This document shows positions 1 to 64,000 of a stretch of DNA of 64,000 nt, piece by piece. Source of the DNA: Cyanophora paradoxa CCMP329 (taxonomy: Eukaryota; Plantae; Glaucophyta); NCBI GenBank assembly GCA_004431415.1, contig QPMI01000053.1, positions 1-64,000 on the forward strand, written 5' to 3'. The notes under the pieces are model-generated. The model was not told the origin of the DNA, ran no database searches, and saw nothing but the letters and a program-made list of their open reading frames with translations. Positions within the stretch are counted from its first letter, which is position 1, and each line of letters begins with the position of its first letter. The translations under genes were made by a program, and so were the position numbers.

Positions 1-366
1 CGCAGGCGCCGAGATCGGAGGGCTGGGCCGCGGGCGCGGAAAGGGCAAGGGGCGCGGAAGGGCAGGGGCGCGCGGTTAATTAATCTGACGCCCGCAAGAT
101 GTTCCAGGGGGAATGCACCCACTCGGACGTCATCACCGTCGTATGCGGCGCGCTCTTTCCTGATTTCCGAGCTGCTGGGCGGCACGGAGCGAGTGCGCCC
201 CAACACCGTGCTGGGCGCCCTGAAGGCGGCGGCCCTTAGGGTCGTGCGCCGCGGGCAGCCCGAGCCGAGCCCCGCCGAGCAGGGCGCGAGAGCGTCCAGA
301 ACATAGGCCCGCACCACGTGGACATTCAGATGACGCAGACCGGTACGCGTTTTTTTTCTAGAGAAC

Positions 367-728
367 ATGGGAAATGGAGACTCCCGCGACACCAGCCCCC
401 AGCGCCGAGGATCAATCGTCCACCAACACAGCACCAGCAGCAGCACCACGGCCTACCCTTGGCTTCTTACGCTTAAGCGCAGCAGCAGCCGAAGCCACCG
501 GCGGAAATGGCGGCTGACCTGGATCGCGTGCACCGCCGCGCCATCGCGAGCTACGCCAAGCGGGTCGAGCAGTACCACCCCCAGATGGCAGAGGACGCCA
601 GGGCGTACGCGAAAAACCCCGCCGCGAGCCGCCCGTGATGGCCGCCGTCATCGACCGGCTGCAGTGGGCGCTGCAACGAGGAGGGAGAGCGCGTCAGGAA
701 TTTCTTCATGCCCAAGTAAATTTCTGAA
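367..728 (+). CDS. Hypothetical viral protein (frameshifted)
   Basis: ATG at 367 after a T-run and TCTAGA; a plausible reading (DLDRVHRRAIASYAKRVEQYHPQMAEDA) needs frame changes. End approximate. Confidence 0.35.
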
Positions 729-748
729 AAGGGGCCTTAAACCCGAGA

Positions 749-938
749 ATGATGTCCCTGCCGAGCCTCGACAACATCCTCAGCGATTCGCGCTACCTGG
801 GCAGCCTCCTGACCCTCGGCGCCGTTGCGTACATGTCGCCCGCGCGCTACTACCTGCTGCGGATCCTCCTCGCACAATTCGCGGGGCTACTACTTCGTGG
901 GGCCCACCCTCCTGAACATGGGACCGAAGCGGGCTTAA
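749..938 (+). CDS. Small hydrophobic (membrane) viral protein
   Basis: MMSLPSLDNILSDSRYLGSLLTLGAVAY...YYLLRILLAQFAG; upstream motif present; one frameshift needed to reach TAA at 936-938. Confidence 0.5.
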
Positions 939-966
939 TTTCTCAGCCCTCCTAAGGCCCTAAATA

Positions 967-1416
967 ATGTCCTGCGTTAACCTCTACGCCAGTCGAACGG
1001 AGAGACGCAGGATTCCGAGGGCTTCTGGCGCCTCAGCTGAACCAGATCCCCTCCGACATCGACACGCTGCAGATCAAGGGAGTTCTACCTGGAGCTGGAC
1101 ACGACCGCGATTCCGGACCCCACCGCCGCGAAAAACCGTAAACGTGCTGCTGATGACGTGCCCGATTTGAACGTCACGACCATCTCGAACGTGAACGCGT
1201 GCATCAACAAGGTCGTGATTCCGACGTGGGGCCACGACGGCCTGGAAAAACACCATCCTTTACTGGTTCGAGGTGCCCATGGCCGTGCCGCCGAATTACG
1301 TCGCGTACGACAAATTCCAGGAGCTGCGCGTGCGCTTCACCGACATCACGGGCGCCACCAAGAAGAACAACGCCTTCATCGTCAAGAACTTCGGCCTCTG
1401 GGCCTACGCTAAGTAG
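967..1416 (+). CDS. Putative minor capsid (penton-like) protein, frameshifted
   Basis: Stitched translation VLLMTCPDLNVTTIS...YWFEVPMAVPPNYVAYDKFQELRVRFTDITG resembles the Polinton/PLV penton C-terminal pattern (hhh-C-D-h ... F-x-x-h-x-h-x-h-x-D-x-x-G). Recognised by eye only. Confidence 0.5.
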
Positions 1417-1444
1417 GCCGACTAGATTTCGCAGGCCCCCTTAA

Positions 1445-1920
1445 ATGCGCCTGATCATATTCACCGCGAAAGGGCTCGGGCGTCAAGACGCGTACCTTTA
1501 CGGGCGTGCCTGGCTACCCCTCGCCCCTTACTTACAGAGTCGATCTTGTAACCGCCTCTGGTCCAATTAAATACGGGCTGCTGCACAGCCTCAGTCACAT
1601 CCGTCTCGGTGAGAGCGCATGGCAGGACTTGGCCTTAATCGTAGAATTCGAGTACAGGGGTAGACACGCTAATGGGCGATCACTTTTACAGGGTACGGGT
1701 AGCAAGGGAGGGGTACTCGCTGCCGAACGGCACGGGTGGGAATACTGGGAGCCAAAGATTCGCGACGCCTCCGAGCCTACCGCTGGCTGCGTGACGAGCA
1801 GATCACTATCAGGCCCGATTACCCCTACGCCGACGTTTTCTGGCAGGTGCCCGTGGGCCGCTGGACAACGGGCGAGGTGTGAGCGGCAAGCTGAAGTGGA
1901 CGTGGGACGCGGAGCATTAG
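1445..1920 (+). CDS. Hypothetical viral protein (frameshifted)
   Basis: ATG at 1445 with upstream motif; overlaps ORF 1506..2003; probable end SGKLKWTWDAEH* at 1920. Confidence 0.45.
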
Positions 1921-1945
1921 TTAATTTTTCTCTCTCGCGGATAAA

Positions 1946-4900
1946 ATGTCGATGCTCGACGACCCCTGGCGCATGGCCATCCCGAATCCGGACGAGGTGC
2001 TGAACGGTGCCTTCGCGATAGACGGGAGCCTGAGCGTGAGGGGAATTTACGCGGATGAGATAAGGCTGCGCAAGGGCGCGACCTACAGCGATTTCCTGAC
2101 GTCCGTCGGTACCTTGGACGATTACGGTGACCTCACCGCAATTATCAAGGGGCTCTGGGGCGTGACGACCGAGACGGGGCGTGGACTGGAACATTATCAA
2201 GAGGGCGGCCGACGTGAAAATCGCAAACTCGGTCACCGCAAAGGATGCCACCCTGAACCTCGTGAAACTGACTCTAAAGGGGGCAGAGGGAGACGTGAGG
2301 CCCGGGTACACGCACTCGAGCGCATCGCGGGCCCCCTGCGCCACATCTACTGGAGCCGCCAGGCGCTGCCGAGCATGGAGCCCGAGCAGTACAGGCGCGA
2401 CAGGGAGGAGTTTTTTCGCGTGGTTCGACCACTTCAAGGTCAACATCCGCGCCCTGAGCGCCGACAGGACGGGCGAGACGCCGGAGACGACGGGCGGGGG
2501 CCGCATCCCAACGGCGCCCGACGTGCTCCCCGATCGCTCGGACTGGGCGAAGACGCAGAACTGGGCGCTGAAGGACCACTTCCACGACGAGAGGTACGCC
2601 CTCGTCAAGCACCCGCACGTGAAGGCGACATCACGGACTGGGCGCACCGCCACCTGTACGACGACATCATCGGCGGGCCCAAGGTGCCGGGTGCGATTCC
2701 GGGTGGGGGTACGGGTGGTGGAAGCACGGGAGGTGGGGGTACAGGCACCGGGGGTGGGGGTACAGGCACCGGGGGTGGGGGTACAGGCACGGGGGGCGGA
2801 GGGGGCTCCAGCGGCACGCCAGTGGGCGGGGGCGGGGCAGCAGCGGCTCGGGTGGCGGCGGCTCAGGCGGGAGGGCATGGATAAGGTAGCAGGCCTCGCC
2901 ACTTCAACGGCCATCTTCGGGGGCGCCCTCATCGTAGGCGGCATCAAATACTACAAGGATCGGAAGGGGTTCGTGAGGCAAATCGACGAGCTGAACGCGA
3001 GACCCCCCATTAAATTCGATACCGAGGACGCGCAGCGCGAGTACTACAAACTCGAGAACGAAAAGAAGCAATGGAGCGAGCTGAAAGACAAGGAAATGAC
3101 AGAGGTCGCGGAGAAGAAGGCGGAAGCGAACAAGCTGATGACAGACGCGCAAAGGCAGGAAGAGAGCGCCCTCACCGCGCTAAGGTCGGCAGAGCGCCAG
3201 GTCGCGGAAGAGCGCACGAAAATGATACTCGACGCCGAGGAGGAGCTGAAGAGGATAAACGAGCAAAGGAAGCCGCCAAGGCGAAAAAGCTGCAGGAAAT
3301 TGAAGCGCTGACCGCAGGCACGAGCTGCTTGAGGCGCAGAGGAAAGAGATCGAGGATAGGAAGAAGAAATTGGAAAAGGAGGCAGAGACGAGGGCAGCTG
3401 CTGGAAGAGGAAGAGGAAACGAGGAGAAAGGCAGGAGAGCTGCAAACGGGGGCGGTGCAGGAGGCGAACAGGCTCCGGAGGAAATCAAAAATTTAAAGGA
3501 GGCCGCCGAGCGCGCGGACGAGCAGTCGTCGAAAAATTCAAGGCCAACGCGGACGAGCTGGCACAGAGGCTGCTCAAGTACGCGGCCACGGCAGAGGCTC
3601 GCTCGCGCCCATGGGGACGGCCGAGACGCAGACGACGCCGAGGCCCGATCCGAGGCCGGCCGCCGAGAGGCTGCCCTTCGCGCGGCTGGGTAGGAGCGAC
3701 CAGGTGGAAGAGCTCATTGGCCTCACGCTCGAGGATCAGAGGGCCCTCTTCGACGCGTTAGAGCAGCGGCGCAGGCGGACGAGGAGGCAGCTGCCAAGAC
3801 AGAAGAGGAACGACTGAAGGCAATGCAAACTGCATCAGACGAGGAATTTGCACGGCTGGAGGAGCCGAAGGTAGCGGAGCGTAAGCGACGACTGGAGACG
3901 TTCAGGGGGGCGCAGATGGATTTTTACCGCTCGGAGCTCAAAAAACTGAAAGAAGGAAATGCATCGGGGGACAGGGTCCGCGCCATGGAAGAGAACATGC
4001 GCGACTTTAGCTACGTTATGGATCAGAAGACGCCGAAGAACTGAGGAGAAGATGGCCGATGAGAAGTGGAAAACTTTGAGCGTCAGGCTGTTCAGAGGCC
4101 CATCAGCGATGCCATCTGGATAGCATACGGCGACGTGGAGGAGATGCACCGCGAATGCGGACGGAAGTGAGCCTATGGCGGGGAGCCCTCGAATGGTCAC
4201 TGTACCGGATGCAAAGGGAAAGTTTGTGGCAGAGCTGCGAGCCAATCCGAAAACGGTGAGCGCGGGCGCACAGAGCGCGTACCTCTCCATGGTCGATTAC
4301 GTGGGCAAGCTGAGCAAATTTGGGAAATGCGAAGAGCCATCATTCCAGCGGAGGGGCTCGCGCAGTACGATGCCATGGTGCGCGATCTGGAGGCCTTCAA
4401 ACGTGAGCACCCACCCGCCAAATACAAGATTCACATAGATACGACGGCATTCATGGGCGATCTAAGGAAGAGAGGAGACGAGGCCAAGAGTCAGATCGAG
4501 GAGCGCTACAGAAAGGCCCAAGCGGACAAGGAGTACGCAAACAGGGTGATTGAAGAGCGGAAGCAGCAGGCGAAGGAGAACGCGCGAGACGCAACGCCGA
4601 GATAGAAGAGCAGAGGCGGAAGATCGCAGAGCGCAAGGCGGCAGAGGAAGAGGCAAGAAAGACCAAGGTAGAGACAGAGTACCAAGCATTGAAACGGGAG
4701 GCCAATCAAATATTAAAACGAAGGGAAGGGCGTACGCCGATGAGGGCGCGGGCGTCGGCTTGGCCAGCCCAGACGACATCACACTCGCGGAGAGGGACGA
4801 CGTTTCCGTGGAGGAGATGCGCCCGGGCACCGCCCGCCTGCCCTCCGAGGGCGTGTTTCAGACGCTCGACAGGCGCGTGATGGGCGACTCGGACGTTATT

Positions 4901-7106
4901 TTGCGCAACGCCCTCATGCCCTACGGCGACTGGAACCGCGCCACCGCCGACGCCCTCGCCGATTTCGACCTCGAGCGATTCACCACCAAAGAGCAGCGCG
5001 ACGCGTACCTGGGGCGCCGAGGGCAAGGCGGCCCGGGGTGCCAAGGAGGCCCTCAGCGCCGAGACGCTCTTCTCGGCGGCGGGTACGGCGAACAACGACG
5101 GCATGTCTTTCGGGGCAGCCGATTTATTTCAGGGGGCGGGCATCGACTTGGTGGGCGCCGGGCTCGGGGTACGGGCTCGCGGGCCATGCGGCGGGCGGGC
5201 GCGCGGCGGCGGGCCTTGGGCTGGCGACGGCCGCGGCCTGCTCTCGGCCTACCAGGCGCTCTCGCAGGGCAAGATAGGGGAGGCCGAGTTCTTCGATACG
5301 TTCCGCGATCAGATGATCATGACGGTCGGCTCTTTTGGCCTTCAGACGGGCATGTCGTCCGCCCTGAGCGCCCTCACGAAAATGAGGATCGCACGGTGGG
5401 CGGACTTGGCCTGTCCATCCTCGCGGGCGCCATCGCGCAGGTGATCGTGGATATCATCAACGGGCGCAGCGCGGAAGAAATCGTGAAGAACTTTTTCAAG
5501 TACCCCGTCGACTGGGCGACCGACACCATACAGTTCATCGCGGAGCTCTCGCAACAGATCTACGACTGGGGCGTCGAGACGTGGGCGACGAGGCGAGCCA
5601 GCTGCGCAACCGAATTAATCGGCTGGAGGGCGAGCTGGGCTCCGGATTTTTGGGTGTGTACGACCCCTCGGAGGCGCGCGAAATGGCCTCGCTCTTGGCC
5701 CAGGAGCTGCGGTTAAACGAAATCAAGGAGCCGAAGGAGCTGCAGGCCTTCATTCGCGCGCTCGACAACAGCATCAACGATTACCGTACCCCAAGGACCA
5801 GAAGACCCTGCTCGAAATCGATCGCGCGACCGTGCTCTTCCTCTCCCAGCTCACCGTTAAAATGCAGGAGGGCTTCGGGTCGACTTCGCTCGCCCTGAGT
5901 CGACTTATGCGCGACCTGAAGCAGATGATAAAGGAGGAGACCAAGGGGCGGAAGCGCGTCTTAATTGCCGTCTACCAGGAGGGCCTCAACAGGATCAATC
6001 ACATCGAAGCCCTAAGGCGCGAATTCGGCTCGGCCATCCGTCACTCGGGCGTCTCGTCGAACGGAGGGGCGCAGGTGGCCCGCCTGGCGGACGCCAACTC
6101 GCGCCTCGAGATTCCCGGACCTTCCGCATGCAGGATTGGTGGGAGGCCGAGGCCTTCAGGAATTACGGGGCCTTCATAGACAACGGGATCAATTCGCAGA
6201 GCCCCAAGGCAAACTGGCTGGTACCCAAGGCCTACGTCGATAAATTGGTTGACAGGCCTGCAGCACCATACACAAGAAGATCGCCAAAGGCATCGAGTAC
6301 TGGGCGCCCGAGCCAGGCCAGCCCGTGTTTGCATCGCAGAACTACGAGTGGCACATGGCGCCGGGGCGAGCCAGGCCGTGAGCACCGTGGGCGTTGCCGT
6401 GCCGCAGCTGGCGACGGTGGCACACACGGGGGCGTATGCAGATCTCAGCGGGAGGCCGACGATACCGTGATACCAACAACGTGGGCGTGGGATAGCATCA
6501 CGGGGAAGCCGAGTACGTATCCCCACGCAGACCACCAGCACACCATCTCTCAGATCAGCGACTGGACGGCCCCGGACTTGACGAACATCTCCGTGGATTG
6601 GGACAACGTAACGGGCAAGCCACTTACCTTCCCCCCTCTACACACAGTCACAATGTGTACTGGGATAATGTCATCGACCGACCCACTTCCTTCCCACCCT
6701 CTACGCACAGTCACACAGAGTACTCGCTCACCAGCCACGGGCACAGAAACGTGAACATGGATGCGTACATAACGCACGGCACGTCCTTCCACTCCTACGC
6801 TGCGTACACGGAGTTTAACATCAATTCAACATACACGGTGACGTTCAACATTACATTCGGACAGGCGTACGACACTGGAGGCGGACTGGGACCCCAGCAA
6901 ACCCAACGCCGGTTATTAACGTAACCCCTCGTTCGACATCAATCCCGGCGGCAGCACGGATGTCGATTTCTACGGGCCAACGTCACGGCGGTGAGTCACA
7001 CTGGCTTTACAGTTAAAGTGAGATTCCAACCCAGAATGACGGTCACGCCCACCCAAATTGTCCAGCTTTTATTCATTGGACCGCGATCGGCAAGCTGCTT
7101 ATGTAA
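1946..7106 (+). CDS. Giant fibre/coiled-coil virion protein (~1700 aa if frameshifts are joined)
   Basis: Successive ORF-track fragments join by single-base shifts: HxH motifs (DHFHDERY, HRHLYDDI), GGGGTGT linker, hydrophobic segment, long E/K/R coiled coil, tail-fibre repeats WDSITGKPSTYPHADHQH and WDNVTGKPLTFPPSTHSH, and a C-terminal SHTGFTV...WTAIG domain. May be more than one gene. Confidence 0.6.
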
Positions 7107-7130
7107 TCGATTTTCTGATGCAATCCAAAA

Positions 7131-8248
7131 ATGTCGGTCGCTGTCCCTCTATTTACCTATGCTGCCAGCGTGAATCACAAGGGCGATCACACGATTAAGG
7201 AGACCACCTCGGAAACCAGGCCACCGAGGCCCCTACAACGCCACGGCCGTCCCCTTTTCCGAGGCGACCTCGTCCGCGTCGGCGAGCTGCGCTGCGACAA
7301 GATGCGCACGCGGGAGGGCGGGTCGGCCGTGCCGGGGCGCGTGAGGACGCAGAGGCTCACCGTCACGAACGGGGCCTGGGACGGGAGCGGGTACACCACG
7401 AATCAGGTGACCTTTAATGGGACTGTGAACGGGGAGGGAATGCGGCTCTGTATGTGCAAGGAGGCGGAGCAAACGTGTGGGGGGCTTAGGGTGAGCGGGG
7501 CTTCAAACTTGGCGGGCATCGTTACATTGGACGATAAGCTGCAAATTACCGGAACGTCACCGTACATAAATGGCGGTGGTTCAGGCGTAGCTATAAAGTA
7601 CAACGAAAACGATAGACTCCTCTGTGGGACTCTTGGCGTTGGTGTTACAGGTACTCTATTTACCTCGGCAATCGAAGGCCCTACTAATGGCCTAAGCATA
7701 GCAAACACTTCAATCGTTGATAGCGGAAGCGTCAGCTCTGGTCTATCCTTGAGAAACAACGGCACCGAACGACTGCTGTGCGGAACCGTCGGCGTTGGCA
7801 TCACGGGTCGGCTCATCGTCTCGACGCTCACGGGCGATGGAAACCGAGCCGTTTATTCGGATGCTCAAGGATACCTGACAAACTCGTCGAGCGATAGCCG
7901 CCTGAAAGAAAATGTCGCGAGCATGTCGGGCATTCTCCCTCTTCTGCTGCAGCTGAATCCCGTGTCGTTCACCTGGAAGAACACATCCTCGGGGGTTCGA
8001 AAACGGATTACGGTCTCATCGCACAGGAAGTCCAAGGCGTCTTCCCGAGTCTCGTTTTCGAGAACGCGGATGGATTTCTCGGGGTAAACTACGACAGGCT
8101 CATTTCCCTGTCGTTGAAGGCAATTCAGGAACTTTCACAAGAAGTTCAAACTCTCAAAGACCAGGTAGCGCACTGGCGAGCTGATCTGGAACAACTAGGA
8201 ATAACTACACCGCGAGTATCACAATTCGACCGTTGCCACCGTCGCTGA
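7131..8248 (+). CDS. Fibre protein with C-terminal intramolecular chaperone (Peptidase_S74)
   Basis: SSDSRLKENV...LNPVSFTWK, then after a frameshift near 7990 YGLIAQEVQGVFPSLV...GVNYDRLISLSLKAIQEL; internal repeat NENDRLLCGTLGVGVTG / NGTERLLCGTVGVGITG. Exact stop uncertain. Confidence 0.85.
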
Positions 8249-10334
8249 AAGACGAGCCACCGTTGCCGCCCCTACCAATGCCTGCTGCGTAGTGAGCGTC
8301 TCCGCTATTTCCTGCCACCTGGCCGGACCCAGGATACACCGTAGCATCCGTCAAGTTTCCTATGTAGCTCGAGCCACCGCCACCTCCAAACATTCTTGCT
8401 ATTGGGTTCTCTGACACTCCGCTCCTGCTGGACCCAGAGCCTCCACCGAAGTAACCACCACCACCACCACCACCGAACCTGTAGCCGCTTGAATCAGGCC
8501 CAGTCTCTCCACCTTGGCGCAAAGTTCCCGGGTTGCTGGGCCTGGCCCTGAGGCCACAACACCGGCTCCGCCAGCGGTTTGGGTGCCTCCTTGAGCCGGT
8601 ATCTCTCCGGTTACTCCAACCAACCAGCCGCACCACCGGTCAACCCCCGCCTACTCCCCGCCGCCATTCGAATCACATGTACCCCCACCTCCGGCCCTGC
8701 AACAACCAAGTCGGTCCCTGCAACGCGCTGAATTGCAGAACGACCACCACCGGCGCCGTTTTTGTACTCCGGATCGACGCTATGGCTCCAGCCCCTTCCA
8801 CCACCTCCGTAGACGGTAGCAGTGGCAGTCCCCGATACACCCTTTGGGCCGCCGCATCCAACAACAAGGATGAGCGTCTCCCCGAGGACACAGCCAATGT
8901 ACCAACTACGCAAGCACCCGCGCCTCCACGGACCCCGTACCTGCGCGTTCTCCGCCTCCACCCCCGGCCGCCCATACGATGACACGCACAGCCACAGTCC
9001 CCGTTGGTACTACGAAAGTCTGGTCGGCCCGGTGTAGGAGAATGTACCCAAAACAGGAGCGTTTGCAGTTGTTGCACTGGCAGACGAGGACTGAGGGCCT
9101 TCCTCGCCGATCTGGTTGACGCCCTTGATGGTGTAAGTGTAAGTGGTTCCGTAAACGGTCGTTGTGTCCGAAAAGGGGCTGCTCGTGTCGCTGGCAAGGA
9201 ACACGCCACCCCTGTAGATGTTGTAGGAGACGGTGACGCCCGTCACCGGCACCGACCACTCGAGCACAACAGGCTGTGCTGCCCCCGCCGCGGGGGTTGC
9301 AGTGAGCCCAGTGGGCGCCCCCGGGTCCGTGGTGACGTACGCCGCAATACTCTTCGGCCCCTCCCTCCCGTGTTCGTCGCGGAGATCTGGTACTCGTACC
9401 CTGTACCCAGACGGTGGTCGTGTCGCTGTAGGAGTTGGTCGCGGAGTCTGTGAGGTAGGCCCCGTCTCTGTAAATCTTGTATCCCGTCGCTCCCGTGGAC
9501 GCAGTCCAGCTGAGGCTGACAGGCTGCTGCTGGTCGTTGGGTGCTGATGCCGTCACGTTCGTGGGGGCGTTTGGCATAGTCCAGACCAGGAGCGGATCGG
9601 ACTTGTCGTATTCGACACCGCCCACGATGCCGGCCACCTGGTAAGAGTATTCCGTGCCCCACGTAAGAGCAGTGCTATCGTCAATGTACGAGGTAGACAG
9701 GGCACTGCTCGCAAATCCGATTGGCGTACCGTTCCTGTAAATTCGAATCGAGTCCGCGCCCTCCATGGCCACCCAGTTGATTGTGACGACTATGGCGGGT
9801 TTCGGGAAGCCCGAAGACGCGGGGCCGCCCCGGCAATAAAATCGCCGTAGGTCTGGGCCGTGGCGGTCGTGAGCGTGGTGTAGGCTTCGATCTGCGGGCT
9901 GAAGCCGCCTATGCCTTGGAAGAGAATGTAATTGCTCATGGCACCCTCGTGGGTGTAGAGAAGCGACTGTGCGTAGGTTGTGGGCGGGGCTTTGCCATCA
10001 GAGCCCGTGCTGCTGCTGCCCTGTTCGCGAACCGCCGCCACGCGGTAGAGTCGCTGGGCCCCAAACTAAAGGGAGAGTCCGTGTAGGTGACGGTTGGCGC
10101 ATTCACCGTGGCCACGAGATCCCAGGGGCCGTTGATGCTGGTCGCCCTGTACACCTTGTACTTGACGGCGTTGGTGACCGCGACCCAGTTCAGCTGAAAG
10201 CCGTACGTACTGTTCCCGTTGTTGAGCACGGAGCCCGATCGCACCTGGGGCCTGCCCACAGTCAGCGAGATCGGCTCCACGCCATACTGCGGAGCCTGCA
10301 CCACCTGCTTTTTCACGAATACGAAGCGGGGCAT
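8205..10334 (-). CDS. FN3-repeat plus glycine-rich domain protein (putative adhesin), frameshifted
   Basis: Four FN3-like units (LNW..KYKVYR, INW..IRIYR, LSW..GYKIYR, LEW..SYNIYR) followed by FSYTG.DQTFVVP...WAAGGGGG...GGGGGGYFGGG...GGGGSSY...GGNGRIVI. Confidence 0.8.
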
Positions 10335-10371
10335 TTTCCTCTACGATCCGAAAAATATCTGCCCCGGGTAA

Positions 10372-11049
10372 ATGACTTCCAACTGGTACCAGACCCTCAG
10401 CGGCTCACTTGACGTTGGCAACAACACCAAGGATTTCGCACGCATACCCTCCGGCAGTTACGTCGACGTCTTTCTGCAGAATCCCGTCGTGATTCAGGTC
10501 GTTCAGAACGCCTACGCCACGCCCAAGATTTATTCCTACCAGCTCTTCTTCGACCCTCTGAGCCTCAGCGCAGAGGTTATCGAGCTGCTGCACGAATCAG
10601 GACTCGTGAAAAAGGTGGCACCTGCCACGGCCACTGCCAACGTCTTGCGCTGTCTCGAGGTCAAGTTCAGGGAGACGGGGTACGGCCCACCGTGAACCGG
10701 TACCCCAGTTCTTCGAATCTTCCGGGTACGGGAACTTACCAGATGAGGGGTACGCTCAAGGGCGACGTGCTCTTCACGAAATTCAATCCAAGTCCCGCGA
10801 CCCTGGGGCCTCTACACGGGCGGCAACCCACGCGGCTCGACTCTACCCCGCTTCCCCTTCACCTTTTTCAGGTTCCAGGTCTTCCCCCTCTCCTACGCCG
10901 CCGACCAGCCCCACTTCAGCACGGGCGCCAGCCTCTGCGCGGAGCTGCGTGAGTGCTCGATTTCCTACGCGTACGGCACCGACGCTGACTCTGTGCCTGG
11001 GGCCCGCGTCATGAACATCGGTGGCGACATCACCCTCTTTCACGGATAA
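10372..11049 (+). CDS. Unrecognised viral protein, paralog A (frameshifted)
   Basis: ORFs 10372..10695 and 10692..10952 joined; aligns with the downstream gene (QNPV, SGLxKK, LExKF, LFTKF). Confidence 0.65.
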
Positions 11050-11072
11050 TCTTTCTCATTTGAGGTCGCAAA

Positions 11073-11884
11073 ATGCCGACCACCTCGGCCACCATCGTGA
11101 AGACCGTGTCTGCCGGCTCGATCGTCCCGATTTCTACGGCAACGCTGGGAACGTGGCCAACGCAGGGACGGACAAGGTGGAGTGGGACGGAAACTACGCC
11201 ACCCCGCTCACCGTGAGGGTCCAGAATCCCGTCATGTTGCGCGTCACCTCCAACGATTTCGAGAATCCCGCCTCCTGCTCCGTGTACGTGTACTTTGACA
11301 TCGACTCGGGCGTGAGCGCGGATGAGGCGGAGGCGCTCTGGCTCTCGGGCCTCCTGAAAAAGATAGAGCCCTCTGTGCCTGATCGGCCCGCCATTCGCGT
11401 GCTCGAACTCAAGTTCACCGCTAACACCGCCCTCACTCGCAAATTCGGGAATGGTGCGAATCCGAACATCAAAACGCATTTAGATGGCGCCCTCATCGAT
11501 GCCACACACAAGACCACGCAGGCCGTTCCCTTTGAGATGTACAACCTCTGGAAGATGACCGCAAAGGAGATGATGACGAATGCCACCACGGGCGGCGCCT
11601 CGGGTACCGATTATTCATACGGCGCCTCGAATCCCCGTACCCAGGTCTGGCCCCGGCTCCTCTTCACGAAATTCACTTTCAAATTGTACAACAACATCGC
11701 CGGAATGCCTACCTCTGGAATGGTCGTGGGCTCTACCCTCATGGCCGAACTAATTGAGGCAGAGGCGGACTACACGACTGCGACTACCAACTCGACAGCG
11801 CCAGGCGCCGGAGCCGAAGTTTACGTGGCCTGGGAAACGGTCGGTCGCGAGTACGACACCAAGATTCACACCACTAGCGTCTAG
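11073..11884 (+). CDS. Unrecognised viral protein, paralog B (~270 aa, candidate structural protein)
   Basis: ATG at 11073 (aaaATG, upstream motif), one frameshift near 11127, then a long clean ORF to TAG at 11884. Confidence 0.75.
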
Positions 11885-11920
11885 ACTGGCTAAGCTGCAT
11901 TAGCACCTGTGTCGCCTCCA

Positions 11921-12238
11921 TCATCTCCGAATCTCCTCGCTCTTCTCCTGTAAATTGGCGTACCCCCTCCTCTTCTTGCGAATCTCCGACATTGATGCCC
12001 AGCGCAGGTTCTCCCTCCTGTAGTCCAGCGGGTTGCCGTTGATGTGTTCCACGTAGCGTCCACGTGGCGACTTCCCGAGGATCAGCTGGGAGAGGTAGTG
12101 CTTGCGCCCTCCAAACGTCTTGCTCACCCTGTCCCTGTCCACTCTCCAGGGAAACTCCAAGGCACTCGGGGGTACGTCCGAGTTGACCAGGACGTTGTAG
12201 GCGACGTCTTGCGAGTCGGTGCACCGGAGCAGGGCCAT
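11921..12238 (-). CDS. HNH endonuclease-like protein (HNH_3 type)
   Basis: YLSQLILG...YVEHINGNPLDYRRENLRW matches the phage VDHINGNxLDNRxxNLR motif, with some substitutions. Confidence 0.8.
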   Translation of the reverse strand: MALLRCTDSQDVAYNVLVNSDVPPSALEFPWRVDRDRVSKTFGGRKHYLSQLILGKSPRGRYVEHINGNPLDYRRENLRWASMSEIRKKRRGYANLQEKSEEIRR

Positions 12239-12262
12239 TTTGCCCTAGGTTCAGAAAAACCT

Positions 12263-12314
12263 GGGACTTGGGACTTGGGACTTGGGACTTGGGACTTGGG
12301 ACTTGGGAAGAGTT
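12263..12314 (+). repeat. (GGGACTT)6-GGGAAGAGTT array
   Basis: Read directly. Confidence 0.95.
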
Positions 12315-12743
12315 GAAACCCAGGTCCCGGCCCAGACTTTCTCCAGGATCAGAAATTTGTCAGACAAGTCAGGTGAGTTTTTCTACCGACTTTTTTACTC
12401 CTACCACTCCTCATACTCTTTTTTACTCGTAGTCTTTTTTACTCGTAGTCTTTTTTACTCGTATCCCATCTCGTACCCTCCTTCTCTCGACATCTCACAC
12501 GAAAACTCCTACCCCTCTTCACATCCGTTTTCGGTTGCATACTCTCGTGAGCTTTCATGTCCAGTATCATGCTACAAGTCGTACACCAGTTCAGACTCTA
12601 CCTCGCTTGAAATCTCACCTGGAATGTCACCAGAAACGTCATATGCAGATTTCCGTACCCCTCTACATGTCTGCCCGGTGGTTAGGGACTTGGCGCGGCA
12701 AACTCTCAGATCCAGAGAGATTCTGGGCCCAGACCCTGAGTCT

Positions 12744-12802
12744 AACTCTTCCCAAGTCCCAAGTCCCAAGTCCCAAGTCCCAAGTCCCAAGTCCCAAGTC
12801 CC
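12744..12802 (-). repeat. (GGGACTT)7-GGGAAGAGTT array, inverted relative to 12263
   Basis: Read directly as AACTCTTCCC(AAGTCCC)7. Confidence 0.95.
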
Positions 12803-12876
12803 AGGATCGCGCCAAGTCGTAACTGAATAGTCGGCCAATTTTTACAAGTATGTACAATGGAATGACGCAATACTAT

Positions 12877-13944
12877 TTACAGCATCTCAAAGTCAGAGTC
12901 ATCGTCATCGGAAACCAACTCAATGAGGCCCTCGGGCGCCGACTTAAGGGGAATGCGGGGAAGGGACTGCGCTGCCTGCACCAAGTCCTGCCGCTCGCGC
13001 TCGCGCTGCGCCGCCAAGGCCGCTGCCGCCTCTGCCTCGCGCTGCTGCTGAGCCTCGATGCGCGCCTTGAGCTCGGCCGCCTCCTTCTGCTTGCGCTCGG
13101 CGATCCGCGCCTTGTTGATCTGGTACTGGACAAGGCGCTCGTGGCGCCGCTTGCGCTCCAACTCCTTGCGGAGCTCGTTGCAGAGGACGCGCTTCTCAAT
13201 GGTCTTGACGTGCTGAGTCAGGCGCTCGCTGTAGTGTGACGTCACGCGAGAACGGGCAATGCCGGCGCCGAGCTTCAAGTCCTTCTCGTGTGCCTTGGCG
13301 GGGTCCTTGACGCGCTCGGAGTTGTCGGTGAATGACGTAGTCTCCATGAACTTCTTCTTGACGATTGACTTGGTCTTGATAATGCGGCGCTTGCGAGTCG
13401 GGTTTTCGTTGTCGCCTTCAGAGTCAGAAGACGACTCAGAGTCGTATGGAATCGGCACGTCAAAGTCGATGAAGTCGTTGATGTCAGACTCGACGTCAGA
13501 GGCCTCGGACTTGGCGTCATCGGCGGGCTCGGGGGCGGGCTCGGCGACGGGCTGAGGGGCAGATGACGACGATGACGGAGGGGGTAATTCGTGAAGACTT
13601 GAGGGGGTAGGCCCAGGCGAGCGTCTCGGCAGCAGACTCGGCGAAAAGCTTGGGGTCGCCCCAGCCGTTGGCGGTCTTGACCCAGCCGGGGACGGGGGGC
13701 ACGTCGACGGGGGGCTCGGGCTTGGGTTGCTTGGACTTGGATTTCTTGGCCTTGGACGTGAAGGCGGACTTGGGGAGAAGTTGCACTTCGGGGCCAGTGG
13801 CGCGTAAGATGGCATAATTGTAGATGTACCCCAGAGCGTCGGCGCGCTGCTCCATCTCAGGGGTAGCCCTTGAGTGCCACCGGAGTTAGCCCACGTTGCT
13901 TGGACAAAGGCGAAGTCCTCGGCAAGCTCAGCGGGAATCGACAT
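12877..13944 (-). CDS. Putative viral regulatory protein (Pro/acidic region, basic NLS-like motif, coiled coil, SIM-like C-terminus)
   Basis: ATG at 13944; TRKRRIIK; C-terminus IELVSDDDDSDFEML; probable compensating frameshifts in the 5' part. Confidence 0.65.
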   Translation of the reverse strand: MSIPAELAEDFAFVQATWANSGGTQGLPLRWSSAPTLWGTSTIMPSYAPLAPKCNFSPSPPSRPRPRNPSPSNPSPSPPSTCPPSPAGSRPPTAGATPSFSPSLLPRRSPGPTPSSLHELPPPSSSSSAPQPVAEPAPEPADDAKSEASDVESDINDFIDFDVPIPYDSESSSDSEGDNENPTRKRRIIKTKSIVKKKFMETTSFTDNSERVKDPAKAHEKDLKLGAGIARSRVTSHYSERLTQHVKTIEKRVLCNELRKELERKRRHERLVQYQINKARIAERKQKEAAELKARIEAQQQREAEAAAALAAQRERERQDLVQAAQSLPRIPLKSAPEGLIELVSDDDDSDFEML

Positions 13945-14282
13945 CTGCGCAAAGGGAAAAGAAATCAGCAAAGGCAAAACGTGAGGTGACTGTGAGGGCG
14001 GACTTGTGAAAATTCGGAGAGGCAGGGTTTCCTTGGGCTGAGAGAAGGCGGCGAACCCGTTTCAAGAGTGAGGCAAAATGGCGGCGGACCGCGGTTTTGT
14101 GGGCGAATTTTTTCCTGGGCTAGTTCGCAACGGAAAACGTTGCCAACTGGCCTGAAAAAGCCAAATTTAGCGTTGGACCGAAGACAGAAAAAGGAGCCGG
14201 CCTGACGGAAATTGCCCGAGTGCGTCCGCCGAAGGTCGAGTCTCGGATGGGGGGTACACCCTCAGGGGCCCCCCCTGGCCCC

Positions 14283-14753
14283 TCACCCTGGTAGTACCCT
14301 CTCAAAGGGATTTTCGAAGCCGTACAATTCTTGGTAAGTCTCGTAATCCGGGCTGTACCCCCTCACAATCTGCGGGAGCCCCATTGAAAGCCTCCGTCTA
14401 TCCTCTCTCAATTCCCTGCGGAAAAGTCTACGGTCTTCTCGAGCTTCGCGCGTCACGCCAGCTGGGCGTGGTCTATGATTGTTAGGGTTGTCGTAGCCTG
14501 GTCCCACCAGCCTCACGAAATTTTCGCGTATGGCCTCGGGGAGACTCTGGAAACGGTTCGTTGCGTGGAACTCGATCCATTCATTGAATCGACGCGGATA
14601 TTGACGGATGACTTCAAGCACGCCCTGTGTGTTGGGCTCTGGTGTTATGTCGGGAATGTCATGTCCTGTGAGGTGCCAACGCCAGAACTCGCGCAGCCTC
14701 TCGAATGCCATATGCAACTCAAAGGGGAAATCGTAATAGAGATTGCCTGACAT
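14283..14753 (-). CDS. Hypothetical viral protein, 156 aa
   Basis: Clean ORF MSGNLYYDFPFEL...; upstream AATTTTCGGA motif and aaaaATG context. Confidence 0.7.
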   Translation of the reverse strand: MSGNLYYDFPFELHMAFERLREFWRWHLTGHDIPDITPEPNTQGVLEVIRQYPRRFNEWIEFHATNRFQSLPEAIRENFVRLVGPGYDNPNNHRPRPAGVTREAREDRRLFRRELREDRRRLSMGLPQIVRGYSPDYETYQELYGFENPFERVLPG

Positions 14754-14803
14754 TTTTCTCCCCCTCCGAAAATTTCCCCGTTTTGAGTCCAGACTCTGAT
14801 TCC

Positions 14804-14862
14804 AACTCTTCCCAAGTCCCAAGTCCCAAGTCCCAAGTCCCAAGTCCCAAGTCCCAGGTCCC
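14804..14862 (-). repeat. Third (GGGACTT)n-GGGAAGAGTT array
   Basis: AACTCTTCCC(AAGTCCC)6AGGTCCC read directly. Confidence 0.95.
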
Positions 14863-15233
14863 ATTTTTCTCCCATTTCAGTCCGAGATTTTGCCCAAGTC
14901 CAAATCCGGGCCCGGGATTCGAACCCTCGTTTTCGGTCGATTTCACGCGTGAAAAACGCACTTTTCGGCCTTTTCCGATTTTTCCTTTCTCGCGATCGCA
15001 GAAATGCCCCCGATCTCGAAATCGCGATCGAAAAGGGTCGCGATCGGGAGAAAGTCGCGATCACCAGGGTCGCGATCGGGTCGCGATCGCCGCGATCGCC
15101 AGCCTCGGAGGGGGTACCCCCACAGCTGTTGCGGCGGTTATAAGAACCTCCGCAATCCAAGCGTCACTTCCGAGTCTCGAGCTCTCGGAGTTGCCTTTTC
15201 GCGTTTGGCCCATTGATGGCCCTCGTATATATG

Positions 15234-15604
15234 GGCTGTGTTTCGCTGTCGGGGATTTGTATGGGAGCCGCGCTACGTAAGCACTAGGTAGTTAAAACAT
15301 GATGGTGATGTCACGTTTTGCATGATGTCAGGTTAATTTCGAAGTAATTTCGAGTCTCTACGTAGCTAGCGCGGGCGCTAATTCTTTACGATTAGCGCCC
15401 GTCATCGGAAGCTACGTTCAACGGTTCTTAGGATTTCTAGTGAAACAGCCAATGGGATGCCAGTGCCGGATGGGTACGCAAAGTATCAGCACACTACGAG
15501 CTCGGAGCAAGCGACACCCAGACGGCACTTACATCATGATGGCATCACACTTTTTTCCCCACAGTTAATTTTCACTACGTAGTGGGCGACAGCGAAACAC
15601 AGCC
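15234..15604. mobile_element. MITE, PIF/Harbinger-like
   Basis: Perfect 18-bp TIR GGCTGTGTTTCGCTGTCG (15234-15251 / 15587-15604) flanked by 3-bp direct repeat ATG. Confidence 0.75.
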
Positions 15605-16209
15605 ATGCTGCCACAGTGCGCCGGCTTATACGTACTCAGTGATTATATAATTACGGTAGCTTGAACTACACATAGCGTACGCGTAGCTCGGACGTCGACG
15701 ATCGCGAGGCTCAGGTGACTCAGTGATCTATTTACAAGTTAACTTTAGTAACGTTAGACGTCGACATCCGACCTTAAGCTTAAGCGCTAGCTTAGCTATA
15801 TATATAGCCGCTGAGCTCAGTTGTCCGCCCCCCGGAATCAAAGACGTCCGAACTCGGCTGAGCACTGGAGGAGGCTAAGGAGCTCAAAAATAACAGTGGT
15901 CACTCGCGATGCAGGATATGCCGCAGTGCAGGGGGAAACTGACGCCGAATGATGACGAGCAAGCACACGTGCACGTGTGCTGGAACAACCCACCCCCAGA
16001 TACAGCCCTCTGGAACGCACACATTGCAGTGCCACGGTGGAAAGGCTGCTGAAAACAGGAGAGCTGCCAGTGCTTATGCCCCACAGGTAACCTGCCTAAG
16101 CTATAAGCTAGCTGCAAAGTCTTCCCCGGGCGAATTCTTCGAATTCGCAGCCGCCGACGTTGCCAAGTTGTTCTTCGTGTACCCCGCGACGCCACCAAGG
16201 CTCGCAGAA

Positions 16210-18048
16210 ATGAGGGGGTCGGCGCTGTTCCTCCTTGGCCTTCTGGCCCTAGCGGCAGCATGGGAGAACTCCAAGCAGGTCCTCGTGCTTCTCGACAATG
16301 ACGACCTGCGCTCGACGCACTCCATGTTCTTCGGTGCAGTTGAGGGTGCGCATACGACTTATGCCCGCTTGCGTGCCATTCTCGCGGCCGGCGCCCTCGT
16401 CTTTCCGCGTGCCCGAACTCAGCGAGCTGACTGGAGCTTTCAGACATGGGCTTCAAGCTGGACTTCCGGAGGTCGAACGACCCCGACCTCGTGCTCGAAG
16501 AGTTCGGCGTGTTCAAATATGACGCGCTGATCCTCTTTGCGCCGTCTACAGAGGGTGCGCCGTCGGCCGCGCTTCCCAGCAGCGGCTCTCGGTTCGAGTA
16601 GCGGCGCGCCTTCGCAGAGTTCGGCGGGAAGGTGGATGTCGCAGGCATCCTCAAGTTCATCGACAGCGGGCGCGATGTCCTCGCCGCGGCGAGCCCCAAG
16701 ATGGCCGACCCTCTGCGCGAGCTGGCCGCGGAGTGCGGCATCGAGTTTGACGATGACAACGCGTTTGTCATCGATCATTCGAACTACGACGCGTCGGACG
16801 CAAATGGCCCACACACCCTGGTCCTTGCCAGCGACATCATCAAGTCGAAGATCATCGTCCCGGATCTGAAAGCCCCTGTTCTTTTCCGCGGTGAGCTGCA
16901 GCGGCTAATGCTGCCGATCCGCTGGCCTAAGACTCGTGCAGGCATTGGCCAGACTGTCATGGATAACAACCCTCTTGTCCTGCGGATCCTCACAGCGTCG
17001 CCCACCGCGTACACTTACGTGCAGTCGAAGAGCGTGAAGGAAGCGCCGCTTGCCACTGGCAAGGACACGCTTCTTGTCAGCGCACTTCAAGCGCGAAACA
17101 ACGCCCGTGTCACATTCTCTGGCTCGCTTGAGCTCTTTAGCAACCGCTTCTTCAGTTCACCTGTGCAGCGTTTCAATGCTGACGGCAAGATCGAGACGTC
17201 AGACCGCTTTTTAGACCTGGCCCAATGTTTCGAATGCTCACGGGCGCGCAGGCTGTCGAGATCGGGCAATCAGCAGTTCGCGGTGGAAGTCGCTCGCTGG
17301 ACGCTGCAGGAGAAGGGCATGTTGCGTGCAACCAACGTGCGTCACCGCATTGTGAACGGCACGGAGAACCCCGAAATCTACCGGATCAAGGACTCCCTCG
17401 TTCGTGGGCCGCCCGCCAGCATCGCGCGCATTCACGAACCGGGTGGGCAGGAGTACAAGGTTGATATCATGGAATACAAGGACGGCAAGTGGATTCCCTT
17501 CGTTGCCGACGACGTCCAGGTGGAGCCTTCTTTTCTCTTACTGAGCTCAGTACGCCGCTCTCCATCGTAACACTCGGTGCACAGCTCGAGTTTACCATGC
17601 TGGACCCGTATGTTCGCACTACGCTTCAGCATAATGGCAAGGGCACCTATTCCACCACGTTCCAGGTGGGCTTGCGCCTGCTATCACAGTGTTGACCTCG
17701 AAGATCTCACTTCAAGCAGGTCCCGGATGTCTATGGTGTCTTCAAGCTGGTGCTGCACTATCGCCGAGTCGGATACAGCACCCTCTCTGCCTCCCACCAG
17801 GCTCGCCTAGCTGCTTTCTTTTTCTTTTCCCACTTTGCTCTGCTTATGCGCCCACAGGTCGCGGTGCGGCCCTTCGACCACAATGAGTATGAGCGCTTTA
17901 TCGTTTCTGCTTACCCCTACTACGCGTCGGCTTTCTCGATGATGGTATGCTTTTGCTCTCGCTTTGTGCCGTTCAAGTTCCGAATGACCTCGCCACTCAG
18001 GTTGGCATGGTCCTCTTCTCCATCGTCTTCCTTTTCAACAAGAGTTAG
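16210..18048 (+). CDS. WBP1: Oligosaccharyltransferase 48-kDa subunit (multi-exon)
   Basis: Signal peptide; [20 protein letters not shown]; [10 protein letters not shown]; [20 protein letters not shown]; C-terminal TM helix. Confidence 0.95.
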
Positions 18049-18158
18049 AGCTGCATTCTTTGTTGCTTATTTTACAGTAAAAAAGGCTGGGGGCGAGCAT
18101 TTGGCCACCCATATGCATACACGCAAGTAACCATTTTGGGGCGGGGGGTGGGACGTGG

Positions 18159-18450
18159 ATTTGGACACGTACTAAGGGCTACAAGTGTGGGATGTACACT
18201 GCAGCCGCCGCGGCCGCAGGCCCAGCCCACCAGGGAGCTGGCCGGGCGGGCCCTGCGTGGCCCCGTAAGGCCCTGAGGAGAGTAATGCGCCTCCCCACGG
18301 ACATTCTGGCTAGTTATAGCTACATCGCGACTTGTGGCGGTGCCGGCGGGGGTACTGATCGCGATCGCGACCGTCTCGGGGCGGTGGCGGGAGCGCCTAC
18401 AGGCCCTGCAGCTGGGGGCCCGACATGGAGTCAGCCTGCGCCGGGGGCGC
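18159..18450 (+). repeat. Arm of GCATTTGGACACGTACT TIR family
   Basis: Matches arms at 32014, 42558, 59967 and 61607. Confidence 0.8.
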
Positions 18451-19318
18451 AAAAAGCTGCCAGGCTAGGGCTGCACGCAACGTAGTATTAATCAAGGACG
18501 ACAGCCCAATTAGTACCTTCGTCCAACTTTCCGTCCACCTTTCGTCCAACCCCTAATCGTAATCGTAATCATGATCAAAGACGCCCAACCCCTCTCAGAG
18601 TCTCGAGCTCGACAGCTAGTGCGGCATGAAGTGCGGCTCGAGCTCCACCGCGCACATGTCGTCTAGAGAGAGCAGTCTAGTTAAACAAGGGAAGTCTAGT
18701 TAGTTAAATCCGCGGAGCCTGCCGAGGCTTGGTTGATTGTTCGTCCAAGCCCCCAAAGCCTGAGATGTACACAGCAACGATACGTGTGAGATATACTGTG
18801 GCTGATTTGGATTTCGATTACAATTTCGATTACGACTACGGGTGGGGAAGGAGTCTCTCCTTGAGATACTTTTCCCTCGACTTCGAAGGCGCGTACTTCG
18901 CTACAAGCATGCCTGAAATGCCCAACTGCTCGGCAATTTTGTTCTGCGCCAATTGGTCCACGTACCTTAGCCTGGACCGCCCCGACACGATCAGCATCGG
19001 CGGGGGGGGGGGGCGCTAGCCACCCCGCTCAGCGGCGGGGCGGACAAGCGCTTGCAACGGCAGTTACAGCTTGACGAAGACGGGCGCACCTGCGTATCTT
19101 CTCGATGAGCTCGGCGTCCTCAATGCGCCGCGGACCGGACGGCGCCGGCTCTGGAGCTGGTGGATGCCGCACGATAGAGAATCCGTCAAGCTTGTGTATA
19201 GGCTGGATCGCGGCGCTGCTCGTCGCGGCGCGCCGCGACATCCGTACGAGCGACTGCATGCATGCGCAATTGAACAAACTCGGCCTGTGACAGTGTGACA
19301 CGCGTCTACGGGTACAGT

Positions 19319-21255
<1,937 letters not shown>

Positions 21256-24200
21256 TGCTGCAGTTGTGCAGCCTTTTTACCTGTCTGTGTGCAGAGCCGC
21301 GCCCTGCTCCACCAGTGCATACTGCGCATCCAGTGCATGGGGACTCCTCAGGAGCCACATTCAGCGGTGACCCGCGCCGTCCATCCCCTGCGCCCTGCCC
21401 TCAGCTGAGCCGTCTCGCAGGACCTACCCCGGGAGCTTCGTTTGCCCGTGTTAATATCGTTGATTCACGGGCTTCGAGCACTGGTGGGATTCTGTCTCCC
21501 CTTGCGCAATGTGATGAGGCTCCTCTTCTAGATCTGACTCGCATGCAGCTTCCACGGGCCGCCAGGGGGGGCATCCTGCAAGCAGCCGGGCCAGGGCCAG
21601 CCCCTCGGGTACTCTTTTTTTCCTTTTCTTCGGCTCCTCCTCCTTCTTGTCTCATCTGAAACATAGGATCCGAGTCCGATTCGGAGAGCTCTGCTGTCCT
21701 CAATGACATCAGGGATCAGCAGTTTGCAAAGAAGATGCAGGCGCAACAGCAAGCGAGAGACCGTCTGTACGCCGATGGCATGGCGGATCAGCGCGCCAGA
21801 GGCCCTGGTGCATCCTTTCTCCCGCTCGGATCCTGGCTGCTTTGCTGATTTCACTTTCCTCAGGCTGTCCCTCGGGTCGCAGGGCAGAGGGCCCTGGCGG
21901 AGGCCAGTTTGCTGCGTCCCAGTGCCCTGCCGAAGGCGAACGCAGGGCCCCTACCATGGCAGAAGTTCACGCGTGCTTCAAGAAGTATGAGGATGACAGC
22001 GTCCGCCCGGAGCGTCGTGCTGGCTCACATCTGTCTGTTGGGGACGACGCGGAGTACTTCTTGCAGTGGCTGCGTAACAATGATCAACTTGGCCTCAACA
22101 AGAACTTCCACAGTGTGTCCTGTTCTTTTTTACTGCTCGACTCGAGCCAGTAACTCCTCCCTGCAGCCATGAAATATGTGAAAGACACTTATCTGGAGTA
22201 CGGGGGGAGGAATTTGCTCAAAAGCACTGTGTGGGAGGAGGTATCCGCGTTCTTCAAATGGGCCATTGCGGAGGACAAGCTCCCAGGCATTCCCCTGAGG
22301 GGTGAGCCTCATACTTCCCCCAATCCACTGCCTCATGCTGAAGCGCGATTCCAAAGCAACTCCAGAGATTCCAGAAGCACGCCGCCGCACTGGCATGTCG
22401 AGGGATGCTTCCGACCGCTCCATGAAAGCCGATGTCCCTATTCAGAGTTCGAAGTCGAAGAATGGAGGGCTGCGGAAGCGCGCAGAGGAAACGGGTGGCT
22501 CCAACGTGAAAAAGGACACCAACGAGACTTACGTGTTTTACAGCGCTAACGCGGACGGCTCCACGTGCTCTCCAGTGTACCACTCAGGCGTCCCGCGTGC
22601 GCATGGCCCATCGCTCATCACTTTCGTCGCCTGACCCCCTGGCCAGTTCCTGGGACCGGTTTGTCCACGGAGGAACAGCATTTAACTCCTTCCATATTCA
22701 TCAGGGAAGTAGATCCACGAGGCGAGCACAAGCTGGAAGTAGATTGCAGACCGGATGAAGGGCACGACGGCGCTCACTGCCATTCGAGCTTGAGCCTTCC
22801 CAGGTGGGCAAGGTGTGATGGCGCTCTTCACTGCTCCTCCTCCCAGTTAGTTACGGCGATGACTTCGAACGCGGCACTTCTAGAGCAGACCTGAAGGGCG
22901 GGTCGCCGTCAGAGTCCTCCTCTGCAAAGTTGGGGGCCTGTGCTCGAGCGGGGGCTGTTCGCCTTCGAGAGCTCGGGGGCTCCCCCTCGTCGTCAGAGCG
23001 CTCGAGTGGGGGCGGGTTGCCGTCAGAGTCCTCCTCTGCAAAGGCAAAGGCCCGTACTCGACGGTTACATCGCCGCAATGCCCTCTTGAAGTTGAAGCCC
23101 GATGCATAGACAGGCGGCGATTCCTCCCAGCCCTCCTCCGGTCCTGGGCTCCAGGCACGACGGTAGTCCATCCTGCGAGCGCCCATGACGCTCCGTGAGC
23201 CGCGCGATTTGCAGCTCGCAAAGCAAACAAACCGTCGCTAATCGAGTTCTGTAGGCCGCTGCACGTGAGGGCTGGCAATCGCGACGTCAGCGCCCGAGCG
23301 GGCTCGCCGTACGCGCTGCGAGCTCGCCGCACCTGCTATCCGCAAAAGGGATATCTAAATGCACGCCCACGGGCGTCAAGTGAGCCGCCCACGCCGTCGA
23401 ACGACCTGCAATTTGAAAGTGGGCGCCACACGGCGCCTTTGCCCCCAGGGGCCGACCCGGCCTGTACGCACCGGCCAACCGCAAATTTTAGGGTACAAAA
23501 GGCCTCCGCGAAGGCTCAAGGCGCCCCTACGCGCAGCGGATCCAGCCGAGTCAGCGCCAAAGGGGTGGGCGGACGGCGCGGATGGGCCCATCTCCCACAT
23601 ACTCACCCCTCTTTTGACCGGACTCGAGTTTGCGCACTGGTCCCGGCCCCGCCCGTGCGCTCTGCTATGCACAAAGGACACACACCTGTGGTTTGAACAA
23701 ACTCTCTGGAGGAGCGGGGGTATAGAAAGACTAGTTAGTTCTGGCAGATACAGCACACTACGTGCATACGGCACGACTTCGACTCGGCGACGCTGTGAAC
23801 AAAGGGAGTGTCCTGGGGAACGGAGCCCCTCTATCCGGTCCACGCGCTAACCGGCGCCGCACAAGACTGTGGGCGGAAGAGGTTGGTGGTCAACCAACCG
23901 GAGGGAGAGCTAGCTAGCTAGCGCAGCTGATTCATCCTGCGATCGTAAAAATCGTAATCGTAATCTGCGCGCGAGAGCCACGCGTACGGAGCGTTAGCGA
24001 TCCTGGGAGAGCCACGGATCTGAAGGCCGTCGCACCTCGCGAGCTCGAGGATGACAGCGCCCGAGGACGCAGCGCCGCCGGCGCCGCCACGCACCGGCGC
24101 CGCCGAGCTGCATGCGCAGCTGCTAGCGCTCTCGCCCAACGCAGAATGCCGAGCTCGCACTCCTTGCGCACGCTTTTAAACGCGCTGAAACGCAACCGCC

Positions 24201-25035
24201 GCGCGCTGAAACGCAACCGCCGCGCGCTGAAACGCAACCGCCGCGCGCTGAAACGCAACCGCCGCGCATGGCGGTCTTACAACACAATTGCACTGAACAC
24301 ACACACACAGCCGGCGCCTGTGACACTGTCTACCCTCGCACGTAGGGACTATCCTTGGTACCCCTCGCCACCTTGACAAGGTGACCTTGAGCGCCTCGCC
24401 ACCTAGGCCTTGGCCATGGCAAGGTTCCCTTAAGGTCCCGCCATAGAAATTTTGCGCGATGCAAATCGTGCAGCAAGCTTACAATTGACTCGATCCAACA
24501 CCTAATCTTGCATCGATATCTAACACTTGATCGCTTCTTCAGATGTAGTTAAGCTTTAATTGTCGCGATTGGCTTGAATTAGGCGGTTTTCTACCATTAC
24601 AGCGCCAGAGGGGGGGGCGGGGGGGGCAGGGGGCAGACGTGCACGTGGGCCGCCCTGGCTGCAGCTGTTCCCATACAAAAATTTTGTATGGGCGGACCTT
24701 GCCCTCACCTTGAACGTTAACACCTTGCGACCTTGGCCATGGCAAGGTACACCTTATAGGGCCAAAAAACGCACCTTAAATGCAAGGTGGTTCCTTGCAA
24801 TTTTGGAATTTCACTCAGTGACTATCCAAACGTATATAAGCTTTCAACTTAAGTTCAGTGAATTTTCACCTCCATGCCAAACCGTTGAACCGTTGAACTT
24901 GAAAAGGGACATCCTAATGTCACAGTGTGTCGGGGCGCTTTTCTTGCGTTCAGCTGCAATGTAGACAAGAATTGAAAGCTGGCCGCCGGGCGGCTAGCTA
25001 GCGCTAGCCGCAGTCGGATTCGTGATCGTATAATC

Positions 25036-25555
25036 GCATTTGGACACGTACTAAAGACACAAGTCCGGGCTACCGCGGCCGTAGTTCAAGTGTGGGATGT
25101 ACACTGCAGCTGCATCCAACTTTCCGTCCAACTTCCGTCCAACCCCTAATCGTAATCGTAATCAAAGACCTTCCACCAAGCCCAGTCCGTCCTAGGCCTA
25201 CCTTTCGATTTCGATCTGACCCCCTTTTTCGAATTCGCCCCCCCCCCCCCCCCCCCCCCCCCCCTCCCCCCCCTCGAGCAGCTTGCTTCCCGGAGAGTCC
25301 CATCCAGCATCGGCTTCAAATTCCATCCTGAAGGTTATTCCCCTGTCACTGCTATACGGATTTTGTCACACAGTGTTGCCAAATTGGTCCTTGCAGAGCC
25401 GCTTTCTCCAACAGAAGGATGCACAGGAGAAACTCTTGGAGAAGGAGCGTGAGAAGCTGGAGGCCCTCAAAGCGCCAGCTCGCTGGTGGGCTGGGCCCGC
25501 GGCCGCGGCGGCCGCAGTGTAGCCTGGAACTGCGTTTTAGTACGTGTCCAAATGC
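25036..25555. mobile_element. TIR element enclosing a TAF7 3' fragment
   Basis: Inverted GCATTTGGACACGTACTAAA ends; 25274-25473 matches the reverse complement of about 37460-37640. Confidence 0.7.
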
Positions 25556-25596
25556 GAGTCGTCCTACCCTAGGCCGTCTTTGATTGTGATCTCACT

Positions 25597-28596
25597 TCAT
25601 TGAGACGAAACTGCAGCTAGAACATTGGCTAATTCTCGCAGCATCTCCAACTGACGTTCACGCTCGTCCACACTAACAGCATCCCCAAAGTTCTCCACAA
25701 GCTCTGGTGAGATGTCACAGGTGTGTGTAGATACGTTCAAGGAAAGTGGCGCCTCTATGGCGTTGCCCACATCCCCCGCCCGCTCACACGTACCCTGAAT
25801 AATGCCCTTAATGATAACAGGAGATCGGTCATGCTGCTTCAGATGAATCAAAATGCGATCACGAGCCTGCTTGAGTGTAAGCAAGGCAAACATGCAACAA
25901 GCACTGATTTTTCACCCCTGACATGTCTGCTTTGATGACATGGGCGATGACCAGAGCAATGTTCTGCAGAGTGAACTGGCCGTGCTCCAGCTTCTCCAGG
26001 TAGAGGTACTCCTGCAGAAACTATTCAAGATATTGCAAAAATGCACTGCAAGTCAATGCAACCCACCTTGTCCTCCTCAGACTGTGCCAATTTGTGAGAG
26101 CACAAAATTATTAGCAATATAAACTCAACCCGGTGCTGCAGAACGCACGAGTTCTCTACCATGATCCTTAAGAAACTCACTCTCGCACTCCTTCAATTAA
26201 GTCAGCAGTGCTTTAGAACACTAATAGAAATAAAGCTCGGGTAGCGCACCTGAACCCTCCGGTAGAATTTGTCGAACAAATCCATTGTTCGATCAATCTG
26301 AAGAGCGTCGTTAAAGAGCAACTTCAAACTTCCACAGTATCAACCTCCTCTTGGCTTCACCTTCTCGAAATCGGACTCTTCAAACTTCCCAAGAAGGCGC
26401 TCCATTCGCTGGCCCTGAATGGGAGATGAGTTCTGGCAAAAGAGCGGCTAACACATCGCATGAAACCTTCAGGTGAATGAAAAGAGATGCAATCGAAGAG
26501 ACGATATGCTCCTCTTCTGCGTCTCCTTCCTCATCGCTCCTTCTGTGGCATTAGTATGCCAGAATAGTCTGAATGCTCCCACAAGATGCAAACCTCTTCT
26601 TCTTCACCCGAGCATAGCTCCCCTGTAGATACAGTCACAAGCTTGGAAAAGGTTAAAGGACGGCAATGAGCCTTTTGCATATATGCCGAGAAGATCGTCT
26701 TCAGCCCGAGAGCATCAACGAATCGCTCACATGCGCCTCCACATCTTTGCAGAGCAAAATCCAGGACCTCCGCCGCGAATTAAGATTAAATGAAATGTAT
26801 CAAGAGAGAGAAGGGAGGGGGGCGGGGGGAGGGGGGGAGGGGGGGGGGGGGGGGCGCTCAAGCTGGGCACTTTTAAGGTACAGCGGCGAGCAGCCGGCTG
26901 CTCCCTACGCATGGTCAGCATGAAAATGGAATATTTCGGGAAACGCGCTTTGAAATCGCGCACTTGGTGATTAGCAACATGAGCTCTATGCCTTCGCATT
27001 CAATAAACGTTGCCTGTTCGAAAACGTTTGTGTTTTCACGACCACAGAAAATATCATTGAACTCGAAACCTGAACAGGCGGATGCAACAGTGCAGCAGCA
27101 ACGCAGTCGAACAGATTCTCCATGACCTCTTCCTCTTCACTCGATCCAGGTGTTCGTTTCTTGTAGACCTACTCAACGGTCAAATGCGCGGCTGCAAGCA
27201 GGGGCAGGGCTTTAACGTGCTGCAACCAATCGGAGAAGGTGATCAAGTTTCTCTGGGTCCGAGAAAGTCTCACGGTTCTCCTTGGACTGCTGTAAGAGAA
27301 TGGCGAGAATCTCCGAGGCGTAGAGCTGATCATGTGTTATGAGCAATCACAATGGTGAGACACACATGCTTTACTTTGTTCTGATCAAATTCGCGGACAC
27401 GAAGCCTCCCAATCAACCATTTCATCAATGGGGTCTTCTGTTTGGCTAAGTTAGGAACCATTGACGAGTGCACTCGAAACGAAATAGCTCCGTACTTGGC
27501 ACACGATACTCGTTACTTCCGGCTTGACCTCAATCATGTTCTCGATAATGTTCTGGCGAAGTTGGTCAAAACACACTGCCAAAGAACACCGAATCAGCAG
27601 GTTCTCACGAGAGAGTTGTGGACTGCCTTGGCATCGGACTCATTGCCCTCGTCCAGGCGCCTATAACGTATGGTCAGTTTCTGGCAGTCCGATGTCAAAA
27701 TCCATTGCTTACTTGAGATTCTCAACAAGAAGTTCGACAACATTGTTTGCAAGCAGTGCATCCACGAGAACCTGTTGATGGCCGATACGAGGCGGGGATG
27801 GTGAGGGAAAACAGGTGTAAACCCGAAAGCACAGGGGGGCAGCACGAACAGCCGAGTCTTGCAGATTAGCAACTGCGTCTGGCTCTGTGAGCTCCTGCAG
27901 TAGCTCCAACGCATCGCCAGCAATATCTGGTTGGCCATTTGAAATGCGTGATTTCACCTCCTGAAAATGAACCCTCGAGCTCTCACCGGTGTTCTCGTGA
28001 GCAAGCAGGCCAGTGATGGACTGAGTGGCGTTGAGCTCCACGAGATCCGCAAAAAGCTCTGGCGACGCGGCGACGACATGCATTTTCTTGATTTCGTCGT
28101 GTAGCTCAACCTCGGAGTCGACAAATCTGTGGCGGCGATTCAACAAACCGGTGCGCTCGCGCACGCTCAGCCTGCACGTACTTGTCCGGCTGCGGAGGCG
28201 CGTCAGCTACGAAAAGAGCAACAGCGACTTGGCTTCATGAAGCCAACGGACCTGGTCCGGAAACTTCACGCGCATCTCTTGGTTGCGTGTGAGCTTCCTC
28301 TCGAAGGCGAGGACCTGCTTCTTGAGCCTGCGCTAGAGTTGATCTCTCGATTCGAACGCGACAAGGCGCCAGGCGGGAGCACCCAAAGAGATCGAGCGCC
28401 TCCACGGCCGGCGCTTGCTCGAGGAGCTGGAGGATATCCTGCGCACGAGACCCGCTCGTTTTCAGCGACGCCGTACGCGCGCGCACGCGCTGCCGTGCAC
28501 CTCCTCCGTGCGAACGTCCGGCCCAGCGGCGTCCTCGTCGTAAAGCGGCGCCTCGCGCAAGTCCAGCTCGGGTTCGCCATCCGCTTTCCGCTTCAT
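25597..28596 (-). CDS. CTNNBL1: Beta-catenin-like protein 1 (PRP19 complex), multi-exon
   Basis: FVDSEVELHDEIKKMHVVAASPELF...GLLAHENTDIAGDALELLQELT; starts MKRKADGEP. Confidence 0.9.
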
Positions 28597-31186
28597 GAGT
28601 CCCGCAGGCCGGCGCAATCAGGCAAAAGAGACTGGCTGGATTCGAACCCGAGTCACGCAAGGCGCAATTTGATTGCTCAGCATGTGCATGCATGAGCTCG
28701 ATCGAGCTCGAGCTACGCTTATACGTATAAAAAGGGGGATCGAGCGCGCGAGCTCGAGCTCGACCTCGAGGCCTAGCCTAGTACTAGTAGCTATATATAT
28801 AGGGGCCTGGGGCGGGGGGGGGGATCCGATGATCGAATTGAAGGCCTCCTCTCGATCCTTCCAGATCTATATATGTATAGCTCCTCTCCTTGATATTCGC
28901 TAGTATATTTGAAGTACCCCGCGCAGCGGTCGACAGTCCAAGGGCTCAGTCGGATAGAGATTAAATATTGAAGGCGTGCGAGCCATGCCCTAAGGCTCTT
29001 CCGTTCTTCAAATCCAAGCCCCAAGATCCAGATCAAAAGCCCCCAGCTGCAGGTCCGTATCAAAGCCCTGGCCTTGTCTGCACCTGCTGAGCCCAAAATC
29101 GCAGGCGGGTGGCGGGTTAGGGAGCGTCAGAAATGCCAGAGGGGATGGCGTGCAGGGCCGCACGGCGCAGTCGAGCATGCGCATGCAATATGGTCGAGGT
29201 CCAGCCATCCCTACCGTAGCACTGATCAGGACAATCCGATGATCGCGCAAATTCGCTTCACACGATGGTTGCGGTCTTTGCGAATGCAGCGGCAGTGGCG
29301 AACGTGGCGCGCACAAGCTCCAGAGATGAGGAGGGCCCGCGCTGGGGCTCTCCAGCAATCCGAGCAAGCGTTCTGGCGAGCTTTTCGTCCTGGCGTACAC
29401 GCCGCTCTGGATTGGCGCGGTCGCCGTGCTGGTCGCGCCGCGCCAGTACGAGGCACGGAAAGACACGATGTTTCAGGCCCACGGAAGCATGACCCGAACC
29501 CGTTGTCCGGCAAAACCGAATATGAAGATTCGATCAGAGGGTCAGCCTAGCCGAAGACAACATCATTTTGCCGAGTGTGGCGAGCTTCGAGATCGATTCT
29601 TCCCGGTGTCGGTGGTGGTGACCCAAAAATGTCCTTCAAGCATACCTCCTCGCGCGCAGCAGCGCCCTCCCAAGCGCCCAGGGCCCCGTCCTCGTCGTCG
29701 CCCTGACGCCTGCAGGGGGGGCAGGGGGCGGGGGGGGGGGGGGGGGGGGGGGGGGGGGCGGACGACCGTCAGGAGGAGCAGGAGGACCACCATCGGGGGG
29801 GGGGGGGGGGGATTAGGACGGACGAAGGCTGCGAGGCGCTCTGTGTCGATAACTTTAAAGGTGTGCCATGATTTCGCGGAGTGCAGCGAGCTTCGAGATC
29901 GATTCTTCCCGGTGTCGGTGGTGGTGACCCAAAAATGTCCTTCAAGCATACCTCAGCGCCCTCCGAAGCGCCCAGACCCCCGTCCCCGTCCTCGCCCCGA
30001 AGCCTGCAGGGAGGGGCGGACGACCATCAGAGCAGAAGGAGGTCGCGGCTCGCGGTGTGGCGCACGAACGGGCCATGTCTGAATTCGAAGGCTGCGCTGG
30101 CTCGGAACTGGCGGCTAAGAGGTCATCGAACGAGAGCTCAACGGGTCTATTTTTAAGCTCAGTCTCAGTCTCTCGCCCCCGAGGAATTTTGGAGCCGAGA
30201 CTCGGGGGCGGTGGGGCGAGCGACGGAAGCGGCGGAGCGGTAGCTGTCTTCTCCGCTCTGTTCTCTGCTGCAGAGCGGATAACTACGATGGGGAAACGCC
30301 GAGGAGGGGCGACGTCGTCTTCGGCCGACGCTTCGCTCGCTGAATCTGCACGCTGGCCTCGGGGGCCGGGCTCGCTGGGGGTATCGCGGCCAGCGCTGGC
30401 GAAGCTAACGGCCTGTATCGATACAGGAGGCGGCGGAGCAGCCGGGACCGGCTCTGCCGGCGCAGCCGGATCCGCATCCGTCGGCGGCGGACCGCGACGG
30501 CGTCGAAAGCATCCGCAACACACCGTCATGCTGAGTTTGATGCACGGCGAGCGCCGTGGCTCGGGAAACGCGAAATGCGCATAGGTCGAAGAGTGAAGGC
30601 CAAGCTCTAAGGTCTAAGGGACCAGAGTTAAGTGGGCGATTTGGGCGGAACTTGGGCTCGGGAAGTTGGTCGGAACTTGGTCGGAGTTGGTCGGAACTTG
30701 GTCCTCCGACCAGGGTACGCTACATTTCGTTCACCCGCAAGCCAGGCTTAGCCAGCGGTCCCCCGCAGCCGCTGTTCTTCAGTTCTTCAGTAGGCCCTGG
30801 CGCTCGAGGGCGCGGATCCGGCCGGACGTCGCCGATGCCGGCGAGGGAGCGGATTCTCTATCGTGCGGCATCCACCAGCTCCAGAGCCGGGGCGCCGGTG
30901 GGGGGCGGGCAGGATGAGGAGCAGGCTATAGCTAGGAGGAGGAGCTGCGTACCAGAGGCGCGGACGCTGTCCAGGCCCGGCATCCGGCGGCCACGTGCCT
31001 GCCCCCACAGCGGCGCCCACAGCGCCGGATGCACGCCCTCCGCGACACGCCCGCCCCACTGGACCGTCAACAGGCGACGGGCGGACGTCAGGCGGGCTGC
31101 GGGGCGCGGCCCCGCCCGGATTCGAACCCCAGGTCTCTGACGGCCCCCGACTGCGAACGCAGGGAGCTGTACCTGGTCCCTTGCAA

Positions 31187-31773
31187 ATGGCGACCGCCCG
31201 CGAGTTCACCGTTGAAGGTTCGAGCTGCAGCGCTTGTAGCTCGAGATGCGCGCATATCGCGAAGCGCGTCTAACCGTCGGCACTCTCGCGCGCTCCGCCG
31301 CCAGAGCTGAAGAAGCACCGGACGAAGAACGACTGCTGGCTCGCCATCAACGGGAAGGTCCGCGCGCAGCCCCCATGCCGCCTTCTTCGACCCGTGCGAG
31401 GTTGTCTGTGCGGCTAGGTCTACGATGTGACGCCGTTCATGGATGAGCATCCCGGCGGCCCCGAGGTGATGCTGGATTCGACCGGTTCGGCCTTGGTGGC
31501 AACTGCAGTTTGCAGGACCTCGCTGACGCGACCGCAGGGCGTGACGCGACGCAGGACTTCGACGACGTGGGGCACTCCGACGAGGCTCGCAAGATGCTCG
31601 AGAAGTATCTCATCGGAGTTTACAATGGCCCCAGTGGGGCGAGCTCGAAAAAGGACGACGTCAAGCGGTCAAAGCCAGAGGGGACCGAGTCCTCTGGGCT
31701 TTCCAAGATCGCCCTTCCCCTGTTGGTCGTCGCGGCTGCAGTTGTCGCGAAGTACGTTTTCAAGCTCTGGTAG
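31187..31773 (+). CDS. CYB5: Cytochrome b5, tail-anchored (4 exons)
   Basis: DCWLAINGK|VYDVTPFMDEHPGG...GRDATQDFDDVGHS; C-terminal TM helix. Confidence 0.95.
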
Positions 31774-32013
31774 CTGGATCCCCAATTTCAATCTCTATCA
31801 TCTGTCTACCACCTACGAGAGTTAGCAGTTTCAATTGTGAAAGCATCTGGACACGAACTACGCACTGTAGCAACCTGCTCTATTCTTAAGGTTCGGGTGC
31901 ACGGGACTCCGCCGAGCAGTACTCCGCACTCGAACGAAACGATCCATGCCTTTGAGGGAGAAGAGCATAACCCGCAAAGCTGGAGGGGGCGGCGCTGGGC
32001 CATAGACCTTCTA

Positions 32014-32483
32014 GCATTTGGAAAGGCATTAAACTTTAAAACGCAAGTCCGGGCTACAAGTGTGGGTACACTGCGGCCGCCAGGTCCGGACTGCGGGCCC
32101 AGCCCCCCAGCGAGCTGGCCCGCGGCCGGGCCCTTCGTGGCCCCCTAAGGGGAGTAATGCGCCTCCCCACGGACACTCTGGCTGGCTGGCATGACGCGCC
32201 CCCCCCCGGCGCCGACCGCAGGCTGACTCCATGTCGGGCCCCCAGGGCCCGTAGGGGCTCCCGCCACCGCCCCAAGACAACCCCCGCCGCCACAAGCACC
32301 CGGCGTGCGGGCACCTGTAGCTCTAGCTAGCCAGAGTGTCTGCGGGAGGGCGCATTACTCTCCTTACGGGGCCACGCAGGGCCCGCCCGGCCAGCTCCCT
32401 GGTGGGCTGGGCCCACGGCCGCGGCGGCCGCAGTGCATCCCACACTTGTAGCCCGGACTTGCGTTTTGAGGACGTGTCCAAAT
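32014..32483. mobile_element. TIR-family MITE with two inverted arms
   Basis: Forward arm at 32014-32180 and inverted arm at 32327-32483. Confidence 0.7.
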
Positions 32484-32510
32484 AATCGCAATCGACTAAA
32501 CCTAAATCCT

Positions 32511-33899
32511 TCAGCCTTCAGGGGCAGAATCATTCAAAGCAACACAGACAACAGCCTTGTGATGGCCAGTGTAGTGTCGAATTGTCTGTGGAGAGTGCCA
32601 GTTGAGTGGAGACTGGAGCACAGAGTCGGGGCACTTTTACCTCTCCTTGTGACAAATCCCAGAGCTTGGCGGAGTTGTCCGAAGATGCTGTCACAAGGTA
32701 TGCAGAGTCTGCAGAGAAGACACAGTCCCAAACCTAGATTCCTGTCAGCTGCAGTTTTGCCTCATCAGGCCGAAAAGAAAACAAACCCATTGCTTGTGAC
32801 CCAGCAGCTGTCTTTCCAAACTCTGATCTTCGACATTCCAGAGTTTGACACTATGATCTGCTGATGTGGTCGCCATCAACCTGTCAAAGGGGTGAGAATG
32901 ACCGCATTCAAGGAACTATAACGTTGAGGAGACGCACTTCGCATCTGGAGAAAGAAGGCATTTCAATATATATGTATCATGGGCCTGGAGTGCTGTCAGT
33001 TGACTTGAGAGATTGGAATGATCTGTTCACAGGCCTGTAGCCTGACGCATGGGGCGTCCGGAGTGAGCTTCTCCGCCCGCGGGAAGGTCCACAGGAACAC
33101 TGTGCCTTTGTTGTTTGCTGCTGTCATGCATGTACCATCTAGCGCAGTGGAGACTGAGCGAATTGCCACCTCCCCCGCTGGAGCCTGTGTAAACAGTATT
33201 ACAGGCCACCACAAATTCGGAGAGTGCAGACCATTTCCACACTACATGCGTCGGCTGTCAAGTCCCACACACGCAAGTTGCCATTTTGGTCACCCGAGAT
33301 GAGCTCGGTCTGAATAGGAGATTGTGAAAACGCTTGAAACCGCAGGGATTATTGGCTGAACCTGGTTGGCGTGGAGAGCCACACTTGTAACAGGAGCTCT
33401 ACACTCATACTCGCGCTGAAATGTTGGTGTTCTGCGCACCGTCAATGCATGCATGTGGCATCGAGGTAACGACGTAAAGCTTGCCTCAAGTCCCAGAGCT
33501 TGACTGTGCCGTCTTCGCTGCCAGTAAACATCCACTTGCCATCATTCTGAAATCCAAGCGCCGTGATATTGTTCGTGTGCCCCTCAAAGCTGTTGACCTG
33601 CCTTTCCGGTCAGACCGCAAACGAAACCGCGCCAAGGCTCGCGCACTGGATTCGGGTTGTTCGTGTTGATTTCGAAGAGGCGAACGTGCGGATTTCCTGC
33701 CGCCGCGATATACTGCTTGTCGGGCGTAATCTCTAGCCTGTTCACTTGCTGCACGCTCGTCTCGGCGAAAGACGACTGAGAGATAGCATGGGGCACACAC
33801 CGAGTCTGCGTACTGAAGGATACGGTGGCAGATCCCGCTCGGCGCCTGCCAGAAGCGGATTGTGTGGTCGTAGCCCGCGGTTGCGAGGATCACTGACAT
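32511..33899 (-). CDS. LST8: TOR complex subunit LST8 (WD40), multi-exon
   Basis: [24 protein letters not shown]; [11 protein letters not shown]; [20 protein letters not shown]; [15 protein letters not shown]. Confidence 0.95.
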
Positions 33900-34716
33900 C
33901 TGTAGCGCTAGAGCCGCGCAGTCGGGACACGTCCCAGCAACAGCGCGTATCCCGTTGCCGCAGCCGCCCGACGCACGCAGCTAAGGGGTGCAGCGCTCTC
34001 AAGCGCTGCGCTCACAAGCGCCTCGATCGACTAATCCTATACCCCCAGACTGAGCTGCTGAGCTGCTGCTCAGCTGCTGCTGAGCTGCTGCTCGGCTGCT
34101 GCTGCCGCTGCAGGGCCCTGCCGCGTCAGCTGCGGCGGTTGCGTTTCAGCGCGCGGCGGTTGCGTTTCAGCGCGTTTAAAAGCGTGCGCAAGGAGTGCGA
34201 GCTCGGCATTCTGCGTTGGGCGAGAGCAGCTGCGCATGCAGCTCGGCGGCGCCGGTGCGTGGCGCCGGCGCTGCGTCCTCGGGCGCTGTCATCCTCGAGC
34301 TCGCGAGGTGCGATGGCCTTCAGATCTGGGCTCTCCCAGGATCGCTAACGCTCCGTACGCGTGGCTCTCGCGCGCAGATTACGATTACGATTTTTACGAT
34401 CGCAGGATGAATTAGCTGCGCTAGCTAGCTCTCCCTCCGGTTGGTTGACCACCAACCGCTTCCGCCCACAGTCTTGTGCGGCGCCGGTTAGCGCGTGGAC
34501 CGGATAGAGGGGCTCCGTTCCCCAGGACACTCCCTTTGTTCACAGCGTCGAAGTCGTGCCGTATGCACGTAGTGTGTGCTGTACCCGTAGACGCGTGTGT
34601 CACAGGCCGAGTTTGTTCAATTGCATGCTTGCGAGGCGAATCGGAGCCTGCACCCGCGCCGCCGCTGCGGCGCGCGCCCCGAAGAGTCGTGGCCTGCTGG
34701 CCGCACGCCACGGATC

Positions 34717-35614
34717 ATGCTCTCTGCACGTAACCAGCTACGTCCATCGGAACGCAGCCGCCGACGAGCGCTCGCGGGAACAACACGCTGACGCCAGGGA
34801 GGCGGGCGATGCGTCTGGCGCCGGTCAGGATCCGAAAGAACGCATTCTTGAGCGCGCTCTTGGCCTCGTCCAGCGCATGGGTTGGACCACAGAGGCGCTC
34901 GCGGCGGCGGCGTCCGAGCTCGGGTATTCCCATATGGCACACGGCCTGTTCCCGCGCGGCGGAGGGGACCTCATCTTGTTTTTTGTGCGCAAGTGCAACA
35001 GGGAACTCTCACGCCAGCTACAACACCGTGACCTGCAGTCGTGCGTGCACGCGCCTCGAGCCTGCCCGTACTGCAGTGGCTCAGTCTGTGCGCAGCTTGA
35101 AAGTGCGAGATCGCATTAAGACCGCTGTCCGCATCCGCCTCGAGATGATGTCACCTCTGATCAGCTCTTGGCCCCAGGTGCTTTCCTCGTCTTCGATGCT
35201 CACATTCTCTCTTGGCAACCGCACGGCAGGCAATGGCGACACTTGCGCTTCCCCAGAACGCCCCCGATGCAGCCCAGGAACTTGCATTCCTTGTGGATGA
35301 CATGTGGCATTACGCTGGCGATTCAGCTGTCGATGTGAGCTCTTTCTTGACCCTTCCTGCTTGATTTCGAAATTCTCACGACTTCACAGATCAACTGGTA
35401 TACAAAGCGTGGACTCCTCGCTGGCGTTTACACGGCAACAGAGTTGTACATGTTGACGGACTACTCATTGAATTTCGAGGATACGTGGCGGTTTCTGGAT
35501 CGCCGTGTAGATGACGTCATTCTCGTTGGACGAACCCTCAACCAAGCCTCGGCAGGCTCCGCGGATTTTCTGGGCTCAGCGCTAAGAAGTCTCGGTTCTC
35601 TCTTTGCTCGTTAA
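34717..35614 (+). CDS. COQ9: Ubiquinone biosynthesis protein COQ9
   Basis: GWTTEAL...HGLFPRGGGDLI; LVDDMWHYAGD..D|INWYTKRGLLAGVYTATELYMLTD...FEDTWRFLDRR. Confidence 0.93.
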
Positions 35615-35769
35615 TGGAGATGTGCACGTCTTAGCTAGCTTTAGGCATACGTGCGTATTAAGTACGTGTCCAAATGCTAATCAGCTGGAGCTATCTGGGG
35701 GTTGCGATTACGGTTGAGGTCTATAGGCTCCGTACTTCGTACTTAGTGGAATAGAGTCTAGGTCTATAC

Positions 35770-36400
35770 TGCTCTTTCTAAGCGACGGGCGCGCCGGACC
35801 TCCTACCTACAGCGCTTTAACTGTACCCGTGCTGTTTGGGTGAGTAGGGCTATGCCTTGCAAGGGTAGCCCTTGCGGTCAAGGCCACTTTTTGGGCGGTC
35901 AAGGGTGCCTTGACAAGGGTGGACTTCGCATCAAGGGCCCCTTAAGGGTTCGCCATACAAAAAATTTGTATGGGAGAGCATGTGCACCGGTACCCCATGA
36001 CCCCCCTACGCAGACCAGATTGGTGGAAAACAGCTTAGTTTTGACCAATAAACGTTGTCTAGATTGAGTGCAAGGTAGTAGATCATGTATCTGATCGAGT
36101 TTATAGCTCTGAGTTGAGTTGCTCTCGAGCTCGCTTCACGTTTTGTATGGCGCATTTTTTGTATGGGGAACCCTTAAGGGCCCTTATTCAAGGGCGACCT
36201 CCGGTCAAGGGTACCTTGTCAAGGACGACCAAACCCTCAAGGCGTACCCCTATGGGTGAGAGCGTAACCCGCAGGGACTGGTGCCCTGATGGAGAAAAGG
36301 GGATGGGAGCCTAGCTAGCTACGAGCTGAGCAGGCGCTTCGCGTCCACACCCGTGCCGTAGCGGATCAGGATGCCCCTGCGAGAGTACGATTACGATCGC
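35770..36400 (-). mobile_element. Fanzor-derived end/omegaRNA-like repeat, copy 1 (interrupted)
   Basis: Same sequence as the copies at 45554 and 50751; split by a MITE. Confidence 0.8.
35845..36252. mobile_element. hAT-type MITE
   Basis: 8-bp TSD TGGGTGAG (35837-35844, 36253-36260); imperfect TIR TAGGGCTATGCCTT / TAGGGGTACGCCTT; related sequence near 24343-24800. Confidence 0.85.
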
Positions 36401-37444
36401 TCAGTGCAATGTGACCGTTAGCGGCGACTTTGAAAAGCCACACCTGCCTGCGCTGCCCGATAGCCGTCAGCTCATAGGTTGACCGCCTGCGCTCAATAGT
36501 GTCCTGCAGGCAGGGAGATGCCGCTGCTGCTCGCTGGGCGCCCGCGCTACGAGGCTTGCGCGACGCGGCCGCGGGGGCGGTGCGGGTCGGTAGGCGGGGA
36601 GTGTCTCGCGGCATTCCAGAACGCTCTTGGATGCTATACTATCACTTCTGGTCCCCGTGCGTCAGTTTGAGTTTGGCGAAACGCGGGCAAGGGTTGTTGT
36701 TCCTGTGATGGCGGCACTGGGCGCGCGTCCCTTTGGCTGTACAACTCGTCAAATTAGCTTTATCAGCGATTGCGGCCAGAAGCGCGCATCTTTGTCGGAG
36801 TTTGATCTCCTACAAAATGGCAGCCAGGCCGTCGTCGAGAAGCTCGGCCTCTCGGGGCCCGTTGCGCTGTTCCGCGAGTTCGATCATCAAGGCAAAGACC
36901 TTTCCTCGTTCTTCTACGCGGCCGATCTCGACTCGAAGGCGCCGGCGGATTTGAAAAAAGCGCGCGACTTTTTCAGATCCTCGCAGATCGGCTACGTGTA
37001 CCGGGCCATCATGCGCAGTGAGCATTTTGCGCATACTTTATTGAGTTCTTTCGGCGCGTGACCGGAGCTCGTGGCGCAGGCGCTCCCTCGGCGGATCCGG
37101 AGTCGCCCAGCCGTCAGCCTGCTGGGGATCCACTGCTGGACGAGTCGCCCACCTGGACGAGTCGCCCACCAGAGGCCTTATTTATGCATGAAATTGCATA
37201 AGGATCCAGCTAGGATCAAGGTCCTGAGATTGCGATTAGATCTAGAGGTGCTGAGGGGCAGCTGCCCACAGATTATGGGGTACAAGTACGATTACGATTA
37301 CGATTACGTCCAATCCGTCACACTCAGTTGCCAATCCCGTCTAACCCGGTCTGACAAAATGACCAGTCTGCTGTAAGCGTGCCGGGAAACTCATGAAGAC
37401 CGAAGGGCCTTCAAGGTGAGCAGGCGCTTTGCCGGATGATGACT

Positions 37445-39829
37445 CTATAATTGACCTTCCGCTTTGAGGGTCTCCAGCTTCTCACGCTCCTTCTCCAAGA
37501 GTTTCTCCTGTGCATCCTTCTGTTGGAGAAAGCGGCTCTGCAAGGACCAATTTGGCAACAAAATCCGTATAGCAGTGACAGGGGAATAACCTTCAGGATG
37601 GGATTTGGTGCCGATGCTGCATGGGAAGCAAGCTGCTCGATTTTGCTTTCGATTGAAGATATGCCCTCCTCGCACGCAGAGACTCGTCGTTTCAGATCTT
37701 CACTCCTGATATAGCTTCATGCCAAATGATTGAAAAAGAAGACCAAAAAAAATCGCACATTTCACGAGTTCTTGGACTCATCTCGCACTGAGCTGTGTTG
37801 CTGTTGTCGGCCCCATCACCTTCCAAGGCCTCACCAATAGCATCGCCATGGCCCTCTATGCCGATCATCAGAACTTGCTCATCGTCATGACCTATGCGCT
37901 TGTGTTGGAATTGTCTGCGGTTTTTCAAGAGGGGGTAGTGAAACCTGATGCAGGCTCTTCCCCAATGGCGGGCTTCTCCGTCAGAAAAGCATCGTCCTGA
38001 GGTGCATGAGATCCTGCTTCTTAACGTGAAACTTACGACAACTCGCACAATCAAATTCTCAAGAAGCAGGTCTCCTCCATCGTCATAGACAGCACCAAGT
38101 TCTTGATGCTCGGTTTGCACCTCAGTCGGAAGCCCTTGTGCAACAGCATCTTCATTACACTCGTTAGACTTCGCTGTGAAATTCGCTGGTTTTGGCACCT
38201 TCCAGAGAGACCTCGCTTTGAATCTGCATATCAGGGTCGAGAGGGGCGAGCTCTGGTGCTGCAGGTTGTTCCGCTGAAGAATCAGTGACTACTGCTCCAC
38301 TTGCCGAAACTGCAGCTGCTGCAAGATCCTTTTTCAAGCGCCGCTCATTCTTTCGCCTGCGATTCAGACACAGAGGGGGTTACAATAAAAGAAAGGGAGG
38401 AGTACATTTGGAGTACTTACTTCCGCTTCTCTTCTTTGCGTTTTTTCCTGATTGCACGGATTCGCCGCCTCTGCTCTTCTTCGGGAAGATTCTGCAGTTC
38501 CGCTTCAAGCTCTGCGCGCTGCAACATGTTCAGCCTGGCAACAATGAACTCAGACATTAACCAAGAACCTGCTCTGAGCTGAGGCGAAGGCTTGCAATCA
38601 GTGCTTCCACGGAAACGAGCTGTTTACTTTGTGCCGCGGGTGTTGAAACTGACTCTGCTCCTGAGGCAGCCGATCCCGTCAATAAGTCTTCATGTGTAGG
38701 CAATGCAGCAGCAGCGTTATCTGGCAGCCATCAGGGTATACGGAGAAATGCATGATGCCTTCCGTACCCAAGTCACTCTTTACGCTCTTCTTCCGTTTTA
38801 ATAATATCGACGCCTGAGCAGCGGGTGTCTCTCCTGCACCGGCCATAATTCCAGAAGCTGTGCTGGCAGTGTCTGGAAGCATGAGCTCATATTGACCCTG
38901 TATTGCAGCGGCAACTTGGTCCATGCCATCTTCCTGTTAAAGAATTCACGACACAAAATCCGGGAGAGTTGTTTCCGAAACTTACAGGAGGAAGAGCGGG
39001 CGATGGTGCCACCGGTGGCTGATTACTCTCATCGACCAATGCGTCTGCACATCAGTTCAGCAAAGCATTCTGTCAGCAAGAGGGATAAGGCTTGTTCACT
39101 TTATATACTCACCAAGTGACATAGCGTCGACTGGGCACTTTTTCTTCTTCTTCTTCTTTCTTGCGGAAGCATTGGCACTGATGTCTTCCTCGACAAGTTC
39201 GTACTCTGGAGCACCGGATCACGGCAAAAGAACAATCGATCTCAAAGACTCCGCACCTATTCCGTCGTTTGCTTGCTTGTTCATGATCCGCAGAAGGTGT
39301 TTTTGAGTTTGGGCGAGGAGAGATTGCTGGGAGCTTCATCAGACACGAACTGCAGACAAATATGAAAAGATACCCACATCAATCTTCTGCCTTGGACGCC
39401 ACCGTCTCCTGCGGATGTCCCGACTGGCAGACGTCAGGCCGTCCTTCCACTCCCCATCCCATGCACCCGGGCCGTCCTCATGTACGACTATCATCTGGCC
39501 GATATCCGAGCTCTTCAGAAGCGTGCCCTTGTCGTACACTTTGTGCGTTTCGACAACACATGGCAGGTCCACAAGATGGCACTGCAAAGTAGTTTCGTTG
39601 AAGCGGAACTGTCCAACTCGACCACCTGTTCACGGCTCGAGGTGCGCGACGATGCTCGCTCGTGGGCGCGCACCCTCGCTGAAGGTGAAGTCCGCGTTCA
39701 TGTCGCCGCCTCTGCGCATCGCCTCCCGCAGCCGCTCCGCCAGCGCCGGCGGAACCCGCAGTACGAGCTGCTCTTCCGCCTGAACGCGTGTGAGCATCCG
39801 ATTGCGTTGTTGCAGCGACGACGCACCAT
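37445..39829 (-). CDS. TAF7: TFIID subunit 7, multi-exon
   Basis: EEQLVLRVP...LVDLPCVVETHK..DK....KSSDIGQMIVV...DGLT....IRRRR; C-terminal NPILK|SRF coiled coil. Middle exons not resolved. Confidence 0.88.
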
Positions 39830-39902
39830 AGATCGCTAGCGGTCTGATCCGTCTGACCGGCCTTCGACGCGTACCCAAATAAACGCTCGACGCTGGGCGA
39901 AG

Positions 39903-40452
39903 ATGGCGAGCCGTCTTCTGACCCCTGAATGGCGGAACTACTTCAGTGCGTCGGTTTCGATACTAATGGGGGCCAGCAGAGCGCCGGGCACGCGCGCTTG
40001 ATGGCGTCGCAGTTCGGGGGCGCGCTCTTGTCGCCGCGGCTGATGCGTTGGCCGTGCATCGCAGTGAGCACGCACTTCTGGGGCCCTCTCGCGAACTGGG
40101 GGTTCGTCGTCGCTGGCCTCGTTGACATGCAGAAGCCCGAAGATCAGATCTCGGGCCCCATGACCTCCGGTGCGCGTTCTGTTTAGAGCGGAACCTGTAT
40201 AGCGACGCTCGCACCTTGCCCGTGACACCGCAGGACCCATCTAGTGAGCGCGCATTCTGCCCGTGCCCCGTGCCGCTGACCACCTTCCACCATGGTCCGT
40301 CCGCAGCACTGTGCGTGTACAGCCTTCTGTTCATGCGCTTCGCTTGGAAGGTCCAGCCGCGCAACATGCTCCTCTTTGCGTGCCATGGATCAAACGAGGC
40401 GGTTCAGCTCTATCAGCTCAGTCGAAAGATCAAGTATGAGTGCGTCGAATGA
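39903..40452 (+). CDS. MPC1: Mitochondrial pyruvate carrier 1
   Basis: [12 protein letters not shown]; ISGPMT; [27 protein letters not shown]. Confidence 0.93.
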
Positions 40453-40883
40453 GTGATCATGAGGGGCCGCGCATGATGATGAGTGATGGGCCGCGCAGGA
40501 TGAGTGATAAGAGTCAGAAGGCGTAATTTTTTTGCAGCAATTTATTTTTATTTGTAGCATCAGGGCCCCTGTGGCCAACATTCCACGCCAACACTAGCTG
40601 TGTCAGAGTCTCAGGGTGGTGGCTGTCGTCTTGGGGTGGCGGCCGAAATTCCTACGGGCTAGCTAGCCGCTGAGCCTAGTAGCCCTTGAGACCTGCCGGG
40701 TGGGCAGCCTGCACCAGAGGCACCTGCCGACCCCGGGGTCCCTATCCGACTGCTCAGCGACCACGCACTCCTGACTGCGATTCGGAGGACAGCCCTCAGG
40801 GCCTACACCCGCTGCCCCTTCAACAAGAAGGCTAGCGCTGCCTCCCTCTTGGGAGGAGGCCCTCGCAAACGGGCTTGTGACAC

Positions 40884-41078
40884 TGCTCTTTCTAAGCGAC
40901 GGGCGCGGCCGGACCTCCTACCTCAGCGCTTTAACTGTACCCGTGCTGTTTGGGTGAGAGCGTAACCCGCAGGGACTGGTGCCCTGATGGAAAAAAGGGG
41001 ATCGGATCCGGAGCCTAGCTAGCTACGAGCTGAGCAGGCGCTTCGCGTCCACGCCCGTGCCGTAGCGGATCAGGATGC
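40884..41078 (-). mobile_element. Fanzor-derived end/omegaRNA-like repeat, copy 2
   Basis: Conserved terminus TGCTCTTTCTAAG and about 195 bp of the family consensus. Confidence 0.8.
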
Positions 41079-41537
41079 GTCGAAAGTTGGACGTCGTAAT
41101 CGCAACGTTAACTTAGTAACTCTGATTCCGATCGTAATCGCAACTCTGATTCCGATCGTAATCGCAACTCTGATTCCGATCGTAATCGCAACTCTGACAC
41201 TGCTCTATTGTTTCCCCCTAAGGGCCCGGTGCATTCCGGGTTCCAGCACGTAGCGTGGCTTTTGCTGCCGTGGGAAGAGCACCCCTGCCCTTTCTAATTT
41301 GAAGTCAGCTTCGAGCATTGGGCGCGAACTGAATTGCAAAAGCGCATCCATAGTTTTTTGGCAACTCATTCTCGAGCGGGCCGCGCTCAATGATGCATTT
41401 CAGACGCGATCGACAACATCTCGACTAGCTGTTCTGACGAGCTGTGCTTCCCGATCCTGCGAAACATTGTACACAGTGAATCGATTTACGACCCAGTAAA
41501 TCGATTTACGACGAATCAAATATGTGCGTACGCTTCT

Positions 41538-41756
41538 TCATTCTCGAGCGGGCCGCGGCGCGGCGGGCGGGCCGCGCTCGATGATATCGGCGAGCACTCG
41601 TGTGGACTGCCAGATATCTACGCCGCGCACGTTAATCCGTCGCCGCCGAGCGCGGTCTATGTCCGCACCTTGATGCAGCTTGAAGTAAGCCGCAGCTCCG
41701 CCGACAGCGCACCCCGCGAAGAACGACGCGAGCTGCGACCTGATTCCTTGGAGCAT
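41538..41756 (-). CDS. Small single-TM protein (2 exons)
   Basis: MLQGIRSQLASFFAGCAVGGAAAYFKLHQ|DIWQSTRVLADII with a GTGCGG..TAG intron; fragments duplicated at about 41787-41843 and 42282-42341. Confidence 0.6.
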   Translation of the reverse strand: MLQGIRSQLASFFAGCAVGGAAAYFKLHQGADIDRARRRRINVRGVDIWQSTRVLADIIERGPPAAPRPARE

Positions 41757-42893
41757 TTCGCTCTCTGACGCGACCTGATTCTGGCTTTCTGACGTCGGCG
41801 AGCAATCGCGTGGACTGCCAGATACCTACGCCGCGCACGTTGATCGACCCCGCGGACACGTGAGAGAGAGAGCAAGTAAAAGACACTCCCAGGACTCGAA
41901 ACCGAGTCTGGGTGGTGATAAACATATTGCTCTCAAAAAAAGAAAATAACAACCCGTATGAAGACCCTACCCGAGACGTAGGATCTCATACAGGAAACAA
42001 ACCTGACCTTCCCATACTGACCTGCTCCCTATCAGGACACGTACGCGCGAGGGCGACACGTCGGGGGGTACACCGCCGTCTCTGCTCTGCCTGTCTGGGC
42101 CAGCGCCTCGACGGCCACGCGTCTTTGACTCTAGCGATCGTAATTTGACTCTAGCGATCGTCATTCTTCCGATCGTAGCAAACAGTCCAGACGATCGTAA
42201 TTCTAGACCTTCAAGGGCTTCTCGGTCGTAATTCGGTGCGGTCGTAATCGTGCGCGTGTACGCGTGGGCTTGTCTGGGTCTATGTGCGCACCTTTATGCA
42301 GCTTGAAGTAAGCCGCTGCTCCGCCGACAGTGCACCCCGCGAGTAATCCAACGCTCTCTCAGTGACTCTCCGACTCAGCCGCTCAGACCCGCTTAGGGCC
42401 GCTCTCGGGCTGGGGGTACGCGGCGATTGACTGCATTCGTCAAGAATTAGTATATAGGAAGGTCAAGAATTAGAAATGCGTGTGCTGTGCACGTGGGTAC
42501 GTGGTGTGGATGCCCTCCTCGGAATGCCAAGGCCGCCGGGCTGTGCTTATATGTATAGCATTTGGACGTCGACACGTACTAAAGACGTGGGCTGCAAGTG
42601 TGCACGTGGGATGTGCACTGCGGCCCCGTACGCGTGGCCGTGCACGTGGGCCCACGTGCACTAGTACTGGGCCAGCCCATCAGCGAGCTGGCCGGCCGGG
42701 CCCTGCGTGGAGCTGGCCTGAGTGTAATGCGCCTCCCCGCCGACACTCTGGCTAGCCAGATCTAGAGCTACAGCTGCAGGTGCCCGCACGTGCACGGCGG
42801 TTGTGCCACGGTGGCATCGCGTTTTTTTTTGCTTTGGTTTGAACCACTGCCTCCCTCAAAATTCATGCATGGCGCATATTCAAAGAACCTATT

Positions 42894-43178
42894 TGCTCTT
42901 TCTAAGCTACGGGCGCGCCGGACCTCCTACCTCAGCGCTTTAACTGTACCCGTGCTGTTTGGGTGAGAGCGTAACCCGCAGGGACTGGTGCCCTGATGGG
43001 GAAAAGGGGATGGGAGCCTAGCTAGCTACGAGCCGAGCAGGCGCTTCGCGTCCACGCCCGTGCCGTAGCGGATGAAGATGCTCCTGCGAGAGGTCTGTGC
43101 GATCAGTACGATTACGATCGCGATCGGGCGGCGCTGGGAGGGCGAGCCGGCCCTAGGCCTAGACGGAAAATTACGCCG
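42894..43178 (-). mobile_element. Fanzor-derived end/omegaRNA-like repeat, copy 3
   Basis: Family consensus with the same terminus. Confidence 0.8.
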
Positions 43179-43179
43179 A

Positions 43180-43596
43180 AAGTTGACGAGTTGGACGAAA
43201 GTTGGACGAAAGTTGGACGAAAGTTGAACGTCGTAATCGCAACGTTAACTTAGCAACTCTGATTCCGATCGTAATCGCAACTGGACGAAAGTTGGACGAA
43301 AGTGGACGAGTTGGACGAAAGTTGGACGAAAGTTGGACGAAAGTTGAACGTCGTAATCGCAACGTTAACTTAGCAACTCTGATTCCGATCGTAATCGCAA
43401 CTCTGATTCCGATCGTAATCGCAACTGGACGAAAGTTGGACGAAAGTGGGACGAAAGTTGGACGAAAGTTGGACGAAAGTTGGACGAAAGTTGAACGTCG
43501 TAATCGCAACGTTAACTTAGCAACTCTGATTCCGATCGTAATCGCAACGTTAACTTAGCAACTCTGATTCCGGTCGTAATCGCAACTCTGATTCCG
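43180..43596. repeat. Composite minisatellite (GTTGGACGAAA 11-mer plus CGTAATCGCAACTCTGATTCCGAT units)
   Basis: Read directly; same units at 41080-41177 and, inverted, at 62955-63011. Confidence 0.9.
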
Positions 43597-43638
43597 GGCC
43601 GTATTCCTGTCCAACCTATTTGCAAGGAAGACTTTTTT

Positions 43639-44849
43639 CTATTTAAACATTTTCCCAAACATTTCTGCCGTCTTTTTTTTGTATGCCTGCTCTCTGCTTT
43701 GAACTGCTGCAAGCTCACGGTTGATATCACCGTTTTGAGGGTCAATTTTGGCAGCAGCCAGAAGATCTGCTTTGGCCGCGTGAAAATCTCCATTATTGCT
43801 CCGGGCTTGTGCCCTCCGGAAGAGCGCTTTCACACTGTTTCCGTCCATCGAAAGGGCCTTCGAGCAAGCAGTTTCGGCCTCGCGGAACTCGCTCAACTAA
43901 TAAGAGGGTAACGTAAGTTCATTCAGAAACGATCCACGAGATGGTTTGCACCTTCAGCCTTGCTTGGGCAAGGTTCAAGAGAGCGGAACATTTGAGGGCT
44001 GCCGCCTTCGACTTCTGCTCGTCCGAGAAATCGTAGTCCGTCTCAAGCACTTGGACAGCGGCGTCGTATCGCTTTGCAGCTTCCGCGAAAGCGCTTTCCT
44101 TGTAGAACTTGTTTCCAAGGTCCTTCCTATGAGTCAAGGGGTAAGGGTTAAGGAGGCTATATAGCTAGTGGCGGGGCGAGCGGGCACACCGCTTTTCAGC
44201 TGCATCAATCTTCTCATCAGGGCTCATTTCCCAGGTTTCTTTTTCATACCCGGGCTCCGGCTTCACGATCTCGAAAAGTTCGATGTCGAACTGAAGAGCA
44301 GCATCCGGCGGGCTGTCGCAGTTGTCAGAGCGAAAATCAAAGCCTCGGCTTTTCGGCCTCGAATCCGAATGAAGACCCGGCCTCATCAAAAATGCTTCAA
44401 CACACACATTTTTGGGGGGCTGCCGGTCTTTCCATAAGCATACTCAGGGGAAAGGATGAAAGTGGCCCGCTCTCCCACCTGGCGAAACATGAGCCCAATG
44501 CGCCGACAACATGAGCCCAATGCGCCGAGAGTACACTGCCCGCTTGTTTCTAAATTGGTTTTAGGCTGGCTTCGAATTTGACTTCGCCAGTCCTTCTTGA
44601 ATTCGGGGTCAAGTGGAGCTCCCGTACCTGCATCGTCGCGACGCCCTCATCCCATCCGCGAATCACCCGGCCTTTTCCCAGCTGGAATTCGAAAAGCTCG
44701 GCGCGGTCGCGCGAGGAGTCGAATTTTGTCCCATCGAGGAGCGTTCCCGTGTAGTGAACGCGCACTTTGCAGCCCGCAACTGGCTTCTCGCCTTCGCCCG
44801 CGGACAGCAGCTTCTTCTTCATCTGCTCGAGCTGAGTACCGGGCTCCAT
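43639..44849 (-). CDS. FKBP-type peptidyl-prolyl isomerase with TPR domain (FKBP4/5/62-like)
   Basis: [19 protein letters not shown]...[12 protein letters not shown]; KDLGNKFYK; [10 protein letters not shown]. Confidence 0.93.
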
Positions 44850-45553
44850 GCGCGCGCCAGCACAGAGTTACGAGTTACCGCGCCGTCCGCGTACGTAATC
44901 CAGTCTCCGTCCATCGTTGGATGTAGCGCCGGCGGCTGCGCACGCCCGGTCGTCAGCACGGCGGCGACGTTGTCACAGTGTCGATTTCAGTAGCCCCGAA
45001 GCGTACGCGTCGCGCTAGCTATATATATAGACGTCTAAACGGCGCCACCTGGGCAACTGCCGCCGGACTTTCTCGAACCTTCACGAGGGCTGTACCCGGT
45101 GAGGAGTTCTACCCCCTCAGCAGGTACCTGGGGTACCACCACGTATGCGTAGCAAGGTTCGTCTTTGATCGATATCTGCGATTACGATTAGGCTGTCCTT
45201 GGTGCACGTGAGCACATCCCACACCTGTAGCCGGAACTCGGGAGTACGTGTCCAAATGCGCGTCCTGGCCTGGGACAGGCCTAAGCAGTTCCCCAGCCCG
45301 TCTGCAACCCCGGCCCCAGATAGCTCCAGCACGCGTACGTTCTTAAAGCTTTAATTTCCCAGATCTAGACCTCATGATAAGTATATATTAGATCTATAGC
45401 TAGATCTGAGGACTCCGGGATCCGGGAAGAGAACAAGTACTAGTTGGACGGCGGAAGCTTATGGCCAGACCTCTTAATTATCTATATAAGCTTTGATTAC
45501 GATTACGATTCGGCGATTAATATTGGGGGTTGCATTCGATTCGATTGCGGACA

Positions 45554-46140
45554 TGCTCTTTCTAAGCTACGGGCGCGGCCGGACCTCCTACCTCAGCGCT
45601 TTAACTGTACATGTACCCGTGCTGTTTGGGTGAGAGCGTAACCCGCAGGACTGGTGCCCTGATGGAAAAAAGGGAATCGGAGCCTAGCTAGCTACGAGCT
45701 GAGCAGGCGCTTCGCGTCCACGCCCGTGCCGTAGCGGATCAGGATGCCCCTGCGAGAGGTCTGTGCGATCAGTACGATTACGATTGCGATCGGGCGGCGC
45801 TGGGAGGGCGAGCCGGCCCTAGACGGAAAATTACGCCGTGGATAGGCCGTGTCGGGACTAGGCGGGGGGAGCAGCGATTGTGTATAGGCGTGTATAGACA
45901 CAACACGCACCGCGCGGCGCCGCCGTCGCGGTCCGCCCGGAAGCCGCACCCGGGGCGGCACTCGAAGACCCTCTTCGAGCCGAGCGTGTAGTTGATCTTG
46001 CCGCACATCCCGCACGTCTTCGAGGTCCAGGCCTCGAGCTCGCAGACGAGCTGGAGCGTGCATGGCGGGTCCTCGTCCTTGGGGTGCCGCCGAACGGCGT
46101 GCTGCAGGAGCTGCCGGAACCTGCGCCAAATAAGCATCAT
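45554..46140 (-). pseudogene. Fanzor2/TnpB 3' remnant plus downstream omegaRNA-like end, copy 4
   Basis: MMLIW..FRQLL...EAWTSKTCGMCGKINYTLGSKRVFECRPGCGFRADRDGGAARCVL: zinc ribbon and RuvC-III of IS607-type TnpB/Fanzor2. Confidence 0.88.
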
Positions 46141-46361
46141 CGATTACGATTGGGGCGTCTGCATAATTAGGACGTCTTAGCTTTCGTGATATATCATATC
46201 ATAGTACGTGAAACCCAAAATCGACGACGGGGGCGAGGACCTTCATTCAGGGTATATTTGGATCTTGAATTGAAATAAAAGTAATCTACAATCCCAACCT
46301 GAGACGTCTACATGGGAAGATATAACTCGATCCAGCCGCCGCAGGAGCTGATGCTAACTCT

Positions 46362-46730
46362 AAATTCTTGTCTAGCTGATGCTTGGAGCTAGCTGATCGT
46401 AATCGTAATTCTTGTCTAGCTGATGCTTGGAGCTGATCGTAATCGTAATTCTTGTCTAGCTGATGCTTGGAGCTGATCGTAATCGTAATTCTTGTCTAGC
46501 TGACTCAGTGATGCTTGGAGCTGATATATTGCTCTTTTCTTGAACAAGGGACCGGCCAAACGTTTAACAGTGAAATGTATAAAGAGCGATATTATCACTG
46601 GTGGGCCCCAACAGTCCAATTGTGCATGCGCATGGCCACCCGCCATGCGGGCCAGGCTGATCGTAATCGTAATTCTTGTCTAGCTGATGCTTGGAGCTGA
46701 TCGTAATCGTAATTCTTGTCTAGCTGATGC
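46362..46730. repeat. 40-bp tandem repeat (CTTGTCTAGCTGATGCTTGGAGCTGATCGTAATCGTAATT), interrupted once
   Basis: About 4 units, a ~130-bp unique stretch, then about 2 units. Confidence 0.9.
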
Positions 46731-46993
46731 TATAGCTAGGGCCCTTGGAGTGCACCCCCTACTCCGGCACTAATACTCCAATCTACCCCTATACCTAGAT
46801 TGCAGTTGTTCAACTCCAGGTAGAATAGTTTGTGTAGCAAATTCCAGGCGTCGTGGGGCGCGTCCTGTGAGCAAACAACTCATAAAAGGGGGTCTGCCAA
46901 TCGGCTGAGCTGGTCGGGCACGGCCATTTTGGACTTTTGTGCTGCTGCGGAAGTCGCGTCGCGAAACCATTTCTTTTTCGCCACTCGGGCAAC

Positions 46994-47303
46994 TGCTCTT
47001 TCTAAGCTACGGGCGCGCCGGACCTCCTACCTACAGCGCTTTAACTGTACCCGTGCTGTTTGGGTGAGAGCGTAACCCGCAGGGACTGGTGCCCTGATGG
47101 GGAAAAGGGGATGGGAGCCTAGCTAGCTACGAGCCGAGCAGGCGCTTCGCGTCCACGCCCGTGCCGTAGCGGATGAAGATGCTCCTGCGAGAGGTCTGTG
47201 CGATCAGTACGATTACGATCGCGATCGGGCGGCGCTGGGAGGGCGAGCCGGCCCTAGGCCTAGACGGAAAATTACGCCGTGGCTGGGCCGTGTCGGGACT
47301 AGG
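46994..47303 (-). mobile_element. Fanzor-derived end/omegaRNA-like repeat, copy 5
   Basis: Shares diagnostic variants with copy 3. Confidence 0.8.
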
Positions 47304-47890
47304 CTCCATGCGCGCGCCAGCACAGAGTTACGAGTTACCGCGCCGTCCGCGTACGTAATCCAGTCTCCGTCCATCGTTGGATGTAGCGCCGGCGGCTGCG
47401 CACGCCCGGTCGTCAGCACGGCGGCGACGTTGTCACAGTGTCGATTTCAGTAGCCCCGAAGCGTACGCGTCGCGCTAGCTATATATATAAACGGCGCCAC
47501 CTGGGCAACTGCCGCCGGACTTTCTCGAACCTTCACGAGGGCTGTACCCGGTGAGGAGTTTCACCCCACTAAGTGCGAGTCCTAGCCATCTTAATCTTTG
47601 ATTTCTATATATATATATAGAAGCGTCTGTCAGATCATGCACGAGCCCCTAATCTCCCCAGGGGTCCCCGTACCGAGGATCACTCGGCACATTCCCGCCA
47701 CCATCATCGACCAACGCCAATGGCCGCCGCCGATTGCTCGAATCCGCTAGCGCTAGCAGGCTGCGGGCGCTCGAATTTGAGAGCGGAAGAGGAACTTCGG
47801 ACTCCGAGAGGAAGCTTGAACTTGGAGGGCAGCGCCGGGGCGGCGAAGCTGGGGCGGCGCCGGGTCGCTGTAAGATAATTGATACACGAG

Positions 47891-49024
47891 TTATATCATA
47901 CTGCCCGAGTGGAGGACATCAATCATGTTGAAGACACGTTGACCAGTCCTCTCAGCAATCTTGCTGGCAAGAAACAGGACGGCATCGACAGAACCCTCGC
48001 AGTACACATTTCGGCCGCACACATTGTGCTTGAACTCGAAGCTGACGGTCCCATCCGGAGAGATAAGCGAGTAGGTGTGGAAGGCATGTCCCAGCAAGAA
48101 CTCTTCTGGAACCTGCATTTGAGAGACCTGGCTGACGGGATCACGGACCTGCAATCAATGTGAGCTCGCGGCATCTAAAGGATAAGAATAGAAAATCTTA
48201 CCATCTCAATGTCATCAACGTCAAACTTCTCGACACCCAGCTTCTTGAATGAAGCAACCACTGCCTTTGCTGTTCCGGATGTGTCTGCCTTGCTGGACTG
48301 TCGAAACAAGTTACAAGTTCGCCACATGGAGGCGCAGATTGACGCAGAGGATGAGCACCTGGTGCGACTCGACAACTTTGAGCTTGTACCCCGAAAACGC
48401 CCCCGGAAACTCGTTCGCCATGTACTCCATCATGGCCTGAAAAGCGACGATCTGCTTGCCCATGTTCGGAGCAATCACGCAGTAAATTTTGCTATCGTTG
48501 ACGATTTTCATCAGAGCATCCCGATCTCCTCCAGTCGTTCCCATGACAAAAGGAACGTTGTGCTGGCCCGCCGCCCTTGAAATCAGATCCCGCTCGACCT
48601 CAACACGCGCATATCTAGAGCCTCAGCCTCAGACCTTCACGTAGAATTCCGCGTTCGGGATGACGGCGGTGGGATGAGTGTAGTCGACAGCTATCAGTGA
48701 AGGGAAGTCCTGTTTGATGGCATCGATAGCTCCTTCGCGCTGCGCGGGGTCGGGACAGAGAAATGTACGACGAGGTTCCCCAAGGCACCACAGAGGGACG
48801 CAAGAGCTTGACGTCGACGCCGCCAATGTCGCAGGAGGCGGTCTGAACATCCTCCCCAGTGAGCGAATACGGAACGAGCGTCAGGCCGCGCCGAAGGACA
48901 GCTTTCGAAACGTCGATGCTACGGACGCCTCAGCCAGCCGGCAAGCGACACGGAACGCCGGCCACGCGCACCCCATCTTGCCCGGAGCGCCGTTCACCAT
49001 GACGGGCGGCTTGCTAGTCGCCAT
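47891..49024 (-). CDS. dapB: 4-hydroxy-tetrahydrodipicolinate reductase (plant/algal-type), multi-exon
   Basis: VMVNGAPGKMG; AVDYTHP; FVMGTTGGDR; VIAPNMGKQIVAFQ; ESHQ|SSKADTSGTAKA; GHAFHTY; HNVCGR. Confidence 0.93.
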
Positions 49025-49396
49025 AGCCTCGAAAACAACGCGCGCCTCGACTATTAACGGAGGCCCTCAGCGGCGCGTCATGCAGGGACCGCGTCGGGCG
49101 CTCGCCTACCGCGAGGGGACGAGCGGGGACGGTTGCTGGCGCGAAGGGCCAGGCCTGCGAACCCAGAGCAGGCCGATCCGAGAGAGGATGAGCTCCTCTG
49201 TCCGGGGTGGAGCGCGGCGCTGCAGAAGGCCATTCGGTCTCGTCTGGTTTGTTGGATTGCGGCGTCGAACACGCTGGATCGTCGACCTGGCGCGCTTCCG
49301 CGACGACGACGGACCGCCGAGGGACCGAGGGTACCACGGGGGGTACGCGCTCTTCCCGGTTCTCCCGGCGTCCCGGTTCTCGCCGCGCAGCCGCGA

Positions 49397-50504
49397 ATGT
49401 TCCGCGCAGCCGCCTCGCTTCTGAAGAAGGTTTGCAACCAGGAGAGCGCGCCTGTGGGAGCGACAGCAAAACGTCGTTGACCTTGCGCGCCGCAGGAGCT
49501 GCCCGCGGCCGCCGCCGCGGGAGTGGCCCTCGCCGCGTTCGGAGGTGCCACGGCATTTGCTTCGGATGACTCCCTGCAGCCGCCTTTCTACCCGTGGTCG
49601 CACTCGGGGCCCCTCAGCGCGTTCGATGCCGCCAGGTCAGCTGGATCCCCGCCCTCGCTGTGCGGCCTCTTGCCGATGCACTTGTACTCTGCAGCATTCG
49701 TCGCGGGTTCCAGGTGTACAAGGGCGTGTGGTGCGGCTAACGACTATCGCTAGCGTGTGCCGCGCCACTTACGCCGGGCGCCTTCGCAGTTCCGCCTGCC
49801 ACAGTATGGACCGCATCGCCTACCGCAACCTGATCAACGTTTGCTACACGGAGGACGAGGTGAAGGCGCTTGCCGCCGAGATTGAAGTGAAGGATGGCCC
49901 GAACGACGCTGGCGAGATGTTCATGCGCCCCGGCAAGCCGTCCGACAAATTCCCGCGGCCATACGCGAACGAGCAGGCAGCGCGCGCTGCGAATGGCGGC
50001 GCCTACCCTCCGGACCTGTCGCTGATCATCAAGGCCCGGGCCCGCCGCGAGGACTACGTCTTCGCGCTCCTTACCGGCTACAAGGAGCCTCCCGCGGGTG
50101 TCACCATCCGCGAGGGCCTCCACTACAAGTGCGCGGTAGGCCCACCGCTCTGCTTCGCAACTCACAACATATTTCGCAGCCCGTACTTCGCTGGTGGCGC
50201 CATCTCGATGGCGCAGCCGATCTACGATGGCAGCGTCGAGTATGATGATGGCACCCCGAACACTGCGTCCCAGATTGCAAAGGATGTCGTCACTTTCCTG
50301 GCCTGGGCGTCTGAACCGGAGGCCGATGAGCGCAAGAAGGCGGGGCTCAAGTGGATCGGCACCCTCTCCATCGCTCTTCTCGCGACTGCGTACTACAAGC
50401 GCTTCCGCTGGAACGTCATCAAGTGTGTCCTTGTGTCTTGCTCGATCTCTCGTCATAGCTACTAATGCTTTCTCAGGAATCGCCGCCTCGAGTTCAAGCT
50501 TTGA
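49397..50504 (+). CDS. CYC1: Cytochrome c1, mitochondrial
   Basis: [12 protein letters not shown]; spliced VCSACHSM heme motif; [13 protein letters not shown]; [14 protein letters not shown]. Confidence 0.97.
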
Positions 50505-50750
50505 AAAAAATGTATCTCAATCCAGCCACACTTGGTACAGTGTTGTGTTCTATCTCAATTCATTCGCACGATCAAAGACACCAGATTATGAAAGCTTAAA
50601 TCGTGATCAAGAAGTCTAGTTCAGGTCTGATCACAAGTGCACTGCGGCTTTCACTGAGTCAGGCCACGGAGACGTCTGCACCAATGGTCCAACCCCTTGA
50701 TCGCTAGATAGATATAGCTAAAGCTCGAGTCGGGCAGGAATCCGTCTAAA

Positions 50751-51320
50751 TGCTCTTTCTACGCTACGGGCGCGCCGCACCTCCTACCTACAGTGCTTTA
50801 ACTGTACCCGTGCTGTTTGGGTGAGAGCGTAACCCGCAGGGACTGGTGCCCTGATGGAAAAAAGGGAATCGGAGCCTAGCTAGCTACGAGCTGAGCAGGC
50901 GCTTCGCGTCCACGCCCGTGCCGTAGCGGATCAGGATGCCCCTGCGAGAGGTCTGTGCGATCAGTACGATTACGATTGCGATCGGGCGGCGCTGGGAGGG
51001 CGAGCCGGCCCTAGACGGAAAATTACGCCGTGGATAGGCCGTGTCGGGACTAGGCGGGGGGAGCAGCGATTGTGTATAGGCGTGTATAGACACAACACGC
51101 ACCGCGCGGCGCCGCCGTCGTGGTCCGCCCGGAAGCCGCACCCGGGGCGCCGGCGGCACTCGAAGACCCTCTTCGAGCCCAGCGTGTATACGTAGTTGAT
51201 CTTGCCGCACATCCCGCACGTCTTCGAGGTCCAGGCCTCGCAGACGAGCTGGAGCGTGCACGGCGGGTCCTCATCCTTGGGGTGCCGCCGAACGGCGTGC
51301 TGCAGGAGCTGCCGGAAAGC
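50751..51320 (-). pseudogene. Fanzor2/TnpB 3' remnant plus omegaRNA-like end, copy 6
   Basis: FRQLLQHAVRRH...EAWTSKTCGMCG...FEC...CGFRADHDGGAAR. Confidence 0.88.
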
Positions 51321-52572
51321 GGAAAGCAGAAGCCCTGATCGCCGTCGGTTCAACGGTTACCGTAGTACCGTACGCGTAGTACTTACTAGTTAACTTAGTA
51401 AGCTTATAATTACAGCCAGCGCTAGCGCTAGTACTCACTCGAGCTCAAGCTTAGTACCGGATCGCAACTTGCAACATTGCAATTGAACAAACTCGGCCTG
51501 TGACACGCGTCTACGGGTACAGCACACACTACGTGCATACGGCACGACTTCGACGCTGTGAACATACGGCATGCGGCCAGGGATCATCGGATCGGACGGG
51601 GTCCGCACCGCAGCCACCGGCGGCGCCGAGGCGCTCGAACCATCGACGGCATGCTCGATTTCGACATCGTCGTCGACGTCGATCACGATCTCGATGTCGC
51701 CGAGCTCCATCGGTGCAGGCGAGGGCGCGCCGCCAGCCCCCCCACCCGCAGCCCGGCCGCCGCGCCAGCAGCAGCCGCCGAGCCCGCGCCCAAGCTTGGC
51801 GCCCTGCGCAGCGAAGGGAACGAGGAAGTGAGGGAGCGACTGCCAGAGTCCCAGAACGGGGCGCAACCGGGAAACCAGTTCAGGCCGGCACTGCGGCACG
51901 CGCGGCGCACGCGCACACGTGGCACGCAACCGCGCTCGGCGCGCGCCGATGCAGCGCGACAGATCGCGATCGAACCGGTTCGCGAAACAAGTTGCGCCGA
52001 TGCGCTCGATACATCACGACAGATCGAACCGGTTCGCGAAACGGGCCGCGACAACTTGCAAGCTGCGCCACCGCGCTGGCCCGATCCAGCATGACCATAG
52101 CTACGCGCATGACCGCGGTCGCCGATCGGGTAACCGCCGCTGTTGACGGTTGACCAGCACAGGGGGTACAGTCAACCTCAGATATACTATGATCCATAGC
52201 TATAGTGCACGTGCTCGTTCGGTCCATGCACATCATGGCATGCGCTCTAGCGTCGAACACGCTGGATCGTCGACCTGGCGCGCTTCCGCGACGACGACGG
52301 ACCGTCGAGGGACCGACGAGGACCCGTCGAGGGTACCACGGGGGGTACGCGCTCTTCCCGGTTGAGCCGGTCCCACAGCGCGCCCGTGCGCTCCAGCAGC
52401 CCCCGCATCGGCTGCTGCCGCAGGATTGCAATATTGACGCATGCGCGCGCGGCAGCGGGGCTTTCGAGTCTGCGACTCGGCGGTCGCTGCCGGGTTGCAG
52501 ATTTGAGGGGTACAGCACACGACAGGAGACCGCTCGAGCGCAGGTTAGATCCCAGCGTGGGGAGGCTGCAGA

Positions 52573-55500
52573 ATGGAGATAAGCAGCGTAAACTCAGAGA
52601 TAGGGCGAGCGGCGTTTTCATTTTTCGGCCCTGGCGAGATCGAGCGCATCAGCGTGAAGCAGCTGCGGAATCCAGTTCTATTTGATTCACTAGGGCGACC
52701 GTCGCCGGGGGGTCTCTACGATCCCGCGCTGGGGCCGATCGACAAGCACGCGAGGTCCGCGCGCCCGAGCACCAGCGCCCCAGTGCTATGAGCGCTTCCT
52801 CGGGGCAATGAGTACCGCGTACGCGCGCTGATCGAGCTTATGCGCAGTTGCTTGACGTGCGGTTTGAGCGCCACACAGTGCCCCGGGCACCTGGGCCATG
52901 TCCGCCTATCCGCCCCTGTATTCAACCCGCTCCTCATCACGATGCTCTTCAAGCTTCTGCGTTTGAAGTGCTTCTCTTGTCATCGCTTGCGCATGCATCG
53001 AGTTCGGGTCCGTTCCTGCTCGCGATTGGACGTCAGTCCCGGATCAAATCTGAGTTGCGCAATGCAGGTTGAGCGTTACTGGGCGCGCCTGCTTCTTCTG
53101 GACATGGGTCGAGTTCTAGAAGCGCACGAAGTTGCTATGCCGCGCACCCACAGCCTCGATGAGAAGCCGCGGCAGAGGTCTAGCAAGAAGGACGAGGAGG
53201 CGCCGGCTGCTGAGGTCGCCGAGCCAGCAATCGAGGATCTGGAAGCCGCATCGCGCGAATTGCACGACCTTGTAGGTCTGCGTGCGGTGGGGTTGGCTGA
53301 CGCGGCGATAGCTGAAACACACCCATGCAGACCGAATCCTGTCCGGAGGATACGATCGAAGTGGGCGCAAGCTTGCGCATGTCGCGGAAGCCTGGCGGGC
53401 TACGATGGCGGATTTCATGCAGCACGTACCTGCACGCAAGTGTGAAAATTGCGGGGCGTGCGTCCCTCCCCTTGCATGCATCCTTTGCACCTGTTGATCT
53501 CTCGTTCAGCATATCTCCAAGCCTTCGGAAGGAGGGAGTAAAATTCTTCCAGAATGCTTTGACAGAGAAAGACCGAAGAGCGAATTCCTTGATCGGGCGT
53601 GATGCACCGTCAGTCTGGGGGTCTAGCAGCCTTTCAATGACTGCCCAGGAAATCACAGCAATGGTAGGGATCACTCGCTTTCCCGAGAGCCTTCCTTCTT
53701 CGAATCTGAATGAACAAATGCAGCGCGTGTGTGCTACTGGAAGAGTGGATGCCGTTGTAGAAGAGGTCGGCAAGAATGTGACCGAAAAGAACACTAAGAA
53801 GAACAGCTCGGTTTCCTCTCGCTTCCTCAGCCCCTTCGAAGTCCATCGGCACATACAGCTCCTTTGGAACGAGGTGAGCGGATTGATTATACGTGCCACC
53901 GGAGTGTTCCTTTTCATATTCGGCCCAGGAACGGCTTGTTCTGGATGAGATGTTCGGGTCGCTGTCAGAGTCAGGTTCGGTCGATTGGCGAATCGCTATG
54001 TTTGTCGGCGTCTGTTCACGGTGCCAGTTCTTTGGCAGGACGGAGCTCTTCACCGGATATGTTTTTCATCCAGGTCATGGCGGTTCCTCCATCACGGTTT
54101 CGTCCACCAGCACGCATAGGCGATCTCACCTTCGAGCATCCGCAAAATGTGTCCTTCTCTAAGATCCTTCAGGTACTTTTTCTCTCCCTTGAAAGACTCT
54201 CATTTACTGACTCTCAGTACTCCTTTAGGCAGACTCGCATCTCTTGCAGACACTGGGGGTCCCTTCCTCGAAAGCAGCAGCCGCTTCAGAGCCCCCTTCC
54301 GTAGATATTGGATTCGTTCACGAGGCGTAAGCTTCTATCCCATTCCAAAATGAAAGCCTTTCCAACCCGACATCACAGATACGTCCAACTTCAGCTTGCG
54401 GTGAACAGTGTGATCGACTCGACCAAGGGGTCAGCCGCAGACAGCGGGGGCTTGAAGAAGACCGACGATGCAAACGGTATAAGGCAGATTCTGGAAAAGA
54501 AGGAGGGGCTCTTCCGCAAGAACATGATGGTGGGCCATCACTGGGGGGTCAAATCTGTTCCTTGTTTCTGATTTTTGCGACAGGGCAAGCGTGTCAATTA
54601 TGCAGCGAGATCAGTCATCTCTCCCGATCCCTACATTGCCACAAATGAGATTGGCCTGCCGCACTATTTCGTGACACGATTGACATATCCGGAGGGAGTG
54701 ACTCAGCACAATGTGGTCAGAGAGCACATATTTCTGCCCCGTGCTTATCGTTTCTGTTCAATGACGCCGTTTATCCAGGAGCATTTGCGGCGATGTGTCA
54801 TCAATGGCCCCCACAAGCACCCAGGGGCGAACTTCATAGAGTTCGAGGATGGGTACATATTGCATGCATTCCGGTTTTTTCTTCTGATGTAGCTGATGCT
54901 GCTCCAGACATCGAATCGATTTGAGCACACGGAACGAGACACAGAGGATGGGATTGGCGAAGCAGCTCCTAACCAAGAATCAAATGGATGGAACAGAGGT
55001 TAGAAGTCGCAACAAGAGGGTGTTTCGTCACGCGGACGATGGCGATATTCTCTTAGGTAACACTTTTTAATTACTGCACAATGGCCTTTCGATTCTTAAA
55101 GCCTCTGCAGTCAACCGCCAGCCTACGTTGCACAAACCATCGATGATGGCACACCGACTTCGCGTGGTGCGGGGCTCAGGGCGCCATGATAAGACAATCC
55201 GCATGCATTACGCCAACTGCAACACCTATAACGCGGACTTCGATGGTGCCCACCCTGCCCCCTATCTTGGCAGAGCTGTTGCTAATGTTATTCTGCACAG
55301 GTGATGAGATCAACGTGCACTTGCCACAGTCAGAGCTTGCGAGGGCTGAGGCATACAACATTGCTGACACCGACCACCAGTACACCGTCCCCACTTCTGG
55401 CCGCCCAATCAGAGGGCTCATTCAAGACAATGTTGGCACGGGCGTCCTCCTCACATTGAAGGACACGTTCCTCACAAAAGAATTGTTTATGCAGGTGCCA

Positions 55501-58500
55501 CCTTTTGTAAAACCTTTCGGCATTCTCTTTTGGTCAATCTTTTTTGCAGTTGGTGTATGTCGCCGTTGGGGATGTTGAACAAGGTCGCATTGTGTTCCCC
55601 GAACCTGCTATCTTGAGGCCAAAGATGCTCTGGACGGGCAAGCAAGTTGTGTCGACGGTTCTGTGTCATCTGGCTGCAAGAATGAAACTTCCCCCCTTGA
55701 ACCTCGAAGCTGGGACAAAAATCTCGGCTTCAGCCTGGAAGGGGTTTCCCGAAGAAGCAAGAGTTGTTATCCGGCAAGGCGAGCTGTGCACAGGTGTGCT
55801 GGACAAGAACGCGTTTGGAGCTTCAGAGCACGGTTTGGTGGGTCCTGCAGCCCCCAGTTTTGAAGGTCTCTCCATCCATGTGTCTTATCATTGCACAGGT
55901 GCACGCATGGTTCGAGGTGTACGGTTCTGCTGCAGCAGGGAAGCTCCTCACAATTCTCTGCAGACTCTTCATGCACTACCTCCAGGTCAGCTTCTATCCT
56001 CACTACTGCCTTTTTAATGTCTGAACGCGATGTTCCTCTTCAGTATGCGGGTTTCACATGTGGGATTGACGATCTCGTGATCAACTCTGCTGCTGGTGAG
56101 TGGGCTCCTCGATTCTTTAATTCAACTCTGCGAACTGTTTTCATTGCCGTAGATCGATCCCGTGTCAAGGCTCTTCGAGGCACAGCACGTGCAGGAATTC
56201 TGGCCGCAAACAGGCTCATGCAAACGCTAGAGGGTCCGAACCAGAGGTCGACTGCAGATGCAGAGATTTCAGTGGTGACTGAAGGGATGATTTCTGAAGT
56301 GCAGTCAAACCTTAAGCAGGTACAGAACCATCCCGCTTGCTTCCCTTCAGAATTTCTTACCTTTGGTTCTTCTTGGGCAGGCAATGAAACGAGTTGGGCT
56401 TGAGCAGTCTGCACCGCTTCTGGATTCCCTCATGAAGCAACAGATATCATCTATCACTTCGCAGGTGCTTGAAATAATCACCTCCAAGAAGCAGATTCAG
56501 ATATCCATAACTTAGCTTGCCAGGTGATGCGGTCTTGCTTGGAGGCCGATGATGGTCCTCTGAAACGCTTCCCAAACAACAACATGACCCTGATGACCAC
56601 GTCTGGAGCAAAGGGCTCCGTTGTCAACGCATCACAGATCTCATGTCTTCTTGGACAGCAAGAACTGGAAGGCCGGCGTGTGCCAATTATGCCTTCTGGC
56701 AAGACTCTTCCATGTTTCGATCCTTTCAGCCCGGAGCCAAGAGCTGGTGGGTTTATCGGAGATCGTTTCTTGACTGGAATCCATCCTCAGGTGCTGCTTT
56801 CTTGCACTTTTTCGAAGTCTATCAAGATAACACCCTCCACATCATTTACAGGAGTACTACTTTCATTGCATGGCTGGACGGGAGGGGCTTGTCGATACTG
56901 CCGTCAAGACATCACGCTCAGGGTGCGTTGTACCAACAATGCTGCAGGCATTGGTTAACATGTTCCTTGCAGGTATCTCCAGAGGTGTGTCATTAAAAGC
57001 CTGGAGTCCCTTCAAGTGCAGTACGATGGAACTGTAAGCATATCTCGAGTGGCTGTTACGTGGAGCTCATTTGTGAGCAGGTTCGTGACGGAGATGGAAC
57101 TGTCGTCCAGTTCGTATACGGGGAAGATGCCTTGGATGTCACCAAGGCGTCATTCGTGAACAAATTTTCATTTCTGCTTAACAACACCTCCGCAAAGGCA
57201 AGCACGTACATTGCAATTCAAAAGCACAGTCGTGTGGTAATCATAGCTGTGCAGCAACTCAAGCCATCGCCAAAGTCGAAAGGAGGTGCCCGAATTACCA
57301 CAGAAAGTGATCTCGCATGGACAGAGGAGCAGGTGTGCTTCGAGATTTATCTCGGACATTTATTCGTGTTGACGGTTCTCAGGTTGCACAAGACGATTTT
57401 GTTGAGAGCTGGGCGTCACAGCTCGGGCAGGATCTCTCAGCCTGCTCACCGAAATTCCACCAACTGCTCTCCGATTATCTGGACAGCGATCCGGAAAGGT
57501 TGCTGGTGCGAGCCATGTTTTCTCCACACTGTCTTGGTTGCTCAGCTTTTTCTGGTAGCGGAAGAACGGTGGACGATTCAGCAGGAATTCTGCTCTCAGA
57601 GCAGTCTTGAGGCGTTATCAGCGAGCTCTAGCTGAACCGGGCGAAGTTGTTGGAGTCTTGGCTGCACAATCGATTGGTGAACCATCAACCCAGGCATGAC
57701 CCCTCCCTCTCTTGGAAGACAGCACTGCGCACTGGATTTTGCAGATGAGAACGTTTATCGGCGCAGATGACTTTGAACACGTTCCATCAAGCTGGTGTGG
57801 GAGCAGCAAATGTGACCCTTGGTACTCGATTGCCTGCATCTTCCAAGCTTCAATCGCTTAAGCGCAAATGTGCAGGTATACCTCGCCTCCGAGAAATCAT
57901 GATGACTGCAAGCGAAAACATTGGCACTCCTGCAATGACTTTACACCTCGTTCGGGGAGCTAAGGGGGCGGATGCTGAAGCACTCGCACGGTAACGACAT
58001 CTCAGAACCAATTGTTGGCCTTTGACACCATACAATAACAGGAAACTGGGGCGTGTGCACCTGTCGGACGTCGTCGAGCAGGTCATCATCACTGAACAGG
58101 TTCACATATTTTTCGTGTTCATCTGCCGGCTTGCCTGATGCAGGTTGTAAGGTGGAGAGCGCAAAATCCGGGGAGAGGTCACGTTTGTATCGGATCAAGC
58201 TGCAGCTGGGGAATCCGGAAGCTAATGGGCTCTGGCTAGGTGTGTCATACAAACAGATTGTGACATCTGTGAAGGTAAGCCCTCAATCTGGTGTATTTTG
58301 AGCGTCAACTTATTGTCATCATTGCAGGAAGCCTTCTTCCCGCGGCTCTGTGGCATGATAAAGCGGGAGTTGAAGGTTCAGGGGCGTGACGGGGGTGATT
58401 TTGGTGTTTCTGTGTCGTCCTCGCGATCGCGCCATCATGCTGCATCGAATCACGATGAGGTACTCGGAGGCCAACACCGTCCAATTGCATTGAAGAATGG

Positions 58501-59920
58501 GCAGTTGACTGTGCTGTGCAGGCAGGAGAGTCTGCTGCGAATTCTGTTAAAAAGTACCAGGATGATGACCGGGAAGAAGAAGACGATGATAACGGGATGT
58601 GGGCATCAAAAAACCGAGGTCCGAGGCTGCAATGATCGCAGCAGAAGCTCCTCTAATGCATGAACAGGACGTCGCAATGTCAGCTACGATGACCCAGATG
58701 AAAAGGAGCAGCGTATCCAAAAGTCAGCAATGCGGAAGGATGCATTGGATGGTTCCGATGACGAGAATGACGAGCGCCCATTGGATCATGCAGTGAACGA
58801 AGTTGTTGAGGACACGGAAGAAGAACCTATCGCAGGAGATGCTGTTTCCGAGGGGGCACAGGTTGATTCCGATGAGGAAGTGCCCATGCGCAAGCAGAAG
58901 CCGTCGAGGAATAGCAAGGCTTCATCGGTCCGAGATGGTTCTTCCATGTTATTCGCTGCTTCATTGACTCGCTTGTTGCAGGCTGATCGGGCATCCTCTT
59001 TGGAGACAGCGGCAACGAAGGGGCTCAAGAACCTGGCAGCCACCATGTGCTCTTCAGAGGATGTCCCCCTTGTCCTCGATCCCAAATCTCACTGGATTGA
59101 AATTCGGTCGATCAAGGTGTGTGTGGCTCTTTCATCATAGATGGACTCCGTCATGCATCGTTTACCTGAGCCACTGTCGTTTCCAGGTTCCAGTTAAAGC
59201 GAAGCGATTGGCCATGGTGTCTCTCGCCGAGCATGCCTGCGGATTGACGCTGGTGCAAGAGACAGAAGGCATCAAGAAGTGCCATGTGATTGCAAACCCT
59301 TCCAACAAGGACGAGGTTGCTGTTCAAACAGAGGGTGTCAACTTCGAAGTGCTTTGGGAGTATGCCAAATTTGTCGATTGCGCTCGAGTGGACAGCAATG
59401 ATATTGCCGCCATCTTGCATTTCTATGGTAAGAGTTTGGGATATCGGTCACCATTTTGCCCTCATTGAACCGATTCAGGTGTCGAAGCAGCACGAGCAGC
59501 TATCGTGAAGGAGATTCGTGGTGTCTTCCAGGTGTACGGAATTGTGGTGGACATGCGCCACTTGTCGCTCATTGCCGACTATATGGTCTGCTTTTTTTCC
59601 CTTCCCTGAATCGGTCACTCTTATCTATATGCAGACACTTGGTGGCGCCTTCACGCCTTTCAGTCGGATGGGGATGGCGCGGAATCCTTCACCGCTACTG
59701 AAGATGTCCTTCGAGACCACCACTCAATTCCTGATGGATGCCGCACTGTGAGTTTTTTGCATAAAATCTGCCATTTCCAGACTGAGAATGGAGCTTTTGT
59801 TCCGCCAGAACTGGAGACTATGATGACTTGTCCACTCCTGCTTCCAGGATAGTCATCGGACGAGTTCCGCCAGGGGGCACTGGCAGCTTTGACCTGCTTT
59901 CCGCGAAGGTCAAGAATTAG
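52573..59920 (+). CDS. RPA1: RNA polymerase I largest subunit, many short introns
   Basis: [10 protein letters not shown]; CPGHLGH; [14 protein letters not shown]|[15 protein letters not shown]; [15 protein letters not shown]|GDE; [10 protein letters not shown]; acidic insertion typical of A190. Confidence 0.97.
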
Positions 59921-59966
59921 GACTGCGTGTGCTGTGGGTGGTGTGAATGCCATGGCTGTGCTTATC

Positions 59967-60661
59967 GCGTTTGGACACGTACTAAAAATGCAGGTCCGGG
60001 CTACAAGTGTGGGATGTACACTGCGGCCACTGTAGCCGCGGGCCCAGCCCACCGGGGGGAAACCATTGAACAGCTGGGCCGGCAACAGCGAGGGTCGCAC
60101 CTCAGTCTGATTTGCATTAGCACATCCGTACAACAATGAAGTCGTAATGTCGACCATACCCTCATGATCACGTGCACTGAAAACCGCGAGGGCCGCACCT
60201 TCCGGATCCTATCTGTCGGTCCATATGTCCAGCCCAGATTGTCGTCGGTCGCGTCTGAAATGCGAATAGCCCAAGCATACTATGATACGTATACATGTAC
60301 CAGATGGTATATATACGTAGCACGGATCTGCATACGTAGCCGCGGCGCATATTCATGTAGGCGATCGTTGTACCCCGAAGCGGCCAAAAGAAACTTGGAA
60401 GTGCCTGGGAGTGTATGTAAGCTGTGCAGCTACATTACGAGAACGATCCCACAGCCGAGAAGAGCGGTGAGTGCCGAGCCGAATAGTCCGAATAGTTCTT
60501 TAGCGTGTGCATTTTTGCGCGACACGGGATGTTTGCACGGCACGCCCTTATTTAGCTACGCGCTAGAGCTCAAGAGCCGAACCCTAAGCTCGCTGGTGGG
60601 CTGGGCCCGCGGCCGCGGCGGCGCAGTGCACATCCCACACTTTAAGTACGTGTCCAAATGC
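59967..60661. mobile_element. TIR-family element with unrelated internal sequence
   Basis: Inverted GC(G/A)TTTGGACACGTACT ends and arms. Confidence 0.7.
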
Positions 60662-61606
60662 GAACCGCGCAAGCATACGCGGGAGCAGCTGCCAGTGGCA
60701 CACAGCTTAGCAAAGCTGTTTGATGAGCTCCTAACGCGCAAGAAGGGCGCAAGCTTAAATGCACGGGCGTGCAGGTTCAGCTCAAGAGCCGAAGATAGTC
60801 GAGTAAGAGCCTTCACGACTAAGAGCCCTCCGCGGTTATAGATCGCGCCCTTTTTATTTGCAGTCATCAAGCAGCTTTGCTAAGCTGTATGCCACTGCCA
60901 GCTGCTGCTTAACTAGCCGCGCGTATGCTTGCGCGGTTCTAGCTAAGCTGCGTGCCGCAGGCAGCTGCGAAACGGGCAGCGCCACCGGGCAGTTCATTTG
61001 ATTCAAGCTATGGAATCAGCAGCGACGTGGGAAAGGCCAAGGGCACAGCGACGGGTCGTCGGTAACGAGGGAACGTCGATTTTGAGGAGGCCACAGAACC
61101 AAAGGAAGGACCCGAAAGCGAGCGCGGGGGGTTTCTGGATGAATGAACGTCTTTACGGGAAGCCTGATCCGAACCCGTTGTCCGGCACAACCGAATACAA
61201 AGATTCGATCAGGGGGTCGGTTCTTATTGAAGTACAAATCGAAATCGTACCCGGTTTGTCTGACTTCCCTGGTTTCTCGTAGGGGAGCCCTTCCTGATCG
61301 CCGTGACCCTGCAAATTTGGGGCTCTGTGTGCATCCAGTTTTGGAGCCCTTGCCCCCGGAGATTCCAGCAAATGCCCCGAGTGGCGCCAATGCGTTCTTC
61401 ACAACAAGCTACAGGGTCAGCACACGATATAGCTTTCATTTGTGCTAATTTTAATTTGATTTCATAGATGGACTTCGGCCGTGGTGGTTCTTATCTGACG
61501 AAGGAAGAGAATGACGTTTTTGGAAGGAGCGTAAAAAATGCGTACTCAACGCCAAAATAGGTCACCTATATGCCGAGCTGTATTCACGGTTGAAGGCAAC
61601 TAGCTC

Positions 61607-62953
61607 GCATTTGGACACGTACTAAAACGCAGGTCCGGGCTACAAGTGTGGGAATGTACACTGCGGCCGCCGCGGCCGCGGGCCCAGCCCACCAGGGAGC
61701 TGGCCGGCCAGGCCCTGCATGGCCTTCGAAGGGAGTAATGCCATGATGCGCCTCCCCACGGACACTGTGGCTAGCTAGAGCTACAGGTGCCCGCATGCAC
61801 GGCGTGGTGCTGCATCGCGTCTTGAGGCGGCGGGGGTCGTTCTCGGGGCGGTGGCGGGAGCCCCTACGGGCCCCGGGGGGGGCCCGACATGGAGTCAGCC
61901 TGCGGTCGGCGCCGGGGGGGGGGCGCGTCATGAGCCCTGATGAGAAGATTGATGCAGCTGAAAAGCGGTGTGCCTGCACGCCCCGCCACTAGCTATATAG
62001 CCTCCTTACAGTGCAGCTAGAAGCTTTACTGGCCCAGCCTGACTCAAAAGTTCGGACCTCCCGAGTCCAAGGCTTGGGCGTGTCTTATACATACTCTTCT
62101 TCTTCCCGAGTCCAAGGCCTTGGGGTCCTTCAAGGCTTCGCCTTTGTGCCTTGGGCCTTCGGGTCCTTCGCCTTTCGTCAAAACCGCACGGCCCGCTTGG
62201 GTGTCACACACACGGTGTGTCTTATACATACTCTTCTTCTTCTTCTTCCGAGTCCAAGGCTGGACTGAGGAGATCCGAGGTAGTGAGAGGAGCAGGCACT
62301 CACAGGCTAGGCCTAGGCTCTGGATCTCTGACCTAGGCTAGGCTCCGAGGCTCGCGGCCCTGAATCGAAATTGTAATCCGATCGATGATCCAATATTAAT
62401 GATCATCAGATCGACTTTGCGAATCATTGAATGGCCCGGCCCAGCCGCAGGGCCCGGGCCCGGTACTGGTGGCACTGCGGCAGTGGAATCTGGAGCGCCA
62501 GGCCCTGGGGGTCACATGGGTCAACGCATATAATCCAACCGTTGAATTTCGGAACCTCAGACCGTCGGACGTGCAATTGCACTTAATAATTTACTACTAA
62601 GTTAAGCTCAATTCCGCCAAACCTCGTCCAACCCTCTGTCCAACGAAGTCCGACTACACTACTAGGCTAGTACTTTGAACTAACCCTGATCGCAACGAGG
62701 GCAACGAGGGGATGCAGGTGCGGGATCCGGAGCCCCACTTGACCCTGAATTCAAGAAGGACTGGCGAAGTCAAATTCGAAGCCAGCCTGAAGCCGAGACA
62801 ACCCCCACCGCCACAAGACGCGATGCAGCACCACGCCGTGCGGGCACATGTAGCTATAGCTAGCTATATAGCTAGAGTGTTCATGTCCGACGGTCCGCAG
62901 GGAGGCGCGCGCATTACTTGATCTCCTTAGGGGGCCACGCAGGGCCCGGCCCG
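61607..62953. mobile_element. TIR-family element enclosing FKBP gene fragments
   Basis: Forward arm 61607-61925, inverted partial arm 62791-62953; FKBP-matching pieces abut both arms. Confidence 0.65.
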
Positions 62954-63011
62954 GAATCAGACTCTGAGAGTTACTAAGTTAACGTTGCGATTACGACGTC
63001 CAACTTTCGAC

Positions 63012-63200
63012 GCATCCTGATCCGCTACGGCACGGGCGTGGACGCGAAGCGCCTGCTCAGCTCGTAGCTAGCTAGGCTCCGATTCCCTTTTTTCCATCAG
63101 GGCACCAGTCCCTGCGGGTTACGCTCTCACCCAAACAGCACGGGTACAGTTAAAGCGCTGAGGTAGGAGGTCCGGCCGCGCCCGTAGCTTAGAAAGAGCA
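63012..63200 (+). mobile_element. Fanzor-derived end/omegaRNA-like repeat, copy 7
   Basis: Opposite orientation to the other copies, ending TTAGAAAGAGCA. Confidence 0.8.
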
Positions 63201-63316
63201 TACTGAGCACATAATAAGAACACGCAAGACCGACGCCTGCTTCTGATTTCTGTACACTGAGAGCAACTGCAGGCCGCAGCACAGCCTGGCGATTTGATTG
63301 GATCTAGACTGCCCGC

Positions 63317-64000
63317 CTACGCAGCAGCGATGGCGTTGTCCTCCAGCGCCTGGGCCTTGTCGAAAGCCTCGATCTCTGCTGCGTCCGCCTCCTCCTCTGC
63401 TCGCAGCCGGATCTCCCGCTTCTTCACCTCTGCGAGGCCGTGAGGCGGGGCCGGGGGTTTGGGTGGGTGGGCGGGTGGGTGGGTGGGGGGGGGGGGGGGG
63501 GGGGGGGAGGGGGGGGGGGGGGGGCGGCGGTGGAGGGGAGGGGAGGGCGTGGGCATGATCCAGCCCGCACCGATCTCGCGGTCGATCTTGGCGAGGGCAT
63601 CCGGGTCGAAGCTCGGGCGGCGCCCCGCCTTGTCCACGCCGGCGAGCTTCTTGGCCATTTCGTAGCGGCTCAGCGCGCACTCGGCCCGCAGGCGGTGCAT
63701 AGCCAGCTTCTCGGCCTGCAGGGCCTGCTCCGTCAGGATCCGCCGCCGCCGCTCCCGCGCCATGATCTCTGCCACCCGCCGCATCTCATCTCCCACCGTC
63801 GACACCTGCGCCGCATCAGAACCGAACACGGTCGAGCGAGCGACGGGAGAGAGGGCGGACCTTGGCGTCGAGGCGACCGGAGAGGCGCCGCTCGCCCGCC
63901 AGCTCGACGGCCATCGCTCGCTTCTCCTCCGCCTCCTCCGCCGCCCGCTTCTCCAGCGCCCCGCAGTGCAGCCGCAGCGCCGCCAGCTCCGCCCGCAGCC
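63317..64000 (-). CDS. 3' part of a hypothetical coiled-coil protein
   Basis: GC3-rich reading MRRVAEIMARERRRRILTEQ...EVKKREIRLRAEEE with a probable intron over the G-run; continues beyond the window. Confidence 0.45.
   Translation of the reverse strand, partial: GCGRSWRRCGCTAGRWRSGRRRRRRRSERWPSSWRASGASPVASTPRSALSPVARSTVFGSDAAQVSTVGDEMRRVAEIMARERRRRILTEQALQAEKLAMHRLRAECALSRYEMAKKLAGVDKAGRRPSFDPDALAKIDREIGAGWIMPTPSPPLHRRPPPPPSPPPPPPPTHPPAHPPKPPAPPHGLAEVKKREIRLRAEEEADAAEIEAFDKAQALEDNAIAAA

What the first reader, a model, noticed from the sequence alone, without database searches (positions are those of the whole stretch)
1..15200. Integrated virus with a phage-like fibre set and no recognisable major capsid gene in view
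Seen: about 12 packed genes including three fibre/adhesin-type genes, a penton-like gene and an HNH gene, next to intron-rich protist genes. Known: Polinton-like viruses and virophages integrate into protist genomes and encode a penton, a double-jelly-roll MCP and an A32-like ATPase. Inference: this is the right part of such an element, or of an undescribed lineage, since most genes match nothing I recognise and over half the visible length goes to fibres.
Basis: partly seen in the sequence, partly recalled or inferred. Interest (0 to 1): 0.85.

Follow-up and report, generated by a model that had tools for sequence, protein, structure and literature searches.

The report
Integrated polinton-like virus in glaucophyte alga
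The first 15.2 kb are the right-hand arm of a virus genome inserted at many places in the DNA of an alga that is most likely Cyanophora paradoxa; it is likely an ordinary polinton-like virus whose main capsid gene would lie just outside the window, and its one unusual feature is a duplicated gene pair predicted to bind single-stranded DNA.

The parts
1..79 (+). 3' end of an upstream gene with a Gly/Arg-rich basic C-terminus, cut by the window start
   Evidence: three-frame translation
99..306 (+). small hydrophobic ORF (one predicted membrane segment), one frame break; end approximate
   Evidence: (P0035 maps here)
367..719 (+). small ORF of unknown function, several frame breaks; start inferred
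749..938 (+). small ORF of unknown function (~60 aa)
   Evidence: P0028 maps here
967..1416 (+). 149-aa single jelly-roll protein, likely penton / minor capsid protein; 6 frame switches in this copy
1445..1920 (+). ~155-aa ORF of unknown function, frame-broken
   Evidence: no Pfam/PHROG/NCBIfam hit
1946..7106 (+). giant ~1,600-1,700-aa protein: N-terminal domain, Gly-rich linker, two hydrophobic segments, long charged coiled coil (tape-measure-like, inferred), C-terminal phage-tail repeats and a variable tip
   Evidence: 34 frame switches; 1,583 of 1,591 residues of P0046 matched; tail collar fibre gp4, E 1.6e-4
7131..8200 (+). fibre with C-terminal Peptidase_S74 intramolecular chaperone; end approximate
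8205..10334 (-). ~710-aa adhesin-type protein: several FN3 domains and a glycine-rich C-terminal domain, frame-broken
10372..11049 (+). paralog A (226 aa), predicted OB-fold SSB-like by homology to paralog B
   Evidence: (hhalign A vs B prob 98.2, E 5.8e-14)
11073..11884 (+). paralog B (260-270 aa), predicted OB-fold, closest to T7 gp2.5 / Enc34 SSBs (weak)
   Evidence: (pLDDT 65.6, pTM 0.71); contrary lead
11921..12238 (-). HNH_3 endonuclease (105 aa, unbroken)
12259..12803 (.). non-coding unit bounded by ~85-100-bp inverted repeats, each holding a 7-bp G-rich tandem array (6.7 and 7.7 copies)
12877..13944 (-). ~355-aa ORF: Pro-rich, acidic and basic/coiled-coil blocks; function unknown, likely regulatory; frame-broken
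   Evidence: no family hit
14283..14753 (-). 156-aa ORF of unknown function
14789..14863 (.). third 7-bp array; 75-bp direct repeat (95%) of 12,729-12,803
14946..15233 (.). high-depth terminal sequence; element end at 15,232/15,233 in a short TA run
   Evidence: depth 2,449 vs 50.5 (X1) and 269 vs 17.9 (X2); loose ends to several different flanks
16194..18105 (+). host OST48/DDOST gene, spliced (flank, not part of the element)

Best explanation
Positions 1-15,232 are the right arm of a multi-copy virus genome integrated in an algal genome (most likely Cyanophora paradoxa), likely a polinton-like virus whose double-jelly-roll capsid, packaging ATPase, replicase and integrase genes would lie upstream of the window. 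Shown: a sharp terminus joined to several different flanks, conserved gene order across many contigs, S74/FN3/tail-repeat/HNH domains, and reading frames that other copies carry unbroken. Predicted from models: a single jelly-roll vertex protein and an OB-fold pair. Inferred mechanism: the provirus is copied as a linear DNA with inverted ends by strand displacement, the two SSB-like paralogs coat the displaced strand (as P12 and P19 do for tectivirus PRD1), the DNA is packed into an icosahedral shell whose pentons carry an S74-matured trimeric fibre and an FN3/glycine-rich adhesin, and the giant coiled-coil protein with hydrophobic segments and a swappable tail-repeat tip serves attachment and membrane entry; the HNH gene is a passenger homing endonuclease.
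Confidence: 0.8

Rival explanations
1. The family has no double-jelly-roll capsid; the tandem paralogs are single jelly-roll coat proteins (CRESS-like) that form the shell together with the small penton and fibres.
For: All 7 shown language-model neighbours of paralog B are Cressdnaviricota clusters, some with Gemini/TNV/Nanovirus coat families. The pair sits at the end of the structural block, is conserved in environmental relatives as two ancient types, is about coat-protein size, and its strands can be counted to eight by eye. The published HMM survey scored an MCP in only 2 of 156 glaucophyte elements.
Against: Scores are under 0.9 with low recognition (a lead only). The model (pTM 0.71) draws OB-fold proteins in about 49 of the top 50 rows by my reading of their titles and no jelly roll, while the same pipeline did return jelly rolls for the penton from a poorer model. 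No basic N-terminal arm. The 2-of-156 figure is best read as a blind spot of that survey's models, because another survey found 366 MCP hits in this species.
Confidence: 0.07
2. It is a related but different Bamfordvirae element (for example a small mriyavirus-like relative of giant viruses) integrated in the genome.
For: Mriyaviruses encode a single jelly-roll minor capsid protein and a T7-like OB-fold SSB (PMC11253617); the alga's published MCPs hit NCLDV capsids by HHpred.
Against: No HUH, VLTF2/3 or resolvase gene in view; high copy number with sharp ends fits integrase-bearing polinton-like elements, and rve was counted in 85 of 156 glaucophyte elements.
Confidence: 0.07
3. It is a decayed or non-autonomous provirus that has lost its core genes and is no longer able to make virions.
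For: About 43 frame switches in four genes of this copy; core genes not in view.
Against: Breaks are strongly biased to single-base losses with no stops and near-identical residues; 14 unbroken 149-aa penton sequences are 91-99% alike.
Confidence: 0.05
4. It is a contaminating tailed bacteriophage mis-joined to the algal contig.
For: Tail-type PHROG hits and S74; this exact junction is not bridged by a listed contig.
Against: Same genes in the same order on dozens of algal contigs; the terminus joins several flanks; 14 DNA-type runs of one organism label hold 0.77-0.80 of the words; jelly-roll vertex protein; no terminase, portal or HK97 hit among the ORFs tested.
Confidence: 0.01

Closest known systems
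Endogenous polinton-like viruses of Cyanophora paradoxa (Bellas et al. 2023, PMC10120064; Bulzu et al. 2025, PMC12220804)
   Same: Same host species by inference; multi-copy insertions; minor capsid, Peptidase_S74, HNH_3 and phage-tail-repeat proteins are all counted among those elements.
   Different: Those papers give counts, not a gene map of this family in the parts I read; neither part mentions an SSB-like pair. Whether this family is one of their two MCP clusters (272 and 94 hits) is not shown.
Polinton-like viruses in general (e.g. Gezel-14T of Phaeocystis, cryptophyte PLVs)
   Same: Penton, phage-like fibres with S74, long multi-domain proteins over 1,000 aa, homing endonuclease (PMC12220804 section 13).
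   Different: No GC contrast with the host here; tandem OB-fold-like pair; core module not visible.
Tectivirus PRD1 (two SSBs, P12 and P19)
   Same: Two SSBs serving protein-primed strand-displacement replication (PMC11886824 passages); small penton and small membrane proteins (recalled).
   Different: Bacterial host, not integrating; P12 has its own OB-like fold and I did not show homology to it; here the two genes are clear paralogs.
T7 gp2.5 / Enc34 ORF6 / ASFV CP312R / mriyavirus PEV_26 OB-fold SSBs
   Different: 6-9% identity, rmsd 4-5 A, no acidic tail, no significant profile match; occurs as a duplicated pair.

Membership tests
Polinton-like viruses (Preplasmiviricota) | Double-jelly-roll major capsid protein | not testable with these tools
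   None in 1-15,232; element cut by window start; no genome held. Indirect: 366 MCP hits in the species, one shared contig.
Polinton-like viruses (Preplasmiviricota) | Single jelly-roll penton (minor capsid protein) | tested here: met
Polinton-like viruses (Preplasmiviricota) | A32/FtsK packaging ATPase | not testable with these tools
   No in-frame Walker A in the visible arm; left arm unseen.
Polinton-like viruses (Preplasmiviricota) | pPolB or primase-helicase; rve integrase or tyrosine recombinase | not testable with these tools
   Left arm unseen.
Polinton-like viruses (Preplasmiviricota) | Terminal inverted repeats and target-site duplication | tested here: inconclusive
   One sharp, high-depth end at 15,232/3; the other end is outside the window.
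Polinton-like viruses (Preplasmiviricota) | Multi-copy integration in a protist genome with conserved gene order | tested here: met
   59 named contigs, synteny 14 of 15 and 11 of 11; several flanks.
Polinton-like viruses (Preplasmiviricota) | Phage-like fibre with Peptidase_S74 (common, not strictly defining) | tested here: met
   PF13884 26.2 bits, cut-off 22.
T7 gp2.5 / Enc34-type SSB (tandem pair) | OB fold | tested here: inconclusive
T7 gp2.5 / Enc34-type SSB (tandem pair) | Sequence-profile similarity | tested here: inconclusive
   Best E 0.1 (1 of 30 shuffles as high); the positive control T7 vs Enc34 also failed (E 0.2).
T7 gp2.5 / Enc34-type SSB (tandem pair) | Acidic C-terminal tail (recalled feature) | tested here: not met
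   C-terminal 25 residues of 7 of 7 proteins examined are not acid-rich.
T7 gp2.5 / Enc34-type SSB (tandem pair) | ssDNA binding | not testable with these tools
   Needs a binding assay.
CRESS-type single jelly-roll coat protein (tandem pair) | Eight-stranded jelly-roll fold | tested here: inconclusive
   Not listed for the model; residues 1-27 unmodelled; language-model lead 0.86.
CRESS-type single jelly-roll coat protein (tandem pair) | Basic N-terminal DNA-binding arm (recalled feature) | tested here: not met
   N-termini not Arg/Lys-rich; net charge about neutral to slightly acidic.
Tailed phage (Caudoviricetes) | Terminase, portal, HK97 capsid | tested here: inconclusive
   No such PHROG hit among 22 proteins; left arm unseen.
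Mriyaviruses | HUH endonuclease, VLTF2/VLTF3, two MCPs | not testable with these tools
   None in the visible arm; left arm unseen.

The most novel reading that the evidence does not exclude
This glaucophyte virus family has dropped the double-jelly-roll capsid and builds its shell from two tandem paralogous single jelly-roll proteins akin to ssDNA-virus coats, while keeping a polinton-type penton, fibres and integrating ends: a capsid-swapped chimera not known among integrating dsDNA viruses of eukaryotes.
Probability: 0.07. Interest if true: 0.9.

Novelty: new member of a known kind. Interest (0 to 1): 0.38.

Why it matters
As it stands it gives a gene-level map of the structural arm of an abundant provirus family in a cultured glaucophyte, a lineage for which my searches found counts of such elements but no gene map. 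Near-identical, open copies suggest the family may still be active, which makes induction and virion proteomics feasible. If the tandem pair are SSBs, they fill a gap in how polinton-like viruses protect the displaced strand and echo the two-SSB layout of tectiviruses, their proposed ancestors; my searches found no report of SSBs in PLVs. If instead they are coat proteins, it would be a striking capsid replacement.

Tried and rejected
No whole genome was held, so the left arm could not be read. Scans for free relatives found nothing: viral contigs 6 of 6 with element genes, metagenome contigs 2 of 2. I looked for upstream genes inside fused gene models among 105 stored proteins: none. No RNA-type cover of 14,870-15,145: no evidence either. 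My first idea, that the tandem pair is a split double jelly roll, was not supported: no jelly-roll row for the model, which does not exclude the fold. Sequence searches of solved structures: none for the pair, one chance row for the penton. Pfam found nothing in 13 long copies of the giant protein, so the H-lectin label for its tip was not reproduced here. The atlas gave only unnamed viral clusters for the penton. Profile test against T7/Enc34 SSBs uninformative. Complex prediction for paralog A with B was not available. Rfam and tRNA scan: nothing. Literature searches returned nothing relevant to PLVs. Earlier-findings look-ups were empty. The supplement of PMC10120064 is cut when stored, so its table of MCP coordinates for this species was not seen; it could settle the capsid question.

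Full report
Observation. ORF listing and three-frame translation show a compact, frameshift-ridden block from base 1 to about 15.2 kb, followed by intron-rich eukaryotic genes. I count 13 genes plus the end of a 14th. Pfam on 39 ORF pieces gave Peptidase_S74 (7,119-8,087), fn3 (below cut-off, 8.9-10.0 kb), HNH_3 (11,921-12,244) and, outside the block, OST48. PHROGs on 22 proteins added tail-repeat and tail-fibre hits. No major capsid, ATPase, polymerase or integrase hit was found, and GC content does not separate block and host.

Host and copy number. A homolog search with the 11.1-11.9-kb ORF returned 14 proteins, 12 of them EukProt gene models, which cluster look-ups name as Cyanophora paradoxa. 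Two window ORFs are themselves exact EukProt entries in those clusters, so the host is most likely this glaucophyte (inference; I did not place the window on a contig). Names gathered from five calls cover 59 contigs; penton and paralog pair lie within 8 gene models on 14 of 15 shared contigs, penton and giant gene within 2 on 11 of 11. These lists are incomplete, since identical sequences show one name.

Integration. Contigs of four public runs were laid on 14,870-19,000. In both DNA-type runs several contigs follow the window to 15,232/15,233 and then run into different sequences, which defines the element's end and shows several insertion sites. Terminal depth is 48-fold and 15-fold that of the single-copy OST48 stretch (a rough guide only). 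OST48 is spliced at 9 short introns in RNA-type contigs. No listed contig bridges this exact junction, but 462 rows were not shown and the flank is itself repetitive.

Frameshifts. Against unbroken gene models from other copies, the giant gene shows 34 frame switches, the penton 6, paralog A 2 and paralog B 1. Of 41 offsets of one or two bases, 32 are single-base losses; one offset was zero and 4 were large, where the model skips sequence. Matched segments hold no stops and cover 1,583 of 1,591 residues of P0046 (partly circular). The neighbouring single-copy host contig matches with 0 differences over 2,134 nt. This fits uncorrected long-read errors in a repeat, which PMC10120064 describes for such elements, better than decay.

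What is known. PMC10120064 (seen: passages; supplement rows of Tables S1, S2, S4; the file is cut before this species' coordinates) lists 366 MCP hits in C. paradoxa in two clusters, assigned by HHpred to NCLDV-type capsids. PMC12220804 (seen: abstract, sections 6, 7, 34, first part of 13, passages, Table S6) counts 156 glaucophyte elements with minor capsid 97, A32 139, rve 85, DNA_pol_B_2 49, HNH_3 40, S74 37 but an MCP by its own models in only 2, reports a tail-repeat + H-lectin protein in a C. paradoxa PLV, and calls S74 fibres ubiquitous in PLVs. PMC8502044 (one passage) mentions adintovirus-like genes in this alga. PMC11886824 (passages) names P12 and P19 as PRD1's two SSBs. PMC11253617 (passages) reports a T7-like SSB in mriyaviruses. 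PMC11161782 (word search) has no SSB mention; PMC12747079 (one passage) was irrelevant. Searches found no paper mapping this family; searches found none describing SSBs in PLVs. One of six MCP-bearing contigs named in the first paper also holds a penton copy of this family: suggestive only. An earlier scan note (e1-7199816, unchecked) describes the same penton-fibre-giant coiled-coil layout in another PLV fragment.

Verdict. The element is real, integrated and multi-copy, and most likely the right arm of a polinton-like virus of a kind already catalogued in this host; the missing capsid is best explained by the window cut (0.8). Membership rests on penton, fibres, ends and multi-copy integration; MCP, ATPase, replicase and integrase were not testable. 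The duplicated SSB-like pair is the only feature that I could not find in print, and it rests on a weak structural match. Interest 0.38; the capsid-swap reading has probability 0.07 and would deserve 0.9.

Noticed in passing
window 1946-7106 and stored copies P0041-P0053, P0092-P0100: Copies of the giant protein are block mosaics: two variants each of three internal blocks and three different C-terminal tips occur in reassorted combinations (all four combinations of blocks 1 and 3 among 18 proteins), pointing to recombination between copies or to assembly chimeras.
   Followed up: partly
window 12259-12803 and 14789-14863: Three arrays of a 7-bp G-rich unit; two form an inverted pair around a 371-nt pyrimidine-rich spacer, the third precedes the last ORF. 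Could be an origin, a small internal mobile unit, or a binding site of the OB-fold pair (speculation).
   Followed up: partly
window 733, 956, 1434, 1631: A short GC-then-TTAA motif occurs 4 times in the element, three of them just upstream of gene starts, and never in the 49 kb of host DNA (pattern chosen after seeing it). Possible late promoter.
   Followed up: partly
window 12877-12910 (minus strand): The 355-aa ORF ends in a hydrophobic-then-acidic stretch resembling a SUMO-interacting motif and has a basic NLS-like patch (recalled patterns).
   Followed up: no
window 367-384: The small ORF may begin with an N-myristoylation-like start (recalled pattern); start not verified.
   Followed up: no
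P0009, P0012, P0018, P0019, P0034, P0104: Environmental (Logan/ENA) relatives exist for both paralogs and the penton (38-82% identity) on 1-2.7-kb contigs, so the family or its hosts occur outside this genome; the A/B split predates them.
   Followed up: partly
window 15241-16100 and 18176-18600: Host intergenic repeats of moderate to very high depth flank OST48; further dispersed repeat families at 35-63 kb.
   Followed up: no
window 49425-57635: Intron-rich host genes resembling cytochrome c1 and an RNA polymerase largest subunit (recognised by eye).
   Followed up: no

Follow-up and report, generated by a model that had tools for sequence, protein, structure and literature searches.

The Fanzor elements CRe-1/2/3 of Chlamydomonas combine 5′ truncation and internal deletions with intact 3′ ends, a pattern described as ‘3′-overabundance’ (Bao and Jurka 2013, PMC3627910). 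In mimivirus, L79 is the Fanzor2 nuclease ApmFNuc (Jiang et al. 2023, PMC10530073), and the Fanzor guide RNA maps to conserved 3′ non-coding sequence that overlaps the ORF and stops at the right end (PMC10530073). In bacteria, gene-less IS200/IS605 derivatives supply guide RNAs in trans (Meers et al. 2023, 10.1101/2023.03.14.532601), and a giant endogenous virus of Chlamydomonas carries both full-length Fanzor elements and ‘Fanzor gene plus right-end guide only’ arrangements (10.1101/2024.09.03.611062). Here we analysed a 64,000-nt stretch of Cyanophora paradoxa DNA (the window), in which seven sequences end at the same terminus. They are likely gene-less or gene-remnant copies that preserve the right-end module of a single high-copy DNA transposon family carrying Fanzor.

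Seven copies with a common right end

The terminal sequence TAGAAAGAGCA occurs exactly seven times in the window, at 35770, 40884, 42894, 45554, 46994 and 50751 on the minus strand and ending at 63200 on the plus strand. When up to one mismatch is allowed, the window holds nine matches, compared with 0.94 expected, and no shuffle reaches nine; the one-mismatch matches at 18664 and 41286 were tested for membership and rejected as copies. The last ~189–195 nt are common to all seven copies (93–99.6% identity), and their 40-nt 3′ flanks are mutually unrelated and identical to those quoted in the initial annotation. Because the surrounding DNA differs at every copy, each represents a separate insertion. 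The initial annotation had described one fixed terminus, seven different 3′ flanks and a variable 5′ extent with ~190 nt kept throughout, and the copy alignments agree with it on each point. The features of the locus are:

31881–31978, minus: possible diverged right-end relic, ~65% identical to core positions 93–189 and terminating ...AGAGCA (weak match, E 0.014)
35770–35844, minus: c35770, 3′ 75 nt of the right-end core, up to TAGAAAGAGCA
35845–36252, strand not applicable: MITE-like insertion of 408 nt that splits c35770 and lies outside the Fanzor family, with ~16-nt imperfect terminal inverted repeats (TAGGGGTACGCCTTG...) and an 8-bp target duplication, CTCACCCA, which is the overlap of core positions 67–74
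36253–36400, minus: c35770, upstream part of the core (last exon) and ~30 nt of the last intron
40884–41123, minus: c40884, 190-nt core and 45 nt common only to c63200, then a minisatellite (24-nt unit, 41094–41202); carries a +6 GGATCC footprint and an A>C substitution in CCGTAGC
42894–43178, minus: right-end part of c42894, 285 nt (core and part of the last intron), 99.65% identical to c46994
43179–44841, strand not applicable: 1.66-kb segment in place of 24 nt inside c42894, beginning with a minisatellite (43168–43600), with parts repeated upstream of c63200
44842–45115, minus: left-end part of c42894, ~270 nt, with its boundary at 45115 (GGGGTAGAACTCCTCACCGGGTACAGCCC...)
45554–46119, minus: c45554, 566 nt, with a TNB/RuvC-III exon remnant (45910–46119, in-frame +6 CTCGAG), the last intron (~45752–45909, GTGCGT...CAG), the last exon with its stop codon (45695–45751) and a 133-nt 3′ region carrying +6 ACATGT
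46994–47567, minus: c46994, complete non-autonomous element of 574 bp, with a left part (47302–47567) and a right part (46994–47304; part of the last intron, last exon and 3′ region)
49494–50824, plus: cytochrome c1 gene (host)
50751–51317, minus: c50751, 567 nt, with a TNB exon remnant (51102–51317; two in-frame +6 insertions, DRD mutated to DHD), lying antisense within the transcribed 3′ UTR of cytochrome c1
62967–63200, plus: c63200, 189-nt core (63012–63200) and 45 nt common to c40884; the sole plus-strand copy

The core consists of 133 nt of 3′ non-coding DNA, which reaches the right boundary of the transposon, preceded by the 19-codon last Fanzor exon; the intron before this exon interrupts the RuvC-III motif. 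Two copies also retain part of the preceding exon. Above its gathering score, the Pfam family PF07282 (Cas12f1-like TNB zinc-ribbon) matches 45910–46119 (E 2.4e-8) and 51102–51317 (E 2.4e-7) on the minus strand, which substantiates the TnpB zinc-ribbon/RuvC-III coding tail previously read in c45554 and c50751, in what are degenerate exons. Near-identical gene models in EukProt identify the genome as that of Cyanophora paradoxa, and one of its models, P0157, describes a Fanzor of 1087 aa in which all three catalytic motifs (IDPGV, CEAWTSKTC and DRDGG) are present; in a tblastn search, this protein matches the window only through its last ~85 aa, and its 19-aa last exon is present in all seven copies. 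Together, the Pfam and P0157 matches uphold the proposed descent from a Fanzor element. RNA contigs contain the spliced junction and the upstream Fanzor exon, showing that the gene is expressed and spliced, and the intact Fanzor postulated elsewhere was found in the form of this model.

Spliced database models back the last intron, as does an RNA contig that breaks off at 51102 and resumes in the last exon. After splicing, the protein sequence is DRDGGAAR|G/S-I-L/F-IRY (models P0002, P0154 and P0157); the ‘GGAARC’ that had been taken to replace NGARN and to mark an atypical subfamily is an artefact, which appeared because the intron was read through. The best PDB match of the C-terminal region of the protein is mimivirus L79 (E 3.7e-6 and 1.3e-5), and a profile of the nearest relatives matches L79 at full length with 1.6e-69, compared with 1e-20 to 1e-31 for TnpBs. 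With L79 as the closest solved structure, the earlier ‘Fanzor2’ label is plausible for the C-terminal ~150 aa, the only part of P0157 that could be placed; the model is interrupted by a long low-complexity insert, and its N-terminal half could not be aligned.

Transposon ends and possible routes of mobilisation

A left end, GGGGT(G/A)(A/G)AACTCCTCACCGGGTACAGCCC, is present in two copies, c46994 (46994–47567) and c42894 (42894–45115), with sharp boundaries and different outer flanks. These two are complete internal-deletion derivatives with a common left end, and neither has terminal inverted repeats or a target duplication. The other five copies lack a recognisable left end and may have arisen by one-ended transposition, truncation or later rearrangement. 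In none of the seven copies is the 3′ flank linked to the upstream junction by a direct repeat of 9 nt or longer, and 7–8-mers are at chance level.

We estimated copy number by dividing summed DNA contig depth by a single-copy baseline of 41–79. Depth sums to 10.8k–19.8k over core positions 62–195, 1.9k–3.2k over the last intron and 0.45k–1.2k over the nuclease exon, which suggests that a genome contains ~250 copies of the core, ~40 of the last intron and ~10 of the nuclease exon, although summed depths are not true copy numbers. Most copies are non-autonomous, as first proposed. The accompanying figure of about one copy per 4 kb holds locally, whereas the genome-wide value is nearer one per 400 kb by summed contig depth; six of the seven copies lie on one strand within 15 kb, at ~100 times the inferred genome density.

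The copies resemble the reduced or truncated copies that are usual for a high-copy transposon. No transposase is encoded in the window, and mobilisation would occur in trans, by a transposase encoded elsewhere that would make no target duplication and need no terminal inverted repeats. The right end would be retained because it is required in cis.

Alternatively, the family could be a Helitron2-type rolling-circle passenger, as for CRe-1/2/3, in which case rolling-circle transposition, one-ended or with read-through, would have produced the 3′-anchored, 5′-variable series of same-strand copies. The ‘3′-overabundance’ of Bao and Jurka (PMC3627910) is the identical pattern, the two complete copies are free of terminal inverted repeats and target duplications, the copies are clustered head-to-tail on the same strand, and Helitron is among the Fanzor2 partners listed by Jiang et al. 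(PMC10530073); there is also a loose 10/12 inverted match, by eye only, between left-end positions 8–18 and right-end positions 33–45. However, the ends are GGGGT... and ...GAGCA rather than 5′-TC/T and CTRR-3′, and the last 80 nt fold as ssDNA worse than shuffles (z +0.98), so there is no strong 3′ hairpin. The flanks are neither T^T nor T-rich, the truncated copies lack the variable 7–19-bp target duplications typical of CRe-1/2/3, and no RepHel is linked in the window. We regard this origin as conceivable but unlikely.

An IS607-like family (the classical Fanzor2 partner), moved by a serine recombinase from a few master copies, is a more doubtful candidate. It would agree with the missing target duplication and with the grouping of the protein C-terminal region with Fanzor2-like proteins (L79 being the best PDB match), and the relative P0021 lies amid F-box/ankyrin genes typical of giant viruses. 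Nevertheless, neither the window nor the P0157 model shows a serine recombinase, IS607 leaves the 5′-truncated copies unexplained, and the mimivirus element has inverted terminal repeats (PMC10530073), which the Cyanophora ends lack.

The copies extend ~225 nt (c35770, interrupted by the 408-nt insertion), ~190–240 nt (c40884 and c63200), 285 nt (c42894), 310 nt (c46994) and 566/567 nt (c45554/c50751) from the terminus. The commonest breakpoint is the start of the last exon, and two of the seven copies abut minisatellite-bearing DNA at this exon boundary. A fixed 3′ end with variable 5′ extent, most often bounded by an exon start, is also what retroposed (SINE-like or processed) Fanzor mRNA 3′ ends would give if incomplete reverse transcription had truncated them. 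This reading is disfavoured and seems extremely improbable: four copies keep the last intron, there is neither a poly(A)/simple-repeat tail nor a target duplication, a defined left end outside the mRNA 3′ region is common to two copies, and, upstream of their boundary, c40884 and c63200 carry sequence with no match to the preceding exon. Simple decay does not account for the shared breakpoint of c45554 and c50751, which stop at one and the same nucleotide (46119/51317) although their upstream DNA differs. Even the shortest copy keeps at least ~188 nt, and since no breakpoint falls below this length, the whole 190-nt module could be functionally required, not merely a short end.

The right end and the guide-RNA question

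The common part was correctly recognised at the outset as the right end of the element, where TnpB/Fanzor guide-RNA scaffolds lie (PMC10530073). The initial annotation went further and proposed a dispersed guide set, in which gene-less right ends form a library of guide-RNA genes, each a scaffold plus a 15–20-nt flank guide, used in trans by the intact Fanzor. Several observations are compatible with such a library: the position of the core exactly where scaffolds for guide RNAs lie (PMC10530073), the existence of a full-length Fanzor model that retains the catalytic residues, the expression and splicing of Fanzor mRNA, the at least 188 nt left by every independent breakpoint (most commonly at the last-exon start), and the bacterial precedent of gene-less derivatives with guide RNAs for trans use (10.1101/2023.03.14.532601).

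Folding of the core points the other way. GCTACGG/CCGTAGC and ACGGGCG/CGCCCGT, the two pairings quoted, are indeed present and build a long-range stem in the predicted structure, but this stem is not rarer than chance for the composition (p ~0.05 with whole-core shuffles, 0.20 with end-preserving shuffles). None of the 58 predicted pairs covaries, the core folds no better than shuffles (MFE z-score 0.13), and it has no match in Rfam. In two copies, CCGTAGC is altered without a compensating change, and one copy has a change next to this motif within the terminal stem.

RNA crossing the terminus could be examined at c50751 only, and there it belongs to the host on the opposite strand: a contig of spliced cytochrome c1 mRNA extends from the last exon (50477 onward, stop ~50503) across the terminus at 50751 to at least 50824, as antisense 3′ UTR. 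Summed RNA contig depth over the core is 5–9 times that of the cytochrome c1 exons, which would favour a library, but it is pooled over ~250 copies, many of them probably inside host transcripts; no promoter is evident in the gene-less copies. Each guide would match just its own flank, so that, apart from homing to the empty site of the copy itself, the ‘library’ has no obvious targets, and different flanks at a fixed terminus are a trait of any multicopy transposon and thus lend no support to a guide set. We therefore consider a dispersed guide library very unlikely.

In the transposon-copy reading that we prefer, the right end would overlap the region that yields the Fanzor guide-RNA scaffold, and therefore any sense transcript through a copy would carry a flank-derived ‘guide’. 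Such a ‘guide’ would be a by-product of the TnpB/Fanzor build, as in the bacterial gene-less IS200/IS605 derivatives, rather than a dedicated array.

Comparison with described Fanzor and TnpB elements

The gene-less IS200/IS605 derivatives (PATE-like) are the known analogue of the guide idea. Like the Cyanophora copies, they are non-autonomous, keep the transposon ends and the guide-RNA-encoding right end, and would need nuclease and transposase in trans. They differ in being prokaryotic, with subterminal hairpins, a defined adjacent motif and guide RNAs backed by covariation models, whereas in the Cyanophora core no predicted pair covaries. The Chlamydomonas giant endogenous virus also has non-autonomous copies with both ends, as well as fragments (10.1101/2024.09.03.611062), but its elements are Fanzor1 with Tc1/mariner transposases, inside a viral genome and at low copy number.

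Mimivirus ApmFNuc (L79; PDB 9b0l; PMC10530073) is the best sequence match among solved structures and has the same rearranged catalytic site, with Pro at the canonical RuvC-II position (APEF) and an alternative Glu in CEAWTSKTC; in both, conserved 3′ non-coding sequence overlaps the ORF and stops at the right end. In contrast, the Cyanophora gene has introns, one inside RuvC-III, its model has a long low-complexity insert and an unalignable N-terminal half, its motif is DRDGGAAR-G/S-I instead of DRDxNAAxNI, and neither a TnpA serine recombinase nor inverted terminal repeats were found. From CRe-1/2/3, the Cyanophora family is set apart by its glaucophyte host, a protein tail closest to Fanzor2-type, termini that are not Helitron-like (no TC/CTRR, no 3′ hairpin) and copies without variable target duplications or a T-rich target. 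Both, however, are high-copy algal DNA transposons with an expressed, intron-containing Fanzor gene, often 5′-truncated and internally deleted, in which nearly all copies keep the 3′ terminus.

Right-end copies and element architecture

The terminus TAGAAAGAGCA occurs exactly seven times in the window, at the places and on the strands reported in the initial annotation, with six same-strand copies packed into 15 kb. Allowing one mismatch gives nine matches against 0.94 expected; those at 18664 and 41286 were rejected as copies, as the sequence there is unrelated. When the copies were extracted, each on its own strand, and compared by repeat finding, BLAST and MAFFT, they shared ~190 nt ending at TAGAAAGAGCA (hereafter the core), with 93–99.6% identity. 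As first described, the copies vary in 5′ extent (~190 to 567 nt), and their 3′ flanks read exactly as quoted and are unrelated to one another. Searching the window with an HMM of the core brought up no additional good copy.

Fanzor right-end copies, named by terminus position, with strand and 5′ extent
c35770, minus: about 225 nt
c40884, minus, and c63200, plus: about 190–240 nt
c42894, minus: 285 nt
c46994, minus: 310 nt
c45554 and c50751, minus: 566/567 nt

The core starts within about 3 nt of the first base of the last Fanzor exon and contains 57 coding nt, a stop codon and 133 non-coding nt up to the invariant terminus. All seven copies retain at least about 188 nt. Separately, the sequence at 31881–31978 (minus) weakly resembles the final ~95 nt of the core in diverged form and likewise ends in ...AGAGCA (nhmmer E 0.014; 1 of 300 shuffles equalled the alignment score); a related family may have left an old right end here.

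Two copies, c46994 and c42894, are 99.65% identical across the right 285 nt and also have in common a left part of ~270 nt (47302–47567 and 44842–45115, respectively). The left boundary is sharp in each of them, at GGGGT(G/A)(A/G)AACTCCTCACCGGGTACAGCCC, with different DNA beyond it; CTNAG is the sole motif to which these two left-end flanks point (n = 2). Because of this shared left part, these sharp boundaries and the differing outer flanks, c46994 is, judged from its sequence, a complete 574-bp internal-deletion derivative, in which the left part is fused to the middle of the last intron. Between the left and right parts of c42894, 24 nt have given way to a segment of 1.66 kb. Since this nearly identical pair differs in both outer flanks, an origin of the cluster by segmental duplication was rejected.

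No terminal inverted repeats were found, the left end GGGGTGAAACTCC being unrelated to the right-end reverse complement TGCTCTTTCTAAG. Target duplications are absent at c46994 and c42894. Across the seven copies, no direct repeat of at least 9 nt links the 3′ flank to the upstream junction, even with an offset allowed, and the search returned only 7–8-mers at chance frequency.

The two longest copies, c45554 and c50751, end upstream at the same base (46119/51317), beyond which their DNA is unrelated. RNA contigs from other copies extend past this base into ...ARQALDCRHYE, so it is not the start of the gene but either an exon boundary or a point of truncation. A common junction at the exon start joins c40884 and c63200 to minisatellite-bearing DNA, and c35770 is interrupted by a 408-nt MITE-like insertion (35845–36252) with imperfect terminal inverted repeats of ~16 nt (TAGGGGTACGCCTTG.../...CAAGGCATAGCCCTA) and an 8-bp target duplication (CTCACCCA), which may be of hAT type.

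Host genes lie beside the cluster, and the 35.7–48 kb interval between them is largely transposon debris.

Host genes at the cluster
34556–35119, plus: COQ9-like exon
48401–49339, minus: spliced gene
49494–50505, plus: cytochrome c1, with five or more introns of 51–66 nt
52573–53445, plus: RNA polymerase largest-subunit N-terminus

Several other repeats occupy the same DNA. Minisatellites at 41094–41202, 43168–43600 and 46344–46731, with 24-nt and about 38–40-nt units around TCGTAATCG, adjoin three of the seven copies. There are 26 occurrences of the sequence ATCGTAATCG where 0.04 would be expected, and among them is one in the last intron of each Fanzor copy that has an intron. A ~330-nt GC-rich repeat (ATTTGGACACGTACTAAAACGC...GGGGGCCCGACATGGAGTCAGCCTGCGG) has three copies (18176–18500, 32190–32483 and 61609–61932); it was considered as a second Fanzor end and rejected as a separate family. 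Two inverted repeat pairs (23788–24223 with 34132–34550, and 25298–25481 with 37453–37626) flank the left side of the cluster, about 10–12 kb apart and 93–100% identical, and may form the arms of one larger inverted duplication or else represent a single transposon present in two copies. The 9-mer CGGGTACAG is present 12 times, with 0.31 expected. The Fanzor right end carries it 51–59 nt from the terminus and the left end 18–26 nt from the boundary, and it is also part of a separate ~100-nt repeat (...GCAATTGAACAAACTCGGCCTGTGACACGCGTCTACGGGTACAG...). It was noted at 19309–19349, where it forms a hairpin with a 9-bp stem, and at 34537–34635 and 51468–51564. It may be a shared transposase-binding motif.

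Six-nucleotide indels between repeat copies are over-represented (listed 11 times, whereas lengths of 2 to 5 are each listed 1 to 5 times), and 8 of the 9 distinct ones turn a triplet X into X-revcomp(X)-X (GAG>GAGCTCGAG, TAC>TACGTATAC, GCC>GCCGGCGCC, ACA>ACATGTACA, TCC>TCCGGATCC, AGG>AGGCCTAGG). The 6- and 8-nt indels lie at 45606–45611, 41003–41008, 46033, 45954/51xxx, 45988/51xxx, 47253, 24125 and 62711–62788. Two of the X-revcomp(X)-X type fall in unrelated repeat families, three footprint-type indels are in frame within decayed nuclease exons, and one 8-nt indel, in the 23749–24223 repeat, has the form X-C-rc(X)-G-X (CGA-C-TCG-G-CGA). The 6-nt indels resemble the hairpin-type footprints left on excision by a transposon that duplicates 3 bp of its target.

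Nuclease remnants and the full-length protein

Two copies had been said to retain a TnpB coding tail, and PF07282 (Cas12f1-like TNB) indeed scores above its cut-off of 26.3 bits in both, with 34.5 bits at 45778–46140 (minus) and 31.3 bits at 50970–51353 (minus). The protein encoded by these two longest copies reads ...FRQLLQHAVRRHPKDEDPPCTLQLVCE(LE)AWTSKTCGMCGKINYTLGSKRVFECRPGCGFRADRDGGAAR, and the zinc ribbon (CxxC...CxxC) in the remnants reads TSKTCGMCGK...FECRPGCGF. By tblastn, the coding content of the window corresponds to the last ~85 residues only of P0157, a 1087-aa C. paradoxa Fanzor model, and the 19-codon last exon is present in all seven copies; relaxed tblastn found no upstream Fanzor exons in the window. 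A complete RuvC triad in one frame is likewise absent from the window, RuvC-I being missing. c45554 keeps the alternative Glu and DRD, and c50751 has DHD in place of DRD together with two in-frame insertions.

The GGAARC motif on which the initial annotation proposed an atypical subfamily is a product of translating into an intron. Database models run on as ...GGAAR-S/G-I-F/L-IRYGTGVDAKRLL(G/S)S. In the window, this last-exon tail sits about 160 nt downstream of the nuclease exon, past GTGCGT...CAG, and the intron therefore splits the RuvC-III motif. The splice is seen in transcripts, in which an RNA contig end at 51102 joins straight to AGCATCTTCATCCGCTACGGCAC (element strand).

The nuclease exon alone was used as a query against 1.84 billion representative proteins, and the last exon was compared by way of the database proteins. 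The best true matches of the nuclease exon are short proteins 89–97% identical to it, whose clusters also include proteins of 235, 643 and 1087 aa; every one is a EukProt gene model of Cyanophora paradoxa. The intact Fanzor anticipated elsewhere in the genome accordingly exists as a database model, P0157, with the full triad. Its RuvC-I motif is VVIDPGVKT, MVIAPEF places a Pro at the canonical RuvC-II position, CEAWTSKTC supplies the alternative Glu and ADRDGGAAR is the RuvC-III motif. In P0157 and a second Fanzor model, P0002, the spacing is MVIAPEFRTSQM...(44 aa)...CEAWTSKTC, and the region around E467 of mimivirus L79 (NEYLTTKTC) aligns to CEAWTSKTC. The rearranged site of Fanzors has Pro or Gly at canonical RuvC-II and the alternative Glu about 45 residues downstream (PMC10530073). 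By these motifs, the predicted catalytic site of P0157 and P0002 is of the rearranged Fanzor type, as against that of prokaryotic TnpB.

A Fanzor2 is a protein that, taken whole, is nearer TnpB and viral Fanzor2 than Fanzor1, with HTH-WED-REC-RuvC architecture. Both the protein tail and P0157 find their best solved-structure match in L79 (E 3.7e-6 and 1.3e-5, respectively), and no Fanzor1 structure matched either at E up to 1. Jiang et al. (PMC10530073) characterised L79 as ApmFNuc, a Fanzor2 nuclease. A profile built from the C-terminal half of P0157 and its nearest full-length relatives matched L79 over its full length at 1.6e-69 and TnpBs at 1e-20 to 1e-31; P0157 itself aligned to that profile over the C-terminal 146 columns only. 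No HTH_OrfB domain was found in P0157. The Fanzor2 assignment of the initial annotation is plausible, with P0157 aligned over its last ~150 residues only; 'Fanzor2-like' is probably the best label. One P0157 relative sits among F-box/ankyrin genes, which are typical of giant viruses. The terminus pattern is absent from the viral contigs searched.

Copy number, transcripts and guide RNA

Depth was taken from two DNA and two RNA contig sets over 48401–52400, a stretch present in twenty public runs of one organism; the single-copy baseline for summed DNA depth is 41–79.

Summed DNA depth along the element and corresponding order of magnitude of copies
Core positions 62–195: 10.8k–19.8k, about 250 copies
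Last intron: 1.9k–3.2k, about 40 copies
Nuclease exon: 0.45k–1.2k, about 10 copies

Summed contig depth is no copy number, and the values of ~250, 40 and 10 are therefore orders of magnitude. The simplest account is a high-copy transposon family with derivatives that keep the right end. Gene-less and truncated derivatives of a Fanzor transposon would retain that end, and the differing 3′ flanks would be their insertion sites.

The initial annotation read the copies instead as a dispersed set of omegaRNA-like guides. An omegaRNA is a sense-strand RNA running 15–20 nt past the terminus. Summed RNA depth over the core is 5–9x that of cytochrome c1 exons, a figure that pools hundreds of loci. The RNA contig at c50751 is spliced (GT..AG, plus strand) from the preceding cytochrome c1 exon and spans 50477–50824, crossing the terminus at 50751, with the stop codon at about 50503; c50751 therefore lies antisense within the cytochrome c1 3′ UTR. 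This contig is the only RNA seen across any terminus, and its strand is wrong for a guide; the RNA data are assembled contigs, which cannot show RNA ends.

The position of the core is as proposed. The conserved guide-RNA region of Fanzors lies 3′ of the ORF, reaching into it, and ends at the right end (PMC10530073), and the core likewise runs from the ORF end to the terminus. The complementary segments pointed out earlier can pair, RNAalifold on six cores placing both in a long-range closing stem. For the core with 20 nt of flank, the folding energy is -69.2 kcal/mol, and shuffles give -69.8 ± 4.3 (z 0.13); the duplex energy of its first and last 40 nt is matched by 5% of whole-core and 20% of end-preserving shuffles. 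None of 58 pairs covaries among the six full cores and no pair changes on both sides, a result that is uninformative because the copies are too similar (93–99% alike). CCGTAGC carries an uncompensated change in two copies, and adjacent stem residues are changed in one. No Rfam match was found in 62700–63300. As single-stranded DNA, the last 80 nt of the right end fold at -8.7 kcal/mol, where shuffles average -10.6 (z +0.98), and there are no notable subterminal hairpins at this end or at the left end (z -1.36).

We consider it improbable that gene-less right ends give rise to transcripts which the few intact Fanzors take up in trans as a distributed, flank-derived guide library. Trans guides have a bacterial analogue in gene-less IS200/IS605 derivatives that encode guide RNAs (10.1101/2023.03.14.532601). 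If the reading were true, the nuclear genome of a eukaryote would hold a distributed guide library drawn from the flanks of ~250 modules (an order of magnitude). Non-autonomous copies could home or be retained by means of such guides, or the host sites into which the guides point, such as the cytochrome c1 3′ UTR, could be cut or regulated.

Transposon class and comparison with known elements

Fanzors, eukaryotic RNA-guided nucleases whose natural role is unclear, are under development as genome editors. Our literature search found no paper joining Fanzor with Cyanophora, and the family therefore adds a glaucophyte example, with introns, expression and a Fanzor2-like protein. Its gene-less right ends number in the hundreds, and at least one of its non-autonomous elements, of 574 bp, is clean. 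The family can be used to ask whether gene-less copies supply nuclease guides in trans, and what transposase mobilises Fanzor elements lacking both inverted repeats and target duplications.

Fanzor2 elements of IS607-like transposons typically carry an adjacent TnpA serine recombinase. A recombinase linked to the Fanzor had been named as something to look for, and neither the scanned ORFs of the window nor P0157 contained a serine recombinase. DNA transposons with terminal inverted repeats (Tc1/mariner, hAT and others) generate a target duplication of fixed length, whereas the Cyanophora element lacks the repeats and shows no duplication at its two copies with both ends. Helitrons and Helitron2 elements begin with 5′-TC or T, end in 3′-CTRR after a strong subterminal 3′ hairpin and insert at A^T or T^T. 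In contrast, the ends here are GGGGT... and ...GAGCA, and the right end lacks a strong hairpin; the first 3′-flank bases of the seven copies are G, G, A, T, G, T and T.

A close parallel is with CRe-1/2/3, Chlamydomonas Fanzor elements that are Helitron2 passengers (Bao and Jurka 2013). Their 5′-truncated copies have variable 7–19-bp target duplications after a T-rich tetranucleotide (PMC3627910), which were not found at the seven copies in the window. The Cyanophora family resembles CRe-1/2/3 in its '3′-overabundance', with a depth gradient of about 250 : 40 : 10 in orders of magnitude, in 5′ truncation and in internal deletions. As it stands, this is ordinary transposon anatomy: elements of this kind are already in the literature, and so is the copy pattern, reported in 2013 for Chlamydomonas.
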